64,000 nucleotides of DNA from a virus (Duplodnaviria; Caudoviricetes): the IMG/VR virus record IMGVR_UViG_3300031420_000495, positions 96,001 through 160,000 of that record. One strand, 5' to 3'. The number at the start of each line of letters is the position of its first letter. The first letter of the stretch is position 1. The translations under genes and the position numbers were made by a program. Of this stretch, positions 1 through 64,000 are shown piece after piece. The notes under the pieces were generated by a model. That model saw only the letters and a program-made list of their open reading frames with translations, made no database searches and was not told where the DNA came from.

Positions 1-521
1 ATACCACCGCCAATCACATCATCGACTGTCTTCCAGCCGGTCGAGATAACTGGGTCTTCGAGTTCATTGGCTTCGAGTCGCGCAAGTGGATTGTCGAAGT
101 AGTCGATACCGAAATCAGACAGCAGGCCGATTTCAGTTGCACGCTTCATCTGTGCAACCATCGTGCCGAGGTCGCCCTTCTCGAAATAACCGTCCTTGCC
201 CGTAGCGCGCTGGATAACCTGAATGCAGGCTTGGAACTTGCAGAACATCGCAATCTGTTCTGCCACGAACTGAATGTCCTGCCTTGGCAAGTGGACAACG
301 TCAGTGGCTAGCTTGGTTGCTGCAGTGAACACGCTCGACGCAGGAACTGCGCGGTACTCCTGGAAATAGTCCTGGATGAACTTCACGCCTTTCGCAAGGT
401 GCGGATCAAAATACGAGGCATCGATGAGATTGTTGACCCGGCCAAAGAGCTCTGGGTTCGACAACATCGAGTTGATGTAAAGACGCTGGGCGTCTTCATC
501 CATGAGTGGTACGTCATTCAA
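1..521 (-). CDS. Replicative DNA helicase, DnaB/T4 gp41-like (N-terminal part; runs off the window)
   Basis: Manual translation from TTG at 521 (RBS GAGGAG): ..MDEDAQRLYINSMLSNPELF..DPVISTGWKTVDDVIGGG, the STGW..D..IGGG lead-in to the DnaB ATPase domain; directly downstream of primase. Confidence 0.8.
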   Translation of the reverse strand, partial: MNDVPLMDEDAQRLYINSMLSNPELFGRVNNLIDASYFDPHLAKGVKFIQDYFQEYRAVPASSVFTAATKLATDVVHLPRQDIQFVAEQIAMFCKFQACIQVIQRATGKDGYFEKGDLGTMVAQMKRATEIGLLSDFGIDYFDNPLARLEANELEDPVISTGWKTVDDVIGGG

Positions 522-522
522 A

Positions 523-1530
523 TTATTTTCTCCTCAATCGTGCTTCCATCAGTCCCATGTTGAGGCTAATAGAAGATTGTAACATGTTCGTTTTGGTCGT
601 CGCGTTTTTAAGAAGACTGTAGGCCGTGTACGGCAGGCCGAACTTCACGACGGAATCGTTGATGTCATTTGCTCGAATGTCAACGAACGTTAGTTCCCAG
701 CCGTGTTGGAGAACTGTCTTGCCAAGTGCGCCACCAGTCTGGTCTCGGTCGATGACGAAGATCAGCCTGCGTTTCGTACGCTTCAGGATTTCTACCTTCG
801 CTGCATTCAGCGATGATCCCAGGATACAAATGCCGTCGACCATCATTGCGTCGAATACGCCTTCAGTGACGAACAGCGGTGCAGCTTCGTATGAGTGCAG
901 CTGGTCGTAGCCGAAGATGATCGCATCTTTCGCAGTGCTTGGATTTTTGTACCGTGGCTTTACGTCCGGATCAATCGTGCGAGCCTGCCAATAAATCAGT
1001 TTGCCGTCACGCCAATATGGTATAATGACCCGACGCAGAAACTTCGGATCAAGGCTGAAATAGCACGTGTGCTGCAGCGGATCGATCTTGCGGCTTATCA
1101 GATACTCCAGAATCGGTTCCTGGAGTTCTTCATGGCCTTCGGAAAGCAATGCGCGCGTACGGTCTGGGAATGCAATCTCGGGCGTATGCAGCTTGACCTT
1201 GGTCACATTCTCAAGAGAGATTTCAGATTCCTCCGGCGGCTTGAGGAAAATGCTTGATGTCAGTTCGCGAAGAACTTCGCGTGTGATGCCGAAGCACTCA
1301 AGGATGTCCTTGGCATTCTTCGACAGTTTGCCAGTTCCTTCTTCGTACTTAAATTTTGATTGACAGTTCCAGCAGGAATATCCTGTGGTATCACCATCGA
1401 ATTTGAATCCGCCACGTTCTTGATAGTCATGGCAAACGGGGCACCGCAGATTATAAAAGCCAGTTGGGCTGATATTACCGAGCGGAACCCGTTCTTGGAT
1501 TATGGAGGCGAGAGTTTTCTGTTCGAGCAT
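523..1530 (-). CDS. DNA primase, T4 gp61-like
   Basis: CPVC..CWNC zinc finger; TOPRIM TEGVFD and DRD motifs. Confidence 0.9.
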   Translation of the reverse strand: MLEQKTLASIIQERVPLGNISPTGFYNLRCPVCHDYQERGGFKFDGDTTGYSCWNCQSKFKYEEGTGKLSKNAKDILECFGITREVLRELTSSIFLKPPEESEISLENVTKVKLHTPEIAFPDRTRALLSEGHEELQEPILEYLISRKIDPLQHTCYFSLDPKFLRRVIIPYWRDGKLIYWQARTIDPDVKPRYKNPSTAKDAIIFGYDQLHSYEAAPLFVTEGVFDAMMVDGICILGSSLNAAKVEILKRTKRRLIFVIDRDQTGGALGKTVLQHGWELTFVDIRANDINDSVVKFGLPYTAYSLLKNATTKTNMLQSSISLNMGLMEARLRRK

Positions 1531-1566
1531 GTCAAGATTATAACATGCTCGAGTTGCTACAGAGAA

Positions 1567-2178
1567 TTATTTTGCGAATTGGGTATACCAGTGAACGGTA
1601 TTCATATTCACTGCTTCTCCGTTCGGACCACGAACTTGGCTTGCAGGAACACCAGCCATCAGTTCGTTAAAAATGTGTTGGCCGATACCTTTTGCCGTAC
1701 CAGCGCGGCAAGCTTCGATGTGACGCCTGTTCGATTCAGTCAGCGTGCTGTCATCCGAAACGGTGGCAGTCAACAGGCGACGGATGAGACGCTTTGCTTC
1801 AGCCGAATAGAATTCACGAATTTCAGTACGGTTGAGAATACCACGATACGTGCTAACATCGAGCCTAACAGCTTCATCGCCGAATTCAGCTTTCACTGCG
1901 TGAAGCAGTGCGGTATAGAACGGGGTGAGATTTTTGCCGGAGTTGCTTTGCGCACCGGTGTAGCCGAAAGCGTTCAGGCGATTTGCAGTGGAGGCGCGGA
2001 CAAGACGTTCCAGCGAAAGATCGTCGAGCTCTTCGACAGACGTGTCGGCAAACAGATCGATGATGTAGTCGAAGGCACGATAGCCTTCGTTGCACGCTTT
2101 GGCTTGCTCGTTGAGGTTGCGCACTTTCCAGCCGTTGAGAGTGGAGCGGATTTGGGACGCGCGAAGGGAATTAGACAT
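1567..2178 (-). CDS. Hypothetical protein
   Basis: 203 aa ORF with RBS, downstream of a TGTACA-17-TATAAT promoter. Confidence 0.75.
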   Translation of the reverse strand: MSNSLRASQIRSTLNGWKVRNLNEQAKACNEGYRAFDYIIDLFADTSVEELDDLSLERLVRASTANRLNAFGYTGAQSNSGKNLTPFYTALLHAVKAEFGDEAVRLDVSTYRGILNRTEIREFYSAEAKRLIRRLLTATVSDDSTLTESNRRHIEACRAGTAKGIGQHIFNELMAGVPASQVRGPNGEAVNMNTVHWYTQFAK

Positions 2179-2236
2179 TTGAATCTCCAGGTTGTGAGAG
2201 TTAAGATCATCGACGTCTGTTTACGCCGATGAGTTC

Positions 2237-2265
2237 ATTATACACGCTTCTGACAAACGTGTACA
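2237..2265 (-). promoter_or_regulatory. Promoter TGTACA-N17-TATAAT
   Basis: Read directly; member of a 10-copy motif family. Confidence 0.75.
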
Positions 2266-2270
2266 GCTAT

Positions 2271-2630
2271 TTAAGGAAAATCTACATGAGGAGGATTCGC
2301 CATGGTTCTCGCTGTGTTTTCGGACCAACGAAAGTTGATTTGCTGACAAGCATTCCTCCCCACCATCAAAGCAGCTTGTTTGTTATCCGGAGACCGTTGA
2401 TAAAGTTTTGCTAAGGCATTACCACTTGCTGCCATTTGGGTTTTATCGACGGCAAGCTTTTGTACTTCTCTCGCTGCATCGTTGTGTCCGAGCATCATGT
2501 GGTAAGCTGCGCAATATCCGACTTGAATGTCATGTATTCGTTGCTGACTTCGCTCCAATCTTTGCTGTGGTGATTCGTTGGCAAATGCTGATGCTGAAAG
2601 AACTAATGCAATGAAAGCAAGTTTATACAT
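2271..2630 (-). CDS. Secreted/periplasmic hypothetical protein
   Basis: Start at MYKLAFIALVLSASAFA (Sec signal, AFA cleavage site), RBS GGAG. Confidence 0.65.
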   Translation of the reverse strand: MYKLAFIALVLSASAFANESPQQRLERSQQRIHDIQVGYCAAYHMMLGHNDAAREVQKLAVDKTQMAASGNALAKLYQRSPDNKQAALMVGRNACQQINFRWSENTARTMANPPHVDFP

Positions 2631-2641
2631 GACTCCCTCCT

Positions 2642-2839
2642 TTAGGGATAGTCGTAAGCGTTCTTCGGACCCTTGCACTCGATGATTACTTCGTGCTCAG
2701 GGTCTTTCAGAATTTTGTTGACCTCTCGCTTTATGCGAGTTCTTTGTTGTTTGGTTGATTCGAGAATCCAACCGCCATTGAGCCAGCTTGGGCGATCTTT
2801 GCGGTTCTTCGGTTTACGTGAATGATTGCTTCGTGACAC
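2642..2839 (-). CDS. Small basic hypothetical protein
   Basis: GTG start with AGGAG RBS. Confidence 0.55.
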   Translation of the reverse strand: MSRSNHSRKPKNRKDRPSWLNGGWILESTKQQRTRIKREVNKILKDPEHEVIIECKGPKNAYDYP

Positions 2840-2900
2840 GATGTGCTCCTTGGTTGTGGGAAACACAATCGCGTCGTCTTTTGTTTGTAAGCGTACGTTT

Positions 2901-5153
2901 TCATCTTGTTCGAATATCCAGTGCGAAGAATTCTTCTATCGGGTTGTCGTTTGGATCAAGCGCATCCAGATAATGGTCAATCGCTTTGTCCAGATCGTTC
3001 ATTAGTGGGATGTTTCTCGTGTGACCGCTATTTAGCCCACTATTCGTTGGACGCGGTGCTTTGTAGCCACACGAATCCAAAGTGATCGGTTTGATCAGGT
3101 TCGTATCCAATCCAGCCTTCGTTGCGACCTTAATTGCGAACTCGTACCATGTCACTGGCGTGAAGTTCGTCAAGTGCCAGATACCTTTCGACCTGTCAAC
3201 AATCAAGTCGAGCACAACGTTCACCAGCTCCGGAATGTATGTTGGCGTGACCGTGACGTCTGTCAACGCTTCAAACTCTTCACCAGCTTGCAGGCGGTTC
3301 ATCATGACAGTCGCAAAGTTGTGGCTGTCCCATGGTCCGAAGAAAGCACTCGTGCGAACAATGAGCGGACTGTAACCGAGTTGATGCACACCTTTTTCCA
3401 TCATGCGCTTCGACTTGCCGTAGACGTTCATCGGATACGGAACATCACTTTCACCATACGGCTCTTTGTATCGACCGTCGAAAACGAGGTCTGTCGAGAA
3501 CAGTGTGCAGTGAATGCCGAGCTTGTGGCATGTGCCAGCAAGCAGCACTGCACCAACGGTGTTTGCGGCAATGCAAGCATCAACATCATTCTCTGCATCA
3601 TCGACGCGAACATAACCACCGCAGTTGATGACTGCCCATGGTTTGTATTCTTCCAGCGTTTTCATGATCGATTCGGGATCGGTCAGATTCATTTCCTGAC
3701 GGCTCACGAGTTTGTACGTGATGTTGCGTCGACGACAAATGCGAGCGAATGCAGTGCCGAGAGTTCCAGTCGCTCCGGTAATCAGAAGCGGCTGAGTATC
3801 CGTTGTACATTCCTGGCGAATCAGTTCTGTGTTCGCTTCAGTCGTTTCGATTGGCTCACAAAGGAATCGGTGTTCCATTCTCCACCAGCCAGTACCACAG
3901 ATGATTGGATGCGTTGGGTACTTGCCATCACCCAACTCTTTCATCATCTCAGCTAAAGCAGTTGGTCGTGGTCGCATGAAGCGAACATCGAGCGGACCGG
4001 GTTCATAATAACCGTTGCACGCCGACACCAGGCAGTTCCAGTCGAACGCGCCAAGCAGCGACCAGACAGTCACTGCACGAACATCAGCACCGGTTACTTT
4101 TGCTTGCAGCGCAGCATCCCATACTTCGAGCAGCCAACGCATCTGGTCTTCGCGATTCGCATCGATGTGAGCTTCAGTCACTGCGATCGGCAAACCATAA
4201 CGTTCCCACGTGTCCATGATGAGTGGACCAATACCAGACGTTGGAATCTTCAGGGCACGTGCTGTTTCGATGTCAGCAATCGTACGACCACCAATATTTC
4301 CGTGGCGACTCTCTGGAAAGAGTTCAGCGCGATGATCGATCCAGCGTTCACTGGTCACGTAGAAATTCAGGCCGATAATGTCTGGCTTGCAGAAGTTCTC
4401 TTTGAACCAAAGAATTTCTGCTGGATCAGCTTGCCCGTCGACAGTCAGGTAGTTCCACATGACGTGGTTCTCGTCGATCATGCCGCACAGCAAGTCCCAC
4501 GTCAACCAGCGGCGGTCGTTGTAGAAGCGGACAAGATATTGCATTTCGCCGGTGCCATACGATTTGCCGATGTCATCAGTCTGAACCAGCTTCGCAGTTG
4601 GGTTGACTTTACGAATCTCACGCATGGATAGTACGACGCCCTTGCACTGATTCAACAGCGCTTTGACAAACGTCTTGTCGTCGTGACCGTGCGGATACCA
4701 GACCCCGTAGAGTCCAGAGAAGCGCGCGGTGGTAAGCGGTTCATTTACCGGTGTGTAGTACTCGAGCCAAGGATACCGTGCTGCAACAGCACCGGCATAC
4801 TCTGCAAGTTTTTCCGGGAAGTCCGGATCAACAAGGCTCGTGTGACGTGGACCACTTCCGTGGTGTAGAAGACCCGCGATGGGTGTAATGTTGACGGCAC
4901 GAAGTGCCTCCAGTCTTTCGTCAGACCAACTCCAGTCGGCCGTCTCGATACTCTCAGGCGCATGACGTTCCCAGAGCACTGGGTAACGAATTGCCTTGAT
5001 GTTGAGAGAAGCGAAACGGTCGATGTCGTCGCGACGCGTTTCGTGGCCGTTGCGATCTAGTTGAGTGTGGTAATCATCGCGGACACGGTTTACCGTGCAT
5101 TCCAATCCGCCCCAAAGTTGAAGCGATTGGCCCTGCATTTCATCATTGTCCAT
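2901..5153 (-). CDS. Glycoside hydrolase family 1 fused to dTDP-4-dehydrorhamnose reductase (RmlD-like SDR)
   Basis: GH1: WGGLEC, TPVNEP (acid/base), AVTEAH (nucleophile). SDR: ITGATGTLG Rossmann motif and YGKSK catalytic motif. Confidence 0.9.
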   Translation of the reverse strand: MDNDEMQGQSLQLWGGLECTVNRVRDDYHTQLDRNGHETRRDDIDRFASLNIKAIRYPVLWERHAPESIETADWSWSDERLEALRAVNITPIAGLLHHGSGPRHTSLVDPDFPEKLAEYAGAVAARYPWLEYYTPVNEPLTTARFSGLYGVWYPHGHDDKTFVKALLNQCKGVVLSMREIRKVNPTAKLVQTDDIGKSYGTGEMQYLVRFYNDRRWLTWDLLCGMIDENHVMWNYLTVDGQADPAEILWFKENFCKPDIIGLNFYVTSERWIDHRAELFPESRHGNIGGRTIADIETARALKIPTSGIGPLIMDTWERYGLPIAVTEAHIDANREDQMRWLLEVWDAALQAKVTGADVRAVTVWSLLGAFDWNCLVSACNGYYEPGPLDVRFMRPRPTALAEMMKELGDGKYPTHPIICGTGWWRMEHRFLCEPIETTEANTELIRQECTTDTQPLLITGATGTLGTAFARICRRRNITYKLVSRQEMNLTDPESIMKTLEEYKPWAVINCGGYVRVDDAENDVDACIAANTVGAVLLAGTCHKLGIHCTLFSTDLVFDGRYKEPYGESDVPYPMNVYGKSKRMMEKGVHQLGYSPLIVRTSAFFGPWDSHNFATVMMNRLQAGEEFEALTDVTVTPTYIPELVNVVLDLIVDRSKGIWHLTNFTPVTWYEFAIKVATKAGLDTNLIKPITLDSCGYKAPRPTNSGLNSGHTRNIPLMNDLDKAIDHYLDALDPNDNPIEEFFALDIRTR

Positions 5154-5181
5154 TTAGTACCTGAATTGTGAAGAGGATTTC

Positions 5182-5187
5182 TATTTA
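5182..5187 (-). promoter_or_regulatory. T4-type late promoter TAAATA upstream of GH1-RmlD
   Basis: TAAATA about 30 nt upstream of the ATG. Confidence 0.55.
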
Positions 5188-5191
5188 CAGT

Positions 5192-5830
5192 TTACAATTT
5201 GCCCTTGCGCTTATATGCCGCAAGTTTTTCTCTTCCCTCTACTGCGTAGTGGAAATCATCGCCAACACTCTGCACACCAGTGGGTCCACGATTATATGCG
5301 TTCGTCAATTTCGTTCCACTCAGTCCGTAATCCTTCTGAAGAATTTTCACGTACTTCGCTGCGATTTCGATGTTGAACTTCTCGTTGAGGATCAAGTTAG
5401 CCTTGACTTCGTCATCAGTGTGAGTGTGGAAGTCATATTTCTTGTAGAGACCTGGGTTGCGATCCAACACATGTCGGGTGGCGGCTAGCTTGATCTGCAT
5501 CGGGCCGTAATAAGCATTCGGACCAGCATTAGCTACTTTGTAAGACGGTGCAGTTCCAGCACCTGTTTCCTGCAGCAGAATGACCTGCATTGTTTCCGGG
5601 TTGACTCCTTCTGCCTTAGCGGCTGCGTAGGCTTGTTGAAGAAGACGTGCTTGCTTGTTGCTTAGATTTTGCGGAAGGAGGACAGCATTCGAACCTCCCA
5701 TAACTTTGCCGGGTTTCTCGGCGATAACAGCTGTTGCGACTGGAACTGGCAGTTCTTCAAACATCTTATAACCACCGTAGATTGTTCCTGATGCGACGAC
5801 CGCCATTACTGCGATTACTCGATACATCAT
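5192..5830 (-). CDS. Lytic transglycosylase (SLT domain) with N-terminal membrane anchor
   Basis: ILLQET catalytic Glu, YGPMQI, AYNRGP motifs; N-terminal hydrophobic helix. Confidence 0.8.
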   Translation of the reverse strand: MMYRVIAVMAVVASGTIYGGYKMFEELPVPVATAVIAEKPGKVMGGSNAVLLPQNLSNKQARLLQQAYAAAKAEGVNPETMQVILLQETGAGTAPSYKVANAGPNAYYGPMQIKLAATRHVLDRNPGLYKKYDFHTHTDDEVKANLILNEKFNIEIAAKYVKILQKDYGLSGTKLTNAYNRGPTGVQSVGDDFHYAVEGREKLAAYKRKGKL

Positions 5831-5916
5831 ATATTTTTCTCCTTAAAATTTCGACCTAACTTCAGACCGAAGCGCACATAATACCACAAAGAATGACAAT
5901 ATTCAACGCAAAAATA

Positions 5917-5938
5917 AAAGGGACCCGAAGGTCCCTTT
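5917..5938. terminator. Intrinsic terminator, UUCG-loop hairpin
   Basis: AAAGGGACC-CGAA-GGTCCCTTT with T tracts; same stem at 29134 and 54315. Confidence 0.8.
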
Positions 5939-5955
5939 CGCGGGATAAATCTGAG

Positions 5956-6261
5956 TTACATGCCGAATCTCTTTTTCAGCTCTTCCATATACGCGTTGAC
6001 TTCTTCTTGCGGAGCGTCAATGTCTATATGAAATACTTTACGAGGCGAGTAATCACGATGAATTACGGAGAAGGTCACGCCAGTTTCATGCGCTACCGCA
6101 AACATCATCATTGGCTGATCGCCAAAGATTTCTTTGAATTGCGGCTTAACGTCTTCCAGATATTTCTTCGCTGCCACAGGCGGCATTTGTCCAACACCGA
6201 CGTTCACAACTAGAACGTCGTGTTCACTCAATCGGACAGATGGAATGTTGGCGAATTCCAT
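5956..6261 (-). CDS. Small protein with two portal (gp20)-like segments
   Basis: Likely start MEFANIP; segments VNVGVGQMPPVAAKKYLEDV and PRKVFHIDIDAPQEEVNAYMEEL. Confidence 0.6.
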   Translation of the reverse strand: MEFANIPSVRLSEHDVLVVNVGVGQMPPVAAKKYLEDVKPQFKEIFGDQPMMMFAVAHETGVTFSVIHRDYSPRKVFHIDIDAPQEEVNAYMEELKKRFGM

Positions 6262-6262
6262 G

Positions 6263-6694
6263 TTAGAACTTTGGCTGTTCGCTCGAAACTTGTGCACCAC
6301 GTGGGTCGGAGAATTCCGAACCGATGATCTTGTCGCTGCCGTAGACGTCGATCGATGCCAGACCACCGCCGAGGATCGCGCCACGTGGACGTTTGATCTT
6401 GACGTAGTTCATGTGGAAGAAGTCAAGCGGGTTCAGACCGTTGTTCAGTTGACCTTGCGACAGGAGTTCCCACAGTGGGTATTTGTCCGAGTGAACGGAG
6501 ACGATGAACTTCTTCAGACGTGCTTTGTCGATTGGGTGGAGCTTGTCGACTTCGATACCGTAGATCGAACCGTCTGGAGCTTCCATGACGACTGCGATTT
6601 CTTTCAGAAGACCGTCGTCGTTCCAGTCGATCAGATAGACGTGGCGCAGGTCGGTTGGGCGCTTCTCAATTTTTGCTGGGGCTTGTTGTGCCAT
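6263..6694 (-). CDS. Hypothetical late protein
   Basis: 143 aa ORF; TAAATA at 6748-6753. Confidence 0.7.
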   Translation of the reverse strand: MAQQAPAKIEKRPTDLRHVYLIDWNDDGLLKEIAVVMEAPDGSIYGIEVDKLHPIDKARLKKFIVSVHSDKYPLWELLSQGQLNNGLNPLDFFHMNYVKIKRPRGAILGGGLASIDVYGSDKIIGSEFSDPRGAQVSSEQPKF

Positions 6695-6790
6695 TTGTGT
6701 ATCTCCTAGGTGTTATCAGGTGAGAGCGCATCGCTCTCATTCACGATTATTTATAGGAGAAAAAAGGCGTATTTTTGTGATCCAATAAAA

Positions 6791-6811
6791 AATCCCGCGC
6801 ATGGCGGGATT
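6791..6811. terminator. Intrinsic terminator
   Basis: AATCCCGC-GCATG-GCGGGATT with a T6 tract on the minus strand. Confidence 0.8.
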
Positions 6812-6831
6812 CTTATTTGTCAGCTAATGCT
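6810..6831 (+). repeat. Terminator-adjacent repeat, copy 1 (TTCTTATTTGTCAGCTAATGCT)
   Basis: Exact 22-mer also at 20963-20984 (+) and 56325-56346 (-). Confidence 0.85.
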
Positions 6832-6834
6832 CTA

Positions 6835-7200
6835 TTATTCGTGTCGGTATGATTCGTCAGTGCGATCGTACTCGGCGAGCTTCAGTGCTTTCTCTTCGGG
6901 CAGATGTTTGTAGATATGCGTTTGAATGTCGAGCACGAACATGTTGAGTCGATCGCAGGCATCTTTCAGATTGCCTGCGTCGATGAAAGCTTCGATCTTG
7001 TCGACTTCGGATTTCCAGACGAATTCTTTGACGAACGGCGCAAGGTCTTCCGGCTCGTAGCTTTCCAGATCGGAATCGAACTGCACGAGGTCTTCAGCAA
7101 CAGCGATGTCGGTCAGACCCATGAAGGTGTGACCGTTGTCGATTGCGTTCTGCATGGCTTCGAATACCAGCGCTTTGATTTGTTCGTCGAGCAGCAGCAT
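6835..7200 (-). CDS. Hypothetical protein
   Basis: 121 aa acidic ORF with GGAG RBS. Confidence 0.7.
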   Translation of the reverse strand: MLLLDEQIKALVFEAMQNAIDNGHTFMGLTDIAVAEDLVQFDSDLESYEPEDLAPFVKEFVWKSEVDKIEAFIDAGNLKDACDRLNMFVLDIQTHIYKHLPEEKALKLAEYDRTDESYRHE

Positions 7201-7224
7201 AATTCCTCCAATGTCAATGGAAGA

Positions 7225-7253
7225 ATTATACCACTAGCTCGAAAGAAAGTACA
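7225..7253 (-). promoter_or_regulatory. Promoter TGTACT-N17-TATAAT
   Basis: Read directly. Confidence 0.75.
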
Positions 7254-7256
7254 GCG

Positions 7257-8294
7257 TTAGAACACCAGTGTTGTCTTGCGTTTTGGTTTGACAGTCAGCG
7301 ACGGCTCGTCACGTGATTCGCCTTTGCTGCTGGCCGAACGTCCGGTGCTCGAGAACAACGGCACGAAGCTGGTTGCGTCTTCGCTGATTTTCTTCAGGCC
7401 GTACTTGCCGCAGAACTTCTGGAAGGCGAAGAAGTTGAACTGGCCGTGGTTGATGGTTTCATGGTTCAGCGTCTTGGCGATTTCATCGCGTACCCATTGC
7501 GGCTGACGTTCCAGGTTCATGAGGATTTGATTCTCTTCGAACAGATCACCAACGCGGAAGATGCGTTCTTCGCCGGTCGAAGGCTCATTGAATGTCCAGA
7601 CGTGGTTCATGCAGTTGGTACGTTCGAACTCGTCGACGTATGCTTTCTGCAAACGCGTGCTGCGAACTTTCGGATATGCTGGCATCACGTTGTCGCCTGC
7701 GTCGCCACGGAACGCTTTCTCGAACATGAAATACTCTGGGTCAATCTTGTTGCCCTTCTTGTCAGTGTCGCGTACGGCACCGAGCTTGTCTGGGTTCAAC
7801 AGCTTGAAGTTGGGATGCTTGAGGAGTTGGACGAAGTCTTTGTCGCCGGAAAGTCCGTAGGTCTCGTCACCTGCTTCGATGAATTCCGGAGCTGCATACT
7901 TCTGAACGTAGCCTGCAAACAGATCATCGCCTTCGACGTGTTCGTTGGACAGACAGACGATCGAGGTGTGTTCACGGCACAGGTTCTCAAATGACTTGAT
8001 GAGTTCGAAGAACGGAATCATCGAATCATCTTTAACGCGGTTCGCTTTGTAGATACGTTTCGAAACGCACTCGTCAGACTTCGTGTAGGCCTTGCGCCAG
8101 TTGTTTGCGCCTTCGAATGTCAGTGCGATTTCGTCTGGTCGCACCTTGTTGTAATGGGACTTCAGGGTGTTGAGGGCCATGTGTAAAGCCAGGCCAGCCT
8201 GATCTTCAGCGTCACCGCCCGCGTTATATTTTCCATGTGCAGCTGCAACACGGAACAAAATATTCGCCGTATCAACAATCATACGTTTGGTCAT
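7257..8294 (-). CDS. rnh: RNase H / 5'-3' flap exonuclease (T4 Rnh-like)
   Basis: IVDTAN, YKANR, EGDD, SGDKDFVQL, GDAGDNV motifs. Confidence 0.85.
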   Translation of the reverse strand: MTKRMIVDTANILFRVAAAHGKYNAGGDAEDQAGLALHMALNTLKSHYNKVRPDEIALTFEGANNWRKAYTKSDECVSKRIYKANRVKDDSMIPFFELIKSFENLCREHTSIVCLSNEHVEGDDLFAGYVQKYAAPEFIEAGDETYGLSGDKDFVQLLKHPNFKLLNPDKLGAVRDTDKKGNKIDPEYFMFEKAFRGDAGDNVMPAYPKVRSTRLQKAYVDEFERTNCMNHVWTFNEPSTGEERIFRVGDLFEENQILMNLERQPQWVRDEIAKTLNHETINHGQFNFFAFQKFCGKYGLKKISEDATSFVPLFSSTGRSASSKGESRDEPSLTVKPKRKTTLVF

Positions 8295-8298
8295 GATA

Positions 8299-8547
8299 CT
8301 ATTCCTTTGTGTTTACTTCTTGATATGCGAGTCGCTTATCACGCGTATTGATGTCTGTACAGAATTGTTGACCGTGCATACACTTGACAGGCATGCCACG
8401 GTTGTCGGAACTGCAGCAGTCGGCACAAATCCAGCCGCACTCCATTCGCGCGGCTTTCTTTGTCCAGTCACGCATTGCCTGGTCCATGCCTGAAATGACT
8501 TCGTCAAGTTCGGCTTGGGTGTTGCAGGCAGTTACTTTGACGAACAC
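8299..8547 (-). CDS. Cys-rich hypothetical protein
   Basis: CGWICADCC..CMH..C; RBS GGAG. Confidence 0.6.
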   Translation of the reverse strand: MFVKVTACNTQAELDEVISGMDQAMRDWTKKAARMECGWICADCCSSDNRGMPVKCMHGQQFCTDINTRDKRLAYQEVNTKE

Positions 8548-8741
8548 GGTAGGCTCCTTGCCAGGTGGATCAGATCGTATAAAATGCTGATGTCAACCCA
8601 GTTGCCTTTACCAGCGACGCATGCTTCTTCGAAACGAGTTTCGTCGATGGTTTCATTCTTTTGAAGAATGAGTTCCCTGGCAAGTTCTCGTTCGAACTCA
8701 TTCGCGATTACATCTGCAAGTTCAGGTCGCAGTTCGTCCAT
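8532..8741 (-). CDS. Hypothetical protein
   Basis: RBS GAGGA; fits operon packing. Confidence 0.6.
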   Translation of the reverse strand: MDELRPELADVIANEFERELARELILQKNETIDETRFEEACVAGKGNWVDISILYDLIHLARSLPCSSK

Positions 8742-8742
8742 G

Positions 8743-9051
8743 TTAGGTCCTCAATGTATGCGTGTCGCTCTGCAGATTTGGATGACCAGAAGAAATTGCC
8801 GGATCGTCTTCAGCACCGTCGAACTCGGTCGGACGTGCTTGTGCAGTGTAGAAGAACAACTGTACGCTGTCTTCTTCTGTCTCGGCCTTGAAACCGAGTG
8901 CGTGGATTTTCTCGATGAATGCCTTGTTCCAGTTCGTCTGAACCTTGATGCGGCCGTCATCTTCGAACCCTGTTACCTCGAACGAAGCCCAAGGTTCTTT
9001 GGAGGCATCGCGCCTCCAATCCAGCAGTTTCTCAAGAGCACTCTTTACCAT
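8743..9051 (-). CDS. Hypothetical protein
   Basis: Translationally coupled ORF. Confidence 0.65.
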   Translation of the reverse strand: MVKSALEKLLDWRRDASKEPWASFEVTGFEDDGRIKVQTNWNKAFIEKIHALGFKAETEEDSVQLFFYTAQARPTEFDGAEDDPAISSGHPNLQSDTHTLRT

Positions 9052-9410
9052 TGTGGCTTACTCGTGATTGACTTGACACCGTTCGTCAGTCGCAGAACTT
9101 CTGGCTCGATGACGGTGCGAATCCGGCTGTTAATCATTTCCTGGAAACCGAGTTCCAGGACGGAAGTAGTGATGTCGGTGACACTGTGCGAAGACAGGTT
9201 GGCGAACGACACGACGGCCGTCTGATGTTTCCCGCCGAAAGCGAGAGTGACGCGGCCATTCTGGGTTACTGGGTCGAGTTCAACCCCGACTTTTGGAACC
9301 CAACGTTCTTCTGCCTGGATTGCTGCAAGCTGCTTTTGCAAAGCCTGCACTTGCACTTCGAGATGGGTGACGTACTCGGCGCGGTTCTTTTCGAAATCTG
9401 TAGCTGACAT
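9045..9410 (-). CDS. Hypothetical coiled-coil protein
   Basis: TAATG coupling to the clamp gene. Confidence 0.65.
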   Translation of the reverse strand: MSATDFEKNRAEYVTHLEVQVQALQKQLAAIQAEERWVPKVGVELDPVTQNGRVTLAFGGKHQTAVVSFANLSSHSVTDITTSVLELGFQEMINSRIRTVIEPEVLRLTNGVKSITSKPQW

Positions 9411-10126
9411 TATTCTTCTCCGTTGATTTGCGGAAGCACAAGCAGCGTATGGCCGTTTGCTTTCGCAGTTAGTGACCCTGCTTCTCCAAGCACGATCGTG
9501 ATTTCCTCTGAGTTTTTACAGGCCGCATCGAGGACGTCAACGAGGATACTAGCAACATACGTTTGAACAATGGAATCTTCGTCTTCAACAAACTCAACTT
9601 CCTTCGCGAGTTCGATGTCGAAACGATCATTGGCTGCATCCGAGCATTCCAGTTTGACAACACCGGCTCGCGAGATTTGGATGACGATGTCTTCGGCACC
9701 CAGAGTCTTCACTGCCTTGTTGGCTTGCTGTACTTCAGTTTTGGAGAACGTGATGACCGCAACTGGTTGATCTTCATTCACCTTCGGATACGTCATCAAG
9801 TTGGCCGACGTGCAGCGGAACTGCACTTTGGTTTTGCCCGATGAAATTGTGAGCATGCTCACATCTCCAGCATCATTCGCCTTGCCTTCGATTTCGACAG
9901 GACCTGAGAAGATATTTAGTCTCTTTTCAAGCTCACTTACTCGGCCAATGCCGATACGGAGGTCTGGAGAGATGGACAACTTTGCCTCGGTCAAGATGGC
10001 AGAGTTCAGTGATGGTGGCGCACCGCGTGCGAGCCCTTCGTGGATAACGACGCCATCCACTCCGACCAGCTTGCATGCGGAGAGGATTGACTTCAGTTCG
10101 ACGATGTCAGTTTGGATAGTTTTCAT
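9410..10126 (-). CDS. DNA polymerase sliding clamp (gp45-like)
   Basis: 238 aa alternating beta/alpha pattern, FRCTSANLMTYP segment; adjacent to DNA polymerase. Confidence 0.7.
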   Translation of the reverse strand: MKTIQTDIVELKSILSACKLVGVDGVVIHEGLARGAPPSLNSAILTEAKLSISPDLRIGIGRVSELEKRLNIFSGPVEIEGKANDAGDVSMLTISSGKTKVQFRCTSANLMTYPKVNEDQPVAVITFSKTEVQQANKAVKTLGAEDIVIQISRAGVVKLECSDAANDRFDIELAKEVEFVEDEDSIVQTYVASILVDVLDAACKNSEEITIVLGEAGSLTAKANGHTLLVLPQINGEE

Positions 10127-10143
10127 TTGGCTATTATATCTTG

Positions 10144-10166
10144 AACGGGAGCAACATGCTCCCGTT
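10144..10166. other. Hairpin AACGGGAGC-AACAT-GCTCCCGTT (terminator or operator)
   Basis: Perfect stem after the pol stop codon; sister hairpin at 40918. Confidence 0.6.
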
Positions 10167-10174
10167 TTTCGCGA

Positions 10175-13036
10175 TCAGAATTTGAGGAACGACTTGACGT
10201 GCGTCTTCTGTGGTGTTGGGATTTCCCAGTTCAGAGCTTCAAACGTTCGCTCAAGTTTCGAGTCGATCATCTTTTGCTCCGTCAACTTTCGGTCGATCTT
10301 GAAGTGCTCGTCGAACCAAGCTGGGAAGTGCATCAAGTCCGAAGGCATTGCAATCGTCTTGTAGCCGAAGTCGTTTGGCATCAACGAGAAGATGATACCC
10401 TTGTCACCGGACTTCAGCAGCTTGTCTCCTGCATTCATCCGCACAACCATCTCGTTGTAGTTGACTGCTGCACGCACGTGACCTGGCAACTTCACTTTGC
10501 CCTTGCCAACTTTCTCGGTCTTCAGGAACTCGGCATAATACGCATCGAGCTTGTTGATCTGCTTTGCAACACCGACGTTGAACAGATTCTTCACACCGCG
10601 AATAATCTCGCTTCGTGAAGTGTTGATGAACTTTTCTGCTTCAGCATAGTTGCCGCCATCGAGAATCATGTTGAGCAGTTTCTTCAGAAACTCCTGCACG
10701 ACTTTCGGTGTATCGGCCTTCTTCGTTTCCGAACCCATCGACTTTTGCTTCGGCTTCGAACGCAAGTCCTTGCCGTCGAGGTTGACAACCTTCAACGTGT
10801 ATTTCTTCTTCGCACCGAGGAAGATACCACGTTCAGCCACGACTTCACGTGCGGCCTTCATCAGCAGTTCACGACCATCATTCGAGTTGAACGCATCGTT
10901 CATGAACTTCGGGAAACTCTTGTTCACAAGGTCAGCAACTTCGTCTGCGATGACGACTGCATCATCGTAGTTGTTGGCACCAGTCTGGAAATAGCACGAG
11001 TCAGTGTCACCGTAAATGATTGACTTGTTCCAGGTGTACCACACAGCCTTGTTGGATTCCTCGTCGTCATCGTCTTCCAAATCGTCGTCATCGTCCAGAT
11101 CGAACTCAAACGCTTTCGTTGGCAATGCTTCGAAGAACTCTTTGTTCTCGTCACGGTACGCAATCGAAATCTTGCGGCCGTCAATCTTCCTGCCGGTCTT
11201 CGGATTGTACGCATAACGCTTGAGCAGTTCGCATTGCTCGCCAGACAGAATCGTGCCGATGGTTTCAGCCATGTGCTTCGTGATCTGACGACCCGAACCA
11301 GTAACCGATGCACCAATCTCACGACGACCGAAACGGAATGCCTCGTTCAGCAGTGCGCCATAAGTTGAGTTCAGCTGAATCTTCTTGGTCAGCTGCAACA
11401 GGTCGTAATGCTCTTCGAGCCTTTCGTACTCGGCTTTCTTGACTGGATCGGTTTCCTCGTCAGCCAGCTTGCCGTAACGTTTCTTCTCAGCCTGCAGACG
11501 TTTACGCTCGGTGAACCAGAACGTAAGAACAGCTGCAACCATACCCGGCTTCGATTGATCGAAGATCGTACCGAACGCGGAGATAGCCCAGTTCTGCTCG
11601 CGCATGAACTCGTGCCATTCAGCACCGGTCATCTCGTAGTCTTCACCGTCGATGTTGGCTATCCAACGTGTATCGAGTTTCTTCCAGATTGCGTACCAAG
11701 CATCTTCACCGTATTGCGGATCGTCCACAGTGCCGAACTGGCCAATGAATGTTTCGATCGACATGTTGAGTGCGCGGATGACGGACGGATACAGCGACGT
11801 CAAGTCGACCGATCCCAACCATTCCCACAGTCCCATACGCGGGACCATAACGATTGCGCCTTCAACCTTTTTGTTCTTGACGGTTGAGAATGCTTTATCA
11901 CCTGCGATGAGCTTGTTTGTTCCGAAGAACTTTGCCAGTTCATCAGGCAGGTTGTGCGCGAAGTTCATGATGCCAGTTTCGACATAACGAACAGTACCCA
12001 GCATCGCAGTGAACGGAACAGTGTTCTCGTGCGACATCTGATTGACCAGCTGAATGAACTTGTATTTCTCTTCCAGCTTCGTAATGACTTCAACGTCTCG
12101 TGCGTTGTACGTCACGAAGTGAACGAAGTCACGATTGTACAGCTGCTCGAGAGTACCAGGATAGTCCAGCTTCGGGACGTCCAGTTCCTCTGCAGCAATG
12201 TTACCCAACGAATACGAAGTCCTACCTTCGAACGTGAACTTCTTGAAGAGGTCCATGTAATCGAGATGGGTACGACCGTTCAGTGAGTACACGATTGCAG
12301 GCGAACCAAAGCGTTCCACGGTATTCTCACGTGGTGGGCGGCAACCGATGAAACACATCTTGTGCGCCAACTTCGGAAGCACTCGCTCGAGTCGCTTCAT
12401 GATGTACGGCAAGTCAAAGAACTCGGAGTTCCAACCGGAGATGATGTCAGCCGATTGAATGTCGTCCAGCATTGCGGTCAGTAATTCGATTTCGTTGTTG
12501 CAAAGAATCACGTTCGGTTTAAACCCGAGCTTGTGCTCTTCCCACATTGCTTTGATCTTGTCTTGGAACGTACCGTCATCCATCCAGCCTTTCGGCGGAA
12601 CTGCGTACGTCCAGTATTCACCAGTCCACGATTGGTAAACTGTTACCGCGTTGATTGGTGCATACGGATTTTCCGGCGACGAGAAGCCGATTGACGATTT
12701 GTAGTCAACCTCAATGTCGACAAATGCGAAGTGGATTTTTGGTGTTGCGCGACCGTAATACTCATTCATGAGTACCTTCGCCTCTGGGCGAATGTCACTC
12801 TCGAACTTCATGCCGTACTGACGTTGTGCTGCCTTCAACTCGTCGTCGTCACCGAACTCGAGCTTCTTCAGTTTGTGACCGAAGATTGACTTGTACTCAC
12901 CTTCTTCGTCTTGGACGTAGAAATAGTGGGGCGCATGGTGAGCAACAACCTTTCGGCCGTTGTCATCACGCTCCCACACCATGACTGTATCTGTTTCCCA
13001 GTCATGGTATGAGCCAACGTAGTTTGCTTGAGTCAT
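10175..13036 (-). CDS. Family B DNA polymerase (gp43-like)
   Basis: Exo motifs DIE, WNSEFFD, YNARD; pol motifs DLTSLYPS, KIQLNSTYG, YGDTDS. Confidence 0.97.
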   Translation of the reverse strand: MTQANYVGSYHDWETDTVMVWERDDNGRKVVAHHAPHYFYVQDEEGEYKSIFGHKLKKLEFGDDDELKAAQRQYGMKFESDIRPEAKVLMNEYYGRATPKIHFAFVDIEVDYKSSIGFSSPENPYAPINAVTVYQSWTGEYWTYAVPPKGWMDDGTFQDKIKAMWEEHKLGFKPNVILCNNEIELLTAMLDDIQSADIISGWNSEFFDLPYIMKRLERVLPKLAHKMCFIGCRPPRENTVERFGSPAIVYSLNGRTHLDYMDLFKKFTFEGRTSYSLGNIAAEELDVPKLDYPGTLEQLYNRDFVHFVTYNARDVEVITKLEEKYKFIQLVNQMSHENTVPFTAMLGTVRYVETGIMNFAHNLPDELAKFFGTNKLIAGDKAFSTVKNKKVEGAIVMVPRMGLWEWLGSVDLTSLYPSVIRALNMSIETFIGQFGTVDDPQYGEDAWYAIWKKLDTRWIANIDGEDYEMTGAEWHEFMREQNWAISAFGTIFDQSKPGMVAAVLTFWFTERKRLQAEKKRYGKLADEETDPVKKAEYERLEEHYDLLQLTKKIQLNSTYGALLNEAFRFGRREIGASVTGSGRQITKHMAETIGTILSGEQCELLKRYAYNPKTGRKIDGRKISIAYRDENKEFFEALPTKAFEFDLDDDDDLEDDDDEESNKAVWYTWNKSIIYGDTDSCYFQTGANNYDDAVVIADEVADLVNKSFPKFMNDAFNSNDGRELLMKAAREVVAERGIFLGAKKKYTLKVVNLDGKDLRSKPKQKSMGSETKKADTPKVVQEFLKKLLNMILDGGNYAEAEKFINTSRSEIIRGVKNLFNVGVAKQINKLDAYYAEFLKTEKVGKGKVKLPGHVRAAVNYNEMVVRMNAGDKLLKSGDKGIIFSLMPNDFGYKTIAMPSDLMHFPAWFDEHFKIDRKLTEQKMIDSKLERTFEALNWEIPTPQKTHVKSFLKF

Positions 13037-13386
13037 TATTGATTCGAGTTGTCGTCGTTCGGCAGCAGGTTGTGGTCAAGCATAACCTGGTCGACCAGAT
13101 CAAGCAGTTCCTCGAGTTTGTCTTTACGTTGTACGTAGTCGTTATTATACACCATGGCGACGTACGTGTTGAACACGGCTGGCTTCAGACCGAGTTCGTC
13201 GAGTGCATTCTGACGAATGCCTTTGATGCTTTCTTGTTCGACGCCGATCTGTACTTTGCACTTTACGGCTTGATCGACGTACGACGTCAGCAAAGCTTTC
13301 AAGCGCGGTTGCGCCATGATTTCGCTGATGTCGCGGAACTTTTTGTCTTTAGCGATGTTTGCAGGAACGTTGCTGTTGTTTGCCAT
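13036..13386 (-). CDS. dsbA: dsDNA-binding protein, T4 DsbA-like
   Basis: IKGIRQNALDELGLKPAVFNTYVAMVYNND resembles T4 DsbA IKDIRIRAKDELGVDGKMFNRLLALYHKDN (from recall). Confidence 0.65.
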   Translation of the reverse strand: MANNSNVPANIAKDKKFRDISEIMAQPRLKALLTSYVDQAVKCKVQIGVEQESIKGIRQNALDELGLKPAVFNTYVAMVYNNDYVQRKDKLEELLDLVDQVMLDHNLLPNDDNSNQ

Positions 13387-13475
13387 GATTTACCTTTTGG
13401 TGTTGAGGTGTTGAACTAAGGAAAACATTGTACCATGACAACTTTAGATACAGCAACATTTTGGACGTCGAGGCT

Positions 13476-13868
13476 TTAATTCAGCCGAGCTGGCTCGCGG
13501 GTAAACATAAATACGCGCGCTTGTCCAACAGCCTGAATCTGATTGGCTTCTTCTTGTTCCGCTGTGAACATCCACACTCGGGCAAGTTCACCATCACCCC
13601 AGTCCTTCGACTTTGTGTCGACTCCAGAATATACTGGGTTCACCTCGGTGGTAATCACGTAGTGATGATCCTCCGGCAAATCCGAATTCACTTTCGCCGC
13701 CACGCTGTTCATGAAGTTGCGAACGCTGTTCGAGCAGTCGTAATAGTTTGGGAAATTGCGTGAGCTGATCGCCAGATCAGAAACGCCTGGGAATTCCTTC
13801 TGCACCTTGCACTTTGCGATTTCATTCAGCTTGATCGTCGCAGTGTAGGCGAAGCTGGAATTGTTCAT
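13476..13868 (-). CDS. Hypothetical protein
   Basis: Likely start MNNSSF. Confidence 0.6.
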   Translation of the reverse strand: MNNSSFAYTATIKLNEIAKCKVQKEFPGVSDLAISSRNFPNYYDCSNSVRNFMNSVAAKVNSDLPEDHHYVITTEVNPVYSGVDTKSKDWGDGELARVWMFTAEQEEANQIQAVGQARVFMFTREPARLN

Positions 13869-13885
13869 GTCGATATTGCCGAGGC

Positions 13886-14356
13886 TCAATTTAGCACCTT
13901 GTGTTCTTGGGCGTTGACGATTTCCGAATACGATGGCAGATCGAATTGGTGACATGCCACGCGGGCGCTGACGATCGGATTGTTGTTGGCGATGATTTCA
14001 ATGCTCTTCATCGTGAACGGATTGCCATCGAACCCGACGAACCTGAAGTTGTCGGACTCCTCGCCTTCCAGTACGCTGTCTAGTTCGTCCTGCGTCGACG
14101 GCACGTAGAGAGGATTGTGCTTGGTCTCGATCGCAAGTTTGCCACGCGGGTGTTGCTTGCGCAGTTTCTTCCGAACAACGTTCACAGCATCGTCCAGGCG
14201 ATTGTGCGCCTCGATGTCGGTTTCGTAATCATCTGAGATGAGAACAGCTTCACGGATGTCTGATGTGACCTCTGGTGAAAACGTGTTCGTGATGAAGTCA
14301 GCTGCTTCACCAGCAATGTGGATCACGAAAAATGATTTTGTCGGTGGAGTTATCAT
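13886..14356 (-). CDS. Hypothetical protein
   Basis: ATGA coupling to the upstream gene. Confidence 0.65.
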   Translation of the reverse strand: MITPPTKSFFVIHIAGEAADFITNTFSPEVTSDIREAVLISDDYETDIEAHNRLDDAVNVVRKKLRKQHPRGKLAIETKHNPLYVPSTQDELDSVLEGEESDNFRFVGFDGNPFTMKSIEIIANNNPIVSARVACHQFDLPSYSEIVNAQEHKVLN

Positions 14357-15450
14357 GCGTCAGGTCCTGTAATTACCTTTCCGTCAATCACCAGTTGTTC
14401 TTCGATTCCAGCTGTAGCAACTGCAATCGGTTGCTCAACAGAAAACTTGGTGAAGCGTAATGGCGGGAAAACTTGAAGAAGTGATTCTTGTGTTGCTTGC
14501 AATGTTGGTACACCATCCACAGCATGGTATTTCAGATACTCAACTTCCTCATTCATGTCTTGCAGTGGAATAACAATCGTCGAGTAACGGTCCAGCTGTG
14601 TGTATGGTCGACGGGCGAGAAGCAGCATCGCTGTCGTATTCTTCGGGATCAGGATCGTGTTCAACGGAATGTCCGCAGTGTCAAGATCGAGAGTGAAGAG
14701 GTTGTACGTTACAAATGCCGTACTGTTAATCATACCAGATACGGAGCGAACATTCTCGTATGCGCCCATGCCTTTGCGAGATTCATCGAGAATATTTTTC
14801 TTGAACACGAGGTTGTACGACGACGCCACTTGATCTTTGGAAACAATGACGTCAACCTGGGTTACACCTGGTTGATCGATCAATTGCGTGAAGACAATGG
14901 TATTCGGCGGAGCAGCAGAGGTTGCTGTGCCGTTGGAGACGATGTAGTCTTTCACTGGCTCTTGCTTGACACCGTTGAGATAGACTTCGACCATATCCGG
15001 GTTCGGGCCAGATGCATTGAAACGCAGGGCTTTCTTTTCGAGCCCGCTTTCAACGCCAGCAATATTCGTGAATGCACCTTCACGACGGAAGACGTACGCG
15101 CGGTACGCTTTCGGCATGTCTGCTTTGCCTTCGAATTCGAGAGTGAGTGTCGACGCGGTTGACGTCGATGCGACGACAATCTGACTCTTTGAGCCAGTTG
15201 CCAGATTGATAAGATCGGGTGTTTCGATCTTCTTGAATGTGGTGACGTGGGAACCGCGTGGTTGCCAGTCGGTAATGCCTGCTTCCGGCGAGACAGCAAT
15301 GCCTGCGCTGGACCTGTATTCTACGGGGAACAACCGACCCTCGCACCCCTGTGTGATGGTGCAACGGTCGGGAGTGTAATGCGTGACGTTTACGAGTTTG
15401 TCAATATCACGATGGCACTTTGTGCACGTCAGTCGTTGGTACTTTTTCAT
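14353..15450 (-). CDS. Putative late/structural protein with N-terminal CxxC..C..C zinc motif
   Basis: CTKC..CTITQGC; internal VYLNGVKQEPVKDY module shared with structural genes. Confidence 0.65.
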   Translation of the reverse strand: MKKYQRLTCTKCHRDIDKLVNVTHYTPDRCTITQGCEGRLFPVEYRSSAGIAVSPEAGITDWQPRGSHVTTFKKIETPDLINLATGSKSQIVVASTSTASTLTLEFEGKADMPKAYRAYVFRREGAFTNIAGVESGLEKKALRFNASGPNPDMVEVYLNGVKQEPVKDYIVSNGTATSAAPPNTIVFTQLIDQPGVTQVDVIVSKDQVASSYNLVFKKNILDESRKGMGAYENVRSVSGMINSTAFVTYNLFTLDLDTADIPLNTILIPKNTTAMLLLARRPYTQLDRYSTIVIPLQDMNEEVEYLKYHAVDGVPTLQATQESLLQVFPPLRFTKFSVEQPIAVATAGIEEQLVIDGKVITGPDA

Positions 15451-15679
15451 TGGGCGATCGATAGCGGCGTAGGGTTACGTCCACATCGTTGCAGTTGAAT
15501 GCTTGCCCGTTCTCGAGGTTTTCGACTTTGGTGCAAACACCATTTGCATCTTTGTAGACAATTGGTAGGACACGATAGTCCATGTAGAAACTTGCTGCGG
15601 CAGATGTCACACCGGATATGATGGAAATTACCAGTGCTAGCATCAGCAGTTGAGGCGCGGTTACGTTCATGAACTTCAT
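15407..15679 (-). CDS. Membrane-anchored hypothetical late protein
   Basis: N-terminal TM helix; TAAATA at 15692. Confidence 0.6.
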   Translation of the reverse strand: MKFMNVTAPQLLMLALVISIISGVTSAAASFYMDYRVLPIVYKDANGVCTKVENLENGQAFNCNDVDVTLRRYRSPNEKVPTTDVHKVPS

Positions 15680-15690
15680 TTTTACTTCTC

Positions 15691-15936
15691 CTATTTATTG
15701 TCTAAACCCAGGTGCTGCAAATGGGTATCGTCGATGGTGCTTTCCGTATTCACGTAGAGCACCGGCACTCCTTGAGTGATAGCTTGTTGAATGACATGCA
15801 ACGAAATGTTGCTCTTGGGTCCATCGTCAAGACTGGATGGATACGCTGCGAAACAAATCAATTGACCGGCGGGAATTCCGCCTCGCAGTAATTCGTCAAT
15901 TGCTGGAAAGCCACTAGGGCCAGAAGTCGTCGTCAT
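15691..15936 (-). CDS. Truncated KaiC/RAD55-like (RecA-fold) N-terminal fragment
   Basis: SGFPAIDELLRGGIPAGQL..GPKS..VLYVNTE; only 81 aa. Confidence 0.6.
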   Translation of the reverse strand: MTTTSGPSGFPAIDELLRGGIPAGQLICFAAYPSSLDDGPKSNISLHVIQQAITQGVPVLYVNTESTIDDTHLQHLGLDNK

Positions 15937-16108
15937 GTCCTAGAATTCCATTCTCTTCGATGTATTTGAAGAACCTGTCCTTTTCTTCTTGGGACATGCC
16001 CCATGTTGCCTGCCACATTGCCAACAGATTCAGGGCAATGAAGCCGACGAAACACACGGCGATTATACCCAGAATCTTGAGAACGTGAAAGAATATTTCG
16101 AGGCTCAT
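15914..16108 (-). CDS. Small membrane protein
   Basis: One TM helix. Confidence 0.55.
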   Translation of the reverse strand: MSLEIFFHVLKILGIIAVCFVGFIALNLLAMWQATWGMSQEEKDRFFKYIEENGILGHDDDFWP

Positions 16109-16677
16109 ACAAAGTTCAGTTCGTTGCGTGCAGCATCAAGTGCTTTGTTCAGCTCAGGCATGCGTCGGCCGGTTCCACCCTTGTCTGGATGATCTTTGGA
16201 AACACGGATGCGATACGCTTGCTTGATGACCTTTGGGTCCTTTTCGCTTTGTGAAAGACCCAACACTTCGCGCCATTCAGACTTAGGTTTGTTCTCTTCT
16301 TTCCGGCCGAACTTCTTGTTGCGCTCGTACGTCTCGTAATATCGAATCTGATCGAAATACGAGCTGTAGTAACGGTTGAGCCAGCGTATATCGTGTTTGC
16401 GGAACCATGACTTCTTGCGGATGAATTCGGTCAGACGATCATGCGAGTAGTTGACCTCGGCAGTCGTCTTGCAGCGATGGTTGTGATTGCCTTTGCTGAA
16501 CAAGTCTTCAGCATCGAGATTTGCTCGGAGCATCGGTTTCTTGAAGAGCATCTTGCCGATGAGCGGTCGGAGCAGTTCATCGTATTTCGTGTGCAGGGTT
16601 AGGCACACGAACATAAAGGTCGTTGCCAATAGCGGCAGGATGAACTTCAGAAACAGTTCGAGATAGATTTCGGTCAT
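16105..16677 (-). CDS. Membrane-anchored J-domain protein (DjlA-like topology)
   Basis: N-terminal TM; C-terminal WREVLGL..IKQAYR..HPDKGG. Confidence 0.85.
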   Translation of the reverse strand: MTEIYLELFLKFILPLLATTFMFVCLTLHTKYDELLRPLIGKMLFKKPMLRANLDAEDLFSKGNHNHRCKTTAEVNYSHDRLTEFIRKKSWFRKHDIRWLNRYYSSYFDQIRYYETYERNKKFGRKEENKPKSEWREVLGLSQSEKDPKVIKQAYRIRVSKDHPDKGGTGRRMPELNKALDAARNELNFV

Positions 16678-16898
16678 GATCCGAACTCGTCCATGCCGTC
16701 TTCCAGATCATAGGACGAACGATGCTCGATTTCTATGCCGAGTTCGGTCGCGAGTTTTTCCAGAGCATTGCCGGCCGTTTCCATGGAATGCCAGCCGTGA
16801 TCGTCATGGTTGAGATTGACGATATGCTTTTTGGTACCGTCCGACTTCACGAGGACGAAGTCAGCGGCTTCTTCGGAGGATGTGATGACAAGTTTCAT
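16674..16898 (-). CDS. Hypothetical protein
   Basis: Likely start MKLVIT. Confidence 0.55.
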   Translation of the reverse strand: MKLVITSSEEAADFVLVKSDGTKKHIVNLNHDDHGWHSMETAGNALEKLATELGIEIEHRSSYDLEDGMDEFGS

Positions 16899-16962
16899 GT
16901 TGCTATCCCGGATTAACGATGTAGTGATTCTACACCGAGTCATCCAGGATGCAACCCAACGT

Positions 16963-17229
16963 TTACGGCAGGAAACCGGCTACGATGACTTTTGCGCCGG
17001 CTTTTACTTCTTCGACTGGGAATTTGTCACGGGCGTTCTTCAACAGAGTTGTTGGTTCGCCCGACAGTTCGTCGTACAGCAGATTGCAGAACTCGTCCTG
17101 CAGTGCTTCGTCATTGTCGACGCTGTTGATGTACATGCCATCGAAACGTGTTGCATCACCGCCAACAACGAGGAATTTGATTGGGTCGGTGAACGTTTCG
17201 TAGATGATGACGGTGTTGAACTGGCTCAT
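16963..17229 (-). CDS. Hypothetical protein
   Basis: TAATG coupling to GroES. Confidence 0.65.
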   Translation of the reverse strand: MSQFNTVIIYETFTDPIKFLVVGGDATRFDGMYINSVDNDEALQDEFCNLLYDELSGEPTTLLKNARDKFPVEEVKAGAKVIVAGFLP

Positions 17230-17492
17230 TATACTTCTTCCAGAACAGCCAGGACGTCCTTATCAGTGAGGACGAGCATTGGAATGCCGTCAACCTTGAC
17301 TTCTTGTCCAGCGAACTTCGTGAACAGAACCATGTGTCCGCGCTCGATGTTCTTCACATTCGTGCCGACAGCAAGCACGCGGCCTTTGTCGTTGACTTCA
17401 GTTGGCAGGTCCGGAATGTAGAGACCAGCTGCGTTCTTCGGCTTTGGTGCGCGGAGAACGATGATGCGATTTCCGATTGGTTTGAGTTCCAT
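17229..17492 (-). CDS. groES: Co-chaperonin GroES
   Basis: MELKPIGNRIIV..GLYIP..GRVLAVG..G..VLFTKFAG.EVKVDG; start at ATG 17492 with AAGGA RBS. Confidence 0.9.
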   Translation of the reverse strand: MELKPIGNRIIVLRAPKPKNAAGLYIPDLPTEVNDKGRVLAVGTNVKNIERGHMVLFTKFAGQEVKVDGIPMLVLTDKDVLAVLEEV

Positions 17493-17499
17493 GATTTCC

Positions 17500-17685
17500 T
17501 TATGGTGATGGTGCTTCTTGCACTTTGAACAATGCGGACATTGGTGTCCACTTCTTCCAGGTGCCGTCGTCTTTATTTGCTGGCGTGACTTCAACCAGCT
17601 CTTGCGATTTGCCGCCTACGCCGGCACGCGCTGCTTTGCGGCCGGTCAGTTTGACTTCGTGTTCGCCCAGTACGTATGTGTCCAT
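17500..17685 (-). CDS. Hypothetical protein
   Basis: Start MDTYVL coupled to the kptA stop. Confidence 0.6.
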   Translation of the reverse strand: MDTYVLGEHEVKLTGRKAARAGVGGKSQELVEVTPANKDDGTWKKWTPMSALFKVQEAPSP

Positions 17686-18221
17686 TACTTGGTTCCCTTG
17701 ATATATTTCGGATCGACGTAATCGACAAGCCAAACGCCATTATCGGATTGAAGAAAATCGATGCCGTCCTTCAACATCGCAGGCGTGTCGATGATGACAA
17801 CCACTTCAGAACCTTTCCGCATGCCGACAGATGCAGCAGTGTCGACGTCGTCAGTGAGGTGGACGTGGTGGCGCTTCATCTTCTTGATGCCGGTCTTCAA
17901 CATCGATTCGTATCCGACTTTGTTTGTGCCGTGATACAGCTCGACTGGCGGAACTGCTTTCTTGAATGGGATCTTGACGCAATCCATGGAATGACCCTGG
18001 TTCGCACGGATCGATCCACGGTCAATTGTGTATCGACCTTTTTCGTCTTCCTTCACAATCTTTTCCAGGTCGGACTGTGTGAACTCTGGCCAACGCTTTT
18101 GCATTTGCGCAACGATGGTTTCGCACTTCACGTAGCCGGTCTTGCTGATCTGAATCTTCATTCTCACAGCGCCATGCCGAAGAATGAAGGACAGTTCTTT
18201 GCTTTGTTGGTCTTTGTTCAT
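17685..18221 (-). CDS. kptA: RNA 2'-phosphotransferase Tpt1/KptA
   Basis: LSFILRHG, KGRY, IRANQGHS, LYHGT, MKRHHVHL, SDNGVWL motifs. Confidence 0.93.
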   Translation of the reverse strand: MNKDQQSKELSFILRHGAVRMKIQISKTGYVKCETIVAQMQKRWPEFTQSDLEKIVKEDEKGRYTIDRGSIRANQGHSMDCVKIPFKKAVPPVELYHGTNKVGYESMLKTGIKKMKRHHVHLTDDVDTAASVGMRKGSEVVVIIDTPAMLKDGIDFLQSDNGVWLVDYVDPKYIKGTK

Positions 18222-18222
18222 T

Positions 18223-18447
18223 TCAATCTCTTACCTGGGCAATCTCAATCGCTTGAGTTATCATTTCAATCGCGAAGTCAGATGCCAAGCTGGAGTGAAC
18301 GCATTCATCACGAATTTCTTCCAGCTCGGTCTTGACGACTTCATTCGTGCAACCGATCAGACGTTTTATCTTGGCGGTCATTGTACTATCGATCTGCGCG
18401 TCGGGTGCTTGTGATAGTGTCGTTAAAAGTGGGTCCAGTCTACTCAT
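18223..18447 (-). CDS. Hypothetical protein
   Basis: Operon packing. Confidence 0.55.
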   Translation of the reverse strand: MSRLDPLLTTLSQAPDAQIDSTMTAKIKRLIGCTNEVVKTELEEIRDECVHSSLASDFAIEMITQAIEIAQVRD

Positions 18448-19055
18448 ACTTCCAGGGCTACGTTGGCAAGCGCTCGCATATTGCGAGCGGTCTCAAGTGT
18501 GATGAGCGCGTCATCCAGTGCGTTGTGCGAACCATCTCGCACGATGCCGGTGAAGAACTCAAACACGTCATTCGATCGATATTTACCGATCAACATGAAA
18601 CCTGTGCCAGACGTTTCCAGCTTGACGTGGTGAATCTTCAGCTCAACGCCAAAGTCACGTGCCAGTTGCTGGGTGAAGCAGATGTCGAAGTCGACGTTGT
18701 GGCCGAGGAACATGATCTTGCTTTCCGTGCCGATGTAGCGCAAGATGAGGTCGAGAAGATCAGTCAGACCTTCTTCACGCGACACACCATTGGCTGCGAG
18801 GTATTCACGGGACAGGCCGTGAATCTTCTCTGCACCGTCGGTCCACTTGTACTTCGTGTCATCGAACTGGAGTTCGCGATACAAGGTTTCGACTGGCTCG
18901 AACGTTTCCGTGTCGAAGATGATCGCACCGTATGCGATGCCCTGGTAGTCGATTGTACTGTCTCCGCCGAAGTTGGAGCCAGTTGTTTCCCAGTCGATCG
19001 CCAGGCCGTATTTGCCTGGATGAACGCGGGAGTATGAGGTTTTTGCCATCATCAT
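18444..19055 (-). CDS. DEDDh (DnaQ-like) 3'-5' exonuclease
   Basis: AIDWETTG, GHNVDFD, HNALDDA. Confidence 0.88.
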   Translation of the reverse strand: MMMAKTSYSRVHPGKYGLAIDWETTGSNFGGDSTIDYQGIAYGAIIFDTETFEPVETLYRELQFDDTKYKWTDGAEKIHGLSREYLAANGVSREEGLTDLLDLILRYIGTESKIMFLGHNVDFDICFTQQLARDFGVELKIHHVKLETSGTGFMLIGKYRSNDVFEFFTGIVRDGSHNALDDALITLETARNMRALANVALEV

Positions 19056-19079
19056 GATTGTGATATAAATCCTATAAAT

Positions 19080-19301
19080 TTAAGAGTATGCGCCTACGCA
19101 TTGCCCGCTGACACGCGCAGAAGCTTTTAGCTCTTCTACAATGTACTCAGCATGTTCGAAGCTGAGTGCATAAATGTAGGTGCTAAATTTCCCATCTGCT
19201 GTATCGTAGTCAACAGAAAATAGATTCCATGTGCGCCCGTCAACTTTAACTGACAATGGTTGTGGAATTCCAGGCAATTTGTTAGGTTCGTTAGTATCCA
19301 C
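19080..19301 (-). CDS. Hypothetical protein (AT-richer than neighbours)
   Basis: GTG start, MDTNEPNK.. Confidence 0.5.
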   Translation of the reverse strand: MDTNEPNKLPGIPQPLSVKVDGRTWNLFSVDYDTADGKFSTYIYALSFEHAEYIVEELKASARVSGQCVGAYS

Positions 19302-19911
19302 GTACAGCTTTCGAAATCCAGTGGTAAGATTCTTCCACGCGGTCTTCAACCGACAGGGACTTGATCTTCTTGTAGGGTATGTTGCGTGGATGCACTTCTT
19401 CGAAGAAGCGATCCATCTGCGTAGAGACGAAATCAATGTGTCGTTGATCAGCGCGATGTGGGTCCGCCTGGAATCGAACGTGCGGCATTGATGGCAGGAT
19501 CAAATTGCCGGAATACACTTTCTGATTTTCAGAGCAGAGTTTGACGTAGTCCATGAGGAAACGGATTGCTTCACCCAGTTCCCATTTGCCGGAGTCGACC
19601 AGCTCCCACGTCCAAAGTTGTGTGTAGGTAACGATGTCTGCGAATGTGCGCTCGGTCATGATGATGTCCACATCCTTGCGCTCGATGTTTTCCAGTTCGC
19701 GAACGTACTTGACGTCTCGCACTTTTGCCTGGAAAGCCATCATCGTTTCTGGGCTTTCCATCACATTCGACAGCGAGTCCCAGCCAAGTTGTTTTTGTAC
19801 TTCGCGGGAGACTTTGAAATCGTCCACGACGATTCCTTTGTCTTTCAACCCTTCAAGGAGTGTTGTCTTGCCACCACCCTGTGGACCGCTTAATCCGATC
19901 AGTCTAGCCAT
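19291..19911 (-). CDS. P-loop nucleotide kinase (thymidylate/dNMP kinase-like)
   Basis: GPQGGGKTT and IMTERT motifs. Confidence 0.75.
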   Translation of the reverse strand: MARLIGLSGPQGGGKTTLLEGLKDKGIVVDDFKVSREVQKQLGWDSLSNVMESPETMMAFQAKVRDVKYVRELENIERKDVDIIMTERTFADIVTYTQLWTWELVDSGKWELGEAIRFLMDYVKLCSENQKVYSGNLILPSMPHVRFQADPHRADQRHIDFVSTQMDRFFEEVHPRNIPYKKIKSLSVEDRVEESYHWISKAVRGY

Positions 19912-20293
19912 TGATAATTTTCTTCAGATGTTTCATATCCCTCTCCAGCTCTGATGCTGTGAGGTCCTTTGCGTTGAAGCCGAGTTCGCTGGCAGGAAAC
20001 TGAACGAAGTGATACGTCATCACGGTTCGTGGCTGTTCAGAAAGCAGAATGGGCGAGGTCACCCAAGTATCCTCTGAACGTTGGTTCCGTGTATATTCTA
20101 CGATCATTCTTTCCGTCATGAAACTCGAGATGAAGTCATGGATATTCTGACCACGTTTCAGTGGTGAGATACCCCGCGCAGTTGATTGGATCAAGCGACC
20201 GTCCACTTCCTGAATGCTGGAAGCTACGACCTTGACTAACATTTTCTCTTTCATGTTGACCTTTAGTTGCGCGGACTCAAGTTCTGGTCTCAA
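19904..20293 (-). CDS. Hypothetical protein
   Basis: ORF with a promoter-like region at 20300-20335. Confidence 0.55.
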   Translation of the reverse strand: MRPELESAQLKVNMKEKMLVKVVASSIQEVDGRLIQSTARGISPLKRGQNIHDFISSFMTERMIVEYTRNQRSEDTWVTSPILLSEQPRTVMTYHFVQFPASELGFNAKDLTASELERDMKHLKKIING

Positions 20294-20400
20294 CGCTATG
20301 TTGTTATAATATCACTAATTCCGTGATGCAACAATATTTATTCTGATCAACTTGGCCAAAATCCATAAATATCGTATCAAAATCCCATCGGACCCACCCA

Positions 20401-20937
20401 ATGAGTATCACATTCAAAGCATTTGCCGCAATGCTGGCAGAAGGCAAGCAGACGTATTCCAACGAAGGTTCTTGGAAAGAGGACGCTGAAGAAGCCGGCT
20501 TCAAAGTCAAGAAGCTGTCCGGCGAAGTTGCCGATGGCGATCAGACGTGGGGCGCGTTCGACGAGCACGACAAGAAAGTTGGTGAGTTCACCGAAGCTGA
20601 AGAAGGCGGTTGGCTAATGCTGGAAGGGCGAGTCGACGAACTGTTTGGCATCTTCCGGAACAACGAGAAGAAAGCCGCTGAACGCGAGCAGCTGAAGAAG
20701 GATACGGCTAAGATGGTTGATGACCATCGCAAGCGTCAAGAACTGAAACGCCAACAACAGGCCCAGAAGAACGGCCGTGGTGAGGGTGAAGACGTCGATC
20801 CAGAGGACGACGAAGAAGATGACAAAAAGAAAAAGACGACTTCACAAACCCGAAGCGCATCTACCCGCGGAACCCGGACAACACAATCGGCCGCACAGGG
20901 TCGAGCAGCTGAACGTGATTGGGTGAACAACATGTAA
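20401..20937 (+). CDS. Late, highly charged hypothetical protein
   Basis: TAAATA at about 20365; its own terminator at 20941. Confidence 0.75.
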   Translation: MSITFKAFAAMLAEGKQTYSNEGSWKEDAEEAGFKVKKLSGEVADGDQTWGAFDEHDKKVGEFTEAEEGGWLMLEGRVDELFGIFRNNEKKAAEREQLKKDTAKMVDDHRKRQELKRQQQAQKNGRGEGEDVDPEDDEEDDKKKKTTSQTRSASTRGTRTTQSAAQGRAAERDWVNNM

Positions 20938-20940
20938 AGA

Positions 20941-20964
20941 AAAAGGGACCTCACGGTCCCTTTT
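20941..20964. terminator. Bidirectional intrinsic terminator
   Basis: AAAAGGGACC-TCAC-GGTCCCTTTT between convergent genes. Confidence 0.85.
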
Positions 20965-20992
20965 CTTATTTGTCAGCTAATGCTATAATTTT
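20959..20992 (+). repeat. Terminator-adjacent repeat, copy 2
   Basis: 34 bp identical (reverse complement) to 56317-56350. Confidence 0.85.
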
Positions 20993-20997
20993 TGCGT

Positions 20998-21405
20998 TTA
21001 CAGCAGCCGGTTGCAGCGCACCATCTCGTAGTGACAGCGAGTAACGATGTCGATTGAATACGCGGTGACATCGATTTTTTCCCGATGGAAAAACCAATAC
21101 ATTGCGTCCATGCTTGCATGCAAGTCTGCCAGAAGAAATTCTTCGACACCGCGTCTACCGAGCACGCGTTCCTCTCCCTTCTTCCATCGACCGATTTCGT
21201 CCACCAGCATACGTGGAATCGATCCCAGGTCTTTCACTGATTGTTTCAGTTCCCGATGCTTCAGCTCGATCGCTTTCGATACGGCGGGATTCCGGGTTGC
21301 ATACAGCTGTGCCGCTTCGAGTAGAATGTTGACTTGTGACAACATAGTCAACATCGCCCGTTCAGCCTGATTGATCAGGCTCTCGCGCATATCCGTGTCG
21401 TCCAT
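20998..21405 (-). CDS. Hypothetical protein
   Basis: GGAG RBS; TAAATA at about 21433. Confidence 0.65.
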   Translation of the reverse strand: MDDTDMRESLINQAERAMLTMLSQVNILLEAAQLYATRNPAVSKAIELKHRELKQSVKDLGSIPRMLVDEIGRWKKGEERVLGRRGVEEFLLADLHASMDAMYWFFHREKIDVTAYSIDIVTRCHYEMVRCNRLL

Positions 21406-21440
21406 GATTTCTCCAGTTACTTAGATGGAGACTATTTACC

Positions 21441-21605
21441 TTAGTTTCGCGGCCAGAACTTGTGGACGTAGAAGACGATCGTGGCGATGACGATACCCGT
21501 GATGATGATCGACAGGATCGCAGCGACCTTGACGACGGCGAAGAAGATCGCCAACGCAACTGCTGTTGCCAGCAGAGCGTAGAATGTGATTTTCAGCTTT
21601 TCCAT
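21441..21605 (-). CDS. Small membrane protein (not in ORF track)
   Basis: Manual translation MEKLKITFYALLATAVALAIFFAVVKVAAILSIIITGIVIATIVFYVHKFWPRN. Confidence 0.65.
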   Translation of the reverse strand: MEKLKITFYALLATAVALAIFFAVVKVAAILSIIITGIVIATIVFYVHKFWPRN

Positions 21606-21608
21606 GTT

Positions 21609-22448
21609 TTACCCTTTGTTGTTGAAGCGCGAACGCTCTTGCATCCGTTCCTCGAGTGTCAGGTGCCGGCCAGTGCGTTCGGTGTAGTCCGCGGCCGGAT
21701 CGTAGTGGGTCGTCTGCTCGATGCTGGACTTGCGGCCGATTGCAGTGGCTCGCATTGTATCCATTTCGTGAATGACTTCTTCTTCTTCCTCGGCGCTGTA
21801 TTTGCCGTATTCATCGTCAGGCACACCGAACCGGGTGTTGACGTACGAGATGACGTGCTGCACAGTGAAGAGGCGTTCAGCATCGCGATCCGAGATTTCG
21901 AACTCGAACTCGTCTTCGACGGCCATGCACAGCTCGACCAGGTCCAGCGAGTCGGCGCCGAGGTCTTCCACTAGTCGCGCATCACGCACGACATCGCTTC
22001 GTGCCAGGCCAAGTTGCTCCTGGATGATCTTCATGCATCGTTGCGTGATGTCATGAGATTCGCCAGTCGGTTTGGCAGTTTCGGATGCGGTCTCGTCTTC
22101 TTGGGCCTGTGCTGCGATGCGAGCTTGGTCGCCGCTCTGCACCGTAGCCCACTTCGAGTTCTTGCGTTCGAACTCGGACAGGAACAGTTCCAGCACTTGC
22201 TTCTTGGAAAGTTCCGGATGCGCGTCGACCAGGATGGCCAGTGCACATTGTACCACGTCGGCGACTTCGCCGGACAGCGGTTCCTTCATCACTTTGTGCG
22301 TGATGTAGCCTTGATGGATGTTGACACACTCGGCGAGTTCGCCGACTTCTTCCATCAGCTTGCCCAGCTTGGCGCCGAGTGGTTTGATGTCGGTACCGGA
22401 CAGACGATGGACATCGCCGAATGATTGTGCGAACGTTTGTGTTTTCAT
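21609..22448 (-). CDS. MazG-like NTP pyrophosphohydrolase fused to acyl carrier protein (ACP)
   Basis: KLMEEVGELAE..EVADV (MazG); IIQEQLG..LVEDLGADSLDLVELCMAVEDEFEFEISDRDAERLFTVQHVISYV (ACP, DSL serine). Confidence 0.9.
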   Translation of the reverse strand: MKTQTFAQSFGDVHRLSGTDIKPLGAKLGKLMEEVGELAECVNIHQGYITHKVMKEPLSGEVADVVQCALAILVDAHPELSKKQVLELFLSEFERKNSKWATVQSGDQARIAAQAQEDETASETAKPTGESHDITQRCMKIIQEQLGLARSDVVRDARLVEDLGADSLDLVELCMAVEDEFEFEISDRDAERLFTVQHVISYVNTRFGVPDDEYGKYSAEEEEEVIHEMDTMRATAIGRKSSIEQTTHYDPAADYTERTGRHLTLEERMQERSRFNNKG

Positions 22449-22684
22449 AGTTGTCGTGTTTTGTTTTGAATGTCGTAGACGACCCGCATCAGTTCATAAT
22501 GCTGGTTGGTTTGAATGTTGTGGATCGTCACTTGATTGCCCTTCAGCTGCAGCAGCATCCAGTGGATCGCGAATACGATCAGCATGATTCCGACGAATCC
22601 GATGACGGCAATGCCGACTCCGGAAATCAGATAGATGACGTACGCGAGCAGTGCTGCGCCGACGGTTGCGGGTATGAATGGCAT
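22445..22684 (-). CDS. Membrane protein
   Basis: Two TM helices. Confidence 0.6.
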   Translation of the reverse strand: MPFIPATVGAALLAYVIYLISGVGIAVIGFVGIMLIVFAIHWMLLQLKGNQVTIHNIQTNQHYELMRVVYDIQNKTRQL

Positions 22685-22881
22685 TAGTACTCCGTGCGGT
22701 GGACAAGTTCGCCCGAGGGCTCGCCATGTGCGTTGACCATCGAAATCAGGCAGACTGCCATTTTACGTGGGTTTTCCAGTTTGTTCTGCAACATCTCAGT
22801 CAGGAGCTTGATGTGCTTAGCGACTTCTGCGTTCGACGAATATTCGATGACAACCGACTTACCGTTGGGAATGACGTTCAT
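22684..22881 (-). CDS. Hypothetical protein
   Basis: Coupled ORF. Confidence 0.55.
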   Translation of the reverse strand: MNVIPNGKSVVIEYSSNAEVAKHIKLLTEMLQNKLENPRKMAVCLISMVNAHGEPSGELVHRTEY

Positions 22882-23099
22882 TTGGTTTCGTCCTGTTCGT
22901 TGTTCAGCGCGTCGATGTGCACGCGCAGCATGTGGTTCGGCATTGATGGTGTCGGCGGCGGTTCATTGCCGGTCAGGTCTTTGACGAAGCCCTTCGGGCT
23001 GGTCATGTAGTTGATCACGACGAACATGCCGAGCAGCAGGCCGAAGATAATTGCGAGGATGACGCCGATCACGATTGCGATGATGGTTCCGAGACTCAT
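22878..23099 (-). CDS. Membrane protein
   Basis: N-terminal TM helix. Confidence 0.65.
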   Translation of the reverse strand: MSLGTIIAIVIGVILAIIFGLLLGMFVVINYMTSPKGFVKDLTGNEPPPTPSMPNHMLRVHIDALNNEQDETK

Positions 23100-23108
23100 G
23101 GGATTTCC

Positions 23109-23426
23109 TTAGGTGTTGAAGATGATGACAGACACGCCGCGCAGCTTTTCATCTTGCCAGACAACGTGTTGATGAGGGACGAAGCGCCACATACGAACAT
23201 CGCCATCTGCCTCGCGTTCAGTGTGATCCAGAACGAAAGGAACTTCCCGGCCGGTCCGGTCCGACACCATCACAAAACCTTCTCCGCCTTCGTCATGCCA
23301 CAACTGGTCGAAAGCGTTCTTGTTTGCGTGGGAAAGTTGAGACTGGTCAGCGAAGAATGTTCTGGTCTTTGCACCGTAACTGAACATGTTGCTGTTGATG
23401 CGATTCGCGATTGCTTGGCTTTTCAT
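23109..23426 (-). CDS. Hypothetical protein
   Basis: GGAG RBS. Confidence 0.65.
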   Translation of the reverse strand: MKSQAIANRINSNMFSYGAKTRTFFADQSQLSHANKNAFDQLWHDEGGEGFVMVSDRTGREVPFVLDHTEREADGDVRMWRFVPHQHVVWQDEKLRGVSVIIFNT

Positions 23427-23437
23427 GATGGCTCCGA

Positions 23438-23671
23438 TCAGATCAACGTGAGGTCAGCAGCATCGACTGCAGTGCCCATGTCCTTGAACACTGCATCCGG
23501 CAGCTTGCGATGATCGCACATCACGCTTACCAGATTCATGTCTTCGATGACGCCGGTCACGGTTGCGGTAACAACCTTGCCAGCCATATTTTCGCAGCGA
23601 GCAGCTTTGCCGCGAATTTTGAACTTGACACGTTGACCTACCTTGCATTCTGCGAGCGTTGCCATCTTCAT
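23438..23671 (-). CDS. Small SH3/KOW-like hypothetical protein
   Basis: CKVGQRVKFK beta-barrel pattern; first gene after the promoter at 23696. Confidence 0.6.
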   Translation of the reverse strand: MKMATLAECKVGQRVKFKIRGKAARCENMAGKVVTATVTGVIEDMNLVSVMCDHRKLPDAVFKDMGTAVDAADLTLI

Positions 23672-23695
23672 CTCCGTTGATCAGTTGATGTAGAG

Positions 23696-23724
23696 ATTAT
23701 ACCCGCATCACTCCAATATGCACA
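23696..23724 (-). promoter_or_regulatory. Promoter TGTGCA-N17-TATAAT
   Basis: Read directly. Confidence 0.78.
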
Positions 23725-23733
23725 GCACTTTAA

Positions 23734-23901
23734 TCAAAGGAATCGCTTGTAGTACGCTTCGAACATCTTGTCAAGTTCCATCAGCAAGCGGTCGTACTGA
23801 TCGGGCTTACCGCGGAAAGATTTCCGACGAACACGAATGGCTTCGTAATCTACCAGCATCAGCTTGTAGAGTTCTTCTCCCAGTGCTTCACGATTAGTCA
23901 T
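23734..23901 (-). CDS. Hypothetical protein
   Basis: Likely start MTNREAL. Confidence 0.55.
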   Translation of the reverse strand: MTNREALGEELYKLMLVDYEAIRVRRKSFRGKPDQYDRLLMELDKMFEAYYKRFL

Positions 23902-24244
23902 TATGCACCAGTCTTTCATCGAAGTAAGAATTGCTTCGCGCCTTCCAATCTTCCGGCACCTCGTCGATGTCGACCCATGCGGCATCGCTTTCTTCCAGGA
24001 AACCTTCAAAGAAGTAGACGTTTGCTGAACGTTCCTCGAGTTGCCGAAGCGTCAGCACCTTGGCGTAGTACGCTTCGAGGATTGCTGGTTCAACTTCGAA
24101 GATTATCCACGTGTGGACAGTGCGTGCGTCGTTGACGTCGACCCATTTCACGAGATAGGTTTTGTCTTTGTGTTCCATGACGGACAGCAGCGGGCCGTCA
24201 TACCAGATCAGGTCACGAATGTGTTTTGCGTCTGCGAAGTTCAT
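23894..24244 (-). CDS. Hypothetical protein
   Basis: LIWYDGPLLS.. ORF. Confidence 0.65.
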   Translation of the reverse strand: MNFADAKHIRDLIWYDGPLLSVMEHKDKTYLVKWVDVNDARTVHTWIIFEVEPAILEAYYAKVLTLRQLEERSANVYFFEGFLEESDAAWVDIDEVPEDWKARSNSYFDERLVHND

Positions 24245-24458
24245 TGATTTTTCCTATGAGCCAACCGATTAACAAACCAGCGAGCACGATTGTGTTGAGC
24301 CCTGGCATCAGGGCAATAAAGCCGAATGGCGCAAGGTATCTCGGAAGTCTCCAGTTGTTCTCACGCGTTTCGTATATGATACCACTTAGTATGGCCAAGA
24401 AGGAAATCAAATACGCGATCACAAACCACATGCTGTCCCTATAAAAAGAGACTCGCAC
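24213..24458 (-). CDS. Membrane protein
   Basis: Two TM helices; start uncertain. Confidence 0.55.
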   Translation of the reverse strand: MRVSFYRDSMWFVIAYLISFLAILSGIIYETRENNWRLPRYLAPFGFIALMPGLNTIVLAGLLIGWLIGKINELRRRKTHS

Positions 24459-24475
24459 CTTTCGATGCGAGTCTC
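24448..24475 (-). terminator. Intrinsic terminator
   Basis: GAGACTCGCA..TGCGAGTCTC followed by T5 on the minus strand. Confidence 0.8.
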
Positions 24476-24491
24476 GACGTTGACAGCTTAT

Positions 24492-26003
24492 TTAGGCGAT
24501 GTTGGCCAGTGCGATACGCTTCCAGATACGTTCTTCACGACCGCTGTTTGCGACTTGCACGATGTTCAGCAGCGAGCGAGTCGTGATTTCGTTGGCCATG
24601 TCGCGGTTCTCGTACAAGAAATCGTAGGCTTTCTGCTTGACTTCCATCGAGACACCCGGAGCAAAATCATCGCTCGGCAAAATCTGACGCATACGCTCGA
24701 ACGTTTCTTCGATCGTCAGCTCGATGTCAGCACGCAGCGAGCGGCTGATCAGCGGTTGCGGGAATTCTTCCGACGACACGTTCGAGATGAAGATCACGCG
24801 GCCTTCGAACAAGAAGCGCTTCGGCAGTCCGCTGTTGTCGGTGCCTTCGACATTCCACGTGATCCAACGATCTTCATCGCTGTCCAGTGCTGCTTTCAGA
24901 ATGTTCGCGCCGACTTCGTTTTTCCACGCTGCATCACAGTCATCGAGCACGACCAGCTTGCGGCGGTTTTCGAACAGCATGCGGAACAGGCCCTTTGCCG
25001 ACGAATAGCCTTTCACATAGTGGTAGTCGCCGTCAAGTTCCGGAGCCAACTGCATGTCGGTCGTGTCCATGGTGTGATACCGTTCTGCCGGAATCTGGAA
25101 CACGGTCTTCATGATCTTGCACCATTCTTTACCGTGGCCAGCTTTCACTTTCAGCGATTTAGGGAAGAGGATCGACTGAATGTGGTGGGCCATTTCGTGC
25201 GGCACGACGATGTCGTAGTATTCTTCCGGATTCTGCACAGCCAGCTTGATGTTGAACTCGTACTTGTTCAGGCCAGTCGTGAAGCGGCCGCCGCAGACGC
25301 GATCGCTCAGTTCTTTCGAAGTGTGCAGGCTCGTGAAGTCGACCTTGCTCCAGGTCAGCTCCAGTTCGTCTTCTTCTTCGTCGTCTTCATCATCTTCCAG
25401 CTCAGGCACGTCTTTCTTTTTCAGAGGCTTGATCGGCGGATGTTCTTTGTAGTATGCTTCAGCTTGACGCTTGCATTCTTTCATGCGACGCAGAATGTTG
25501 TCGGCGACGACTTGTTCTTCCGGCGTCAACGTGTACGCGATCTTCTCTGCTTCTTCAGTCGACAGCAGACCACGTTCTTTGAGTTTTTGTTTGGTGTGGA
25601 AGGTTTTGCCGAGCGAGCCGTCGCCGGTGATAATCAGCGAACGAATGCCGCTGTCAACGTCCGCGACCAGATCGACGCATTCGTCGAGCAGTTCGTAACG
25701 TTCAGCAACCGGCAGCAGATTGTTCGGCTTCAGACGAACACGCTCGCCAGCCACGAACTTCGGCGACGGAGCGAAGTTTGCCGGAGCGCCGACAGCAGGT
25801 TTCTTCGGTTCAGCAGCGGGGACGTTGTCGAAGTCGGTCACGCCGAGTTCAAGAGCACGGGCGCATTCGCCAGTGCGGAGACGTTTGATAACGTACTTGC
25901 GCGAGTTCGGACCGCCTTTGGATGCGATCAGAGTTTCGCCTTCATACTGAGCAGACCAAGTCGAGGTGGCTTCGTCGTAGCAGAGAGTAGCAAGTTTCGT
26001 CAT
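24492..26003 (-). CDS. AAA+ ATPase with an inserted SprT-like zinc metalloprotease domain
   Basis: Walker A GDGSLGKT; VVPHEMAHH..GHGKEWCKIM (SprT); Walker B LVVLDDCD; FEGRVIFISN; SRS arginine finger. Confidence 0.85.
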   Translation of the reverse strand: MTKLATLCYDEATSTWSAQYEGETLIASKGGPNSRKYVIKRLRTGECARALELGVTDFDNVPAAEPKKPAVGAPANFAPSPKFVAGERVRLKPNNLLPVAERYELLDECVDLVADVDSGIRSLIITGDGSLGKTFHTKQKLKERGLLSTEEAEKIAYTLTPEEQVVADNILRRMKECKRQAEAYYKEHPPIKPLKKKDVPELEDDEDDEEEDELELTWSKVDFTSLHTSKELSDRVCGGRFTTGLNKYEFNIKLAVQNPEEYYDIVVPHEMAHHIQSILFPKSLKVKAGHGKEWCKIMKTVFQIPAERYHTMDTTDMQLAPELDGDYHYVKGYSSAKGLFRMLFENRRKLVVLDDCDAAWKNEVGANILKAALDSDEDRWITWNVEGTDNSGLPKRFLFEGRVIFISNVSSEEFPQPLISRSLRADIELTIEETFERMRQILPSDDFAPGVSMEVKQKAYDFLYENRDMANEITTRSLLNIVQVANSGREERIWKRIALANIA

Positions 26004-26036
26004 TTTCGTGTTCCTAGTTGTTTAGCCGATGTAAAG

Positions 26037-26065
26037 ATTATACACGCGACTGCGCAATAAGCACA
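26037..26065 (-). promoter_or_regulatory. Promoter TGTGCT-N17-TATAAT
   Basis: Read directly. Confidence 0.78.
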
Positions 26066-26092
26066 CGCTTCTTTTACTACTTCTTCCGCTTT

Positions 26093-26224
26093 TTAGCGGT
26101 GCATGAAATAAGTTAGTATTATGTTAACTATGCCAAGTGCCACCCAAAATATCCATTTGTATCCGCCTTCAGTTTCACGCGACTCGTCCGCCACAAATGC
26201 GGTCAAGACAACCAGCGCGAACAT
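26093..26224 (-). CDS. Small membrane protein (not in ORF track)
   Basis: Manual translation MFALVVLTAFVADESRETEGGYKWIFWVALGIVNIILTYFMHR. Confidence 0.5.
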   Translation of the reverse strand: MFALVVLTAFVADESRETEGGYKWIFWVALGIVNIILTYFMHR

Positions 26225-26237
26225 GGCGCCAAGCACA

Positions 26238-26636
26238 TCAGTCTTTCACACGCGCGATGGTGACGTCGAGGTCTTCGTTTACAAGCGTGGCTTTTTCACG
26301 ATAGAATTCGATTACACCTTTTCGTGCGAGGTCTTCGAACGTCAACAGTATGATGGTGTTCGACATTCGTTTTTCAACACCGCCGTCCAGCGTTCCGCCT
26401 TCGGCTTGAAGCAGCATGCACGACAACACGAGCAGCACATCGAAGTCTTCAGGCGTATCAGTGCCTGCGACGACCTTTGCGCCGCGCATTGCCAAATCAT
26501 CAAGATCGGCTTGCGGCAGTTCTTTCAAGAACGAACCAACATCGAGATATTGATGTTCCATCAACTTTGCCGCGGCAGCACGAAGCACTGCAGGATACTT
26601 TGAATCAACTACAGCTTGGAAACTGACAGCGTGCAT
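26238..26636 (-). CDS. Hypothetical protein
   Basis: TAATG-coupled start MHAVSF. Confidence 0.65.
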   Translation of the reverse strand: MHAVSFQAVVDSKYPAVLRAAAAKLMEHQYLDVGSFLKELPQADLDDLAMRGAKVVAGTDTPEDFDVLLVLSCMLLQAEGGTLDGGVEKRMSNTIILLTFEDLARKGVIEFYREKATLVNEDLDVTIARVKD

Positions 26637-27082
26637 TATGAAACTTTCGTGTTGACCCAAGTAATGATTGCTTGACGCAACAATGGCTTGAGGTCCTGTT
26701 TCGAAAATGTGACATCCGGATCGAACGCAATGTCACCAGCGAATGTTGAGTTTGCTGCACCTGAACCGAGCAGCGCATCCATCAAATCCAGCGTTGCATA
26801 GTCGAGTGCTTCGTCGAATCCAATGTGGGTCAGCTCTTCAAGCTTTCCTTCTTGCAATGCACACTGAGTTGCAAGCGCAGCAGCTTCAAGCTGAAGATTC
26901 CCGTAGGAATGTTCCAGACTTTCAACTTTGCCCATGAAGTGCAGCACAGTATCTTCAACCTGAGATACGATTTCAGGCAGGTCGTTTGCAGGTGTGACAA
27001 AGCCATCTGAAGCAGCTTCGATGATTCCGCGAAGACGTTCGCGTTGGATTTGATCTTCGTTCTGGCGACTGACGATACGCAT
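26636..27082 (-). CDS. Hypothetical late protein
   Basis: GGAGG RBS; TAAATA at about 27113. Confidence 0.7.
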   Translation of the reverse strand: MRIVSRQNEDQIQRERLRGIIEAASDGFVTPANDLPEIVSQVEDTVLHFMGKVESLEHSYGNLQLEAAALATQCALQEGKLEELTHIGFDEALDYATLDLMDALLGSGAANSTFAGDIAFDPDVTFSKQDLKPLLRQAIITWVNTKVS

Positions 27083-27114
27083 GTCACACCTCCTACAAAA
27101 TGTCGATGATTTAT

Positions 27115-27402
27115 TTATTCATCTTCATCGTCGTCGGTTCCTTCTGGAATGAAGCCGACCGACGGCTTGGTATTCGGCGGGCAGTTTGCGAGTAGGTCCG
27201 CGAGTTCAGACGGATCAACGTCCGCCGGATCGACGGCCGGAAACTTGTCAATGAAGTCGAAGTCTTCGAGACTTCCTCGGAAGCCGTTGCCAGCGTACGA
27301 GACTTGGCCCTGGTTATTGCGCGTTACGATCAGGTACTCGTTCAGGCCTTCGTTCAGATACACTTGGCCAGCTTGAATGAGTGGTGCGCGGTTGGAAAGC
27401 AT
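27115..27402 (-). CDS. Hypothetical protein
   Basis: TTGCAA-17-TATAAT promoter upstream. Confidence 0.65.
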   Translation of the reverse strand: MLSNRAPLIQAGQVYLNEGLNEYLIVTRNNQGQVSYAGNGFRGSLEDFDFIDKFPAVDPADVDPSELADLLANCPPNTKPSVGFIPEGTDDDEDE

Positions 27403-27471
27403 TTGAAACTCCGTGGTAAAGGTTTGATACGTAACCTGATTATACCACGGAGACTACGCAATTGCAAAGTC

Positions 27472-29052
27472 TTATACTTGAACCAAGAATGCTGAACCAG
27501 TTTTGTCTGCTGGTGCAAACGGAATTGGTGTGCCGAACGCACGTGCGCCAGCGGTTCCATACGTGGTAGCGTCAGAGATGATTTCAAACCTGACGGTTGT
27601 CGTACCGCTAATTGCACTGCCAGCAGCAAGAGCGATTGTCACCGACAGCGAGGTTGCAGTAGGCGTCGAACCAGTTACAGCCATAGATGCTCCACCGAAT
27701 TGTTGCAGCGGCACCAACGTTTGAGTTGCGGTAGTTCCACGAAGACCAACGTTTGTTGGTGTGATGCTGAACCTCAACGGATAGACATTGGCAAAAACAC
27801 GAGACTTGTCAGCTGTCAGTCGGAGAACACCAACGTTGTTCAGCAGGTTCTTCAAGTCAATGTCAGCCGGTGCCATTGCACCTGTTGGAATGTGGGACAT
27901 CGTAATCTGGACTGCGCCACCAGAATTCAGGAATGTAAGCAAGTCAGCATTGGTTGCGAAGTTAAAACGCATCGTGATGGTTTCAGAAGTTGCACCTCCT
28001 GGCGATCCGCTGAATGTTGCAAGCTGTGCAATTTCAGTTGATGGTGCGAAATCCGGATTCGTTCCGCTTGCTCCGCTGATACCTTTCAGCGAGTAACGAT
28101 TTGCAACTGCAGCTGTCAGCACGTTGTACGTTTCAGTGAATGCGCGAATCAGAGTCACGATACCGAAGCGGCGGTTCGAGCGACGTTCAAGTGAAGGATA
28201 GCGTACATCCGTTGCTGGCAATGTTGTCAGTGCTGTTGGCGCTGGTCGACCGTCGGAGACAAATGGCACAGGTGAAATATCATCGAGCATATTTGCTGGA
28301 AGGTCGAGACGACTGACTGCGTAGCGAGCAGCAGACAGAAGCAAATCCCAGTCAGTTGAAATAGGATCAACTTTCAGTTCAGTCGCAGAGTCTGTGGTTG
28401 GTACCAGCACATTGGCATCAGGGCTTGCTGCATGTTTAGCAAGTAAGTCAGCATCCAGTGTTGTGAGGCTTGTCAAGTCCGGAATGTTCTTGCCGATTGC
28501 TGCAGCACCACCATTGCCAGTTGAGCCGATCAGCTGGAAGACCATGGTTGCAAGCACATCGTATTCTTCACGTCCTGCAATCGTTTCGATTGGCGGCCAA
28601 ACCTGATTCCATCCGCCGATTGTCGAGCCAACAACCGGGTGACGACCAACTCCGGTGTAGACGTACATGATGCCCGAACGGGTACCGGTCTTTTGGAACC
28701 ATACGTCACCGACTGCTGCTGGCGATGGTGCATTTGCGCCGACGCCTGTTACTTGAACACCGCCGAGAGATTTCCATACGAGTGGAGTTGTCGACGTGCA
28801 AACCTTCATTGTGTTTTCGTTCGTGTCAAACCAGCTTTGACCGACTGTCGGATAAAGCGGTGCAGCACCGTCTGCAAAGCTTTCGAGCAGACGCATGAGG
28901 TTTTCTTGTTGAATGCTACCGTATCCAGGCGCACCTTTACCGGTGAAACGGAGTGATGCTTTGTTCGACACGACCGCGCCGACTGGAACGTTGATTGCCG
29001 CTGCCTTGTTTGCGTTCAGCGCAGGGTTCTTCCAATTAAGGATATATGCCAT
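27472..29052 (-). CDS. Virion structural protein (baseplate/tail-associated)
   Basis: YGSIQQENLMRLLESFA..P..PTVGQSWFD pattern typical of jumbo-phage baseplate/tail proteins; TAAATA at about 29117. Confidence 0.65.
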   Translation of the reverse strand: MAYILNWKNPALNANKAAAINVPVGAVVSNKASLRFTGKGAPGYGSIQQENLMRLLESFADGAAPLYPTVGQSWFDTNENTMKVCTSTTPLVWKSLGGVQVTGVGANAPSPAAVGDVWFQKTGTRSGIMYVYTGVGRHPVVGSTIGGWNQVWPPIETIAGREEYDVLATMVFQLIGSTGNGGAAAIGKNIPDLTSLTTLDADLLAKHAASPDANVLVPTTDSATELKVDPISTDWDLLLSAARYAVSRLDLPANMLDDISPVPFVSDGRPAPTALTTLPATDVRYPSLERRSNRRFGIVTLIRAFTETYNVLTAAVANRYSLKGISGASGTNPDFAPSTEIAQLATFSGSPGGATSETITMRFNFATNADLLTFLNSGGAVQITMSHIPTGAMAPADIDLKNLLNNVGVLRLTADKSRVFANVYPLRFSITPTNVGLRGTTATQTLVPLQQFGGASMAVTGSTPTATSLSVTIALAAGSAISGTTTVRFEIISDATTYGTAGARAFGTPIPFAPADKTGSAFLVQV

Positions 29053-29133
29053 TGTATTCTCCTGCCGAGTAAGTTATGAGATTGCATCGCGCTCGGCTTT
29101 CTGTGCGATGCTTCATATTTATTCGGAAAAGAG

Positions 29134-29154
29134 AAAGGACCCGAAGGTCCCTTT
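29134..29154. terminator. Intrinsic terminator, UUCG loop
   Basis: GGACC-CGAA-GGTCC with T tracts. Confidence 0.75.
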
Positions 29155-29171
29155 ATTATGCGGTTAGTTGG

Positions 29172-29978
29172 TTACGAACCGGTCTGCAGGAGTGCAGGCT
29201 CTGTAGTTCGGAATTCATGTCGCGTCGCTTTTTGCGGAGCAGCGGTACGACCTTTCTCCGTCTGACGAGGGTCAGGGGAGTCCAGATGGCGGAGGATGGT
29301 TTGAACAATTTCAGAGCGAACGACGTCCTTGTTCTTGAACTCGATCACCTGAATCTCATTGGAGCAGCCACGCAGTTTGCGCGTAACCCACTCGAGCCCG
29401 TTCTCAGGCACACCACGGAGGTCTGACTGGGAACCATCGCCGTTGACGGCGAATTGGGAATATTCACCAATACGTGTGACGAACAGCTTCATTTGTTCGA
29501 TTGTTGTGTTCTGCGCTTCGTCGAGAATCACGTAGCAGTTGGTGAATGTGCGTCCACGCATATAGGCAAGCGGAGCGAACTCGATCTTGCCATCTTCCAA
29601 CAGCTTCTTCGCCATTGTTGGGCCGACCAGGTCATTCAGTGCATCGAGCAGCGGGAGCAGATATGGGGAGATTTTCTCTTCGAATGTTCCTGGTAGGAAG
29701 CCGAGAGATTCGCCAGCCTCGACGATCGGACGAGTGATGACGACTTTTGAAACTTCATTTGTCAGAAGTTTATCGACGGCAATAGCCATCGCGAGGAACG
29801 ACTTACCAGAACCAGCTGGACCGGTGCCGATAGTCAGTTTCGAATGTGTCAACGATTCGATGTAGAAACGCTGAGAATCGTTTTTCGGTGAAGGACGTAC
29901 TTTGAGTCGAATGGCTTTTGTTCCTTCTGGGTTAATCGGTTGTGGATATTTCTGTTTTGACAAAGCATGTTTTCCCAT
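29172..29978 (-). CDS. phoH: PhoH-like ATPase
   Basis: GPAGSGKS, LGFLPG, YMRGRT, LDEAQN, GDGSQSDL. Confidence 0.95.
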   Translation of the reverse strand: MGKHALSKQKYPQPINPEGTKAIRLKVRPSPKNDSQRFYIESLTHSKLTIGTGPAGSGKSFLAMAIAVDKLLTNEVSKVVITRPIVEAGESLGFLPGTFEEKISPYLLPLLDALNDLVGPTMAKKLLEDGKIEFAPLAYMRGRTFTNCYVILDEAQNTTIEQMKLFVTRIGEYSQFAVNGDGSQSDLRGVPENGLEWVTRKLRGCSNEIQVIEFKNKDVVRSEIVQTILRHLDSPDPRQTEKGRTAAPQKATRHEFRTTEPALLQTGS

Positions 29979-30029
29979 TGTATCCTCCTGGAAATGGGCC
30001 GAACAAAATCGTAATCTACACTGGCATTC

Positions 30030-30392
30030 TTACGGTTGCCTTTGCAGTACGAAGCGGATCCAATCAGCGGAGCTCGTTTGTGTGCTGTGAAGGGCGGACC
30101 GACCTGCTTCGATGCAGCTGAGCAGATATGTTGCCAAGTTCACTTTTTCTGAAGGAGTTAAGCTCTTGATGGACTCGATGGCGACCGTTGAGGTTGCGCC
30201 TGACGAGATGGTAGCCAGATCATCAATTTGGTCGTAGGTCCGACCGTCCTTGAAGAACTGAGAAAGGAGTGCTAGCACGTAGATGTGATAGAAATTCGTT
30301 GAATCGCCAGCGTCGATGATTTCACGCAGGGACAGTTCGTAAGGAACTGGGCCTGTCATCTCTTGAATCATAATTGCTTGGTGAAGTTTCAT
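30030..30392 (-). CDS. Hypothetical late protein
   Basis: TAAATA at about 30418. Confidence 0.65.
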   Translation of the reverse strand: MKLHQAIMIQEMTGPVPYELSLREIIDAGDSTNFYHIYVLALLSQFFKDGRTYDQIDDLATISSGATSTVAIESIKSLTPSEKVNLATYLLSCIEAGRSALHSTQTSSADWIRFVLQRQP

Positions 30393-30504
30393 TGACCGTC
30401 CGTTGAATTGTATAATTTATTTATGGCGGATTCGTGATAACACGCGGAAGATTTTTCGTGCTCTCGTTTAGGTAAATATACCACCTATTCACGAAGGAGG
30501 AAAA

Positions 30505-30729
30505 ATGAATCAGGATTCAACAGAAAGCGAACGTTTCGTTGATGAAGCGGAGAAACCGATCCCACCTAAGAATACGTGGGATCAGTTAAGCATGAACGAG
30601 TTGATTGACGTCAAGCTTCAGCTTGAACAAAAGCTGTGGGCATTCGGTAACAATCCCGCCATCGCAAAAGCTTTGCGACAGGGGATTGAACAGATTACTG
30701 GGATGATTTTGGCTGGCGGTCGGCTTTAG
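30505..30729 (+). CDS. Hypothetical late protein
   Basis: TAAATA at about 30474; AGGAGG RBS. Confidence 0.7.
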   Translation: MNQDSTESERFVDEAEKPIPPKNTWDQLSMNELIDVKLQLEQKLWAFGNNPAIAKALRQGIEQITGMILAGGRL

Positions 30730-31405
30730 GCTTCGTTGCTGCTTTTGGTTTCGCAGCAGCCTTTGGCTTTGGTTCTGCCGGAGCCTTTTCTTTTGGTGGC
30801 CATGGCACTTCGAGATAATCGGTGACGTGGTCAACCAGTCCGTACTTCTTGCACTCTTGTGGCGTCAACCAACGATCTGACGGCGAGAACAGCACGTCAT
30901 TGATTTGCTTCTCGGTCATCGTCGAGTGGCGCTTGAAGTGGTTGATGAACATCTGCTTCAGACGCATGTGCTCGTTGGTGACGGCCATCAGTTCGTGGAA
31001 CTTGCCTTCAACACCGCTCATCCATTGGTGAGCCATGATCTGAGTATTTTTCGTGAGGACGCGTTTGCCTTTCTCGCCAGCGGAGAGAATCAGCAAAGCC
31101 ATGGATGCGATGATACCAGTGCCGACAGTGTGAATTGGAAGACGTGACGTCTCCATGATGTCGATGATGGCAAACCCGTCGTTGACGTCTCCGCCAGGCG
31201 AGTTGATAAGGAATGTCAGAGGATCGTTGTTCATTTGCAGCATGTTGGCTTTGATGACAAAGTCGCAAGTTGCAAATGCAGTATTACCGTCGATTGGCCC
31301 GAACAACATGAATGAGCCCAATGATTCCAGGCTAATCATATCGTACGGCAAACTCATTTCTTGACCTTGACCAGCGTTGCTCGGTCCAGAATCTTTTCTT
31401 TGCAT
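30695..31405 (-). CDS. clpP: ATP-dependent Clp protease proteolytic subunit
   Basis: INSPGGDV, IASMA (Ser), IMAHQ (His), DRWLTPQECKKYGLVD (Asp). Confidence 0.92.
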   Translation of the reverse strand: MQRKDSGPSNAGQGQEMSLPYDMISLESLGSFMLFGPIDGNTAFATCDFVIKANMLQMNNDPLTFLINSPGGDVNDGFAIIDIMETSRLPIHTVGTGIIASMALLILSAGEKGKRVLTKNTQIMAHQWMSGVEGKFHELMAVTNEHMRLKQMFINHFKRHSTMTEKQINDVLFSPSDRWLTPQECKKYGLVDHVTDYLEVPWPPKEKAPAEPKPKAAAKPKAATKPKADRQPKSSQ

Positions 31406-31455
31406 ATTAACTCCTCTGTGTGTGAATGCACACTTATTTACAGAGGAGAAATACG

Positions 31456-31884
31456 CTATTGTTCTTGCGCTGAATTATAAATTACGGTTGTAAGCACGTC
31501 AGCAATTGGCCGCATAAAAATCAACCAGATAAAGAACTGGTATATGATGATGTGCTGGACAGGTACCGTGATTGGATCACCGAACGCTGACGACAACAGC
31601 GACAGCTCCGAGGCTTTGCCCACGACGTAATTGGCCAGTGGTGTGTTGGCTGTGAACAACGCGAACAACCATCCCAGGCAAATGAACGGCATGACACCGA
31701 AGAAGTTGCCGAGGACGAAGGCGACCGGATACAGTGCCACCTTCGTTGCGATGAATGATCGCGTTGCTTTCGCGACAACCCAACAAATGAATAGCCAAAC
31801 ACTGAAGACTATCAATATTGGTATCGCGATAATCATGGCCACACCTACGTGGCCGCTGACGTTACTCTGGGTTTGCTGGCTCAC
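31456..31884 (-). CDS. Membrane protein
   Basis: Three to four TM helices. Confidence 0.7.
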   Translation of the reverse strand: MSQQTQSNVSGHVGVAMIIAIPILIVFSVWLFICWVVAKATRSFIATKVALYPVAFVLGNFFGVMPFICLGWLFALFTANTPLANYVVGKASELSLLSSAFGDPITVPVQHIIIYQFFIWLIFMRPIADVLTTVIYNSAQEQ

Positions 31885-33043
31885 AATCGTCTTCCGGTTC
31901 TTCAGTCATCATGATCTGATTCGCACCCGGCACGATGACTTGTAACGACCAGTTGCGGATATACTTCTTCAGATACCACTCGTTCCAGTCCGTGTCTTGG
32001 CCACGGAACGCACGCATGATTTCCTTGAAGTTCTCATGGTCGCGGTGTGCTGCGGCCATGTCTTTTGCGGTGCGGTCGAAACCGCGGCCGAGTCCTGCCA
32101 GCTCTTCGACATACGAACGCGTACGCTCGATTTCGCCGAAGATGATCTTCTCGACGTCGATGATCGGCTGGATGTCGCGGCCGGTCATGGCGAACGCTGC
32201 TTTCAGGTCGTCCGACTGGTCGGCCAACACTGCGCGAGCGACGTCACGCCAACGAGTGAACGTGACCGAGTGATGCAGGTCGCAGTACCACTTCGTCTTG
32301 GCCTTCCACATCTGGCCGTCGTCCGTTTGCAGGATCACACCTTCGATGCCCTCGCGAGTCAGTTGCATCTCGCGAATTTTCTCGTAGTCGACCACACCAT
32401 CAGTGCTGAACTGGTCGATGATGTTCGGCACGACCGGGAACGGGCACATGTTCGATTCTTGATCCATGCCGCTTGCCGGCGTGTATGCACCGGTGATGTT
32501 GTTGCGGACTTGCAACAGCGTCAGCTCGTCTTTCTCGTACAGCAGCACGATCGGGAACCGCGGCGACGTCCACTCGAAAGTCGGCGTCCAGCCGTAGCTC
32601 AGCAGGTTGCGGACCCAGTTCACACGACGCTCGTTCTTGTACAAGAACTCGGTTGCAGCGATTGCTTCGGCCGAGTCGAACGTCTTCTTCGTCTTGCCAA
32701 CGATCTTGCCGTTGTCATTGACGAACGTAATCATCGAGCCGTCACGCTTGTCCATAATCCGCGTGATCTTGTCCCACGGAATCAGGTGCGGCTGCGTGTC
32801 TTCGTTCTCGCCGATGTTCTGGAACTTGTGCAGCGTACGCGATACGACTTTGCCGCTCGCGGTATCGAACGTGATGCCACGGCATTCCTTCCACCACTCT
32901 TCGTGCTCGCCGCGGAACGTGTCCTCGTCCTGCAGCATGTAGCAGACGATGGTCGTACCGTTCGGTTGCTCTTGCACACGGAACTGCGGGTTGTCCTGAA
33001 CGAACGGTAACAGGTCGTTGATGTGTCGGATTACTGGAAACAT
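31862..33043 (-). CDS. RNA ligase 1 (T4 RnlA family)
   Basis: CRGITF, HKFQN, KRDGS (motif I), TFEW, EGVIL, WKAKTKWY. Confidence 0.9.
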   Translation of the reverse strand: MFPVIRHINDLLPFVQDNPQFRVQEQPNGTTIVCYMLQDEDTFRGEHEEWWKECRGITFDTASGKVVSRTLHKFQNIGENEDTQPHLIPWDKITRIMDKRDGSMITFVNDNGKIVGKTKKTFDSAEAIAATEFLYKNERRVNWVRNLLSYGWTPTFEWTSPRFPIVLLYEKDELTLLQVRNNITGAYTPASGMDQESNMCPFPVVPNIIDQFSTDGVVDYEKIREMQLTREGIEGVILQTDDGQMWKAKTKWYCDLHHSVTFTRWRDVARAVLADQSDDLKAAFAMTGRDIQPIIDVEKIIFGEIERTRSYVEELAGLGRGFDRTAKDMAAAHRDHENFKEIMRAFRGQDTDWNEWYLKKYIRNWSLQVIVPGANQIMMTEEPEDDCEPANPE

Positions 33044-33044
33044 T

Positions 33045-33422
33045 TTATGCTCTCATCAAAAGGTGTGCAGGCCAGAACAGTCGACGCTTACCGTCTTCGT
33101 GCACAACTGCTGCACACCATTCCGTTTCGGTGCTTCTTGGATTCTGTGCGAACTTCTCGACTTTCCACTTGCCTTCGTAACCATACACGGTCACGGTATC
33201 GCCGATTTCGTAGAGACCGTTTTTGCCCCTGAACGCGTACATCTCGACCTTGAATCGGGAGACGATGTCGTCCGGCGAACGGTAGCCGAGTGTATGAAGC
33301 GCATGGTCGATGACCACCAGCTTTTCGTCGTCGAATGCGACGACATCATACACAAAGAACGATCCGTCATTGATGTCCGGAAAAGTTCGTACGACGTGCC
33401 CTACGGAATAATTGATACTCAT
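33045..33422 (-). CDS. Hypothetical protein
   Basis: First gene after the promoter at 33452. Confidence 0.65.
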   Translation of the reverse strand: MSINYSVGHVVRTFPDINDGSFFVYDVVAFDDEKLVVIDHALHTLGYRSPDDIVSRFKVEMYAFRGKNGLYEIGDTVTVYGYEGKWKVEKFAQNPRSTETEWCAAVVHEDGKRRLFWPAHLLMRA

Positions 33423-33451
33423 GATTTTGTCTTTGTTGGGTTGATGTAGAG

Positions 33452-33480
33452 ATTATACACGCAACCCAAACAAATGCACA
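33452..33480 (-). promoter_or_regulatory. Promoter TGTGCA-N17-TATAAT
   Basis: Read directly. Confidence 0.78.
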
Positions 33481-33483
33481 GCG

Positions 33484-33756
33484 TTATTGCGCTTCTTCGT
33501 CGTCTGCTACGACTGCCGTCGTAGGTCCAGCTTTCGTGGTTGTGGTGCTGTGTGGACAGCGAGTGACGAGCATGGTCACGCTGTCGTACGGTGGCTTGCC
33601 AGTCACGAAGAACGTCTTGCAGTCGCTGAGACCGGTCGGCATGTTCATCTTGATTTCGGACGCAGGTGCGACCGCGACTTCTTCCGATGCGTGATCTGAC
33701 TCGTCGCAGCTCGCGAGCATGAGAACTGCGAGTGCGGCAATTATGATGGATTTCAT
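33484..33756 (-). CDS. Lipoprotein
   Basis: Lipobox LASC. Confidence 0.7.
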   Translation of the reverse strand: MKSIIIAALAVLMLASCDESDHASEEVAVAPASEIKMNMPTGLSDCKTFFVTGKPPYDSVTMLVTRCPHSTTTTKAGPTTAVVADDEEAQ

Positions 33757-34031
33757 ACTTGCACCTCTGGCTTCAGCACGTAACGCTTGCCGACCTTGTT
33801 GGTGTATGCGTGGAAGAAACTGTGCTTGGGCACATAGAACCAGCCGTTGTATTTGGTGCCGCTGGTGCTGAAGACTTCGGACCAGTAGCCGCGATACTTG
33901 CGACGACCTTGATCGTCTTTCGCGTCATAATCCAGACCGTTCGACTCGACAACGAACCGTTGCAGTTCGGTGAACGTCAGGCCTTCAGGGAATTGTTTGA
34001 GGTGTTTGAGAAGTTCTTGGGTTGTCGCCAT
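33753..34031 (-). CDS. Hypothetical protein
   Basis: GGAG RBS; after the promoter at 34061. Confidence 0.65.
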   Translation of the reverse strand: MATTQELLKHLKQFPEGLTFTELQRFVVESNGLDYDAKDDQGRRKYRGYWSEVFSTSGTKYNGWFYVPKHSFFHAYTNKVGKRYVLKPEVQV

Positions 34032-34060
34032 TATTTTTCTCCAGAAAGAGTATAACGCAG

Positions 34061-34089
34061 ATTATACTTCGATCCGGAGAAAATGTACA
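34061..34089 (-). promoter_or_regulatory. Promoter TGTACA-N17-TATAAT
   Basis: Read directly. Confidence 0.75.
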
Positions 34090-34254
34090 TCAATGATTTA
34101 CAGCGTATGCTCCAAGTGCAATTGCAAGAATCACAACTTCACCGATAAGCAGGCCGATGACATACTGTTTGAGTTTGTTGATCTGCTCAGTTTGTTTTGC
34201 GTCAAGTTCATTTACAGCTGTGCTGGTGACCGCTTCGTTGCTATAGATTTTCAT
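34090..34254 (-). CDS. Small membrane protein (not in ORF track)
   Basis: Manual translation MKIYSNE..VIGLLIGEVVILAIALGAYAVNH. Confidence 0.55.
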   Translation of the reverse strand: MKIYSNEAVTSTAVNELDAKQTEQINKLKQYVIGLLIGEVVILAIALGAYAVNH

Positions 34255-34263
34255 GTGTCATTC

Positions 34264-35010
34264 CTATTCGTAAACAATGTCGCCCTTAATCAGAGTGACA
34301 GGTGTTTGATGTTGTATGTTTATTGGTGTTACGTTAACTGCAGGTGATTTGTACGATGCAGATTCTTTCAGCACTTCACCGAAACGCTTTTCCGATTCAG
34401 CAGCAATATCGGCCAGCGTGATGCGAACCGGTTTTGCTGGTGAAGGCTTTGCCTTCGGAACTTTTTGTTCTTTGACAACTTTTGGTTCTACCTTCTTCTC
34501 TGGGCGATACAACTCTGTTCCGTCCTGGCTTGCTGCTTCCGCCATCAGGCTCTTTGGCCGCGATGCGATCGTTTGCTTCTGTGTAGGCTTAAGCGGATCG
34601 ATTGGGCGCGATGGAAGCGGCTGAGGTTTTTCAGGCGTCTTAGGCAATGCACCGCCTTCGCCTTCCCAAGTTTCAGTTTGCTTTGGGCGCTGTGTTGGGC
34701 GAGCCGGCTGTTGATCTTCAGCGGCAATCATCGGCTCACGTGTACCGATTTCAACAGTGCGTTTGATCGGTGTGAACAGGCGATTGTTGACGATGACTTC
34801 CACACGGAAATCATATTCACCAGCTGTCATGCTTTCAGGAATCTTTACTTCCGCGTACCAGTCTTCGTCAGTTCCACCGAGAAGTTTCTCGGCAGCAAAG
34901 CCGAGCTCGTGCTCGCGGTTACCTATGACCAGGCGAACTGTCGGCTCGGCTTTGGTGCCGTTTACACCAACCTTGAATTTGACTTCGTTTGCTTTACCAA
35001 TCTCTAACAT
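34264..35010 (-). CDS. Late protein: Ig-like N-terminus and Pro/Lys-rich tail
   Basis: TAAATA at about 35032. Confidence 0.7.
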   Translation of the reverse strand: MLEIGKANEVKFKVGVNGTKAEPTVRLVIGNREHELGFAAEKLLGGTDEDWYAEVKIPESMTAGEYDFRVEVIVNNRLFTPIKRTVEIGTREPMIAAEDQQPARPTQRPKQTETWEGEGGALPKTPEKPQPLPSRPIDPLKPTQKQTIASRPKSLMAEAASQDGTELYRPEKKVEPKVVKEQKVPKAKPSPAKPVRITLADIAAESEKRFGEVLKESASYKSPAVNVTPINIQHQTPVTLIKGDIVYE

Positions 35011-35011
35011 T

Positions 35012-35395
35012 TCAAATCTCCATTTCCGAGATATTTACACTTATCTCCGGACCTTCATTTATTTCAAGATTGGTTACCACGACAAAGTCGAGACGCTGTG
35101 TATTTTCGATTGTCTCGCTGCCAACCATACCAAAGATTTCCGCTCGCACGGTGATGTACGGCTGATCGACTGGAGGCAGATTCTGCCTGTCCATTTGCGG
35201 CGCGATGTACGGCTTGAAGTCCATGCCAGGACGAATCGTCGATCCACCCGAATGCGGACGTGGTGTTGGCTTTGGTGGCACGACAATAACGTCGTGCCCT
35301 GCTTCATGAATCAACCGCGCAAGAACTTTCGCTCGCTGTTTTCCGCAGAAACCATCGATTCGCCCAGTTCCGATTGTGCAGTAGTTGATTGACAT
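35012..35395 (-). CDS. Hypothetical late protein
   Basis: TAATG-coupled start MSINYC. Confidence 0.6.
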   Translation of the reverse strand: MSINYCTIGTGRIDGFCGKQRAKVLARLIHEAGHDVIVVPPKPTPRPHSGGSTIRPGMDFKPYIAPQMDRQNLPPVDQPYITVRAEIFGMVGSETIENTQRLDFVVVTNLEINEGPEISVNISEMEI

Positions 35396-35934
35396 TATGC
35401 GGCCGGTGTTTGTTGAGCAGCAACCCACTCAAGATAAGTTTGCGGCCAACCAGTACTGAAGTCGTAGTCCATTGGCGTTTCGTCATCCAAAATCATGTGC
35501 TGACGGTGATATTCAGCTTGCGCGAAAATCTTCTGGTCTTGTGCAATCGTGCCCTGGAAAATCTGCGATGCAAGTGTTGGTGTCATTGCAACAAATGTGC
35601 CTTGCATGGTTTTCCACATGATGCCAGGAGGCATGTTCGCACCGAGCATTGTGAGTGCAATTTGTTGAATGCGTGACGTGTCATCGGAGTGGAACCAGTT
35701 GTCTCCGATATGTACACCGCCAGCTTTTCGTTTGTCACGCTCTGCTTGGATGCGAAGCCACATTTCAGTGCGTGCTACATCAAGTGCAACTGAGTCCAAA
35801 GTTTCTTTAGAAGGCAACGGTGCGCTGTCTTCTTCGATCCTGATATTCTCATAGATGCCTGGGTCACCGATAATATGGGCTTGTACAGTTGGAAACTTTG
35901 AACCCAAAATTTCCATGTAGTCTTGAACGATCAT
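35395..35934 (-). CDS. Tail fibre assembly-associated protein (DUF4376-like)
   Basis: IQAERDKRKAGG..WFHSD..WKTMQGTFV pattern; follows the fibre gene. Confidence 0.7.
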   Translation of the reverse strand: MIVQDYMEILGSKFPTVQAHIIGDPGIYENIRIEEDSAPLPSKETLDSVALDVARTEMWLRIQAERDKRKAGGVHIGDNWFHSDDTSRIQQIALTMLGANMPPGIMWKTMQGTFVAMTPTLASQIFQGTIAQDQKIFAQAEYHRQHMILDDETPMDYDFSTGWPQTYLEWVAAQQTPAA

Positions 35935-35942
35935 GATGCTCC

Positions 35943-38900
35943 TTAGATAATTTCAGTCATCGACCAGTGTGAACGGCTTACGCCGCCGATCGAAAGGCCG
36001 GATGTACGACCGAGGTACCAAGTACCTGCAGCGTTACCACCGATACGGATCGAGTAAGTTTGCGAAGTCGTAACGCCTGGAGTATCTATGATTCGTACGG
36101 AGAATGTTTCCGGCATACTAACAGTTGAGCTACCAGCTGCTGCTTGAGTTGCAGAAACCACGGCACCAATACATGTTGTACCACGGAAGAACGAGAGGAA
36201 CACACCGCCATTGAAGCTAGTGTCAATGATGCCAGAGAACTCGATGATAATGCGTGATGCTGTCGATGCAGGCGTGATAACTTGAGAAACAAGTTGCGTT
36301 CCCTGTGAAGTCGTTGGCGCAGATGTCGCTGTCAACGGGATTGTTGATGTTCCGCTCTGCGATGCAATCGAACCAGAATACATCAGGTTCATACGGTCAG
36401 TCGTTACGTCCCCACCAGTTACAATACCTTTGGTATTGACAGTGACTCGGTCGTATGTACCAGCAGCAACAACATCTGTCAAGTTGGTTGGAACCGTAAT
36501 ATCAGCAGTACCATCGAAAGCGACACCGTTGATCGTGCGAGCAGTTGCCAGTTTGGTTGCGTTTGCAGCCAGAGTAGCAGTCGATGCGTTACCGTTCAGA
36601 GCTGCTGTGATAGTACCAGCAGAGAAGTTTCCGCTTGCATCGCGGCCAACAACAGTGCTTGCGGTGTTTGCAGAAGTAACGTTCGAGACGTTCACGGCAT
36701 CGGTGATACCGTAACCAGCCAACGTGGTTGGATTTGTACCAGCAGTTACACGACCTTGCGCGTCTGTCGTAACCGAGCGGAATGTGCCTGCGGTACCAAC
36801 AGATGGAAGCGAGATTGTTGGATTGCCAGCAATACCATCACCGTTTGTAATCGTGATGCCTGTACCAGCAGTGATTGCGCGAGTTGCCCAGGTATCGGCC
36901 GCAGTGCGAACCGCGATACCGTTTGTTGCGAGACCTTCAACAGCTGCCAAGTCATTTGCAAGAGCGAACGTCAGCGTACCGGTTGATGTGATCGTGCCAC
37001 CCGTAATTGTCAGACCTGCCGTAGGTGCTGCTGCCGAAATAGACATGACGCCAGTGTTAATGTTGACTACACCAGTTTGACCGTTGACCGAAAGAACTGC
37101 GTCAGTCGGAGTCAGAAGTTCTTGCCAGTTCGCCAGGACGTTTGCACCAGGCGCACGCAGGATGAACGAGCGATTCAGGTCGGTACGTACAGCGACGTCA
37201 CCAACTTCTGCACCAGCGATCGTAAGCATCGCAGCTTGCGAAGCCACAACGAACGTATCAGTGATTGCCAGAGCTGGAAGTTGCGATGATGTCAGTTTGC
37301 CATCAGAGCCAAGAGTTGCGATACCATTGACTGCACCAACTTGTGAGCTTGAAACTGCGTCAGTGATGCCGTAACCAACGAGCGTGGTTGGGCGAGTACC
37401 CGAGACAACGCGACCAAACGTGTCGGTTGTTACGAGACCGTATGTTCCAGGTGTTCCGACAGTTGCCAGATTGATAACAGGATCAGCAGTCGAGCCAGCG
37501 CCAGTCGTGATGACGATGTTGCCAGATGCGCCGGTCAGTGTTCGTGTAGCCCAAGCGTCAGCACCAGTGCGAACAGCGAAACCAATCGTTGTCAGTGCTT
37601 CAAGTGCGGCCAAGTCTTTTTCCAGACCGATGATGACGTTGCCGCCAACACCAGTTCCGTTTGTCGTTACAAGACCGTCGTTCGGAGTTGTGATCGAACG
37701 AGTTGCCCACGTGTCTGTACCCGCGCGAACTGCGAAACCAGTCGTTGCCAGGTTTTCAACAGCTGCAAGGTCGTTGCCAAGGCTGATCGTAGGATTGCCA
37801 CCAACACCAGAACCGTTCGTGACAATTACACCGGCAGCAGGTCCAATCAGGCTGCGAGTCGTTGCAGTGCTTTCACCAGTGATGACGAAAATTCCGTTAC
37901 CGTTCAGATCGGCAAGAGTTGTCAGCAGGTCATCTTTGAACTGCGCGTCGGTAATACCGTAGCCGCTCAGGGTCGATGGCGCATTCGTGATCGATGTCCA
38001 ATCGAGTGTTGCGCTACCCGAAGTTACACGACCGAATGTATCGGTTGTAACTTGTGCGTATGTTCCTGCAGTTCCGGCTGGTGCCAGGTCAATAGTTGGA
38101 TTTCCAGCTTGTGCATCACCGTTTGTAACGTTGATACGTCCGCCTGCGCCTTGAATAGAACGTGTCAGCCAAACGTGAGTCGTTTGATCTGCACTGTGGC
38201 CATGCACAGCGAGACCCGCACCAGTGATCGCAGTCAACGCGGTGAGTTCAGCATTGACAGGCTGGAAGCCGGTAATCTGGTGGGTGTGGTCAGCACGAGC
38301 GAGGAAGTTCGTTACGCCAGTTGTATTTGCAGATGCAGCAGTCAGTGTGATAGCTGGACCAGTCGGGATCGGGTCAGCACCGTTCGGGGTGTGACGTGAA
38401 CCGTGTGCATTGAACCGGATGCCATTGATTTCATCGAGGTTCGTAATGTCGTTGCCACCGAGATTCAGGTCACCAGTCAATGCACGCTGGCCGGTAGCCA
38501 ACATATACTGCGGGTGATCGTCATCTTCAAGACCAAGCAAGTCGCCGTGGTGAAGTGTGCCGCCAGAAGTTCCCTGGATTGCACGCATGAACATCGGGCG
38601 GATGTCAAGGATTTCGATGATTGAATCCACACCTTGACGCATGACCAGTGCTGCGATAGCAGGCGTTGCATCAGGTGCAACACGTGGAACCGGGATCGGT
38701 GCAGTGCGGGCTTCGTCTTCTGTTGCGTATTCAACTTGACCGTGCGACAGATAGTAAGTCTGGAATGGACCTTCCGAAACAGTGTACAACGCGTGCTTCG
38801 TATAGTATCCAGGCGTCATCGGCACGAGGTCAGTACCATTGTCGATGGTATCGTTCGGAACCTGTTGAACGAATGTCGATGCAACTTGTCCACCTGCACG

Positions 38901-40895
38901 GTGCAGGTCGACCATGAATGGTGCAGTCTTTTCAGACGGACGTGATGGCGAAGTTCCGTAGTAGAACATACCGGCCGACACGTTGATTGCACGTGGGATG
39001 GTTGGGTTTTCAGTAACGATCGAACCAGAAACAAACACTGGGCCTACTGCATCGCGCAGATAGGTTTCAATGACGTTACCGTGATTCTTGATGTCAATTG
39101 TCAGCGCACCGATACTTACGATCGAATCAGCGCTTGCACTTGCACGACCAAGGTGGATGGTCGTGTAGTTGTCCGTCATCGTTGCCGATGTCAGAACAGC
39201 TCCATTCTTGTTGACGTACACATACGTCGATTCACCAGGTGCAAGAGTGATAGTGGTTGCTGGCCATGAAACACGAGTGACGTTACCATCCTTGCGGAGA
39301 TAACCAGCACCGGCAGTTACAGCTACAGTTCGGCCACCAGCTGGCGTAAGATCGCCGCCTTCGAGAAGACCCAGTGGTGCAGTCTCGATGATGAGGTCAG
39401 TTACGTCTGTCAACAGCGATTGTGTTGCGCCAAGATTCAGTTTACCGACGATGTTGATACCCTGGACCAGTGGGTCCAGATACATGATCGAAATTTCATC
39501 GGAAGCTGAGTATACTTTCGAAGCGGCGGCAATACCTTGGAATGCACCATGGCATTCTGGATGTTCGATGCGAAGGTCGGTTGTGTTGGATTCAAGACCG
39601 ATCGTGTAGCAGTTGAGCATCGGCGGTGCGCCGGCGTTCTCAACCCAGATTGCGGTTTCAAAACCACGGAACGTCGTGCCAACTGTACGGAATGTACCAC
39701 CGTCACGCAGGTGGATACCTGTTCCGTTTGGTGCGCCTGATGAAGTGCGGAACAACGAACCCATGATGACAGCTTCAGCACCTGTACCAGAAATGTAACC
39801 GAACTTGGTTGCATACGGTGGAAGCGATCCACGTGTCGTGCACGAACGCATCAACAGACGTGCGGTACCGCCGTTTGTCGATTCGACATAGAAACCGATG
39901 TCATACGGCTGCGATCCACCGAATTGGCAATTCGACATGTAAAGTGCGGTATAGCTGCCGGAAGATGATACTGTAACGTTGCGGGCATTGCGACCGAAGC
40001 GAACAGCTTCGACGAAGAACGAACGCGTGACCTGGTTCATCTCTGCGTTGTCGAAACGAATCGCGCTTGCGTTAGGTCCGTATGAATCGCCAAGAGCAAT
40101 GTTCTCGATCGACGAGTCGATAACGGCCAGGATCAGGTCAGCATTTGGATTCAGCGAGTGTACGATTACAGAAGTTGAATTGTCACCAACAACCGAAACG
40201 TAACGTTTCATCTGAATTGGGTTGTCTTCGTAATACGAACCGCCCGCCACTTTGATGACGTAACGATTCTCTACAGCAGCATCGGTGATGCTTGCGATTG
40301 CAGCTTTGATCGAGGCGAACTGGCCTGGACCTGGATTCTTTTGAACAATGAGAGTGTTCTTCGTGCTGAGACGAAGATCGCGTTCGCGTACGAACGATTC
40401 CCATTCTCCAGCGACAGCACCTTCAAACTGTGCTGTTTCAGAGTTGAAACGCATCTTGCCAGGGCCGGCAGTTGGACGCTGCGCAGTCGTTCCAGATGTC
40501 AGTGTGATCGCACCTGTTCCTGGCAACACAATGTTGTCAGCAAGTCCGATACTAAATTTACCTCCTGCACCGCCGTCGATTGTGACGACCTGATTTGCGG
40601 TTCCAACTACTTGACGTGAAGATGCACGAAGCGGGCCTTCATCTTCGCTGGTCAACAGAGAAATGTTGAAACGTTCGTCAGTATACGAAACAGCATCGGT
40701 GATACCGTATGCAGAGATAGTCGTTGGATTTTCGCCATGGATGACGCGACCCTGTTCATTGACAGTGACACGTGTATAAGTACCACCACCAACCCCGGTA
40801 GGATTCAATTGTTCATCAGTAACCGCGGCTGGCGCGATGTCTTCCGTCTCGATGGTGAAGTCGAGAATTTGCTTACCTGGAATGTGTGTCTTCAC
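35943..40895 (-). CDS. Long tail fibre protein (1650 aa) with beta-helix-like domain and repeats
   Basis: GTY..VT....GRV..G..PTTL.GYGITDA repeated four times plus a partial fifth; DLAA.E.L.T.G.AVR.G.DTWATR repeated three times; TAAATA at about 40954. Confidence 0.85.
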   Translation of the reverse strand: MKTHIPGKQILDFTIETEDIAPAAVTDEQLNPTGVGGGTYTRVTVNEQGRVIHGENPTTISAYGITDAVSYTDERFNISLLTSEDEGPLRASSRQVVGTANQVVTIDGGAGGKFSIGLADNIVLPGTGAITLTSGTTAQRPTAGPGKMRFNSETAQFEGAVAGEWESFVRERDLRLSTKNTLIVQKNPGPGQFASIKAAIASITDAAVENRYVIKVAGGSYYEDNPIQMKRYVSVVGDNSTSVIVHSLNPNADLILAVIDSSIENIALGDSYGPNASAIRFDNAEMNQVTRSFFVEAVRFGRNARNVTVSSSGSYTALYMSNCQFGGSQPYDIGFYVESTNGGTARLLMRSCTTRGSLPPYATKFGYISGTGAEAVIMGSLFRTSSGAPNGTGIHLRDGGTFRTVGTTFRGFETAIWVENAGAPPMLNCYTIGLESNTTDLRIEHPECHGAFQGIAAASKVYSASDEISIMYLDPLVQGINIVGKLNLGATQSLLTDVTDLIIETAPLGLLEGGDLTPAGGRTVAVTAGAGYLRKDGNVTRVSWPATTITLAPGESTYVYVNKNGAVLTSATMTDNYTTIHLGRASASADSIVSIGALTIDIKNHGNVIETYLRDAVGPVFVSGSIVTENPTIPRAINVSAGMFYYGTSPSRPSEKTAPFMVDLHRAGGQVASTFVQQVPNDTIDNGTDLVPMTPGYYTKHALYTVSEGPFQTYYLSHGQVEYATEDEARTAPIPVPRVAPDATPAIAALVMRQGVDSIIEILDIRPMFMRAIQGTSGGTLHHGDLLGLEDDDHPQYMLATGQRALTGDLNLGGNDITNLDEINGIRFNAHGSRHTPNGADPIPTGPAITLTAASANTTGVTNFLARADHTHQITGFQPVNAELTALTAITGAGLAVHGHSADQTTHVWLTRSIQGAGGRINVTNGDAQAGNPTIDLAPAGTAGTYAQVTTDTFGRVTSGSATLDWTSITNAPSTLSGYGITDAQFKDDLLTTLADLNGNGIFVITGESTATTRSLIGPAAGVIVTNGSGVGGNPTISLGNDLAAVENLATTGFAVRAGTDTWATRSITTPNDGLVTTNGTGVGGNVIIGLEKDLAALEALTTIGFAVRTGADAWATRTLTGASGNIVITTGAGSTADPVINLATVGTPGTYGLVTTDTFGRVVSGTRPTTLVGYGITDAVSSSQVGAVNGIATLGSDGKLTSSQLPALAITDTFVVASQAAMLTIAGAEVGDVAVRTDLNRSFILRAPGANVLANWQELLTPTDAVLSVNGQTGVVNINTGVMSISAAAPTAGLTITGGTITSTGTLTFALANDLAAVEGLATNGIAVRTAADTWATRAITAGTGITITNGDGIAGNPTISLPSVGTAGTFRSVTTDAQGRVTAGTNPTTLAGYGITDAVNVSNVTSANTASTVVGRDASGNFSAGTITAALNGNASTATLAANATKLATARTINGVAFDGTADITVPTNLTDVVAAGTYDRVTVNTKGIVTGGDVTTDRMNLMYSGSIASQSGTSTIPLTATSAPTTSQGTQLVSQVITPASTASRIIIEFSGIIDTSFNGGVFLSFFRGTTCIGAVVSATQAAAGSSTVSMPETFSVRIIDTPGVTTSQTYSIRIGGNAAGTWYLGRTSGLSIGGVSRSHWSMTEII

Positions 40896-40917
40896 ACTTA
40901 TGTCCTTCGTTTAAGTG

Positions 40918-40938
40918 AACGGGCCAACATGGCCCGTT
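40918..40938. other. Hairpin AACGGGCC-AACAT-GGCCCGTT in the fibre gene leader
   Basis: Perfect stem; same loop as the hairpin at 10144. Confidence 0.6.
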
Positions 40939-40956
40939 CTATTTTGTATTAGCTAT

Positions 40957-42339
40957 TTATTTGAAGTAGCTTACGCGAAGTTTGTCAGTCGGTTCGAGTG
41001 GGAACAGCATGGTGATGGTATCGCCTGCGATCGTGTAGTCATTGCCTGCGCCTGGGTCTTGCAGCAGACCGTTGACGTAAACGCATTCAGTTCCTGCACG
41101 TGGGACAGCTGCCAGGGTGAACGTGTCGTTTACGCCGTCCATTGCACCAGCAGGAGTTTCACGATTGACCATGTCCGCAACGCGGACAACAGTCGCTGGG
41201 TTGATGGAAACCACACCAGCTTCGCTGATCGTTACGTCACCCGACAGAGCAACAGCGACGTTGCCTTCGGCCGTACCCATGATGATCGAACCAGGGTTAA
41301 CTGGTGCCAGCTTGTCGAGGGTTACGGAATCGTCAGCGAGTTCATTCGTGCCAACAACACCAGCGCCGATTGTGGTCGCACCGGTTGCGTCGATCGTGAT
41401 GTCGCCCGAAACAGTCGTGTAGGTTGGTGTGCCATCAGCAGCGGCAACGATGATCTGTCCTGCGCCACCATCAACGAGCTTGGTCAGAGCCAGCGAGTTG
41501 TCTTCGATGGTTGCAGCACCAACTGCACCAGCCGAGATACGTGCAACGCCACCTGCATCGATCGTGATGTCACCAGTGATCAGGCGTGGAGTTGGAACAC
41601 CATCAGCGTCACCAACGAGCATTTGTCCTGGAGCCATGTCGGCCAGTTTCAGACCGCCTTCGCCAACAGTCAGCGATGGACCGTCGAGAACGAGGTCAAC
41701 ACCACCAGCAGTTACATTGAGCGCGTCGGATGCGGAAACGACCGAAACGACGTTACCGACTTTCGCCAGACCAACACCTGCTTGGATGATACCAGCCGAC
41801 GAGAACTGTGCGAATGGAAGTGGGGTCGTGCCGAGTGTGGTTGGACCAGTCGAGGTCAGAACCCAACCAGTGCCAGCAGCTGTGTCACCTTCTTCGACGA
41901 AGGTGAACAGACCAGGTGTTACGTCAGCAGCAGTGGTTGCGTCAGGCGAACGTGTCCAGCCACCAGCCGAAACGACGTAGATACCGTTTGCCAGGTCGCC
42001 AGGTTGTGCAGTCAGCAGAACGCGGTCGCCTGCGACAAGTGCAACACCGTCGATTGTTTGAAGACCGGAAGCAGTGACAGCTTCGGTTGCAACTGCGCGA
42101 ACCGATGCCTTGACGTCCAGACCTTGGGCGGTCGAATCAACGTATGCTTTGGTTGCGAGGTCAGCCGCAGCGACTGGTGCGACACCAGTTACTGGAGCGG
42201 TGAAGCCAACGGAACCATCGCTCTTGACGAGCAGTTCGTTGTCTTGGATTTTTGCGAGCTCGATACCGGCAGCGAGTTCGGTGTTGGTTACGCTGCCTTC
42301 GAGGATTTGCGTATTACCGCGGATTTTGGTCAGTGCCAT
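40957..42339 (-). CDS. Fibre-like virion structural protein
   Basis: TKAYVD..GLDVKASV..GDRVLL..NGIY module; SGDITI repeats; late promoter at about 42381. Confidence 0.75.
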   Translation of the reverse strand: MALTKIRGNTQILEGSVTNTELAAGIELAKIQDNELLVKSDGSVGFTAPVTGVAPVAAADLATKAYVDSTAQGLDVKASVRAVATEAVTASGLQTIDGVALVAGDRVLLTAQPGDLANGIYVVSAGGWTRSPDATTAADVTPGLFTFVEEGDTAAGTGWVLTSTGPTTLGTTPLPFAQFSSAGIIQAGVGLAKVGNVVSVVSASDALNVTAGGVDLVLDGPSLTVGEGGLKLADMAPGQMLVGDADGVPTPRLITGDITIDAGGVARISAGAVGAATIEDNSLALTKLVDGGAGQIIVAAADGTPTYTTVSGDITIDATGATTIGAGVVGTNELADDSVTLDKLAPVNPGSIIMGTAEGNVAVALSGDVTISEAGVVSINPATVVRVADMVNRETPAGAMDGVNDTFTLAAVPRAGTECVYVNGLLQDPGAGNDYTIAGDTITMLFPLEPTDKLRVSYFK

Positions 42340-42399
42340 TGAAGAGCCTCTTTAAATAGTTCATGGGAAGATATGTTCTATATTTATAGAGATGTGCTC

Positions 42400-43041
42400 T
42401 TATGCCACTACGTAGTCCACCACAATATTCTGCCCTTCGTCAATTTGTTCAGACGTAAGTGCAAATTGCAAGCGGATTTCTGTTGCATTCACTTCAAAGA
42501 AGTCAACACCGCGTTTCTGCCTTGCGCCGCCCACATAGACAGCCGTTGTGCCAGGTCGGTATGCGCTCGGGGTCGTAATGACCGTCTCGTCACCTTCGAC
42601 AGCAGAAGTGATTTCAGCATCGACAGCTTGACCGCCAGATGTCGGGTTGCCTTGAAGCAAATAATCCAGGGCTTCACTGAAGTTTGTGAGTCCTGGATAG
42701 TTCGGGTTTGCAAATGTGTTTGAAAGACGGTCGAGCGTTCCAGCTGTCAGGCGATGGTCGACAAGTGTGTCGTTGCCTTGCGAAGCGGACCAAGCGCGAG
42801 CTTCAGTTCCTTCTCTTGCACGCTCGATTGTGAAGACGTCGCCATTCCGTTCGTAGACGTGGACGATTTCCTGTATCGATGCGCTTTGATCTTCGAGCGT
42901 GACAGTGAAGAATTCATTCGCTTGGGGCGTAGGGAATTGCTCGCCATGTCCAGGAAGGACGCGAAGGGTCGTGTCTGTTGGACCAATGTTACCCGCAAGA
43001 AGCGAAACAGCATTGTTTGTAAAGAGTTGCTTCAGAGCCAT
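42400..43041 (-). CDS. Virion structural protein
   Basis: LFTNNAVSLL..EIV.V..R.GD.FTI.RA.EGT.A..W pattern. Confidence 0.7.
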   Translation of the reverse strand: MALKQLFTNNAVSLLAGNIGPTDTTLRVLPGHGEQFPTPQANEFFTVTLEDQSASIQEIVHVYERNGDVFTIERAREGTEARAWSASQGNDTLVDHRLTAGTLDRLSNTFANPNYPGLTNFSEALDYLLQGNPTSGGQAVDAEITSAVEGDETVITTPSAYRPGTTAVYVGGARQKRGVDFFEVNATEIRLQFALTSEQIDEGQNIVVDYVVA

Positions 43042-43250
43042 TACGACCTCACTTTACCGTCAAAGCGAGATACGATTTCCAGCAGCGCTTTCTTGGATTT
43101 ATCTTCGGAGTCTGCGAACTCAACTTGGAATGCTGATGCATTCTTCAGTGGAACGAGGACTGTTAGCTTTTCGATACCGTGCTCGAACGTATATGATTGG
43201 TATGCAATCTTGCCGGCGTTGGCATCCAGCTCTTTGAGAAGCGATTTCAT
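43041..43250 (-). CDS. Hypothetical protein
   Basis: Coupled ORF. Confidence 0.6.
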   Translation of the reverse strand: MKSLLKELDANAGKIAYQSYTFEHGIEKLTVLVPLKNASAFQVEFADSEDKSKKALLEIVSRFDGKVRS

Positions 43251-43747
43251 TTCGATCCTCCGCCACGGTAATCGCTGTAATATTTGAGGAACTTGTCGCG
43301 TGAGAACAGGTCGTTACCGATGTCACGTTTCAAGTCGATGATCTGATCGAGACGAATGAGCACCTGCTCTTGGGCATCGGTGTCCATTGCGACAATGAGT
43401 AGGCCTTTGGCCAGTTCGCCTCGTTTATGGAGTTTGTAACCTTTGACGATCGCGTCAGCAGGACCGGCAGCACTGCGCCAGGTGACTACGTCGTTTGGTT
43501 GTGGAAGCTGATACTTACGAGAAAGTGGACCAAGCGATCGAAAGACCTTTGGCCCCTTGAGAAACTCAACAGTCTTGCCGTTGATCTTTGAGATGTCGAA
43601 AAAGTAGACAGCGTCGGACGGGATAGAAGGGGTGTGCTGTACGTAGACCGCAGGACCCTTATCACGATAGTTTGTGTACGATAGGACCTGAAACGAGACA
43701 CCATCTTTCGTTTCAATCGTGTCGCCTTTTAATGGAATAACGAGCAT
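43247..43747 (-). CDS. Hypothetical late protein
   Basis: TAAATA at about 43776. Confidence 0.7.
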   Translation of the reverse strand: MLVIPLKGDTIETKDGVSFQVLSYTNYRDKGPAVYVQHTPSIPSDAVYFFDISKINGKTVEFLKGPKVFRSLGPLSRKYQLPQPNDVVTWRSAAGPADAIVKGYKLHKRGELAKGLLIVAMDTDAQEQVLIRLDQIIDLKRDIGNDLFSRDKFLKYYSDYRGGGSK

Positions 43748-43804
43748 CTAAGTTTCACCAAGGATTGTTTCCACTATTTATGGAAACAATCGACTCGGTG
43801 ACGC

Positions 43805-43972
43805 TTACTCGTCCTGATCGTCTTCTTCCTCGTCCAGGTCTTCCAGCATTTCCTCTTCCTGGAGTTCGCGGATATAGTTCTTGAAAGTCACACGACGCTT
43901 ACGCGCCAGAATGTCCTCACTCTCTTTTGTCTTCTTGCGACGAGGACTTCTGTTATCGATGTGTTCACCCAT
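43805..43972 (-). CDS. Small charged protein
   Basis: Start MGEHID; basic N-terminal half, acidic tail. Confidence 0.55.
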   Translation of the reverse strand: MGEHIDNRSPRRKKTKESEDILARKRRVTFKNYIRELQEEEMLEDLDEEEDDQDE

Positions 43973-43976
43973 ATTA

Positions 43977-44870
43977 CTACGTTCCCTTTGGAAGATAAAT
44001 TCTGGCCTCTGGTTGGTTACGACCAATCCGTAACAGGCCAATCATGTCAACTGATAGCTCGCCGAAGTATTCCATCTTCAGTGAGGTCGTATTCACTAAC
44101 GCGAATCTCTTGTCTTTCAGATAGTTATTGTACGCCATTTGGCGCCAACGGTACACTATCTTTTTCAGCGTAGCGATGTCATTATTTACCGCAATTTCAA
44201 TGTCAGACTGCATAAACTTCTGCAGTTGTGCTTGCCATCCACGACGCTTGAAGTTCCCGATTAGCGTGTCCTCGTAGAGGACGTCGCCATTGGACATGTG
44301 CGTCAGCTTGACATTACCACGAATCGGCCCAGCATATCGCTTCGCCTCTTTGCGCAGATCGATGCCTTCCCAATCCTTGAGAGTCGTTGTGCGAATATTG
44401 CCGGGTTCCCAACCAGTCAGGTTCGAGCCCGTGATCTTTGCGTAGGTGGAATTGAATTCTCCAAGATCGCTGCGAAGCAGGTCGACAGCCGGATCGGAAT
44501 CCTTGCTGATCTTGAAGCCGGCAACAGCGTGATGCGCTGTCTCGTATCGACCGCCCTTCATCTCGGCAAAGTCAACTCCGTCGGTGACAAGATCGATGGC
44601 CGAGTTCTTGCCGCCGAGTTGAATGTTGTCGAAAACAAACCAGACTACGAGTTCACCAGGTCCGACACCGTCTGGACGAAGTGCGCTGATAGCTTTTGCC
44701 TGAGTTGGGAAGTGGGTCACAAAGTTGTTGTACTTGGCTTGGAAAGTTCCCGGTTCAGCCTTCGCGAAGAAAGGCTGAAACTCGGAAACTGGAACAGATA
44801 CTGCATCTGCTAATTCTTCACGGCCGATAGTTTTTACATTTGGATTCTGTGGGTTAAAACCGATTGACAT
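43977..44870 (-). CDS. Hypothetical protein, possible PD-(D/E)xK nuclease fold
   Basis: GVGPGE..IDL..AEMK spacing. Confidence 0.5.
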   Translation of the reverse strand: MSIGFNPQNPNVKTIGREELADAVSVPVSEFQPFFAKAEPGTFQAKYNNFVTHFPTQAKAISALRPDGVGPGELVVWFVFDNIQLGGKNSAIDLVTDGVDFAEMKGGRYETAHHAVAGFKISKDSDPAVDLLRSDLGEFNSTYAKITGSNLTGWEPGNIRTTTLKDWEGIDLRKEAKRYAGPIRGNVKLTHMSNGDVLYEDTLIGNFKRRGWQAQLQKFMQSDIEIAVNNDIATLKKIVYRWRQMAYNNYLKDKRFALVNTTSLKMEYFGELSVDMIGLLRIGRNQPEARIYLPKGT

Positions 44871-44935
44871 ACGAGCATAAAATTCATCCTCGTGTGGTGC
44901 ACTTGTTGTAAACTCTTTTGGTTATTGCGAGGCTC

Positions 44936-45505
44936 TTAAACGGGAGGAAGTTCCCAGAGCTGATGAGTTATTGTACCAAGTCTATCGGAAATAATCTGGG
45001 AAACTTTCGTCCAGTCACCATTTGCAAGACCGCAGCCGATCAGCGGGTAATGCACGTCTGCTTTGTTGTTCAGCGCAAAGTTCTTCACGCTGTGGAAACC
45101 CATCTCCAACGCTTCGTATGAAGTGTAAACGCGGGAAGTATCACGACCGTAGAACTGCTGGCCGACGATGCTCGCAACCCACAGTCCAGGTTCAACCTCG
45201 GTGTAGATCACTTTCCCCATGTACTGAAAACCTTTGTCAGGCTGATTCGGCTTGACGATTGCGCTGTAGTCGTCCCAGACTTTCGGCCAGCGATCGCGAA
45301 TCTGTTTCGCGATGCCTCCGCCCATGACACCTTGCGCGTTGACTTGGTGCACGATGATGCCCTTGTCAACTTGCTCGATCAGGTCGCCGATTCGTGCACC
45401 ACGTGCTCTGGATTCAGCCATCAGCTCGCCGCGTTTGATGGCGGCTTCCAGAACTTCTTCAGTCACTGGTTGACCACCGCCTGGTTTTGCTTTTATGGTT
45501 TTCAC
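44936..45505 (-). CDS. Macrodomain (ADP-ribose processing) protein
   Basis: GDL..IIVHQVNAQGVMGGGIA..HYPLIGCGLANGDW. Confidence 0.9.
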   Translation of the reverse strand: MKTIKAKPGGGQPVTEEVLEAAIKRGELMAESRARGARIGDLIEQVDKGIIVHQVNAQGVMGGGIAKQIRDRWPKVWDDYSAIVKPNQPDKGFQYMGKVIYTEVEPGLWVASIVGQQFYGRDTSRVYTSYEALEMGFHSVKNFALNNKADVHYPLIGCGLANGDWTKVSQIISDRLGTITHQLWELPPV

Positions 45506-45852
45506 AGCGATTCCTTTTTCATAATCAGCTCTTGAAGCTGCACGTTGGCATCATGCACAACGCGCTGCTGCGTCTTGATCTGGGAGTTGATCACGTTGAC
45601 GCGATGCGCCAATGCTTCTTCTTTAGTTTCGAACAGCATGGCATCCATCCGCCGAGCAAATGGATTTCCAGGGAACACCATGCCATTGCTGGACCTGATG
45701 TACTTGTACTTTTGATCGAACTGAGAGACCTGCATGACTTGCAGGTCCGAAGAATCGACGAGCCACATGGCTTGAGTCGTGTCTATCCTTTCGCACCTGC
45801 ACGGAATTTTGCCGCAGCCGCTGCACGCCATTTCACTAGCGTAATGTCCCAT
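45502..45852 (-). CDS. Hypothetical protein with CxxC motif
   Basis: Likely start MGHYASE. Confidence 0.55.
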   Translation of the reverse strand: MGHYASEMACSGCGKIPCRCERIDTTQAMWLVDSSDLQVMQVSQFDQKYKYIRSSNGMVFPGNPFARRMDAMLFETKEEALAHRVNVINSQIKTQQRVVHDANVQLQELIMKKESL

Positions 45853-45853
45853 G

Positions 45854-46942
45854 TTACACCGCCATATCGAGTTTGATGGATTCTTGTGGATCGTAGTCAA
45901 CGAGTGCGTGGATGTCGTCCATGCGGAACCCGTCGATTTCGGTGATGCTCGTGTTCAGCGACAGCTTCGGCGGCATCGATGGAACGCGCTCGAGTTGTTG
46001 CTCTGCACCTTCCAGGTGATTCTTGTAGATGTGCGTGTCGCCCAGGTTCATGATGAGACGGCCGACAGACAGGTTGCAGACTTGCGCGAGCATGTGAGTC
46101 AGTAGAGCGTAGGACGCAATGTTGAACGGCAGACCGAGCATCGTGTCGATCGAACGCATGTACACGCTGCAGGACAGACGACCTTTCTCGACGAAGAACT
46201 GTGCCATCATATGGCAAGGTGGCAAAGCCATCTTGTCGATTTCACCGACGTTGAATGCGGTGATCAGCATCCGACGATCGGTTGGATTTTCTTTCAGTTT
46301 CTTGACCAGCTCGGCAACTTGGTCGACGGCCGAACGTTCGTAAACGTCCATGCTCATGATATTAGATTCAGCTTTGTTCAGCGTGTATTTCGGCCAGTGT
46401 CGCCATTGGAATCCGTAAATGTGACCAACGTGTCCTGGATAGTTTGCCTTTGGTTTCCAGTAGTCTGCATTCGCGTTATCGGTCCAGATTGTTTTCTTCG
46501 AATCATCGCGAGTCCCATGAAGTATTTCGCACAGGCGACGTTCATCGTCCGATCCTTCGAGGAACCAGATCAGTTCAGACTTGACGGCTTTCCACGCCAG
46601 CTTCTTCGTGGTGACTGCTGGAAAACCTTTCTGCAGGTCGATGTCCAGGTGCTTGCCGAAAATTGCACGGGTACCCACGCCGGTACGGTCGATGCGATCA
46701 TCGCCTTCTTCCAGGATTTCGCGGATGAGGTCGAGGTACTGCCATTCCCACGTATCGCTACGTGACTCGAACAGACCCGGCATTGCGGTTTCGAGCTGAT
46801 CGATCAGGCCGGCGAACATGTTGTTCAGTGCACTACCGTTGCCATGCTCACCTTCGCGAGCAGCGAAGGCAGCAGACAGTTCTTCGGCTTCTTGCATCGC
46901 AGCAATGGTTGTTTCATTCGGCACTTTGTTTTCTTCAGACAT
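45854..46942 (-). CDS. thyA: Thymidylate synthase
   Basis: DRTGVGT, YGFQWR, ALPPCH, MRSID..LGLPFNIASY, DTHIY. Confidence 0.97.
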   Translation of the reverse strand: MSEENKVPNETTIAAMQEAEELSAAFAAREGEHGNGSALNNMFAGLIDQLETAMPGLFESRSDTWEWQYLDLIREILEEGDDRIDRTGVGTRAIFGKHLDIDLQKGFPAVTTKKLAWKAVKSELIWFLEGSDDERRLCEILHGTRDDSKKTIWTDNANADYWKPKANYPGHVGHIYGFQWRHWPKYTLNKAESNIMSMDVYERSAVDQVAELVKKLKENPTDRRMLITAFNVGEIDKMALPPCHMMAQFFVEKGRLSCSVYMRSIDTMLGLPFNIASYALLTHMLAQVCNLSVGRLIMNLGDTHIYKNHLEGAEQQLERVPSMPPKLSLNTSITEIDGFRMDDIHALVDYDPQESIKLDMAV

Positions 46943-46970
46943 TGTATTTCCTTGTTAAGATGACAACGTC

Positions 46971-47531
46971 TTATTCTACACTATCTGACAACATTTCTCC
47001 CGTGGAATAAAGATCGAGCAGCGCGGCTTGGATCAGCTTGAACGTCATGTGGTAATGCAGGTACGAGGCGAACTCGTCACGATTGCCAGCGACGTTCAGA
47101 ACGTTGATGTTCTTCTTGCGAATCCAGTTCGCCAGCTTCTTGGCTTCGACGAGCAGTTCTTCGTTGGTGTAGCTTTCGGTAAGGCCGATTTGCAGGCAAG
47201 GCTTCTTCAGCTTCACCGTCAGGCTGTGCGTGAGAACACTACCGGCCGATGCCATGTTCGTGCCGATGATGACAGTGCCGTCCGAGTTCTTGACGTTCAG
47301 CCGCGTGCGTGGTGGGTATGCGAACGACAGGTCTTCGACGAGACAGAGCTTCGCGAGCGAGGGATCATTGCCGCGCGATGTGCGGTATCCCAGCGGAGCG
47401 TGTCCGCCGGTTGCGACACCGAGTTCAGCAGCAGCATCGATGCCACCACGGTCGGCACCAGTTTGTCCACCGGAAATCACTTTGGATAGTCCGGCGTATT
47501 TCGGTTTGTGGAATTTCAAAACGTTAGTCAT
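46971..47531 (-). CDS. SLOG-family protein (putative molybdenum-carrier-like)
   Basis: KVISGGQTGADRGG..RTRLNVKNSDGT..LNVAGNR. Confidence 0.85.
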   Translation of the reverse strand: MTNVLKFHKPKYAGLSKVISGGQTGADRGGIDAAAELGVATGGHAPLGYRTSRGNDPSLAKLCLVEDLSFAYPPRTRLNVKNSDGTVIIGTNMASAGSVLTHSLTVKLKKPCLQIGLTESYTNEELLVEAKKLANWIRKKNINVLNVAGNRDEFASYLHYHMTFKLIQAALLDLYSTGEMLSDSVE

Positions 47532-47829
47532 AATCTCTGTATCCTCGATTTTCCAAATATTCTTCTACATCAAATGTTGGGTCTCTTCGAGCCACTGCTT
47601 CGAGCAGCAGTTCGTTGTTTATTTCTATCAGTTCGCGAAGATCGTCAAGTCGTTCGCTTGTGTTTCTGGCGTGGATGAACCAGAAGAATGGGATGAGCAG
47701 TACGTACGCTGAAGTTCCCGACGGGAGAATTCCCCAGATGACTACGCACCATATCAGCGCGTAGACGACGCTCATGAGTTGGTTACCTATGCTAGTTGCT
47801 CGTTTCTCCATTTTGTTCCTCCCAGCCAC
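47524..47829 (-). CDS. Membrane protein
   Basis: Two TM helices. Confidence 0.6.
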
Positions 47830-48715
47830 CGACCGTATTGTATAGATTCAAGATTTTCTTGCGATCGATCTTGTCGGGCGTATTGAAAATCGGTCGCAGC
47901 TTTATGTACATGTCGCGGCGGAAGCGAGCAACTGCCTGTTGATCTTCCAGCCAACCGAAATATCCTTTGCCGGCGACCTTCAAACGCTGGTCAGGATTGA
48001 AACCAGCTGGAACACGGACGGTGAGTCGTTCGCCATTGTAGTCTTCGACTTCGATCCATGTGCCGGTGATGAGGTCGAGTGCGTCGATGTTGACGTCGAG
48101 TTCCACGTCACCGGTCGTAATGCCAGCTTCGAAAATCGTGCCGACACTGTTCGCCAGTCCACGGATTCGGAACTTACCCGGATCGATCTTCATGATGAGA
48201 ACCTGGGTCGAACCATCCGACAACGTGTAGCGGCCGCGGTGACCATCAGGCAAACCGCCTGGGACAACGACGTCCAGATGTTCGACGAAGCCGTTTTGTT
48301 TCTGTCGGGAAATACGCCATTCGAAACCACGAGCCGCATCGCGAATCGGAACCTGCATGATGACGTCGGCATTCGGCTGAACGTAGTTTGGATTCCGCGG
48401 GATCGGTCCACCACGTCGGAATGCTTTCATCTGGTCGAGAATGTCGTCGATGGACGGATCAGGTTTGGCTTGCCACGTTCCGCTTGGTGGTTCTGGTTTT
48501 GCCCAACCAGGATTCGGACCAGGACGTGATGGTTGACGATACGGAGCGAAGCCAGTTTTCTCCAGTTCTTCGTAAGCCTCTTTCATCGACTTGAAGACTT
48601 CTTCATTGCCACCACGGTCCGGGTGATGCTTCATCGCCAGCTTGCGATAGGCTTTCTTGATTTCTTCTGCGCCAGCTGAATCGGACAAGCCGAGTATTGC
48701 TCTATAATTTTTCAT
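47792..48715 (-). CDS. DnaJ-class (type II/CbpA-like) co-chaperone
   Basis: [25 protein letters not shown]; C-terminal beta-sandwich with LKVAGKG..DMYI. Confidence 0.9.
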
Positions 48716-48731
48716 GTTCTTCCAATACGAG

Positions 48732-48752
48732 AAAGGGCTCGTTGAGCCCTTT
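48732..48752. terminator. Intrinsic terminator
   Basis: AAAGGGCTC-GTT-GAGCCCTTT. Confidence 0.75.
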
Positions 48753-48755
48753 TCC

Positions 48756-49133
48756 TTAATTCATTCCAAACGCAGAGCGTTTCACGCGGTGCCGTAGAAC
48801 CTGAAGCAGAAGAAGTGAGCCGCCGTATACAAAGCCGATATAGCTATTTACGTAAACGAATATGGCCAATGTCACAGCAATGCCCAGCACGAGATGCAAG
48901 AACGCCGACACCTGACGGCTGCGAATACGTTCACGCAGCAACAGCTGATCGGAAACGGACAGCCGAGGTTTTCTCACCCACATGATGATCGTGACCAACA
49001 CCATGATGAGGAAGAACCCAGTGCACAGCGTTCCAAGCACGTACATGTAGGCAGGAACATCGGTGTACCAGTACATGTAAATCAGAAACGGCACCAACAG
49101 ATAACTGACAAACACCGATGCTAACTTGCTCAT
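48756..49133 (-). CDS. Membrane protein
   Basis: Four TM helices. Confidence 0.65.
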
Positions 49134-49134
49134 A

Positions 49135-50517
49135 TCATTCCTCGTATTTGAACGCTTTCAGCTCGCGCTTGTACATCGCGTCGGCCGTGTCGGCTTTCAG
49201 GCTGGCCAAGTATTCCTTCAGGTCGACCAGCTTCTTTTCCAGCTCGGCGATCTTGTCCTTGGTCAGGTTCCAGATTTGCATGGATAGCAAACGATCGTAG
49301 TCGGCGAACTTGTTCTGCAGCAGGATTTCGATCAGCTCTTTCTTCGCGGTATCGCGGAACACTTTCATGTTGGCGAGATAGTAGCGGATGAAGCGGATGA
49401 CTTCGCTCTGGAAACGAATTGCTTCGGTCGTGTCGGTAATCAACTTCTGACGACGAACTTCGTAGAAGCTGAGACGCCATGGCACGTACATTTCGATGAC
49501 GGCTTCGGCCGAGTCGTAGCGGAACAGCTTGCCTTCAGGATTCCACATCGTGAAGTTCTCGGTGTCGACCGCGACCAGCTTGAATTTCTTCAGCAGCTCT
49601 TCTTCCGGCAGGACGGTAGTCGAGCGCGGAACTTTGACGGTGAACTCGAATGCTTCTTCAGTCGATGCATCCTGGTAATCGTTGATGAACTCCTCTTCTT
49701 CGAGCTTGTTCAGATGCTCTTTGTATTGGTCGAGGAATGTGCCGATCGGCAGCTCGGTGATCTTGATCGTGGTTGTGTTGACGACCTGCAGCTTGCCGGT
49801 CATGACGACGCGGCCGGTTTCTTTCTGACGTTCAACAGTACCGTGGAAACCACGGAACCAAGGCACGAGCGTACCCGGCTTCAGTTTCTTGCCGTCGAGA
49901 ACTTTCAGCACTGCATCGCGGATTTGTTCCGGATGATAGGACTTGATTTCGCACGAGTGGCCGGTGCCGATACCAGTTGCACCGTTGATCAGCGCGATCG
50001 GAAGGATTGGCAGATAGAACTTTGGCTCGATCTGCTCGCCATCGACTTCGTGATGTTCCAGAATCGCGTCATCTTCTTTCTTGAAAAGCTGACGGAAATA
50101 CTTGGACATGTACGTGTTGATGTAACGACCTGCGCCGGCTTCTTTCGTCAGACGCGAACCGAACTGGCCTTCAGGCACGAACAGGTTCATGTTGTTCGCA
50201 CCTGGATAGCGAGTTGCAGCAAGGCCGACGATGGTCGACATCATCGATGTGGCGCCATGGTGGTAGTCGGTCTTTTGCGCGATGTACGAAGCGAGACGTT
50301 CGACTTGCAGTTCGCCGGCGTTTTCGCCGCGGTCGAGCGTACCATAGATTGCTTTACGCTGCGATGGCTTCAGACCGTCGCATGCAGGAATGGAACGCAC
50401 GTTGTCATACAGCGAGAACGTCTTGAACGCGGAGTTGAAGAAGTTGCTGACGCGGATGGACTGGCGCGTTGTGCTCCCGTAGTTCGGGACTTTGGTGACA
50501 GGTTTTTTAGTTTTCAT
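49135..50517 (-). CDS. DNA topoisomerase II, GyrA/gp52-like subunit
   Basis: DGLKPSQRK, YHHG, GRY catalytic tyrosine, GIGTG. Confidence 0.95.
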   Translation of the reverse strand: MKTKKPVTKVPNYGSTTRQSIRVSNFFNSAFKTFSLYDNVRSIPACDGLKPSQRKAIYGTLDRGENAGELQVERLASYIAQKTDYHHGATSMMSTIVGLAATRYPGANNMNLFVPEGQFGSRLTKEAGAGRYINTYMSKYFRQLFKKEDDAILEHHEVDGEQIEPKFYLPILPIALINGATGIGTGHSCEIKSYHPEQIRDAVLKVLDGKKLKPGTLVPWFRGFHGTVERQKETGRVVMTGKLQVVNTTTIKITELPIGTFLDQYKEHLNKLEEEEFINDYQDASTEEAFEFTVKVPRSTTVLPEEELLKKFKLVAVDTENFTMWNPEGKLFRYDSAEAVIEMYVPWRLSFYEVRRQKLITDTTEAIRFQSEVIRFIRYYLANMKVFRDTAKKELIEILLQNKFADYDRLLSMQIWNLTKDKIAELEKKLVDLKEYLASLKADTADAMYKRELKAFKYEE

Positions 50518-50529
50518 GTGTCCATTTTA

Positions 50530-50694
50530 TCATTGCCCTGAGTTAGGCTCGTTTTCTTTTTCTTCGTCGAGAGACGACAGCTCGCGCTTCGGCTTCTGCT
50601 GTTCCTTCAGCTTCTTGATGTTCTTGAAGTTCAGCAAGCCCAGGACGGAAATGACGATGATGATGTAACACAATACGAGAATGAGGGCTCTCAT
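50530..50694 (-). CDS. Small membrane protein
   Basis: Start MRALILV. Confidence 0.55.
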   Translation of the reverse strand: MRALILVLCYIIIVISVLGLLNFKNIKKLKEQQKPKRELSSLDEEKENEPNSGQ

Positions 50695-51020
50695 TCGATG
50701 ACCTTTATGGTTGTCCTGAGTTCGAACTCGACGGGCTTGACGTGAATGACCTTGAAGGTTTTCTTCTGGTGGTGTTCCAGAATCCAAGCGTTCAATGCGG
50801 CTTCGTTGTCGAAGTAGATGTACGACAGGTAATTCATCGTCGAGTAGCTAGGGCCAGAACGTTCATCGCCATAGCCGTCATCGTATCGCATTGACTCGTT
50901 GCAGAGGACGGCGAAATGCGCACCCTCCGGAATTTTGGAAACTTCGCTTGCCGGATGCGTCGAATTGTAGATGAAGCGGTGACGTTCGGCTTCTGCTTTG
51001 CGCTGTTCATCAGCGTTCAT
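50691..51020 (-). CDS. Hypothetical protein
   Basis: AAGGA RBS. Confidence 0.65.
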   Translation of the reverse strand: MNADEQRKAEAERHRFIYNSTHPASEVSKIPEGAHFAVLCNESMRYDDGYGDERSGPSYSTMNYLSYIYFDNEAALNAWILEHHQKKTFKVIHVKPVEFELRTTIKVIE

Positions 51021-51040
51021 GTTCTGTCCTTATAATGAAG

Positions 51041-51057
51041 AAAGGGGCCGAAGCCCC
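51041..51057 (-). terminator. Intrinsic terminator, UUCG loop
   Basis: GGGGC-TTCG-GCCCC-TTT on the minus strand. Confidence 0.7.
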
Positions 51058-51063
51058 GTTGCC

Positions 51064-51240
51064 TTACTTGGCCTTGCGGCGTTGTTTCGGCTTGCCGTAG
51101 CCGCGACGCTCTGCGCACTGCTTCTTGCGCTCGTCGGTGAACACATTCGTGTCCGCGTCCGTGGTCAGCCTGTTGGCGAAGACCGACTTGCCCATCGACT
51201 TGAGCAGCTTGGTTGCGTACATTTCGTTTTCGTTCGACAT
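51064..51240 (-). CDS. Small basic protein (not in ORF track)
   Basis: Manual translation MSNENEMYATKLLKSMGK..QRRKAK. Confidence 0.55.
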   Translation of the reverse strand: MSNENEMYATKLLKSMGKSVFANRLTTDADTNVFTDERKKQCAERRGYGKPKQRRKAK

Positions 51241-51257
51241 AGTGTTCCCTTATAAAA

Positions 51258-51587
51258 TTAAAGTTGGGTGGCAATGAATGCCCAGACAAATTTACAGCTC
51301 AGGTGAATCGCTTGGTCCACGTGCAAAGAGATTTTGTTCTCGCACTTGAACCAATCAGTAATTCCGTGAATGACGGTCTCGGCTATTGCAAGCCAGAGCG
51401 AACCAGTCAAGAAGAGAACAAATCCTCCGTGAATGATCGCGTGCGCAGGCAATGCGTGCATCCAAAACATTTTGCCGACAGGGGTGTTGCGGTTCTTGGC
51501 CGTAGCCAAGAACTCACCCTGTAGCGGATAATCAGCTAACGCGTGGGCAAAGACCAGAGCGAATAGCAGTGTTGCGAAGTCCATCAT
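51258..51587 (-). CDS. DUF3307-like membrane protein
   Basis: HALADYPLQ..HAIIH..HGITDWFK..DQAIH. Confidence 0.75.
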   Translation of the reverse strand: MMDFATLLFALVFAHALADYPLQGEFLATAKNRNTPVGKMFWMHALPAHAIIHGGFVLFLTGSLWLAIAETVIHGITDWFKCENKISLHVDQAIHLSCKFVWAFIATQL

Positions 51588-51803
51588 TTCTCTAACTCTT
51601 CCAAACGTTTCAGCGCAGCTTCAAGCTGTTCAGTCAGTATTGCATTCGCTTCACGCTCAGATGCGAGCGTGGCGATTGCTTCGTGATTGACCAGTTCAAT
51701 CGCTTTGTAGTTGTTTATCTCAGCGCGCAGATATACCATCTGCGCTTCGAGCGACTTAACCAAACTAGCGTATGCACTGCAGCGTTTGCAAGGTGAGGTC
51801 ATT
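51584..51803 (-). CDS. Coiled-coil hypothetical protein (start uncertain)
   Basis: ORF after the promoter at 51801. Confidence 0.5.
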
Positions 51804-51829
51804 ATACACGAGTTCCTTAGGATTGCACA
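51801..51829 (-). promoter_or_regulatory. Promoter TGTGCA-N17-TATAAT
   Basis: Read directly; overlaps the topoisomerase stop. Confidence 0.7.
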
Positions 51830-53805
51830 ATGAATTCTTCGAAGTCCGCAGCCGGAGTTTCCAGCCACGATTTGCGGTCATCAGCACGCGAGCTGTTGAA
51901 AGCCAGATCGATTGCTTGCTTGTCTTCTTCGTCTTCCATCGTGACCTTGAACAGATACTTGTCCAGGTTCTCGAGGAACGCGGCAAACTGCGGGGTCTTC
52001 CAGGACGACAGGCCTTTGTAATACTTCATCGACCATTTCAGCTTCGCGCCAGCACTGGCTTCCCATTCGCGGAATTCGCGTTCGGTGAAGAACTCGAGTT
52101 CGGTCTTGTCCTTCAGCGTGACCAGAATAACCGGCGTACGCAGAATGTGGACGAAGCCCATGTCGAACAGTTCAGGCCAGAAGTGATCGATGACGTTCAT
52201 CAACAGACCACAGATGTGGAATCCGTCGACGTCGGCGTCAGCTGCAACCGCCAGCTTACCGAAGCGCAGTTCAGACAGCGAACGAACCGGCACACCGATC
52301 TGCAGGCCGATGATCGTCAGAATCTTCTGAATCTCGTTCGGCTCAACTTTCTTGCCGACCTTATCAGCTTCTTTCTTCTTGTCAAGACCCAACACACGTG
52401 CGATGTCTTTCTCGCGAACGTTCAGCGGTTTACCCTTCAGCGCGAACGAAGCGATGTACGGATTCTTGCCACGACCACCTTGAATCGACTTCGCAGCCGA
52501 ATCACCCTCTGCGAGGAACAGCACGCACTTGTGACGCTGTACGGTTTCCATTGCATCGGAGAACTTGCTGACTTTGCGTGGGTCCGCTTTGCCGAGTTCC
52601 TTGTTGTTTTTGCGCAAGTCCTTCATCAGCTCGGCTTGCTCTTTCGCTGCCGCCCAATCCAGGATCGATTGGATAATGTCCGTCTTCAGCAGCTTGGTGA
52701 TGAACTTCTCTGGGCAACGCCAGGTAGTTTTCCATTCGCTTGCCGGCGAAATCATGTTCTCTTTCGTCTGCGAACTGAAGCGCGGACGATTGATGTTGGC
52801 GCTGATGTAGATGCGCATGTGGCCACGGATGTCACCAGGCGAAACGTCGATCTTGTGTTTCTTCTTGATGGCCGCACGAACTTCATCGACGATCTGGTTG
52901 ATGCAGTAAGTGATGTGCGTACCGCCTTGATACGTTTCAACCGAGTTCACGAAGCTGATCTGCTCGAAGCCGTCGGACTTGGACACACCAACTTTCCAGT
53001 CAGGCGTATCGTCGTAGACGTATTCGTCCGTGTACATCGCGATGTAGTCGCTGAAGTCACGGGTCATGATCCGTTCGCCATTCACATAGAACTTGACTTT
53101 CGGATTTGTTGCCGCAGCATCAACAACTTTCTTGATGATCTTCAGCTTGTGGTCTTCGTCGAGCTTGTAGTGGCCAGCACTGTTGCGATCGATTTCACCC
53201 ATCTTGAAGAACGCGTAGTCAGGTGTGAACGTGATCTTCGTGTAGTTCTTGTCGTGTGCTTTGATTTTCGGATCGCTGATTTCCCGCATGCCGTTCTTGA
53301 ATTCTTGCTTCAGCAATTTCTTGCCGTCGCATGATTCGATCTTGAACGAGGTCGAGAGAACGTTGGTCAACGTCGAACCAACACCGTTCGTGCCGATCAA
53401 CTGTTGATCTTCTTCATCGTTGAAGTTCGAACCAGCTCGCAGATTGGAGAACACCGTCTCGGCAATGTACTTACCGGTTTGCGGGTGAATCTCGACAGGG
53501 ATACCGCGGCCGTTGTCTTGCACGGAGATGGAACCGTCATCGTTGATTTCGACGCGGATCGAATCGAGAACGTCAGGTGCACGGCGGCTTTCGTCGATTG
53601 CATTGTCCAGAATCTCCGAGAAGATTTTGACGAATGCTGGGATGACGCTGATTTCACGCAGCTCCATCCGTTTCGTGTCGACGTTATAGATGTATTCTTT
53701 CTGAGTTTGCACAGACGTCGAGCCGGCGTACATGCCGGTTCGTTTGCGGATGTGCTCAATCTCGTCGAGAACTTGATATGTTTGGGAGTGTGTTTTTGTA
53801 ATCAT
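51817..53805 (-). CDS. DNA topoisomerase II, GyrB/gp39+60-like subunit
   Basis: EILDNAID, DNGRGIP, GTNGVG, EGDSA, LKGKPLN, DADVDG, YYKGL. Confidence 0.96.
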   Translation of the reverse strand: MITKTHSQTYQVLDEIEHIRKRTGMYAGSTSVQTQKEYIYNVDTKRMELREISVIPAFVKIFSEILDNAIDESRRAPDVLDSIRVEINDDGSISVQDNGRGIPVEIHPQTGKYIAETVFSNLRAGSNFNDEEDQQLIGTNGVGSTLTNVLSTSFKIESCDGKKLLKQEFKNGMREISDPKIKAHDKNYTKITFTPDYAFFKMGEIDRNSAGHYKLDEDHKLKIIKKVVDAAATNPKVKFYVNGERIMTRDFSDYIAMYTDEYVYDDTPDWKVGVSKSDGFEQISFVNSVETYQGGTHITYCINQIVDEVRAAIKKKHKIDVSPGDIRGHMRIYISANINRPRFSSQTKENMISPASEWKTTWRCPEKFITKLLKTDIIQSILDWAAAKEQAELMKDLRKNNKELGKADPRKVSKFSDAMETVQRHKCVLFLAEGDSAAKSIQGGRGKNPYIASFALKGKPLNVREKDIARVLGLDKKKEADKVGKKVEPNEIQKILTIIGLQIGVPVRSLSELRFGKLAVAADADVDGFHICGLLMNVIDHFWPELFDMGFVHILRTPVILVTLKDKTELEFFTEREFREWEASAGAKLKWSMKYYKGLSSWKTPQFAAFLENLDKYLFKVTMEDEEDKQAIDLAFNSSRADDRKSWLETPAADFEEFIVQS

Positions 53806-53829
53806 TTAGGGTATTATATCACAACTGAA

Positions 53830-54039
53830 TTACGGAATGCAACGATAGCTTCGACCACAATATGACATGTCATAATCGAAATCTTCGATCGGCCCATCGT
53901 AGTTATACCCATTGCCGCATGAGCGGCAGGTAGCCCGAACACGGAGATACAGTCCGTCTGGAAGTTCAACGCTGTCTGGGTCAAATGGTTCTTTAGGTTG
54001 GACTTGATTGTCCGGATGGCGGTTGCTTGTGAGTTTCAT
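53830..54039 (-). CDS. Small zinc-finger-like protein
   Basis: CRSC..CGRSYRC. Confidence 0.55.
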   Translation of the reverse strand: MKLTSNRHPDNQVQPKEPFDPDSVELPDGLYLRVRATCRSCGNGYNYDGPIEDFDYDMSYCGRSYRCIP

Positions 54040-54277
54040 TTTCACTACCTTTGGCGTCAAGTATTGCCATGTCTGCTAACTGATCTTGTGCGTTGTCAAG
54101 TTCGTTGGAATCCAAGAGGCGATACTTGATCCACTTGGTGCCGTCTTTTATGAATGTCCAACCAACGGTTTCGCTTTCGCGGCGAAGATCGATAGCGACA
54201 TCGGGATTGATCTGTAGCAACGTCAGACCATTGAGGTCAGGTCGAAGTTGCGCAAGCGGGTCAATGATGTAGTGCAT
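53993..54277 (-). CDS. Hypothetical protein (start uncertain)
   Basis: After the promoter at 54281. Confidence 0.5.
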   Translation of the reverse strand: MHYIIDPLAQLRPDLNGLTLLQINPDVAIDLRRESETVGWTFIKDGTKWIKYRLLDSNELDNAQDQLADMAILDAKGSENETHKQPPSGQSSPT

Positions 54278-54280
54278 TTG

Positions 54281-54309
54281 ATTATACCAGAGTTGTTTCC
54301 GTGTGTACA
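54281..54309 (-). promoter_or_regulatory. Promoter TGTACA-N17-TATAAT
   Basis: Read directly. Confidence 0.72.
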
Positions 54310-54314
54310 TAAAA

Positions 54315-54338
54315 ATAAAGGACCCGAAGGTCCTTTAT
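54315..54338. terminator. Intrinsic terminator, UUCG loop
   Basis: ATAAAGGACC-CGAA-GGTCCTTTAT. Confidence 0.8.
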
Positions 54339-54360
54339 CTATTCTTCTACTGCTTCCGAA

Positions 54361-54633
54361 TTAACGGCTGCACTGGTAGTGGCTGTAACCACGGTTACGG
54401 CAGTCATCGTAACGGCGGTCACGGCGGTCGTCACGACGATCGCGGTCGGAGTTGGCTCCGATCACACCACCGATGACTGCACCAGCAGCCGTTGCTCCAG
54501 TGGAGCCGTTACCAACCACGTTACCCAACACGCCGCCAACTGCAGCGCCGGTGAGGATACGGTTGTCGTGGTCAGAAGCGCAGCCCGTCAGGGTTGCTGC
54601 TGCCAATGCTACTGCGGCGATATAGGTACGTAT
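54361..54633 (-). CDS. Glycine-zipper lipoprotein with an apparent ATA start codon
   Basis: AAGGAG-7nt-ATA CGT ACC; lipobox LTGC; GAAVGGVLG..GAAAGAVIGGVIG. Confidence 0.7.
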   Translation of the reverse strand: MRTYIAAVALAAATLTGCASDHDNRILTGAAVGGVLGNVVGNGSTGATAAGAVIGGVIGANSDRDRRDDRRDRRYDDCRNRGYSHYQCSR

Positions 54634-54650
54634 GTTGTTTCTCCTTGAAA

Positions 54651-55022
54651 TTACTTCTGGTCGAGTTTGTCTTTCGAATCGTCGTTGTTTGGACGAGTCG
54701 TTTTCTGGTCGCCATCGGTAGTGGCGTCTTTTGCTGCCTGTGGAACTTCAGCTGCACCGTCTTTCACCTTGTCGGCGAGATGAGCTGCGCCGTCTTTGGT
54801 TTTGTCGATGATGCTGTGTGCACCTGCGCGGCCGTCAGCTTCAACGGAACGTGGTGTGTCGTTCTTCCCGTTCAGGAAGAAGTATGCTGCGACAGCGAGC
54901 AGCACAACGATCACGATTGCGCCGATGCCGAAGCCGGCTTTCTTTTCGACGACGGTCGTGTTGGTTTCGCGGGTTACGCGGTTGCGACGCAGATCGTCGT
55001 CATCACGGTTATTGTAATCCAT
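54651..55022 (-). CDS. Single-pass membrane protein with LEA-like repeats
   Basis: TM helix, then KTKDGAAHLADKVKDGAAE. Confidence 0.7.
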   Translation of the reverse strand: MDYNNRDDDDLRRNRVTRETNTTVVEKKAGFGIGAIVIVVLLAVAAYFFLNGKNDTPRSVEADGRAGAHSIIDKTKDGAAHLADKVKDGAAEVPQAAKDATTDGDQKTTRPNNDDSKDKLDQK

Positions 55023-55033
55023 AATTACCTCTT

Positions 55034-55600
55034 TTAGTTAGTTGAAGTGCTTGTTGAAGATGAATCGCTGTTTGCCGGTGTTGCTGGCAAATCTTGACTG
55101 TCGTCAGTGTTGTGATTGCGTTCGCGAGGAATCAGCGGTGCATCTACTGGTGCCGTCGCATCCTTTGCTGCGTTGGCCGCATCACGAGCTTCTTTCGCTT
55201 CTCGTGCACGACGTTCTGCAGCGCGAGCCGCTTCACGTGCTTCATCTGCCGCGCGACGTGCTTCGTACGAAGCGGAGTCAGGCAGACTTGGCGAAGGCGT
55301 CAACACAGGTGCTGGCGCCGGAACTGTTGGAACAACTACCGTGTCGGGAACCGGTTGCTGAACAATAACAGTCGATGGTACTACTGGTTGCCCTGGAACC
55401 ATAAAACTTTGTGGTTGTTCACGGAATGCCCAGTAGAGAATTGCGAGCAGAGCTAGAACAACAATAAGAACGATTGCCACTGTTGTACCAGTTGAGCTTC
55501 GCTCAACATAGTCGCGATTCGTCGTATACCGCTCACGGCGAATTTCGCGTCGTGTAACTTCATCGAAGTTACGGTCGTCGTCATCATAATTCATGGTCAC
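55034..55600 (-). CDS. Single-pass membrane protein, Pro- and Ala/Arg-rich
   Basis: TM helix; GGAGG RBS; TAAATA at about 55634. Confidence 0.7.
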   Translation of the reverse strand: MTMNYDDDDRNFDEVTRREIRRERYTTNRDYVERSSTGTTVAIVLIVVLALLAILYWAFREQPQSFMVPGQPVVPSTVIVQQPVPDTVVVPTVPAPAPVLTPSPSLPDSASYEARRAADEAREAARAAERRAREAKEARDAANAAKDATAPVDAPLIPRERNHNTDDSQDLPATPANSDSSSTSTSTN

Positions 55601-55664
55601 CTCCTATAAGCCACACTGTTGTGACATTGACATATTTATAGGAGAGTCACCAACTCCTACGTAT

Positions 55665-56225
55665 TTATACCAGGCGGAACGACTTCAGGAAGGCGATGAA
55701 CTCGGCTTCGACCGAACCGTTTTCGTAGCGGGTCACTTCGCCGGATTCGCTGGTATACTCCCAACCTTTGATGGATTCGTTCTTCTTGCGACGGAAGATC
55801 GCATCGAACCAGCTTGGGGTTATGAAGTCGACGTACTGCTTCGCGTTGAAATACTTTTCAGGCACGACAACTGCAGCAGCGGTCGCAGCGTTGTTCAAAC
55901 TTTGCTCGTCTTCGTGAAAGATGGTGATCGGCAATTCGATACCAGCGTTCACGAAATACTTCAGCTTCTCGTAAACTTCTTCGACACCGGCAGAGTTCAG
56001 CGCGTTGCAGATTATGATCGTCTTGTCGCGTTTGCACCACGTATCGTAGATGACGCGTGGTTCAGTGATCGGCGGAATCTTGTACACCATTTTCTGTGCG
56101 ATCAGATCGGCATGCATCTGGCTCACAGCATGAGCAGTTTGCAATCCACTTTGCAATGGACTGATATACAAACCGGCAACAAACGAGTAGAAGCGATATG
56201 CTGGGCGAATTGGTTGTGGAGTCAT
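55665..56225 (-). CDS. Peptidyl-tRNA hydrolase 2 (Pth2)-like protein
   Basis: QSGLQTAHA..W..KTIII..FHED..LNNAATAAA; start MTPQP. Confidence 0.65.
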   Translation of the reverse strand: MTPQPIRPAYRFYSFVAGLYISPLQSGLQTAHAVSQMHADLIAQKMVYKIPPITEPRVIYDTWCKRDKTIIICNALNSAGVEEVYEKLKYFVNAGIELPITIFHEDEQSLNNAATAAAVVVPEKYFNAKQYVDFITPSWFDAIFRRKKNESIKGWEYTSESGEVTRYENGSVEAEFIAFLKSFRLV

Positions 56226-56316
56226 GAATTGTCCTAACGAAAGAAAGATTGTAACATGAAAATTTTGGTGGAACAACAAGTATGTAACACGATGTTTCAG
56301 TATCACAACAACACAC

Positions 56317-56350
56317 AAAATTATAGCATTAGCTGACAAATAAGAAAAGG
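56317..56350 (-). repeat. Terminator-adjacent repeat, copy 3
   Basis: 34 bp reverse complement of 20959-20992. Confidence 0.85.
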
Positions 56351-56371
56351 CCCGAACGTGTCGGGCCTTTT
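56345..56371. terminator. Bidirectional intrinsic terminator
   Basis: AAAAGGCCCGA-ACGTG-TCGGGCCTTTT. Confidence 0.85.
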
Positions 56372-56394
56372 CTCGAGTGTATGTGCGACGAGGA

Positions 56395-56787
56395 TTATTC
56401 GCCGTCGATGAAGGCCTTGTAGTCTTCCGGGACTTCGTTCGGCACGAGCGTGCAGTGGTCCAGAACCGACTTGGTACACGTGCGGCCAATCTCGAAGTCC
56501 GTGCCGAGGTGGACTTTGCCGAAGCCGAGGACGCCGATGCTCGAACGACCGCTCTCGTCGTGAATGGACGCGTCGTGTTCGGTGAGCATCAGCTCGGAAA
56601 AGCTGCCGCCGCCTTGCTTGCAGGCCTTGATCAGGTCTTTCGCTTCTTGCGAGATTTCGACTTCATCGGTGCGGATGACGCAGCCGAGTTGTCCGCCCGC
56701 GTTCGGGTCGTTCAGGAACTTGCCGTTCTCGTGATCGATTTCGACGCCGACGTTGCCTTTGTATGCGAAGATTTTTGCAGTGCTCAT
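56395..56787 (-). CDS. Hypothetical protein
   Basis: Start MSTAKIF, GGAG RBS. Confidence 0.65.
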   Translation of the reverse strand: MSTAKIFAYKGNVGVEIDHENGKFLNDPNAGGQLGCVIRTDEVEISQEAKDLIKACKQGGGSFSELMLTEHDASIHDESGRSSIGVLGFGKVHLGTDFEIGRTCTKSVLDHCTLVPNEVPEDYKAFIDGE

Positions 56788-57290
56788 TGTTGCTCCAGTT
56801 GTGACGGCTCTTTCTTGAGCCATCCGATTGAAAGAATGTATGTGGCGTTTCCAGTCCACAGCTGATTCAGGTGACGCATTGAATGCTTGTACAAGTCCGG
56901 TCGGAAGTACATGATCCTTCCGAACAACCACGACTTCGACGGACCTTGCACCGTCAAGTGATTGTCATACGGTTGCGTGCACCACACGAAGATGTTCACG
57001 CGATGATGGCCGTAACCTTCAACTGCAGGATCAGTGTGCTCGGGTATTGCCGAGCCGTCCATGATCTTCAGAAGATAACAGTCGAACTTGAATCGATGTG
57101 AGGTCGCCAACAGCATCTTGCTGTATCGAGCGTCTTGGCGACCTTTGTCCCATCGAAACCATTTCGGTTGCATGATGCCTTCGGCAATCATCTTGCGTTC
57201 TTCCTCTTTGTGTATGCTGCGGATCAGCAGGTGCTCACGCAAAAGCTGAACCACGCAGAATACGATGACGCCGAGAAAAATCAGGCCCAT
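56784..57290 (-). CDS. Membrane-anchored hypothetical protein
   Basis: Start MGLIFLG. Confidence 0.6.
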   Translation of the reverse strand: MGLIFLGVIVFCVVQLLREHLLIRSIHKEEERKMIAEGIMQPKWFRWDKGRQDARYSKMLLATSHRFKFDCYLLKIMDGSAIPEHTDPAVEGYGHHRVNIFVWCTQPYDNHLTVQGPSKSWLFGRIMYFRPDLYKHSMRHLNQLWTGNATYILSIGWLKKEPSQLEQQ

Positions 57291-57292
57291 GA

Positions 57293-57856
57293 TTAGAACA
57301 TGATGTTCAGGCCGACCAGAAGACCGATCACGATGCAGACGAACGACGCGATCATGTAGCCAACAGCCCACTCGTTGTCGATACTGCCCGACATGACGAA
57401 TTGTCGTTGTCGCAAGCCAAACAGCACCGGCTTGTATTCGTACGTTGCATTCGTGTACTTCTTCATCCGCAGCAGTACGACAGCCATTGTGAGGAAGAAC
57501 ACGACGATGCACCCACCGACGATCATGCCGATGATGTCCTTGCCGATCACCTTGTAGATGACGACGCCCATTGTCACGCGGCCGAGTGGTGTTGCCACGA
57601 ATTCGTTCGCAGCCATGCCGAGTTCTTTTGCTGCGCCGACTGCGGCCTTGCCCATGTTGCCGCCGAGTTCGACCCACTTCTCGGTTTCAGCGCGAGCCGT
57701 TGCCGAGATATTATCTGGCTTCTTTGCTTCCAGGTCTGCGACCATTTTCTGGACTTGAGCCTTTTGCTCGTCGCTCAGCTTCGAGTCGTCGATGGTTGCG
57801 GCGGATGCTGTGGCCATCAGCAGCGTGCTGGCCAGAATCATGAGGAACTTTTTCAT
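57293..57856 (-). CDS. Exported/membrane protein
   Basis: Signal peptide plus TM helices. Confidence 0.7.
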   Translation of the reverse strand: MKKFLMILASTLLMATASAATIDDSKLSDEQKAQVQKMVADLEAKKPDNISATARAETEKWVELGGNMGKAAVGAAKELGMAANEFVATPLGRVTMGVVIYKVIGKDIIGMIVGGCIVVFFLTMAVVLLRMKKYTNATYEYKPVLFGLRQRQFVMSGSIDNEWAVGYMIASFVCIVIGLLVGLNIMF

Positions 57857-58033
57857 TTAACCTTCCACGGTTGGGTACGTCAGTTTGTCGGAGTCGGTGG
57901 CATCACGGAGTTTGATCCAGCCGATGCCGACCCATTCTTTCAGCACACCATTGTGCACGATCATCGGATGCGTTTTCTCGCCGCCGTTGACCATGGCAAT
58001 GGTGCTGCACTTGCTCGCAGGAATCGTGTTCAT
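57857..58033 (-). CDS. Hypothetical protein
   Basis: ATGA-coupled start MNTIP. Confidence 0.55.
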   Translation of the reverse strand: MNTIPASKCSTIAMVNGGEKTHPMIVHNGVLKEWVGIGWIKLRDATDSDKLTYPTVEG

Positions 58034-58425
58034 ACGTACAAGAAGTTCGGATTCTTGCCGTCCCACAGCGCGATCGCGGACTCGAGCGCTTGCTTCGTGT
58101 GGAAGACTTGCGGAGTGCGCTTGTCGTAGTTGTACGGCCGCACGCCCAGGTCGCCGAGGTAGATGTACGACGCTTCGTCTTCGTAGTCGTAGCTTGCAGC
58201 ATGGAACTGGCGATCTTCTTGATTGACGTACGCAACCTTGATGCGATGGTACTTCCTGTCGACGTGACTGTCCACGATAACCAGCTCGACGGGCACGTAG
58301 CCTTTGGCACTTAGCGAGTAACCCGGCGCCCAGATACGCTGGCCCTCGATCAGATCGTCACCATGAACTTGCGTGGTCGAACGGCTGGAAATTTTGTTGA
58401 TGAATTCAGTTGCGCGGTTGGTCAT
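58030..58425 (-). CDS. Hypothetical protein
   Basis: GAGG RBS. Confidence 0.65.
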   Translation of the reverse strand: MTNRATEFINKISSRSTTQVHGDDLIEGQRIWAPGYSLSAKGYVPVELVIVDSHVDRKYHRIKVAYVNQEDRQFHAASYDYEDEASYIYLGDLGVRPYNYDKRTPQVFHTKQALESAIALWDGKNPNFLYV

Positions 58426-58436
58426 GTGTGCCTCGA

Positions 58437-58880
58437 TTAGAAAGGAGCCGGGGTTTGGATCAGCGTGCCGAAGCGGCTGTTGTTCAGCGACTGATTGGTC
58501 AGGCCGGCGCGAGCTTCGCGCGTGGTCACGATGCGCAGCGAGTTGTCGCTGGAGCGGCGGATGACCGTCTGGGTACCGGTGGTACGCGGCTTCATGCCGA
58601 CGATGATGGACTTGACGCCGCCGATCGTGGTTTCTTGCTTGTACAGGTCTTTGGTGTCGCGGTACTTGAGGATTTCCTGAACGTACTTCGGATCGAGACC
58701 TTCGAGCAGCGGGTCAGCGATGACGGCTTCGAGCGTGGCCTTGATCGACTCAGCGGTGTACTTGATGCCGCCCAGCTGGATCGTGATTCCGAATTCTTTT
58801 TCGACGTTAGCCAGTGCAGCGTCGATTGCTGCGCGAACGTTGGCCAGATTGTTTTTGTCGAAGGAGGTCAGTTTGGTCAT
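58437..58880 (-). CDS. Hypothetical protein
   Basis: Start MTKLTSF after the promoter at 58919. Confidence 0.7.
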   Translation of the reverse strand: MTKLTSFDKNNLANVRAAIDAALANVEKEFGITIQLGGIKYTAESIKATLEAVIADPLLEGLDPKYVQEILKYRDTKDLYKQETTIGGVKSIIVGMKPRTTGTQTVIRRSSDNSLRIVTTREARAGLTNQSLNNSRFGTLIQTPAPF

Positions 58881-58918
58881 GGTCTGCTTTCGTGAGAGTG
58901 TTTCGTTTCGATGGATAG

Positions 58919-58947
58919 ATAATACCCGAAACACCCTCACGTGCACA
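58919..58947 (-). promoter_or_regulatory. Promoter TGTGCA-N17-TATTAT
   Basis: Read directly. Confidence 0.72.
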
Positions 58948-58950
58948 CTG

Positions 58951-59400
58951 TTATTTCGCTTCTTTTGCAGCTTGTGCGTCGATTACTCGTTGACGAAGTT
59001 CGCTTGTCGAGAAATCGTGTTTGCGGCTGTTGAAGTAAAACTGCATTGGAATGTCGTGACCAGTGAATTCCTTGCCTTCATACTCGTCACCCAAAATTCG
59101 GATGTCGATTGGATAAGCCAGCAGCACGTCGCGCAAGTCTTTCTCAGTTGCGTACACGACGACTTCATCCACGTACTTGCACGCTTCAAGTTGAATGAAG
59201 CGTTCGACGACAGATTGCACTGGCTTGTTTTTGTTTGGTCGGTCGATGGTTGGATCGGTCTGCAAACCGACAATGAGGTATTCACATTGTCGCTTCGCTT
59301 CCCGAAGCATCATTACGTGCCCCGCATGAAAGAGGTCAAAACACGATGCCGTAAATCCGGTCCTAACGTGTTCGGCGGGCTTTTCCGAGAGTTTTGCCAT
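58951..59400 (-). CDS. Cytidylyltransferase, TagD (glycerol-3-phosphate) family
   Basis: FDLFHAGH (HxGH), GLQTD, ILGDEY, HDFSTSELR. Confidence 0.9.
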   Translation of the reverse strand: MAKLSEKPAEHVRTGFTASCFDLFHAGHVMMLREAKRQCEYLIVGLQTDPTIDRPNKNKPVQSVVERFIQLEACKYVDEVVVYATEKDLRDVLLAYPIDIRILGDEYEGKEFTGHDIPMQFYFNSRKHDFSTSELRQRVIDAQAAKEAK

Positions 59401-60023
59401 TTGATTCCTTCCTGAATCATGTTGATTGCTTTGTTGACATCATCGCCTGGAACTACAGCTTCCCAGACTTGCTTTGATTGCCACAGCCGTTCGTCGCCGG
59501 TGATCGACATCAAGCGGTCGCTGTGCGTCTTGACGATCTTCGCAATGCTTGCGTGCAGCTCTGCGAGTGTTTGACAGTCGAGCGCCTGCAAGTCCTGGGT
59601 GGTTCGTTCGTTGAGACGGTTGATCTTCGTCTTCTCTGGAACCGTCACGAACACCTTGAAGATGTCCCAGTTCTTGTCGCGGCAGTACTTGATGTACGAC
59701 TCGAGCCCTTGCGGTTCGAGGATGATGACCGGCGGCATGTTGCTGCGGTTTACTTTGTTTTCCATTTCGTCATGGGTCACGCCATAACGGTTACCGCGGA
59801 ACTCAGCGGTTTCGGCCAGTAGGCCTTCATGCTCGAGTCGATCAGCTTCTTCACGCGAGATGAAGTAGTAGTCGACGCCATGGACTTCGCCGGCACGCGG
59901 CTCACGAGTCGTGAAGCCGACGATACGATTCAGTCCGAGTTTTTCGAGATGTTCGATCAGATACGTCTTGCCCGAACATGTCGGTGCCGTAATCGTAATC
60001 AGTGTTGGATGGTTGAAGATCAT
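59313..60023 (-). CDS. Guanylate kinase-like protein
   Basis: APTCSGKT, FTTREPRAGEVHGVDYYF, GNRYG. Confidence 0.85.
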   Translation of the reverse strand: MIFNHPTLITITAPTCSGKTYLIEHLEKLGLNRIVGFTTREPRAGEVHGVDYYFISREEADRLEHEGLLAETAEFRGNRYGVTHDEMENKVNRSNMPPVIILEPQGLESYIKYCRDKNWDIFKVFVTVPEKTKINRLNERTTQDLQALDCQTLAELHASIAKIVKTHSDRLMSITGDERLWQSKQVWEAVVPGDDVNKAINMIQEGIKWQNSRKSPPNTLGPDLRHRVLTSFMRGT

Positions 60024-60853
60024 CGTTTGCCTTTATTGAAACCGTTCTCGAGTGAAAGCACGAGGTCGGTCATGTTCGCAGCATAGAAGCCGCACGAGTT
60101 GATGGTTCCGATTTCCACGACTTTCATTCCTTCTGGAGTCTCGCAGACGTCGAGGCACCACGCTTCATGTGGCATCCAACCATCGTTGGCCATGCTCAAT
60201 GTGATCGACGTTTGGTTGTTCTTCGTCTTCAGAATCATGTTGACGAAGCGGAACACGTGGTCATCTACATGAGGAGAATATATCACACGATCGCCGCGTT
60301 TATAAAGAGATTGCGTGACGATGCGATCTTTGACGATCCAGAAACGATACTCGGCGTAAATCTTCTTCGGCTTGCAGACTTGAATCAGCGTGTCCTTCGA
60401 CAGGCTCGTGCCGTCATCTTCTTCAAGTACGCAGACTTTCTTCTGCCACTCTTCGAACTCTGACTTGTCCATCACCGTACCTGCGAAGACTTTACTGTCT
60501 TCGATTGGACGGATGAACATGACATCTTCGGTGAAGACAGCATCTTCGAAACGGGAAACAACAGCATCAGCATTGAGCATGTACTGGCCCCAATGTTGCA
60601 TTTGCTTGTTGAAGTTCTGCGGTTCAAGATCGAATACGCCAGGACGCCAACCATTCTTTCTGGCAGCGTGACGCAATGAGTATGAACCCATGCAGATGAC
60701 GTTGTCGTCTTCAAGCACGGGTTCAGGTGTGATTTCGCCGATAAACGGGATCACTTTGTGAATCGAGTGCGGTATTTTGAACCGCACCAGAGTGTCAAGC
60801 AGCGTTTGGTACGCTGCTTCATTGAACAGATTGTCTTGGAGTATCCAGTGCAT
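60020..60853 (-). CDS. ATP-grasp domain protein (DUF4343/R2K-like)
   Basis: FIRP..KVFAG, EYRFWIV, CLDVC..KVVEI..INSCGFY. Confidence 0.8.
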   Translation of the reverse strand: MHWILQDNLFNEAAYQTLLDTLVRFKIPHSIHKVIPFIGEITPEPVLEDDNVICMGSYSLRHAARKNGWRPGVFDLEPQNFNKQMQHWGQYMLNADAVVSRFEDAVFTEDVMFIRPIEDSKVFAGTVMDKSEFEEWQKKVCVLEEDDGTSLSKDTLIQVCKPKKIYAEYRFWIVKDRIVTQSLYKRGDRVIYSPHVDDHVFRFVNMILKTKNNQTSITLSMANDGWMPHEAWCLDVCETPEGMKVVEIGTINSCGFYAANMTDLVLSLENGFNKGKR

Positions 60854-61266
60854 TATGCTTTCGCAGTCGTAGCGCGCGGACGCTTCGGCAGGACAACACC
60901 AGCGTCACGCATGTGGGCGGCATACCAACGCAGGCAGCCCACAGTGGTTTTGGCCGAAGGGAACTGATCCTTGACAGCGGCCAGGATTTCGTCGTACGAC
61001 AGGCCGGTCGCGCCATCAGCCTTGACCAGCAGGGCTTCAGCAACCGAGCGGATCGAGATTTTCTTCGGGGCGGTTTCTTTCACAACGATCTTGTTGCCGT
61101 TTTCGTCGAAGGTCTTGGCCAGGTCGATCTGCTTTTCAGCGGCGATCTTCATCAGACGCGCGACAGCTTTTGCGCGGGCGTTGAAGGTCTTGTTGGTAGC
61201 GGTGCCGCCCAGTGCGTTGATCATCGAAACCAGGGTAGCCATCGTGAAGTTGGTCAGGTTCGTCAT
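60853..61266 (-). CDS. Putative DNA-binding protein (C-terminal winged-HTH-like)
   Basis: IRSVAEALL..LSYDEILAAVKDQFP..LRWYAAHMR. Confidence 0.6.
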   Translation of the reverse strand: MTNLTNFTMATLVSMINALGGTATNKTFNARAKAVARLMKIAAEKQIDLAKTFDENGNKIVVKETAPKKISIRSVAEALLVKADGATGLSYDEILAAVKDQFPSAKTTVGCLRWYAAHMRDAGVVLPKRPRATTAKA

Positions 61267-61300
61267 TTTCGTTTACTCCGTAGTGTTTGTCGATGGATTC

Positions 61301-61329
61301 ATTATACATGAAACCCATTACGGAGCACA
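61301..61329 (-). promoter_or_regulatory. Promoter TGTGCT-N17-TATAAT
   Basis: Read directly. Confidence 0.75.
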
Positions 61330-61358
61330 GTACTTTGTGCAGGTATTTGAAAAATTTT

Positions 61359-61664
61359 TCAGATTTTCCAAATAGGCGACATCAAAATATTATCGATGGT
61401 CCATGCCGAATAATGCTTCTCGACAGGCGTGCCATTGACCTGCGTGTGCAGTTCAACGCTGTCACGATTTGCGAAGCCTTGAACACGTACCATCTCTTCG
61501 CCATTGACTGGGAAGTTTTCCGGAACAGCAAGAACGCCGCACACCATCATCAGCTTCATGCCTTTTGGCAAGTTATCCGGACGAGTATTCGTGTCGCGGA
61601 AGAACAGTTGACCAGTGACAAGAGGCTGTTGGCCTTCCATTGCCAATTCGATTAAGCGGCTCAT
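61359..61664 (-). CDS. Hypothetical protein
   Basis: ORF after the terminator. Confidence 0.6.
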   Translation of the reverse strand: MSRLIELAMEGQQPLVTGQLFFRDTNTRPDNLPKGMKLMMVCGVLAVPENFPVNGEEMVRVQGFANRDSVELHTQVNGTPVEKHYSAWTIDNILMSPIWKI

Positions 61665-61682
61665 AAGATTTCCGTAGATGTG

Positions 61683-61710
61683 AAAAGAGGATCATATCAG
61701 ATCCTCTTTT
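61683..61710. terminator. Bidirectional intrinsic terminator
   Basis: AAAAGAGGATC..GATCCTCTTTT. Confidence 0.8.
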
Positions 61711-61714
61711 TGTG

Positions 61715-61924
61715 TTACTGCTTTTCCGTGCGTTCAACGTGCTTCGCTGTCTCGATCATATCATCGAGCTTCCACGCAGAGTCTGTTAGCTTCACGGCAA
61801 TGCCGATGAAGTCAGATTCGTTTCGTGGAAACTGTTTCGCGTACTCATGCATTTTGTGATGCAGCGCGTAGAGTTGATCTTGAATCTCTGTCAGTTCTGT
61901 TGACGACGGATAAACATTACTCAT
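61715..61924 (-). CDS. Hypothetical protein
   Basis: Coupled ORF. Confidence 0.55.
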   Translation of the reverse strand: MSNVYPSSTELTEIQDQLYALHHKMHEYAKQFPRNESDFIGIAVKLTDSAWKLDDMIETAKHVERTEKQ

Positions 61925-62111
61925 TTGCTTCTTTCAGGTTGATGACTTCAACGAAGCTGTGACCGTCCAAACATGTGCCCACTGCTGGCGGCATTGGATC
62001 ACCTTTCAGGACGTACACAACTTGAGGATGCCGGCCATCGTGCGGAGTGCGAATGATCGCGTAATCCGCATCGATGTTACGTCCTGATTGTATCATCTCT
62101 TCGCGTGTCAT
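61917..62111 (-). CDS. Hypothetical protein
   Basis: Coupled ORF. Confidence 0.55.
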   Translation of the reverse strand: MTREEMIQSGRNIDADYAIIRTPHDGRHPQVVYVLKGDPMPPAVGTCLDGHSFVEVINLKEANE

Positions 62112-62326
62112 AGGAAAGCTTCTTTCGGGATTGCCGAAAGGAACTCAGGCAGATAGCCGACTTCCGATGTGTACTCGTACGAGACTTCGCGGGTCTCATA
62201 GCTTTCCAGGCCGAGGAAATAATCGCGCTTGACAGTGTGGTCTTGATTCACCAGTTCACCGTCGACGTACAATGCTTCCCAGTCATCGCAGTTTGTAACC
62301 AACACAGCTTTACGAGTTGTCATCAT
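62108..62326 (-). CDS. Hypothetical protein
   Basis: Start MMTTRK; DDWEALYVDGELV. Confidence 0.6.
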   Translation of the reverse strand: MMTTRKAVLVTNCDDWEALYVDGELVNQDHTVKRDYFLGLESYETREVSYEYTSEVGYLPEFLSAIPKEAFL

Positions 62327-62531
62327 TCTTCCTTTGCAGTTCAGCGATTTTGTCATGTGCGTGGTTCCGCACTTTCGGATCGGGGTGAAGCAGCCGTTCT
62401 ACGTACTGCTGCCAGCTTCGGCAGAGCATGAAAGCTTCGTGAACGTTCTTGCATTCACCCTGGAGATTGTGCAGATTGTCTTGCACAATCCAACCGCCAT
62501 CAGCGGTTGGACGGAAGTGGAAACGCTTCAT
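62310..62531 (-). CDS. Hypothetical protein
   Basis: Coupled ORF. Confidence 0.5.
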   Translation of the reverse strand: MKRFHFRPTADGGWIVQDNLHNLQGECKNVHEAFMLCRSWQQYVERLLHPDPKVRNHAHDKIAELQRKNDDNS

Positions 62532-62815
62532 TTGTCTCGCGCCTCGTCAAGTGCTTTGATTTCGGCAGGAGACAAGTACACGCTGCGGTCCGTGCCCTTG
62601 ACCATTATGCAACGCTGGCCTTTGCGTGGACCTGCTTTCGCTTCTCGGAAGACTGCACCAGTAACTTCCATGATGCAGCTTTCGCGGTCATCCAAGTCAC
62701 CGAGCCAGCCGAACTTGTAAAACAGAAAGTGCTCAGGAAGATTCTTCGCCTTTGCTCTGGCAGCAACTGCCACGTCCCACTTTTGGGTATCTTCGAGAAG
62801 TTTTCCCTTATCCAT
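62528..62815 (-). CDS. Hypothetical protein
   Basis: TAATG-coupled to glf. Confidence 0.6.
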   Translation of the reverse strand: MDKGKLLEDTQKWDVAVAARAKAKNLPEHFLFYKFGWLGDLDDRESCIMEVTGAVFREAKAGPRKGQRCIMVKGTDRSVYLSPAEIKALDEARDK

Positions 62816-64000
62816 TATTCCTCCGGTAATTCCTCACCGGCCAGGAACTTCCGAACGTAGGTGAGAGTCGAGTTGACACACGGAATCATGTCCGTGTAAA
62901 CATATCGACCGCAGCGACCGATGAAGTGGATTCCATCTGCCTTTGCGCGATCGCGGTACTTCTTATATAGTTCGCGGTTCGGATCGACGGCATGCGACGT
63001 CTTGACTGGGTAGTAACGCTCCATGTCGTTGTCTCGGTAATCGCACGGCTCTTCGACGGTCAGCGTCGTCCAGTAAGGATTGCCGCCGTGGGCCGGAAGC
63101 GATTTCCACTCGGTGATGCGGGTGTGTGGTCCGTCGTGTGTGAAGTTGACGACAGGAGCCGGCAAAGCTTTCGGGAGTGGGACGCTGTAGACGTGGCACT
63201 TGATCGAACGCCATGGGAGTTCGCCGAGGTCGCAGTTGTAGTAGGTGTCGATTGGTTCAGCAGTGAAGATTTCATCGAAATTTCCTTTCCATTCATCCGG
63301 CACATGAGTCAAATGACCACCGATTTTCATCGGGAACGTCGGCACAGTATCTGCGTTCAGAAGTTCTTCACGCGAGATATTCAACAGCACAGTGATGTTC
63401 GGGTGATCGAAAATCTTTTCGAACATCGCGGTGTAACCTTCAGCCGGCAAACACTGGTGCTTGTCTTTCGGGAAGTAATACTTGTCGTGATCCGTCTTCG
63501 TTGGAATGCGAGCAGCAACTGACGCAGGCAGGTCCGACAGGTCCATCTCCCACATCTTCTTCGTGTACGGCGCGAAGAAGAGTTCGGTCAGTTCTTTGCC
63601 GACCGACGACTCGACGTGTTCACGCGAGTTTGTGACATCTTCGGGCTTGATCTGTTCGCGCTTCATTTCCATGAAGGCTTCATACGCACGTGGCTTGTAG
63701 TAATAGCCATCGTCCATGTCTTCGTCTTGATAGCCCCAGTATTCTTGGGTTGCGTTCTTACCGCATTGCACGAAGTTACTGAACTCTTTGCCGAACACGT
63801 CACGGATTGTTTGCGCGTTGATCGGCAGCGGAGTGTACCGGCCATCAGGCAGCAGAGCTTGTACCCAGTGTTTGTACGGAACCCATTCAGTAAACTGCGA
63901 CGCCCATTCTTGGGCCATGTCGGAATTGCCGTGCCACAGGTGCGGGCCGTACTTGTGAACACGAATGCCGTGTTCATTGATGTAGTCGTATGCGTTACCA
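62815..64000 (-). CDS. glf: UDP-galactopyranose mutase (5' end outside the window)
   Basis: GNAYD..VHKYGPHLWH, YTKKMW, LPAEGYT, WRSI, TRITEWK, RYYPV, FIGRCGRYVYTDM; frame stays open to the window edge. Confidence 0.92.
   Translation of the reverse strand, partial: GNAYDYINEHGIRVHKYGPHLWHGNSDMAQEWASQFTEWVPYKHWVQALLPDGRYTPLPINAQTIRDVFGKEFSNFVQCGKNATQEYWGYQDEDMDDGYYYKPRAYEAFMEMKREQIKPEDVTNSREHVESSVGKELTELFFAPYTKKMWEMDLSDLPASVAARIPTKTDHDKYYFPKDKHQCLPAEGYTAMFEKIFDHPNITVLLNISREELLNADTVPTFPMKIGGHLTHVPDEWKGNFDEIFTAEPIDTYYNCDLGELPWRSIKCHVYSVPLPKALPAPVVNFTHDGPHTRITEWKSLPAHGGNPYWTTLTVEEPCDYRDNDMERYYPVKTSHAVDPNRELYKKYRDRAKADGIHFIGRCGRYVYTDMIPCVNSTLTYVRKFLAGEELPEE

Follow-up and report, generated by a model that had tools for sequence, protein, structure and literature searches.

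In phage T4, a middle promoter carries a MotA box TGCTT centred at -30, 11–13 nt from the -10, with AsiA appropriating sigma, and at genes e, soc, 49, and I-TevI the promoter is nested in a hairpin that sequesters the ribosome-binding site. In the T4-type early promoters of T4, RB69, RB49, 44RR, and Aeh1, GTTTAC spans -36 to -31, an A-rich tract covers -40 to -44, GT-rich sequence lies 5′ of -12, and -3 to -1 is C-rich; many of these promoters are located 5′ of novel ORFs (Nolan et al. 2006, PMC1524935). Those of T4 are of the strong UP/-35/TGn/-10 kind and are read by the RNA polymerase of the host, and some of them are boosted by T4 Alt (Hinton 2010, PMC2988021). PeSLs (promoter-early stem-loops), a type of cassette, have been described from T4-like phages, among them RB49 and phi1 (Arbiol et al. 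2010, PMC2839356; Comeau et al. 2014, PMC4122927), and recombinational cassette copying has been proposed for those in RB49 and phi1 (PMC2839356).

The 64,000-nt stretch of DNA analyzed here (the window) is part of the 257,406-bp contig of an uncultured jumbo phage, the gene content of which includes a family B DNA polymerase, a T4-type topoisomerase II, and a gp55-like sigma. The phage is distantly related to T4 and is recorded from phyllosphere metagenomes only.

A pattern search of the window for TGTRCW-N17-TATWAT returned exactly the ten sites listed in the initial annotation, all on the minus strand (Table 1); the expectation from 100 dinucleotide shuffles was 0.01. The four hexamers given there (TGTACA, TGTGCA, TGTGCT, and TGTACT) and the constant 17-nt spacer were borne out at 10/10 sites, and the -10 was TATAAT at all but one, TATTAT being found only at 58919. 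The count of five sites with CATC needed correction: CATC occupied its canonical place, its A being nt 7 past the -10, at six sites, namely, 2237, 23696, 26037, 33452, 58919, and 61301, and a displaced CATC was found at 54281.

Table 1. Predicted promoters in the window (positions are those of the window)
Feature	Position	Strand	Elements	Predicted downstream gene and context
Early-type promoter	2237..2265	-	-35 TGTACA 2260-2265; -10 TATAAT 2237-2242; then CATC; predicted +1 ~2230	203-aa ORF 1567-2178, without family match
Early-type promoter	7225..7253	-	TGTACT + TATAAT	121-aa ORF 6835-7200; terminator-like hairpin and T-run downstream, near 6792
Early-type promoter	23696..23724	-	TGTGCA + TATAAT + CATCAAC	75-aa ORF 23438-23665; 3′ of it, small-ORF series reaching MazG-ACP gene 21609-22448
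Early-type promoter	26037..26065	-	TGTGCT + TATAAT	SprT-like 503-aa gene 24492-26003; strong terminator at its end, near 24447
Early-type promoter	33452..33480	-	Top match to class matrix	125-aa ORF 33045-33422, then T4-type RNA ligase gene 31862-33043
Early-type promoter	34061..34089	-	TGTACA, without CATC	92-aa ORF 33753-34031
Atypical motif-perfect site	51801..51829	-	-35 within 3′ end of topoisomerase large-subunit gene; without CATC	Overlaps topoisomerase stop; -10 overlaps ATG at 51802 (72-aa ORF); first clear gene 3′ is DUF3307 membrane protein 51258-51587, at 213 nt
Atypical site	54281..54309	-	Directly 3′ of intrinsic terminator ggaccttcgggtcc + T-run, ~54310-54337; PeSL-like terminator-plus-promoter unit	ORF 53993-54310, start ambiguous: plausible start codons only inside the site or 3 nt past the -10
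Early-type promoter	58919..58947	-	TGTGCA + TATTAT + CATC	147-aa ORF 58437-58880
Early-type promoter	61301..61329	-	TGTGCT + TATAAT + CATCGAC	137-aa ORF 60853-61266, then ATP-grasp gene 60020-60853 and kinase gene 59313-60023
Topoisomerase large-subunit promoter (separate class)	53803..53818	-	TATAAT 53813-53818, 7 nt 5′ of ATG 53805; upstream hexamer TTGCAT at 18 nt; no ribosome-binding site	Topoisomerase large subunit; leaderless mRNA predicted
Topoisomerase A-like subunit promoter	50515..50529	-	TAAAAT 6 nt 5′ of ATG 50517	Topoisomerase A-like subunit; leaderless mRNA predicted
Promoter of 238-aa gene	10124..10138	-	TATAAT 6 nt 5′ of ATG 10126	238-aa gene downstream of DNA polymerase gene; leaderless mRNA predicted
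Promoter of 335-aa gene	1528..1542	-	GTTATAAT 6 nt 5′ of ATG 1530	335-aa gene (primase according to the initial annotation); leaderless mRNA predicted

A genome-wide search showed this promoter class to recur across the 257,406-bp contig: 23 strict sites were found at spacer 17 and three at spacer 16, along with a few variants, and the same pattern search of the contig returned zero sites at spacers 14, 15, and 18–20. A matrix derived from the sites gave 30 matches at a score of at least 14 and 33 at a score of at least 12, versus 0 in shuffled genomes. All sites in the genome were co-directional with the downstream gene, and at most of them 23–38 nt separated the -10 and the start codon. The full consensus was composed of an A-rich tract at -44 to -39, TGTRCW at -35 to -30, G at -13, TATAAT, and a CATC start box with its A at the predicted +1, the extended form CATC(A/G)AC being strongly conserved. 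Within the spacer-17 set, TATAAT was present in 22/23 sites and G at -13 in 21/23; A or A/T was mostly found at 4 to 9 nt 5′ of TGT, with one such position being A in 20/23. In the information profile, the -35, -10, and +1 blocks were fixed, and spacers and flanks were unrelated in most sites.

The TGTRCW sites are best explained as T4-type early promoters of this phage, read by host sigma70 (probability roughly 0.6); early timing, the host reader, and the position of +1 are what we infer from the sequence. Each would be a very strong site made up of four parts: (i) a UP-element-like A-rich tract contacted by the alpha subunit, (ii) TGTRCW, (iii) G at -13 plus TATAAT, and (iv) CATC. Host sigma70 RNA polymerase would read these sites right after infection, independently of new phage protein synthesis, and the promoters would launch small host-takeover genes and extend by read-through into genes for nucleotide metabolism and RNA repair. 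The -35 would represent a version of the T4 early (G)TTTAC(A/T) that is specific to this lineage, with G for T at -34 and G allowed at -32.

The TGTRCW class is the sole -35/-10 class in the genome. TTGAC-N16-18-TATAAT had no site anywhere in the genome, and TTGACA-N16-18-TAnnnT had six, none of which was near a gene. Among TATAAT sites near genes, the -35 was either a near-exact TGTRCW or none. The two leading upstream words were GTATAAT and ATAAATA, the latter being the late motif; late promoters (TAAATA) were numerous and separate from the TGTRCW class. The earlier proposal of a distinct class held insofar as the sites are coherent and non-random, carry a non-canonical -35, and stand apart from the late TAAATA, but they do not form one of several sigma70-like classes. 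Nine ORFs had TAnAAT exactly 6–7 nt 5′ of ATG with no ribosome-binding site, some of them with a TGTRCW -35, and in these presumably leaderless ORFs the A of ATG fell at the same place as the A of CATC, which indirectly supports the predicted +1.

The initial annotation further stated that the class drives only orphan genes, which is overstated: the first downstream gene had no assignable function at 9/10 sites, but the operons behind the promoters include an ATP-grasp gene, a nucleotide kinase gene, and the genes for RNA ligase and MazG-ACP. Nor were the first genes less well conserved than the other small genes (7/25 vs 89/245, p = 0.5).

The sequence comparison was also applied to related phages. 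G001, a 350-kb relative with SprT 68% identical, had 19 strict and about 44 relaxed (TGTAC[AT]) sites, all on the gene strand, and its topoisomerase gene had the promoter TGTACG-N17-TATAAT. The Ralstonia phage RsoM2USA had eight TGTAC[AT]-N16/17-TATAAT sites, compared to 0.5 expected, all of them 16–74 nt 5′ of genes. The SprT orthologue kept its promoter in 3/3 phages (32–68% protein identity), with TGTACA located 31 nt 5′ of the gene in G001 and 71 nt 5′ in RsoM2USA. G002 and G003 (polymerase 64% identical) did not use the TGTRCW motif and carried GTTACA arrays in its place.

A subset of the promoters lies within predicted hairpins. Genome-wide, folding prediction gave spacer-to-leader duplexes with z < -2 in 12/26 sites, and strong masking limited to read-through RNA was predicted from accessibility at 8/27 sites versus 7% of control genes (Mann-Whitney p = 9e-5). 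Strong predicted pairing within the window was found at four sites: (i) at 33452, spacer tttgtttgggttg is predicted to pair with leader caacccaacaaa; (ii) at 34061, spacer ttttctccgga is predicted to pair with tctggagaaaa and to cover the ribosome-binding site, the unpaired probability of which was 0.02 in read-through RNA versus 0.60 in the promoter's own RNA; (iii) at 58919, a 15-bp inverted repeat cgtgagggtgtttcg / cgaaacactctcacg surrounds the -10 (duplex -29 kcal/mol, z = -5.1); and (iv) at 61301, spacer ctccgta is predicted to pair with tacggag at the ribosome-binding site. At 7225, the -10 and the adjoining 3′ stretch are predicted to pair with the ribosome-binding site GGAGG on read-through RNA. 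In about one-third to one-half of the sites, a stretch that is absent from the promoter's own RNA (spacer, -10, or the adjoining 3′ bases) is complementary to the ribosome-binding site, and RNA arriving from upstream would be poorly translated and RNA started at the promoter well translated.

A dedicated reader of the -35 is a possible but doubtful alternative: TGTRCW, and the GTTACA arrays of the relatives, would dock a lineage-specific DNA-binding factor that replaces or assists sigma region 4 in the style of MotA/AsiA, but at the normal -35 distance. The factor might be an injected phage protein, an unrecognised early activator or sigma-remodelling pair, or a hijacked winged-helix host regulator of the response-regulator type. 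TGTGCA and TTGACA have 3/6 positions in common, and T at -34 and G at -33, the most conserved positions of TTGACA, are missed. TGTRCW is nearly invariant although non-consensus, and a merely tolerated weak -35 would drift, which suggests that something selects the exact sequence; the motif also persists in phages of different sources, the Ralstonia phage included. In G003, GTTACA and TACAAT were 20 nt apart, frequently accompanied by another GTTACA at 30 nt or by the inverted form, TGTAAC, at 39 nt, and an extra distal GTTACA was present in about 9/43 sites of G001; such repeats, two or three per G003 site and in both orientations, look like typical protein-binding arrays rather than a sigma70 -35, and the distances in G003 fit poorly with sigma region 4. 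The 257-kb phage itself, however, had no distal element, and its sites, with a perfect -10 at a strict 16–17-nt spacing and an A-rich tract, have the look of sigma70 promoters. The lack of TTGACA promoters near genes leaves no visible earlier class from which an activator could be expressed. Pfam models for the MotA C-terminal domain (MotCF) and AsiA had no match even at E ≤ 10, in a record estimated to be 71% complete; the Sigma70_r4 model had no match in the genome, where the sole sigma match was a 172-aa ORF with region 2 alone (gp55-like), and the ADP-ribosyl exotoxin family model also had no match, with no Alt homologue found by Pfam. The winged-helix protein 60853-61266, previously put forward as one candidate reader, lost ground because none of the three relatives examined, including two with the motif, had a homologue of it.

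It is quite unlikely that the uniformity of the sites comes mainly from a mobile promoter cassette copied by recombination, with the -35 inherited and not individually selected. Part of the similarity does reflect recent duplication: the promoter-plus-leader cassette of 61301 was duplicated at genome positions 170559 and 15520, with 157329 and 170559 having a common spacer and leader and 15520 a common leader. Site 54281 and several G001 sites are PeSL-like terminator-plus-promoter units, and most first genes are small ORFs of low conservation. Fixed -35, -10, and +1 blocks amid unrelated spacers and flanks, however, point to selection on the blocks, and the SprT promoter was kept across the whole range of protein identity given above. 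Cassette spread would moreover explain origin and not function, and it is thus compatible with the early-promoter reading.

Sigma70 region 4.2 and the preference for TTGACA are generally conserved across proteobacteria, which counts against the host itself having a TGTRCW consensus. That the phage simply copies the promoters of a host whose housekeeping sigma prefers TGTRCW, as DNA from phyllosphere metagenomes and a genome with no TTGACA promoters near genes might suggest, is highly improbable, since the same sites are found in RsoM2USA, the host of which is Ralstonia solanacearum (this also makes the unusual host sigma of the initial annotation unlikely), the close relatives G002 and G003 have a different upstream element, and the T4 early consensus itself differs from that of its host (PMC1524935).

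If the TGTRCW sites are T4-type early promoters, they provide an early-promoter model for a poorly studied T4-related jumbo branch that comprises the 257-kb phage, its 350-kb relative, and RsoM2USA, and, together with the TAAATA late class and the leaderless promoters, they would make a first temporal map of these genomes possible. The T4 habit of an early -35 unlike the host consensus would then reach deep into jumbo relatives. The drift of the -35 between sister phages (TGTGCA, TGTACA, and GTTACA) amounts to a natural experiment on the selection of a non-consensus -35, and the cultured phage RsoM2USA makes this selection question testable. For phage biology at large, the result is incremental and brings no new mechanism; were a dedicated factor to prove true, whether virion-delivered or borrowed from the host, it would represent a new early-promoter appropriation in a widespread jumbo-phage lineage, with specificity drifting among sisters.

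Compared to T4 early promoters, the TGTRCW sites shared the A-rich tract, the 17-nt spacer, a near-perfect TATAAT preceded by G/GT, a C-rich -3 to -1, many gene-co-oriented copies often located 5′ of novel small ORFs, and a coexisting gp55-type late class. The T4 genome carried TTTAC[AT]-N17-(GG)TATAAT in the same register, with the -10 in the forms GGTATAAT or GTATAAT; T-35, T-33, C-31, and W-30 were common to both, but here -34 was G instead of T and -32 was G or A. TGTRCW sites further differed by having no TG at -15/-14, a strongly conserved CATC(A/G)AC start box, and predicted hairpins masking the ribosome-binding site around one-third to one-half of the sites.

PeSLs (PMC2839356, PMC4122927) and the TGTRCW sites shared repeated strong early promoters, an AT-rich tract 5′ of the -35, a preferential location beside ORFans, and evidence of cassette duplication, with a terminator hairpin directly 5′ at 54281 and several G001 sites. 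PeSL promoters conform to the E. coli sigma70 consensus, unlike the TGTRCW sites. The stem-loop of a PeSL is a GC-rich terminator 5′ of the promoter, while the recurrent hairpin predicted here encloses the -10 and extends to the ribosome-binding site, and an upstream stem-loop terminator was found at 1/10 window sites (54281) and a minority of G001 sites.

The analogy with MotA/AsiA middle promoters drawn in the initial annotation gave way to T4 early promoters as the better analogue: both systems combine a phage-specific upstream element with a sigma70 -10, but the element here lies at the canonical -35 distance (16–17 nt from the -10), MotA C-terminal domain and AsiA matches are lacking as above, and no earlier class is seen to express MotA/AsiA-like factors; TnTGCTTnA near gene starts occurred only twice in the genome. 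The subset of sites with predicted masking resembles T4 e, soc, 49, and I-TevI in that both hairpin arms are present only in upstream RNA and masking would thus occur only there; in T4, the promoters nested in this way are late or middle and belong to a handful of genes, while those of the present phage are early-type and found at many.

The window contained exactly 10 occurrences of the pattern TGTRCW-N17-TATWAT, each of them on the minus strand; the number expected from dinucleotide shuffling was 0.01. This exact pattern search reproduced the coordinates and strand of the ten promoters proposed in the initial annotation. All large ORFs of the window lay on the minus strand, and thus the sites were co-oriented with the genes. 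The genome of G000 (the uncultured T4-related jumbo phage under study) was a single contig of 257,406 bp with 51% G+C, and the window covered its bases 96,001-160,000; across the whole contig, the pattern was found 23 times at spacer 17 and three times at spacer 16, and it was not found at spacers 14, 15, and 18 to 20. A position matrix derived from the sites gave 30 matches at score ≥14 and 33 at ≥12 in the G000 genome versus zero in shuffled genomes, and the extra matches were variant hexamers TGTGTT, TATGCA, TTTGCA, GTTGCA, and TTTACA.

The anatomy of the class was taken from the alignment of the 23 spacer-17 sites of G000 (see the table). The A of CATC was the seventh base after the -10 box and was preceded by C; sigma70 RNA polymerase normally starts at that distance. 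CATC was present at that position in 6/10 window sites, against an initial count of five. The -10 box was separated from the start codon by 23–38 nt in most sites, and the start codon was accompanied by a GGAG-type ribosome-binding site. A separate geometry was displayed by nine ORFs of ≥60 aa in the G000 genome, whose ATG lacked a ribosome-binding site and was preceded by TAnAAT at exactly 6 nt (7 nt in two cases); every other gap of 3–12 nt occurred at most once. The four window members preceded the genes for both topoisomerase II subunits, the gene that follows the polymerase, and the 335-aa gene 523-1530; this layout predicts leaderless mRNAs for the two topoisomerase genes and for other genes of the replication region. 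The promoter-like sites noted initially at core genes belonged to this geometry. The layout was kept in 7/7 orthologues of G001 and was found at least 13 times in G003 (both relatives of G000). At the leaderless sites the A of ATG took the position of the A of CATC, and some of these sites had a TGTRCW -35, which supported the predicted +1.

Layout and coordinates of the promoter features
Feature	Position	Basis or remark
A-rich tract	-44 to -39, 4–9 nt 5′ of hexamer	alignment, n=23
Weak GC	between A-rich tract and hexamer	alignment, n=23
TGT(G/A)C(A/T)	-35 to -30	alignment, n=23
Spacer		unconserved, G/T-rich toward its end; alignment, n=23
G	-13	21/23 sites
TATAAT	-10 box	alignment, n=23
Five variable bases	after TATAAT	often C or G first; alignment, n=23
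C-A-T-C-(A/G)-A-C start box	after the five variable bases	alignment, n=23
Class sites in window (n=10), named by start	2237, 7225, 23696, 26037, 33452, 34061, 51801, 54281, 58919, 61301	minus strand
Leaderless sites in window (n=4)	1528-1542, 10124-10138, 50515-50529, 53803-53818	minus strand
G003 array examples	46553, 123382, 286546, 62971	loci L066-L082
G001 distal-GTTACA examples	116039, 117200, 301954	SprT promoter among those with distal GTTACA

When the 90-nt regions 5′ of 378 crude gene calls of G000 were examined for enriched words, two dominated: (A)TAAATA (the T4-type late promoter, 20–40 nt before start codons) and GTATAAT. TTGAC-N16-18-TATAAT was found nowhere in the G000 genome, and TTGACA-N16-18-TAnnnT was found six times, none of them near a gene. 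Exact TATAAT was located near gene starts in 49 cases: about 27 had TGTRCW or a one-base variant at 16–17 nt, and the remaining boxes had no shared -35. Because there was no canonical TTGACA class and the other TATAAT boxes lacked a shared -35, TGTRCW was regarded as the -35/-10 class of the phage itself, rather than as a subclass alongside a canonical one. The window also harbored 14 TAAATA late-type boxes (e.g., 5187, 31440, 40959, 42386, and 55638) 20–60 nt 5′ of start codons, followed by genes including those for a GH1-RmlD fusion, ClpP, and a 1650-aa protein (35943-40895, no Pfam match); with late boxes in its replication region, late genes were interleaved with early ones.

The window further encoded family B DNA polymerase, both T4-type topoisomerase II subunits, a SprT-like protein, 5′-3′ exonuclease, PhoH, T4-type RNA ligase, thymidylate synthase, DnaJ, a nucleotide kinase, and an ATP-grasp enzyme. 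The thymidylate-synthase-family protein (45854-46942) had a 67-residue N-terminal extension; if it were a nucleotide-modifying hydroxymethylase and not a plain ThyA, the resulting modified DNA might affect how promoters are recognized. The DNA polymerase showed 44% identity to that of the cultured Ralstonia solanacearum jumbo phage RsoM2USA and less similarity to XacN1 and the Rak2/121Q group, and megablast of 12 kb gave no close relative among GenBank phages. The bacterial genomes scanned with this polymerase contained no related locus and so gave no clue to the host. Among the sequencing runs listed, the full G000 sequence was present in two phyllosphere metagenome runs only, from which it may originate, and no RNA run contained it.

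The first gene had no Pfam or functional PHROG assignment after 9/10 window sites, the exception being SprT. The units behind 7225 (a 121-aa ORF followed by a terminator-like hairpin near 6792) and 26037 (SprT followed by a strong terminator near 24447) looked monocistronic, and annotated enzymes were reached in three others: the unit of 61301 ran into an ATP-grasp protein and a kinase, that of 33452 into RNA ligase, and that of 23696 into MazG-ACP. The class was not restricted to orphan genes, since the topoisomerase large-subunit gene of G001 lay behind TGTACG-N17-TATAAT. Conservation of the first genes in G001 did not differ significantly from that of other small genes (7/25 versus 89/245), and orphan enrichment was rejected. 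Sites 51801 and 54281 had a perfect motif in an awkward position relative to ORFs, and 54281 was directly 3′ of an intrinsic terminator, the same order as in PeSL, the promoter-early stem-loop cassette of RB49/phi1 and other T4-like phages (PMC2839356). A promoter-plus-leader cassette was duplicated: the copies at window 61301-61329 and genome 170559 had spacer and leader (catcgac..aacactacggag) in common, and that at genome 15520 shared the leader only, which points to PeSL-like cassette copying.

The comparison was also applied to the relatives. G001 (IMGVR_UViG_3300045996_002337; 349,660 bp), reached via its SprT protein (68% identity), contained 19 strict sites, each of them TGTAC(A/T) and co-oriented with the genes, and about 44 sites versus 4 in the control when spacer 16 and TAnAnT were allowed. 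RsoM2USA had eight strict TGTAC(A/T)-N16/17-TATAAT sites versus 0.5 expected, 8/8 located 16–74 nt 5′ of same-strand genes and one with CATCAAC and GGAG just as in G000; the G000 matrix gave no matches in RsoM2USA or G003, so that the support from RsoM2USA was the regular-expression count with its shuffle control. The SprT orthologue kept a class promoter 31 nt upstream in G001 and 71 nt upstream in RsoM2USA. G003 (IMGVR_UViG_3300047445_000186) and another relative, G002, both with a polymerase 64% identical, had only one strict site each. The early-type sites of G003 read GTTACA-N20-TACAAT-N5-CATCGACAA with a conserved start box CATCGACAA. Further copies are frequent, either GTTACA again at 30 nt or TGTAAC in inverted orientation at 39 nt, and TTTACA occurs at 18 nt in some cases; by its arrangement, this array looks like protein binding sites, unlike a sigma70 -35. 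A distal GTTACA lay exactly 9 nt 5′ of TGTACA in about 9/43 G001 sites and in none of the G000 sites. Across the lineage, the -10 box and start box were thus stable, while the upstream element drifted in sequence and, in G003, also in position.

The untranscribed part of many sites was predicted to pair with the leader and ribosome-binding site. The spacer-to-leader duplex reached z < -2 against shuffled spacers in 12/26 sites (34061, 58919, and 61301 in the window), an obvious 12-bp spacer-leader pairing was seen at 33452, and the -10 box with the bases just after it paired with the ribosome-binding site at 7225 and 23696. When predicted accessibility was compared between self-initiated RNA and read-through RNA (arriving from upstream of the promoter), masking on read-through RNA only was found in 8/27 sites versus 7% of control genes (p = 9e-5). 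T4 genes e, soc, and 49 follow the same principle, and some of the ten window sites show such masking in the predicted folds.

We consider it most economical, with a probability of about 0.6, to read these sites as T4-type early promoters that have a lineage-specific -35 and are recognized by host sigma70 polymerase. Alternatively, a dedicated factor already present when infection begins may account for a hexamer that fits TTGACA poorly yet is kept very exactly, and for the GTTACA arrays put at other distances in its place by sister phages; these two points leave it a small chance. The wHTH-like protein 60853-61266, suggested initially as one candidate for such a factor, was rejected, having no tblastn homologue in G001, G003, or RsoM2USA even at E ≤ 1. 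To our knowledge, the hexamer fits no CRP half-site and no LexA, PhoB, or OmpR box, because the G000 element is single-copy, without a partner half-site. An unusual host sigma, also proposed at first, is unlikely because the Ralstonia phage RsoM2USA carries the motif. The MotA/AsiA middle promoters, suggested initially as an analogy, were a poor match, with the MotA box 11–13 nt from the -10, and Pfam models of the MotA C-terminal domain, AsiA, Sigma70_r4, and ADPrib_exo_Tox had no matches in the G000 genome. The one sigma-like ORF of G000 had region 2 alone, like T4 gp55.

The reading as T4-type early promoters was set against their published features, and literature searches gave no prior description of TGTACA early promoters or of RsoM2USA promoters. 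T4-type early promoters have GTTTAC at -36 to -31, an A-rich UP-like tract spanning -40 to -44, a stretch rich in G and T 5′ of -12, and C-rich -3 to -1, and they occur in many copies 5′ of novel ORFs (Nolan et al., PMC1524935). Those of T4 are very strong UP/-35/TGn/-10 promoters used at once by host polymerase, some being boosted further by the injected Alt ADP-ribosyltransferase (Hinton, PMC2988021). Our scan of the T4 genome gave TTTAC(A/T)-N17-(GG)TATAAT in the same register as the G000 class: at -35 to -30, T4 early promoters read T T T A C W and the G000 promoters T G T R C W; the difference lies at -34, and G is also allowed at -32 in G000.

Follow-up and report, generated by a model that had tools for sequence, protein, structure and literature searches.

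We report that an uncultured RsoM2USA-like jumbo phage from the leaf surface (phyllosphere) encodes a three-module protein, in which a MazG-like nucleotide pyrophosphohydrolase domain, an AcpP-type acyl carrier protein (ACP) domain and a nearly invariant C-terminal motif are joined on one chain by two variable linkers. The gene lies in a window of 64,000 nucleotides (positions 96,001 to 160,000 of IMG/VR record IMGVR_UViG_3300031420_000495). The reading that we tentatively favor, while holding it as possible rather than probable, is that of a MazG-like nucleotide-pool enzyme carrying a host-primed ACP cassette, which would act as an adaptor or sensor toward the network of host ACP clients. The MazG-ACP fusion itself appears undescribed to date.

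A continuous gene in a conserved jumbo-phage neighborhood

The protein, P0001, is encoded by a single stop-free ORF of 279 codons plus stop at 21609..22448 of the window (minus strand, as are all features below), with the order MazG-like domain, linker, ACP domain, linker and C-terminal motif. An original prediction, made from the sequence alone, had proposed one continuous 279-aa ORF, which translation bears out, and its coordinates are correct: EEVGE lies at residues 33-37, EVAD at residues 61-64, GADSLD at residues 164-169 and the codon of Ser167 at 21948-21950. The start of the gene overlaps the stop codon of an upstream 79-aa hydrophobic ORF (22445..22684) as ATGA, and 3 nt separate its end from a downstream 54-aa hydrophobic ORF (21441..21605), which together indicate a tightly packed operon. 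Every related contig has an ORF of 52-55 aa after the gene. The next gene downstream is a conserved 135-aa ORF (20998..21405), with ORFs of 134-135 aa at the same place in relatives; it was considered as an AcpS-like PPTase and ruled out, being predicted helical and matching no Pfam or PHROG profile. Neighboring genes for PolB, Tpt1, an RNase_T exonuclease, an AAA_28 kinase and a SprT-like protein are syntenic across contigs, a synteny that reaches RsoM2USA, and the PolB of the phage is 44% identical to that of RsoM2USA. The likely hosts of the phage are plant-associated proteobacteria.

More than 25 independent metagenomic homologues, 42-62% identical to P0001, share its architecture and the RsoM2USA-like jumbo-phage gene order, and two phyllosphere runs contain the stretch at 0.99, so that the fusion is no assembly chimera, a possibility raised at the outset. 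Among 50,697 GenBank phage records none covered ≥80% of P0001, no viral UniProt model matched both the MazG-like and the ACP domain well, and our literature search found no paper on a MazG-ACP fusion, all of which agrees with the earlier statement that such a fusion was not known to be described.

A MazG-like core with an intact metal-binding motif

Residues 1-105 (22134..22448) form a MazG-like all-alpha NTP pyrophosphohydrolase domain, modeled by AF2 with pLDDT > 93, as anticipated from the N-terminal MazG-type motifs. The signature EExxE...ExxD is intact and aligns to that of YpjD. Its first half, E33-E34-x-x-E37, lies in the metal-binding motif EEVGE (residues 33-37; 22338..22352), which is aligned to EELGE of YpjD and in which E34, G36 and E37 are invariant; its second half, E61-x-x-D64, lies in the metal-binding motif EVAD (residues 61-64; 22257..22268), with E61, A63 and D64 invariant. 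The last helix of the domain carries the segment KNSKW (residues 96-100; 22149..22163), where K96, K99 and W100 are likewise invariant in the alignment.

The Pfam MazG profile PF03819 scores P0001 below its gathering threshold (11.3 bits versus 22, E 0.44), and a scan of the phage genome with the same profile gave no match at E ≤ 1. Despite this, the assignment holds because several lines of evidence converge on it in addition to the invariant residues: phrog_1247, annotated "MazG-like pyrophosphatase," matches P0001 with E 3.4e-12; the best PDB match of the family profile is YpjD (2gta, E 0.003); the MazG of S. solfataricus (1vmg) aligns over residues 2-96 with Z 9.8 and 81/83 residues, with the caveat that helical bundles can reach middling Z values by chance; and structure neighbors in the ESM Atlas have TM scores of 0.63-0.80. 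With the homologue P0036 as query, every one of the 13 best PDB matches is MazG, HisE, RS21-C6 or MazZ. The domain belongs to a small phage clade that falls below the Pfam MazG threshold and consists mostly of stand-alone phage proteins of 100-130 aa.

A complete AcpP-type domain inside the chain

The second module, an AcpP-type acyl carrier domain (residues 130-208; 21825..22061), is not free-standing but internal to the 279-aa protein. It scores above the AcpP equivalog cut-off of TIGR00517 (88.1 bits, cut-off 70.45) and is also recognized by NF002148 (93.3 bits, cut-off 71) and PF00550 (39.3 bits versus 20.8, E 7.8e-10). Over 72 residues it is 56% identical to E. coli AcpP; a pattern-limited scan of bacterial genomes with the domain returned a best match of 51% identity. 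Its predicted four-helix fold (AF2 pLDDT > 90; VIA Z 14.8 to 4ihf_G) superposes on E. coli AcpP (1l0h, Foldseek) with an rmsd of 0.6 Å and a target TM of 0.93. Ser167, the phosphopantetheine attachment serine of the DSLD motif (codon 21948..21950), is invariant in 20/20 aligned homologues together with D166, L168 and D169, and R137, E172, M175, E178, D179, E184, D187, A190 and Y202 are further invariants; the positions equivalent to D35, S36, L37, D38, E41, M44, E47, E48, E53, D56, A59 and Y71 of E. coli are among them. A complete AcpP-like domain with its serine intact had been predicted, and these data confirm it.

Variable linkers and a conserved C-terminal motif

Conservation differs sharply by module, with identities of 0.62 for the MazG domain, 0.53 for the ACP domain and 0.72 for the tail, versus 0.15 and 0.09 for the two linkers. 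Linker 1 (residues 106-129; 22062..22133) varies from 7 to 58 aa among homologues, and its pLDDT dips to 61-79. Linker 2 (residues 209-246; 21711..21824) varies from 2 to 54 aa, has a pLDDT of 52-65 and is acidic (11 D/E versus 4 K/R). The protein ends in a motif with the consensus DPAADYTERTGRHLSLEERMQERS (residues 247-275) and the mean pairwise identity of 0.72 given above, followed by the last four residues (together 21612..21710). It is predicted to fold into two short helices, 251-259 and 265-278, around an invariant G260 (pLDDT ~82). The "acidic tail" of the original prediction thus stands only for the variable stretch at residues 209-246, which is a linker; residues 247-275 are a mixed-charge and nearly invariant motif, a third module that had gone unnoticed.

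We found this motif neither elsewhere in the genome of the phage nor beyond this family, either in the Atlas or in a search of 5.8 billion proteins that depended on shared words. A complex prediction combining the C-terminal peptide with two copies of the MazG domain scored 0.00, which speaks neither for nor against binding. Orthologues that have no ACP, P0023 and P0024, also carry the motif.

The ACP domain is an optional cassette

Syntenic orthologues that consist of the MazG domain and the tail without an ACP occur at the same locus, and in P0023 and P0024 an acidic linker sits where the ACP lies in P0001. In a sister class with the architecture MazG-[ACP]-X, the chain ends instead in an alternative C-terminal beta domain, X, of five strands and a helix; its comparison with known folds yielded nothing convincing, the hits being weak and Tudor- or WYL-like (probability ≤ 0.54). 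A split form occurs in a complete 166-kb phage, where the MazG-like gene is directly followed by an ACP gene (L099) with its own ribosome-binding site; this ACP sits on a long branch (2.29) of the ACP tree. In the tree of MazG domains all fusions fall within one clade (SH-aLRT 95), with at least two gains or losses of the ACP (four by parsimony), and the fused ACPs may have arisen once, a hypothesis that the AU test does not reject (p-AU 0.74).

The ACP is thus an optional cassette within a flexible linker. In two architecture classes and down to ~40% identity it is always internal, between the MazG domain and the C-terminal module; it is missing from the orthologues just described as well as from the nearest cultured relative, and is therefore accessory to a chassis made of MazG and C-terminal module. 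None of five cultured phages has a MazG-like gene beside its stand-alone ACP, and none of three sampled stand-alone MazG-like genes has an ACP neighbor, which makes the MazG-ACP link clade-specific. In phiXF1, BCSR5 and RP13 the stand-alone ACP gene is immediately followed by one of ~130-147 aa; these genes were considered both as PPTases and as relatives of the tail or X module, and were ruled out for lack of a Pfam PPTase match and of BLAST similarity.

A possible adaptor or sensor toward host ACP clients

In the model that we favor, the MazG core would be the working enzyme, presumably a nucleotide-pool hydrolase acting within a block of phage genes for replication and nucleotide metabolism. 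Host AcpS may phosphopantetheinylate the ACP cassette, and host ACP-client proteins may recognize it through its helix II and DSLD motif, both fully conserved. With both steps in place, the cassette would link the location or activity of the enzyme to the ACP network and the lipid status of the host, in the role of an adaptor or sensor and probably not in that of a carrier for fatty-acid synthesis by the phage. Candidate clients would include SpoT, among FAS enzymes, AcpS, PlsB, MukB, IscS and others (client list and role of helix II from PMC3340395). Host ACP is very abundant (PMC3340395), and a minor phage copy must therefore compete for these clients.

That orthologues have lost the cassette agrees just as well with two unrelated functions housed on one chain. 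The chain would then combine a MazG-like nucleotide hydrolase with an ACP acting as a decoy or sink, which soaks up host AcpS, malonyl or acyl groups and thereby disturbs host lipid synthesis, while fusion only ensures co-expression. Such an arrangement would fit the long, variable and disordered linkers, the varying presence of the cassette, and the frequent occurrence of stand-alone ACP genes among other large phages, where they do not lie beside MazG-like genes. We consider it rather unlikely, however: the cassette keeps its internal position in both architecture classes across the divergence described above, a distant complete phage has the MazG-like and ACP genes as immediate neighbors, and a decoy would have to out-compete the very abundant host ACP (abundance from PMC3340395).

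The SpoT hypothesis

The function originally proposed had the ACP docking on the TGS/C-terminal region of SpoT so that the MazG domain would there lower (p)ppGpp or its precursors and blunt the stringent response. The interaction of ACP with SpoT through ACP helix II is established in E. coli, where mutation of L42, V43, M44, F50, I54 or T64 abolishes binding (PMC3340395). Five of these six positions are identical in P0001 (L173, M175, F181, I185 and T195, equivalent to L42, M44, F50, I54 and T64), and the equivalent of V43 is Cys174. The same helix II is used by FAS enzymes, whose binding is affected by the same mutations (PMC3340395), so that the five retained residues do not single out SpoT; as read from the alignment, they would be a necessary feature and not a specific one. 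In two-hybrid tests N-terminal fusions to ACP still bind SpoT; one binding-defective mutant combined T64A with a C-terminal extension (PMC3340395), and the ACP of P0001 bears a C-terminal extension of 70 aa.

The likely hosts, plant-associated proteobacteria, suit the hypothesis. Against it, the one phage MazG assayed on magic-spot nucleotides, that of a cyanophage, could not hydrolyze them (PMC6850273). Nothing links the present MazG clade to (p)ppGpp, its members are mostly small stand-alone proteins, and orthologues without an ACP exist. We found no RelA_SpoT-family gene in the phage record, and neither an RSH-related gene nor any other hint of the stringent response near P0001. A dedicated action on SpoT is therefore improbable in our view, SpoT remaining one candidate client of the adaptor or sensor that we favor.

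Proposed priming of the cassette and a hypothetical chemistry in cis

Searches of the 257-kb phage record, which is ~71% complete, gave no match to PF01648 (PPTase), PF00109 (ketosynthase) or PF00501 (AMP-ligase) and no second match to PF00550; given this completeness, a PPTase or lipid enzyme could lie elsewhere in the phage. In the complete 166-kb phage with the split form, PF01648 likewise matched nothing. As no phage PPTase was found, phosphopantetheinylation of the ACP domain would require host AcpS.

A more radical reading would dispense with the host enzyme: the serine or its phosphopantetheine thiol could swing into the MazG-type active site, making the protein a nucleotide-dependent enzyme that loads or modifies its own carrier, and the reaction might be self-priming from CoA, or nucleotidylylation or acylation of the arm. 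The layout of a carrier between flexible linkers resembles a swinging arm, a PPTase was found neither in the source record nor in the complete phage with the split pair, and the MazG-ACP linkage exists both as a fusion and as adjacent genes. A cis-acting machine would let the phage run an ACP without a canonical PPTase or ligase, a long shot that would nonetheless explain why the two are fused in one clade and adjacent in a distant, complete and PPTase-less phage. The reading as a whole is very improbable, since orthologues without an ACP keep identical catalytic residues, meaning that the MazG core works without it, since host AcpS suffices to explain priming, and since we know of no precedent for such chemistry in a MazG fold. 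Least probable of all is that the ACP domain is an unmodified acidic spacer or solubility module replacing the acidic linker found at the same place in P0023 and P0024: its pI of 4.4 is similar to that of the linkers, but invariance of the serine, DSLD and helix II residues in 20 homologues (~53% domain identity) is a constraint unexpected of a spacer, and the domain scores above the AcpP equivalog cut-off.

Significance

The literature that we searched assigns no function to any of the ACP genes scattered through large phages. In the MazG-ACP family a phage ACP has one constant physical partner, a nucleotide pyrophosphohydrolase with a conserved C-terminal module, linked to it in two ways, by fusion and by gene adjacency, and orthologues with and without the cassette are natural controls. 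The purpose of a phage ACP thereby becomes directly testable with few constructs. Should the cassette connect the enzyme, as adaptor or sensor, with the ACP network of the host (SpoT, FAS, MukB and others), this would be a novel form of host takeover, one in which lipid status and nucleotide pools are coupled; action in cis would represent new enzymology.

Comparison with known systems

The MazG-like domain shares its ~100-aa four-helix core, the EExxE...ExxD motif and a basic K..KW segment with small MazG-like enzymes: YpjD of B. subtilis (2gta), S. solfataricus MazG (1vmg), the integron iMazG (2q5z), MazZ of cyanophage S-2L (7ody) and mouse RS21-C6/DCTPP1 (2a3q, 2oie). The similarity is remote (best PDB profile E 0.003), and P0001 differs from them in carrying an ACP and the C-terminal motif. 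RsoM2USA_476 (AVH85403.1) is a hypothetical protein of the Ralstonia jumbo phage RsoM2USA, which has a related genome, and its gene lies in the same genomic neighborhood. Its MazG-like domain is orthologous (32.5% identity over residues 5-118), but the protein is a stand-alone one of 121 aa, without the ACP and without the C-terminal motif.

On the ACP side, P0001 shares with E. coli AcpP and other type II FAS ACPs (TIGR00517, PF00550) the four-helix fold, the DSLD serine motif and the acidic surface of helix II. Those are free proteins of 8-10 kDa, whereas the ACP of P0001 is phage-encoded, has no accompanying FAS genes that we could find, and is flanked by an enzyme domain of 105 aa and a C-terminal extension of 70 aa. 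The stand-alone phage ACPs (phrog_5934; GAP32 gp159, RP13 ORF197, BCSR5, phiXF1_111 and Bajun) are AcpP-like and 36-52% identical to it, but are separate genes; of these phages, GAP32 alone encodes a protein of this MazG clade, 27 kb from its ACP. The partnerships of E. coli ACP with SpoT and with the STAS protein YchM resemble the proposed one in depending on helix II, which is conserved in P0001 (PMC3340395). A metagenomic STAS-ACP fusion, P0028, shows that fusion of an ACP with one of its partners can occur.

In type I synthases, swinging-arm carrier domains are flanked by flexible linkers. P0001 has the same in-line arrangement as the carriers of type I FAS, PKS and NRPS, with flexible and poorly conserved linkers on both sides; it differs from them in having no synthase, transferase or adenylation domain, the only catalytic neighbor of its carrier being a nucleotide pyrophosphohydrolase.

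A MazG-like domain joined to an acyl carrier protein

The fusion gene (21609-22448, minus strand) runs uninterrupted through 279 codons to its stop, and its translation places every feature where the original prediction had put it: EEVGE at residues 33-37, EVAD at 61-64 and GADSLD at 164-169, with the Ser167 codon at 21948-21950. Its ATG overlaps the stop of a small upstream ORF (ATGA) and 3 nt separate its own stop from the start of the next ORF; it thus lies in a tightly packed operon. Two phyllosphere-metagenome runs contain the fusion stretch, and a 375-kb contig carries the same protein. IMG/VR labels the parent record (257,406 bases, ~71% complete) a 'provirus'. Its PolB, 44% identical to that of the lytic Ralstonia jumbo phage RsoM2USA (the nearest cultured relative), the fact that no bacterial flank was seen within the window, and the 375-kb contig suggest instead that it is part of the genome of a lytic jumbo phage.

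The N-terminal domain had been called MazG-type, which holds for its fold, although the likeness is remote: residues 1-105 score 11.3 bits against Pfam MazG, below the threshold of 22. The domain matches phrog_1247, 'MazG-like pyrophosphatase' (E 3.4e-12), and a family profile matches Bacillus subtilis YpjD (2gta, E 0.003), 5ie9 and 1vmg. Its model aligns with Sulfolobus solfataricus MazG over 81 of 83 residues (Z 9.8), the best 13 PDB matches of the homologue P0036 are all MazG, HisE, RS21-C6 or MazZ, and ESM-Atlas neighbors by features and structure all fall in MazG, PRA-PH or dUTPase_2 clusters. In alignments, the metal ligands E34, E37, E61 and D64 are invariant, as are K96, K99 and W100. 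Because of the PHROG, PDB-profile, structural and ESM-Atlas matches and the invariant metal ligands, we accept the domain as a remote relative of MazG, predicted to be a catalytically competent NTP pyrophosphohydrolase.

Residues 130-208 are a textbook AcpP-type acyl carrier protein (ACP) domain, complete and with its serine intact as had been proposed: it scores 88.1 bits against TIGR00517 (cut-off 70.45) and matches PF00550 (E 7.8e-10). E. coli AcpP is identical at 40 of 73 positions (55%) in the HMMER alignment and at 56% in the model superposition, where the AF2 model (pLDDT >90) lies 0.6 Å rmsd from it. Across 20 homologues, the equivalents of E. coli R6, D35, S36, L37, D38, E41, M44, E47, E48, E53, D56, A59 and Y71 never vary.

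The 'acidic tail' of the original prediction describes residues 209-246, an acidic and variable linker, but overlooks the nearly invariant C-terminal motif that follows (residues 247-275, consensus DPAADYTERTGRHLSLEERMQERS), predicted to form two short helices flanking an invariant G260. Mean pairwise identity is 0.62 for MazG, 0.53 for ACP and 0.72 for this tail, against 0.15 for linker 1 (7-58 aa) and 0.09 for linker 2 (2-54 aa). The protein therefore consists of three constrained modules and two free linkers.

The ACP is an optional module

A search of 5.8 billion proteins returned 19 full-length homologues (42-62% identity), all metagenomic. An exhaustive search of 1.84 billion representatives with the N-domain profile gave 568 matches, mostly stand-alone proteins of 100-130 aa, and sorting the longer ones yielded two architectures. 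MazG-[ACP]-tail comprises 21 proteins with the ACP and two, P0023 and P0024, without it. MazG-[ACP]-X, all from metagenomes, comprises five with and about six without (alignment A3: P0020, P0022, P0036-P0039, P0041, P0044, P0045, P0050, P0053). X is a conserved domain of ~90 aa (IRKHP..QPTGKR...GW...FLTFR...EA..YW), predicted to form five strands and a helix; Pfam and PHROG gave no match, and structure comparison none that was convincing. RsoM2USA_476, the orthologue in the cultured relative, is a bare MazG-like protein of 121 aa.

Both architectures fall in one clade of the MazG-domain tree (SH-aLRT 95), on which ACP presence changed at least twice, and four times by parsimony. For the tree of ACP domains, monophyly of all 26 fused copies was not rejected, the constrained tree being the better one (p-AU 0.74). 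The ACP is an optional module of this family; the simplest history is that an AcpP-like cassette was inserted once into the linker of a protein made of MazG and a C-terminal module, then lost repeatedly.

A scan of IMG/VR found a phage genome of 166 kb, complete and with terminal repeats (IMGVR_UViG_2786546475_000015), that encodes the two domains separately (L099:2854-3861): a 150-aa MazG-like gene is followed after 10 nt by a gene of 181 aa, which has an AGGA ribosome-binding site of its own. The product of this second gene begins with an ACP domain that makes up its N-terminal half, scores 58 bits with the ACP model of the family and 21.4 bits with PF00550, and retains DSL; its C-terminal half spans ~95 aa. 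The association of MazG with ACP thus occurs in two forms, as a fusion and as neighboring genes. It is not general: stand-alone ACPs lacked a MazG-like neighbor in five of five cultured phages examined, and stand-alone MazG-like genes lacked an ACP neighbor in three of three sampled.

Genes around the fusion

Gene order is kept across metagenome contigs, including that of the ACP-less P0024: SprT-like, small ORFs, fusion, a ~53-aa hydrophobic ORF, a ~135-aa ORF, AAA_28 kinase, RNase_T exonuclease, Tpt1, Cpn10, DsbA-like and PolB. The SprT-like protein (24492-26003, minus strand; 503 aa), kept upstream in relatives, joins a metalloprotease domain (residues 227-310) to a phrog_1250 C-terminal region. 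A minus-strand block at 17685-19911, syntenic in all related contigs, encodes a Tpt1/KptA RNA 2'-phosphotransferase (E 1.7e-47), a DnaQ/RNase_T-like exonuclease and an AAA_28 (NadR-like) P-loop kinase. Among relatives, one has an additional CYTH protein and a second one a gene resembling nucleoside 2-deoxyribosyltransferase. A 190-aa ORF (16105-16677, minus strand) has a weak, below-threshold C-terminal DnaJ (J-domain) match (E 4.8e-4), and relatives carry a GroES-like Cpn10 gene nearby; both may be phage chaperone accessories.

The genes around the fusion have nucleic-acid functions. The phage also has two thymidylate-synthase-family genes, at 45854-46942 (minus strand) and, outside the window, at G000:C1:166726-167448 of the parent record; one is canonical (318 bits). 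The other, at 86 bits, is divergent and might encode a pyrimidine hydroxymethylase, which would be a hint of modified DNA. A role of the MazG core in nucleotide-pool management, like that of dCTPase/dUTPase-type enzymes in phages whose DNA is modified, would fit both the nucleic-acid neighbors and the two thymidylate synthases.

What the ACP might do

We tentatively favor a model in which the MazG core would be the working enzyme and the ACP cassette, primed by host AcpS, would be recognized through helix II by host ACP clients; as adaptor or sensor, the cassette would tie the enzyme into the host's ACP network. The 257-kb record encodes no ACPS-type PPTase, ketosynthase, AMP-ligase or second carrier domain, and the complete 166-kb phage no ACPS-family PPTase. 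Less probably, the two domains function independently on one chain, the ACP serving as a decoy or sink.

Docking of the ACP on SpoT to counter the stringent response, as originally predicted, is only one of several possibilities and to us an improbable one. Mutations of E. coli ACP at L42, V43, M44, F50, I54 and T64 abolish SpoT binding, and five of these six positions are identical in the fusion; the same mutations also disturb binding to FAS enzymes (Angelini et al., 2012, PMC3340395), so this conservation cannot single out SpoT. A cyanophage MazG was unable to hydrolyze magic-spot nucleotides (Rihtman et al., 2019, PMC6850273), and no gene near the fusion points to alarmone metabolism. Swinging-arm chemistry in cis between the ACP and the MazG domain appears more improbable still. 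Least probable is an inert acidic spacer, in which an invariant DSLD motif and an invariant helix II would not be expected.

Comparison with known proteins

In 50,697 GenBank phage records, no locus covers at least 80% of the fusion protein, no viral UniProt model in BFVD matches both domains well, and full-text literature searches found no description of a MazG-ACP fusion, which thus appears, as first suggested, to be undescribed; the only name its homologues bear in source databases is 'acyl carrier protein'. Taken together, the fusion combines two known families and two uncharacterized C-terminal modules in a conserved domain architecture that is new, and offers a clean, testable handle on unexplained phage ACPs. 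A separate metagenomic protein, P0028 (258 aa), is a STAS-domain protein with an AcpP-like domain fused C-terminally. It mirrors the known complex of the E. coli YchM STAS domain with ACP, an example of an ACP partner turned ACP fusion.

Follow-up and report, generated by a model that had tools for sequence, protein, structure and literature searches.

An uncultured giant bacteriophage encodes a 503-residue protein (P0001) in which a SprT-like zinc metalloprotease domain is nested inside an AAA+ ATPase of the NrdC.10 family, between the Walker A and Walker B motifs. Both modules retain intact motifs and a recognizable fold, and the architecture is conserved across divergent lineages. The two parts are of known kinds, a SprT-like zincin and an NrdC.10-type AAA+ module; no description of their nested fusion was found in the literature and databases searched. 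In GenBank/NCBI the relatives are labelled “hypothetical” or “SprT-like domain-containing”, and a survey of jumbo phages names SprT-like peptidases, with no ATPase linked to them (PMC7824862). With moderate confidence, we regard P0001 as a functional giant-phage enzyme, a clamp-loader-like AAA+ ATPase of the NrdC.10 family with an acquired SprT-like protease, and we propose an ATP-coupled mechanism for it.

The gene lies in a window of 64,000 nucleotides that corresponds to bases 96001–160000 of a 257-kb IMG/VR virus record. The source is a giant (jumbo) phage, since an identical protein is also present on a 375-kb contig. The coding sequence (24492–26003, 503 codons plus stop) is on the minus strand, as are all features located below; it is free of internal stops and its N-terminus is kept in homologues. 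A 531-aa open reading frame on the plus strand (24465–26060) overlaps it; the family and homologue matches, obtained by searching with the minus-strand product, are those of that product. The protein begins with a β/α domain (aa 1–60; 25824–26003), defined by alignment and by the structure model and common to insert-less giant-phage relatives. A search of the ESM Atlas with the N-terminal 95 aa returned only weak small-domain neighbours (TM ~0.4–0.55), including DUF2188 (~0.5). The domain is followed by a disordered basic linker (aa 61–95; 25719–25823), which is poorly conserved and has a pLDDT of 44–58 and a pI of 10.4. The first part of the AAA+ core (aa 96–147; 25563–25718), delimited by alignments, model and fold matches, is built of helix α0, strand β1, the Walker A motif and helix α1. 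The SprT-like domain comes next (aa 148–325; 25029–25562), as delimited by Pfam, NCBIfam, alignment and fold matches. The ATPase core then resumes with strands β2 to β5 (aa 326–428; 24720–25028; alignments and fold matches) and ends in a helical lid (aa 429–503; 24495–24719), supported by model, fold matches and conservation. The model has a pTM of 0.73, so that the placement of the two domains relative to each other is only moderately confident. A direct search of the whole protein against solved structures gave chance-level matches only.

The ATPase matches PHROG 1250, the NrdC.10 family, with an E value of 1.4e-38 in two stretches, one of which pairs profile positions 134–321 (of 327) with aa 325–498. 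By BLASTP, the 322-aa NrdC.10 of phage RB6 aligns (E 6e-16) first to the region of Walker A and then to aa 326–498, with only seven residues between its two aligned stretches. The family comprises 2816 clusters at 50% identity (E ≤ 1e-3). The set of AAA+ motifs is complete: Walker A, Walker B, sensor-1, an arginine finger and a sensor-2 arginine in a C-terminal helical lid. Among 120 relatives, the residues concerned (K133, D354, D355, D357, N408, R421 and R476) show no variation or hardly any. Walker A (GDGSLGKT, aa 127–134; 25602–25625) contains K133, a lysine in 119 of the 120, and lies exactly where the sequence-only reading had placed it. That reading had also recognized the Walker B motif correctly (LVVLDDCD, aa 350–357), which lies at 24933–24956 and not at 24940–24957 as given there; its D354, D355 and D357 are invariant and it aligns with LDEAD of RFC5. 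The sensor-1 Asn408 (24780–24782) and the candidate arginine finger, Arg421 of an SRS motif (24741–24743), are invariant in 120/120 relatives and align with the sensor-1 asparagine and the SRC of RFC5, respectively, and Arg476 in the lid is the candidate sensor-2 residue. The second acidic residue of Walker B is an aspartate (DD), in place of the usual catalytic glutamate (DE).

Regarding the clade to which this ATPase belongs, a profile built from 144 insert-less members has RFC5 as its top match (E 5.4e-5), with DDCD aligned to DEAD and N..SRS to sensor-1 and the SRC arginine finger. Structural matches leave the assignment tied, MoxR, dynein, ClpA, RFC and ORC being within ~2 Z units. The ATPase thus appears closest to the RFC subunits of clamp loaders as judged by sequence profile. 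Clamp loaders are switches rather than unfoldases. At the position of pore loop 1 there is a KG[YF]S[ST] motif, with an aromatic residue (Y/F333) in 103 of the 120 relatives, which is absent from the T4-type branch. The original suggestion of a self-powered protease/unfoldase holds insofar as both motif-complete modules reside in one chain; its unfoldase part is weakened by the RFC-like profile, the DD Walker B and the patchy pore-loop aromatic.

The two Walker motifs, first estimated to be over 200 aa apart, are separated by 216 aa, of which ~175 aa belong to the insert. In alignments with T4-type NrdC.10 and over 70 insert-less relatives, two blocks of P0001 are matched, aa ~100–147 and aa 326–498, and the insert-less proteins have a loop of only 10–30 aa between them, which places the insertion point in the loop that joins helix α1, after Walker A, to strand β2. 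When ten insert-bearing and eleven insert-less relatives are aligned together, the insertion is clean, and its site is short and variable in the insert-less proteins. This comparison with phage AAA proteins lacking the insert had been advised as a check in the sequence-only reading. With a short loop found in place of the protease, and with the Pfam, NCBIfam and zincin-fold matches of the insert, the central proposal of that reading, that a SprT domain interrupts the stretch from Walker A to Walker B, is established.

The insert matches Pfam PF10263 over aa 227–310 (E 3.4e-10; 40.2 bits against a curated gathering cut-off of 25.6) and the NCBIfam model of Escherichia coli SprT, PRK04860 (E 2.9e-14). 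This match has 53 bits against the equivalog (NF003421) cut-off of 175 and covers only profile positions 55 to 122 of 170; because this score is far below the equivalog cut-off, the insert is assigned to the SprT family and not to an orthologous group. The HExxH motif (H269, E270 and H273; 25185–25199), in which the zinc-binding and catalytic residues are expected, is part of HEMAHH (aa 269–274; 25182–25199). It is followed by GHGKEW (aa 289–294), whose H290 (25134–25136) is the third putative zinc ligand and aligns with EGHGPEF of SPRTN; both motifs are at the positions first reported for them. Across 48 aligned insert-bearing sequences, drawn from three divergent lineages, H269, E270, H273, H290 and H310 never vary. 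The fold is that of a zincin, in agreement with the SprT fold initially predicted, its nearest solved structures being the minigluzincins and human SPRTN. SPRTN is both the top Foldseek match and the sole sequence-profile match in the PDB, and minigluzincins fit the insert equally well. In the AlphaFold database, small stand-alone SprT-like proteins align to aa 158/163–312/319, with a TM by hit of up to 0.86. The SprT-like domain is therefore motif-complete and, from its sequence, apparently active. A six-frame PF10263 search of the genome containing the window found P0001 (43.8 bits) as the only copy and no second SprT gene.

These alignments also change the internal anatomy of the insert. 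A separate helical segment and an acidic linker had been described ahead of the protease. The helices exist (aa 161–187), but they belong to the SprT domain, as its N-terminal helix, since the stand-alone models align from aa 158/163. The acidic run exists as well (aa 188–215; 25359–25442; 14 D/E in 28 residues, low pLDDT) and is consequently a disordered loop inside the SprT domain instead of a linker preceding it; acidic runs occur in the relatives too. The pI is 5.3 for the whole protein, 8.0 for the SprT core and 4.1 for the adjoining acidic loop. The core, of ~105 aa, contains two cysteines, with no cysteine cluster and no sign in the sequence of a zinc ribbon or zinc-binding subdomain. 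The insert ends ~10 residues past the last conserved histidine and leaves no space for a ribbon. A sequence search for a DNA-binding element beside the protease core found none, the only basic stretch being the linker at aa 61–95.

The design is recurrent. A further 46 insert-bearing proteins (~47 in total), all with PF10263 and 55–85% identical, come from independent metagenome assemblies, several of them on contigs of 140–373 kb. A divergent cluster representative, P0123 (446 aa), has the same SprT-in-AAA+ design, as does gp429 of Ralstonia phage RsoM2USA, with 32% identity over 99% of the length; RsoM2USA is the sole carrier of the design among 50,697 phage records. In a tree of the ATPase built without the insert columns, a single change of state suffices to account for the insert-bearing proteins, with weak support, so the tree is compatible with a single origin of the insert. 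The insert-bearing proteins adjoin P0088 and P0125, which lack the insert and carry an acidic run in the corresponding loop. Pairwise identity among the 46 relatives averages 60% for the SprT core, 81% for the AAA core and 33% for the acidic loop; judged by these values, the insert is under purifying selection or constraint, less so than the motor. By all these comparisons the SprT-in-AAA+ architecture is inherited and not an artefact. Explanations of the fusion by chimeric assembly or by a frameshift were considered and rejected.

Could the insert be a selfish element, either intein-like or a recent mobile insertion, or else a catalytically dead SprT domain with a merely structural role? The site is indeed a loop that tolerates variation in length in the insert-less relatives. 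Against such an origin, the Pfam search detected SprT only and no Hint-domain or homing-endonuclease family, and the junctions, RGLLSTEEA and APELDGDYHYV, have no upstream C/S/T and no downstream His-Asn followed by C/S/T. An intein, which the sequence-only reading had already doubted, is thereby ruled out. The invariance of the HExxH..H residues in the three lineages, the identity kept by the insert and the tree, compatible with a single origin, argue likewise against a selfish or dead insert, which we consider highly improbable.

The gene looks, from its flanking signals, like a transcription unit of its own. A promoter-like TGTGCT-N17-TATAAT with an extended −10 element (TGTATAAT) is located at 26037–26065, 34 nt upstream of the ATG, and agrees with the earlier claim that the gene has its own TGTGCT-class promoter. 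TGTGCT-N17-TATAAT has two exact matches where 0.01 are expected, and TGTATAAT has seven where 0.49 are expected. Five minus-strand sites, including that of the P0001 gene, form a recurring class with the shared pattern TGT(G/A)C(A/T)-N15/16-cgTGTATAAT-N6-CATC. Reading the element as a MotA box, on account of TGCTTA within TGTGCTTA, was dropped, as the other four sites have TGTGCA or TGTACA and the spacing is 15 nt. A Shine–Dalgarno-like AGGAA (26011–26015), read from the sequence, precedes the ATG by 7 nt, and a strong intrinsic-terminator-like hairpin with a 12-bp stem and a T run (24448–24475) lies 17 nt past the stop codon.

The immediate neighbours are small ORFs, among which no family matches were obtained, and the gene context therefore gives no target or partner. 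Among nine flanking ORFs scanned, matches were found only for a MazG–ACP fusion and for a weakly matching virion protein. A block of ClpP, a 120-aa protein, PhoH, a 526-aa protein, small ORFs and the SprT-AAA+ gene is kept in two relatives, and the 526-aa neighbour weakly resembles PHROGs of virion structural proteins (E ~3e-4). One insert-less relative has a different neighbourhood, with a UvrB-like (helicase) gene. The conserved block would suit a chaperone-protease that processes phage structural proteins during virion assembly or maturation, and a MoxR AAA+/vWA-metallopeptidase pair has been proposed to act in the assembly of group 2.2 jumbo phages (PMC7824862). Nevertheless, the structural-protein matches are marginal, the gene has a promoter-like motif and a terminator separate from the block, and T4 NrdC.10 is encoded in the nrdC–tk accessory block, away from the structural genes. 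We give a role in virion maturation little credence.

A use in host takeover or counter-defence is the strongest of the alternatives and a possible one, held only tentatively. The ATPase would single out and remodel one particular host protein, for example a factor of defence or proteostasis, which the SprT domain would cut. Iyer et al. (2021) argued that zincins of the SprT-like and ArdC-like types, with their patchy distribution among jumbo phages, are probably directed at host proteins (PMC7824862). The patchy distribution of the present design, found in RsoM2USA only among the phage records, and the gene's own σ70-like promoter motif agree with such a role. On the other hand, P0001 matched none of the PADLOC defence models, and the conserved neighbours offer no hint of a target.

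The requirements of both chemistries are conserved in three divergent lineages, and on that basis P0001 is probably an active, ATP-regulated zinc protease. In the mechanism that we propose, the ATPase modules would assemble into an ATP-dependent oligomer, with the SprT domains suspended from the α1–β2 loop. This connection lies, in the AAA+ fold, across the sheet from the nucleotide site, and the protease would accordingly be expected on a face or the rim of any oligomer, where the ATP cycle would move or expose it. Through binding and hydrolysis of ATP, a protein target might be engaged or remodelled, or entry to the zinc site might be gated, and the target would then be cut; the motor would work either as an unfoldase that threads its substrate or as an ATP switch. 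The acidic loop may have an auto-inhibitory or DNA-mimicking role. A host or phage protein inside the infected cell would be the most likely target.

The sequence-only reading had instead envisaged DNA-bound proteins as targets, by conjecture host defence or nucleoid proteins removed early in infection, citing the eukaryotic pairing of p97 with SprT-type proteases. The precedent is documented, as p97 is described as unfolding substrates for SPRTN and helping it in vitro (PMC9127365). P0001 would in that case correspond to p97–SPRTN in a single viral chain: a DNA-activated protease that frees phage or host DNA of proteins bound to it covalently or tightly (crosslinks, topoisomerase or nucleoid adducts, DNA-bound defence proteins). 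The rank of SPRTN among the matches of the insert would accord with this, as would the proximity of the ATPase profile to RFC clamp-loader subunits, which act on DNA, and the DNA-repair-type genes (UvrB-like helicases) near the family gene in the one insert-less relative. However, the insert lacks the zinc-binding subdomain of SPRTN and the zinc ribbon of E. coli SprT, having a ~105-aa core with two cysteines; the protein is acidic and basic only at aa 61–95, and its acidic loop would repel DNA. An equally good match to the fold is given by the minigluzincins, which do not depend on DNA. These features weaken the case for DNA-bound targets, and we judge this role unlikely, ranking it behind host takeover and ahead of virion maturation, with the selfish or dead insert last. 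In a wider version, the whole NrdC.10 family would be a protein-remodelling ATPase that acts on DNA-bound proteins, and the SprT branch a one-polypeptide viral equivalent of p97–SPRTN, stripping or degrading DNA-stuck proteins at the expense of ATP; this we hold to be more doubtful again.

As for what the ATP-regulated zinc protease would add, its topology would be new among ATP-dependent proteases, the protease being placed within the motor domain and not after it, and, if the coupling is real, it would offer a compact model for the control of SprT-type proteases by an AAA+ motor. The cultured phage RsoM2USA, with the same design, is a tractable entry point. The fusion is also a guilt-by-association clue for a huge orphan family of phage ATPases that includes T4 nrdC.10, and suggests a role in protein handling; T4 nrdC.10 itself is recorded, in the one paper found on it, just as a conserved ORF that matches AAA weakly (Virol J 2006, PMC1524935).

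Within its own family, P0001 shares with T4 NrdC.10 (PHROG 1250) the same set of motifs, GK[ST], DDxD, N, SRx and R. T4-type and other members have 280–355 aa and a contiguous ATPase domain, whereas that of P0001 is interrupted by the SprT domain; given this ~175-aa insertion between α1 and β2, P0001 is a variant architecture within the NrdC.10 family. Its N-terminal domain is unlike that of the T4 type and common to the giant-phage members. RsoM2USA gp429 (AVH85357.1, annotated as “hypothetical protein”) has the full architecture of P0001, with HEVSH and HGKEF kept; at 461 aa it is shorter and has no long basic linker. An antisense ORF is annotated over the gp429 gene and, by analogy with the window, is presumably spurious.

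The insert belongs to the same protease family as bacterial SprT and has the same motifs (E. coli SprT, PRK04860, PF10263), its nearest cellular relatives being enterobacterial SprT proteins with 39% identity over ~70 aa. E. coli SprT has a C-terminal zinc ribbon, whereas the phage domain has none, is embedded in another domain and contains an acidic internal loop. Stand-alone phage SprT-like proteins of 149–193 aa share VPHE[VI]AH..HG..W..M..YH with the insert.

Pairs of a SprT-type zincin core and an AAA+ ATPase are also found in SPRTN/Wss1 with p97/Cdc48. These are separate eukaryotic proteins, brought together by SHP/VIM motifs and ubiquitin, and we know of no bacterial or phage equivalent of p97–SPRTN on a single polypeptide. 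p97 is a double-ring unfoldase of the classical clade, while the P0001 ATPase is RFC-like and the protein has no zinc-binding DNA subdomain. FtsH and Lon, whose ATPase domains are among the fold matches, carry ATPase and protease on one polypeptide as P0001 does, and the FtsH protease likewise has an HExxH zinc site. In both, the protease comes after the AAA+ module and makes up a chamber beneath the ring; in P0001 it is nested between α1 and β2, the chain ends with the AAA+ lid, and no Pfam match to Peptidase_M41 or Lon_C was found. Finally, a large domain also separates Walker A from Walker B in HslU, whose I-domain offers a precedent, and the fold matches to HslU span the insert of P0001. 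The I-domain is a helical, substrate-handling element, not an enzyme, which sits in a different loop and works with a protease, HslV, that is a separate protein, whereas in P0001 the domain between the Walker motifs is itself the SprT-like protease.

P0088 and P0125 are NrdC.10-family relatives without the insert (locus L005, 6001–7065). In P0088, the one inspected at this position, a poly-Asp/Glu run occupies exactly the loop that holds the SprT domain in the window protein. P0125 is the tree partner of P0088, and the tree places both near the insert-bearing clade. Either the acidic loop is older than the SprT insertion, or the protease has been lost from P0088 and P0125. A further architectural variant of the family is found in P0143, an 813-residue metagenomic relative without SprT, in which two NrdC.10-type AAA+ modules are arranged in tandem on a single chain.

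Upstream of the SprT-AAA+ gene, on the minus strand (window 29172–31405), are genes for two recognisable proteins: a PhoH-like ATPase (29172–29978), matching PF02562 at E 3e-74, and a ClpP of phage type (30695–31405), matching PF00574 at E 6e-36. They belong to a block whose synteny is shared by two related giant-phage contigs. No match to a ClpX/ClpA-type partner was found among the few neighbouring ORFs scanned. A 526-residue protein (27472–29052, minus strand) keeps its position in relatives, where its length is 530–549 residues; its sole matches, to PHROGs of virion structural proteins, are marginal (E ~3e-4). Also on the minus strand, a 279-residue chain (21609–22448) combines a MazG-like pyrophosphatase domain (phrog_1247) and an acyl-carrier-protein domain (PF00550, E 8e-10).

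A promoter-like motif, TGT(G/A)C(A/T)-N15/16-cgTGTATAAT-N6-CATC, recurs at window positions 2237, 26037, 33452, 51801 and 61301, always on the minus strand; in the motif count, TGTATAAT occurred 7 times against 0.49 expected. These sites probably constitute a single temporal class of phage promoters.

A 531-residue open frame (24465–26060, plus strand) runs antisense to the SprT-AAA+ gene over its full length. The cultured Ralstonia phage RsoM2USA, whose gp429 has the same SprT-in-AAA+ design, presents a similar arrangement: RsoM2USA_428, annotated in GenBank as “hypothetical protein” (sequence L001, 3953–5266, minus strand), lies antisense over gp429. In both phages, the antisense frame appears to be a shadow ORF and not a gene.
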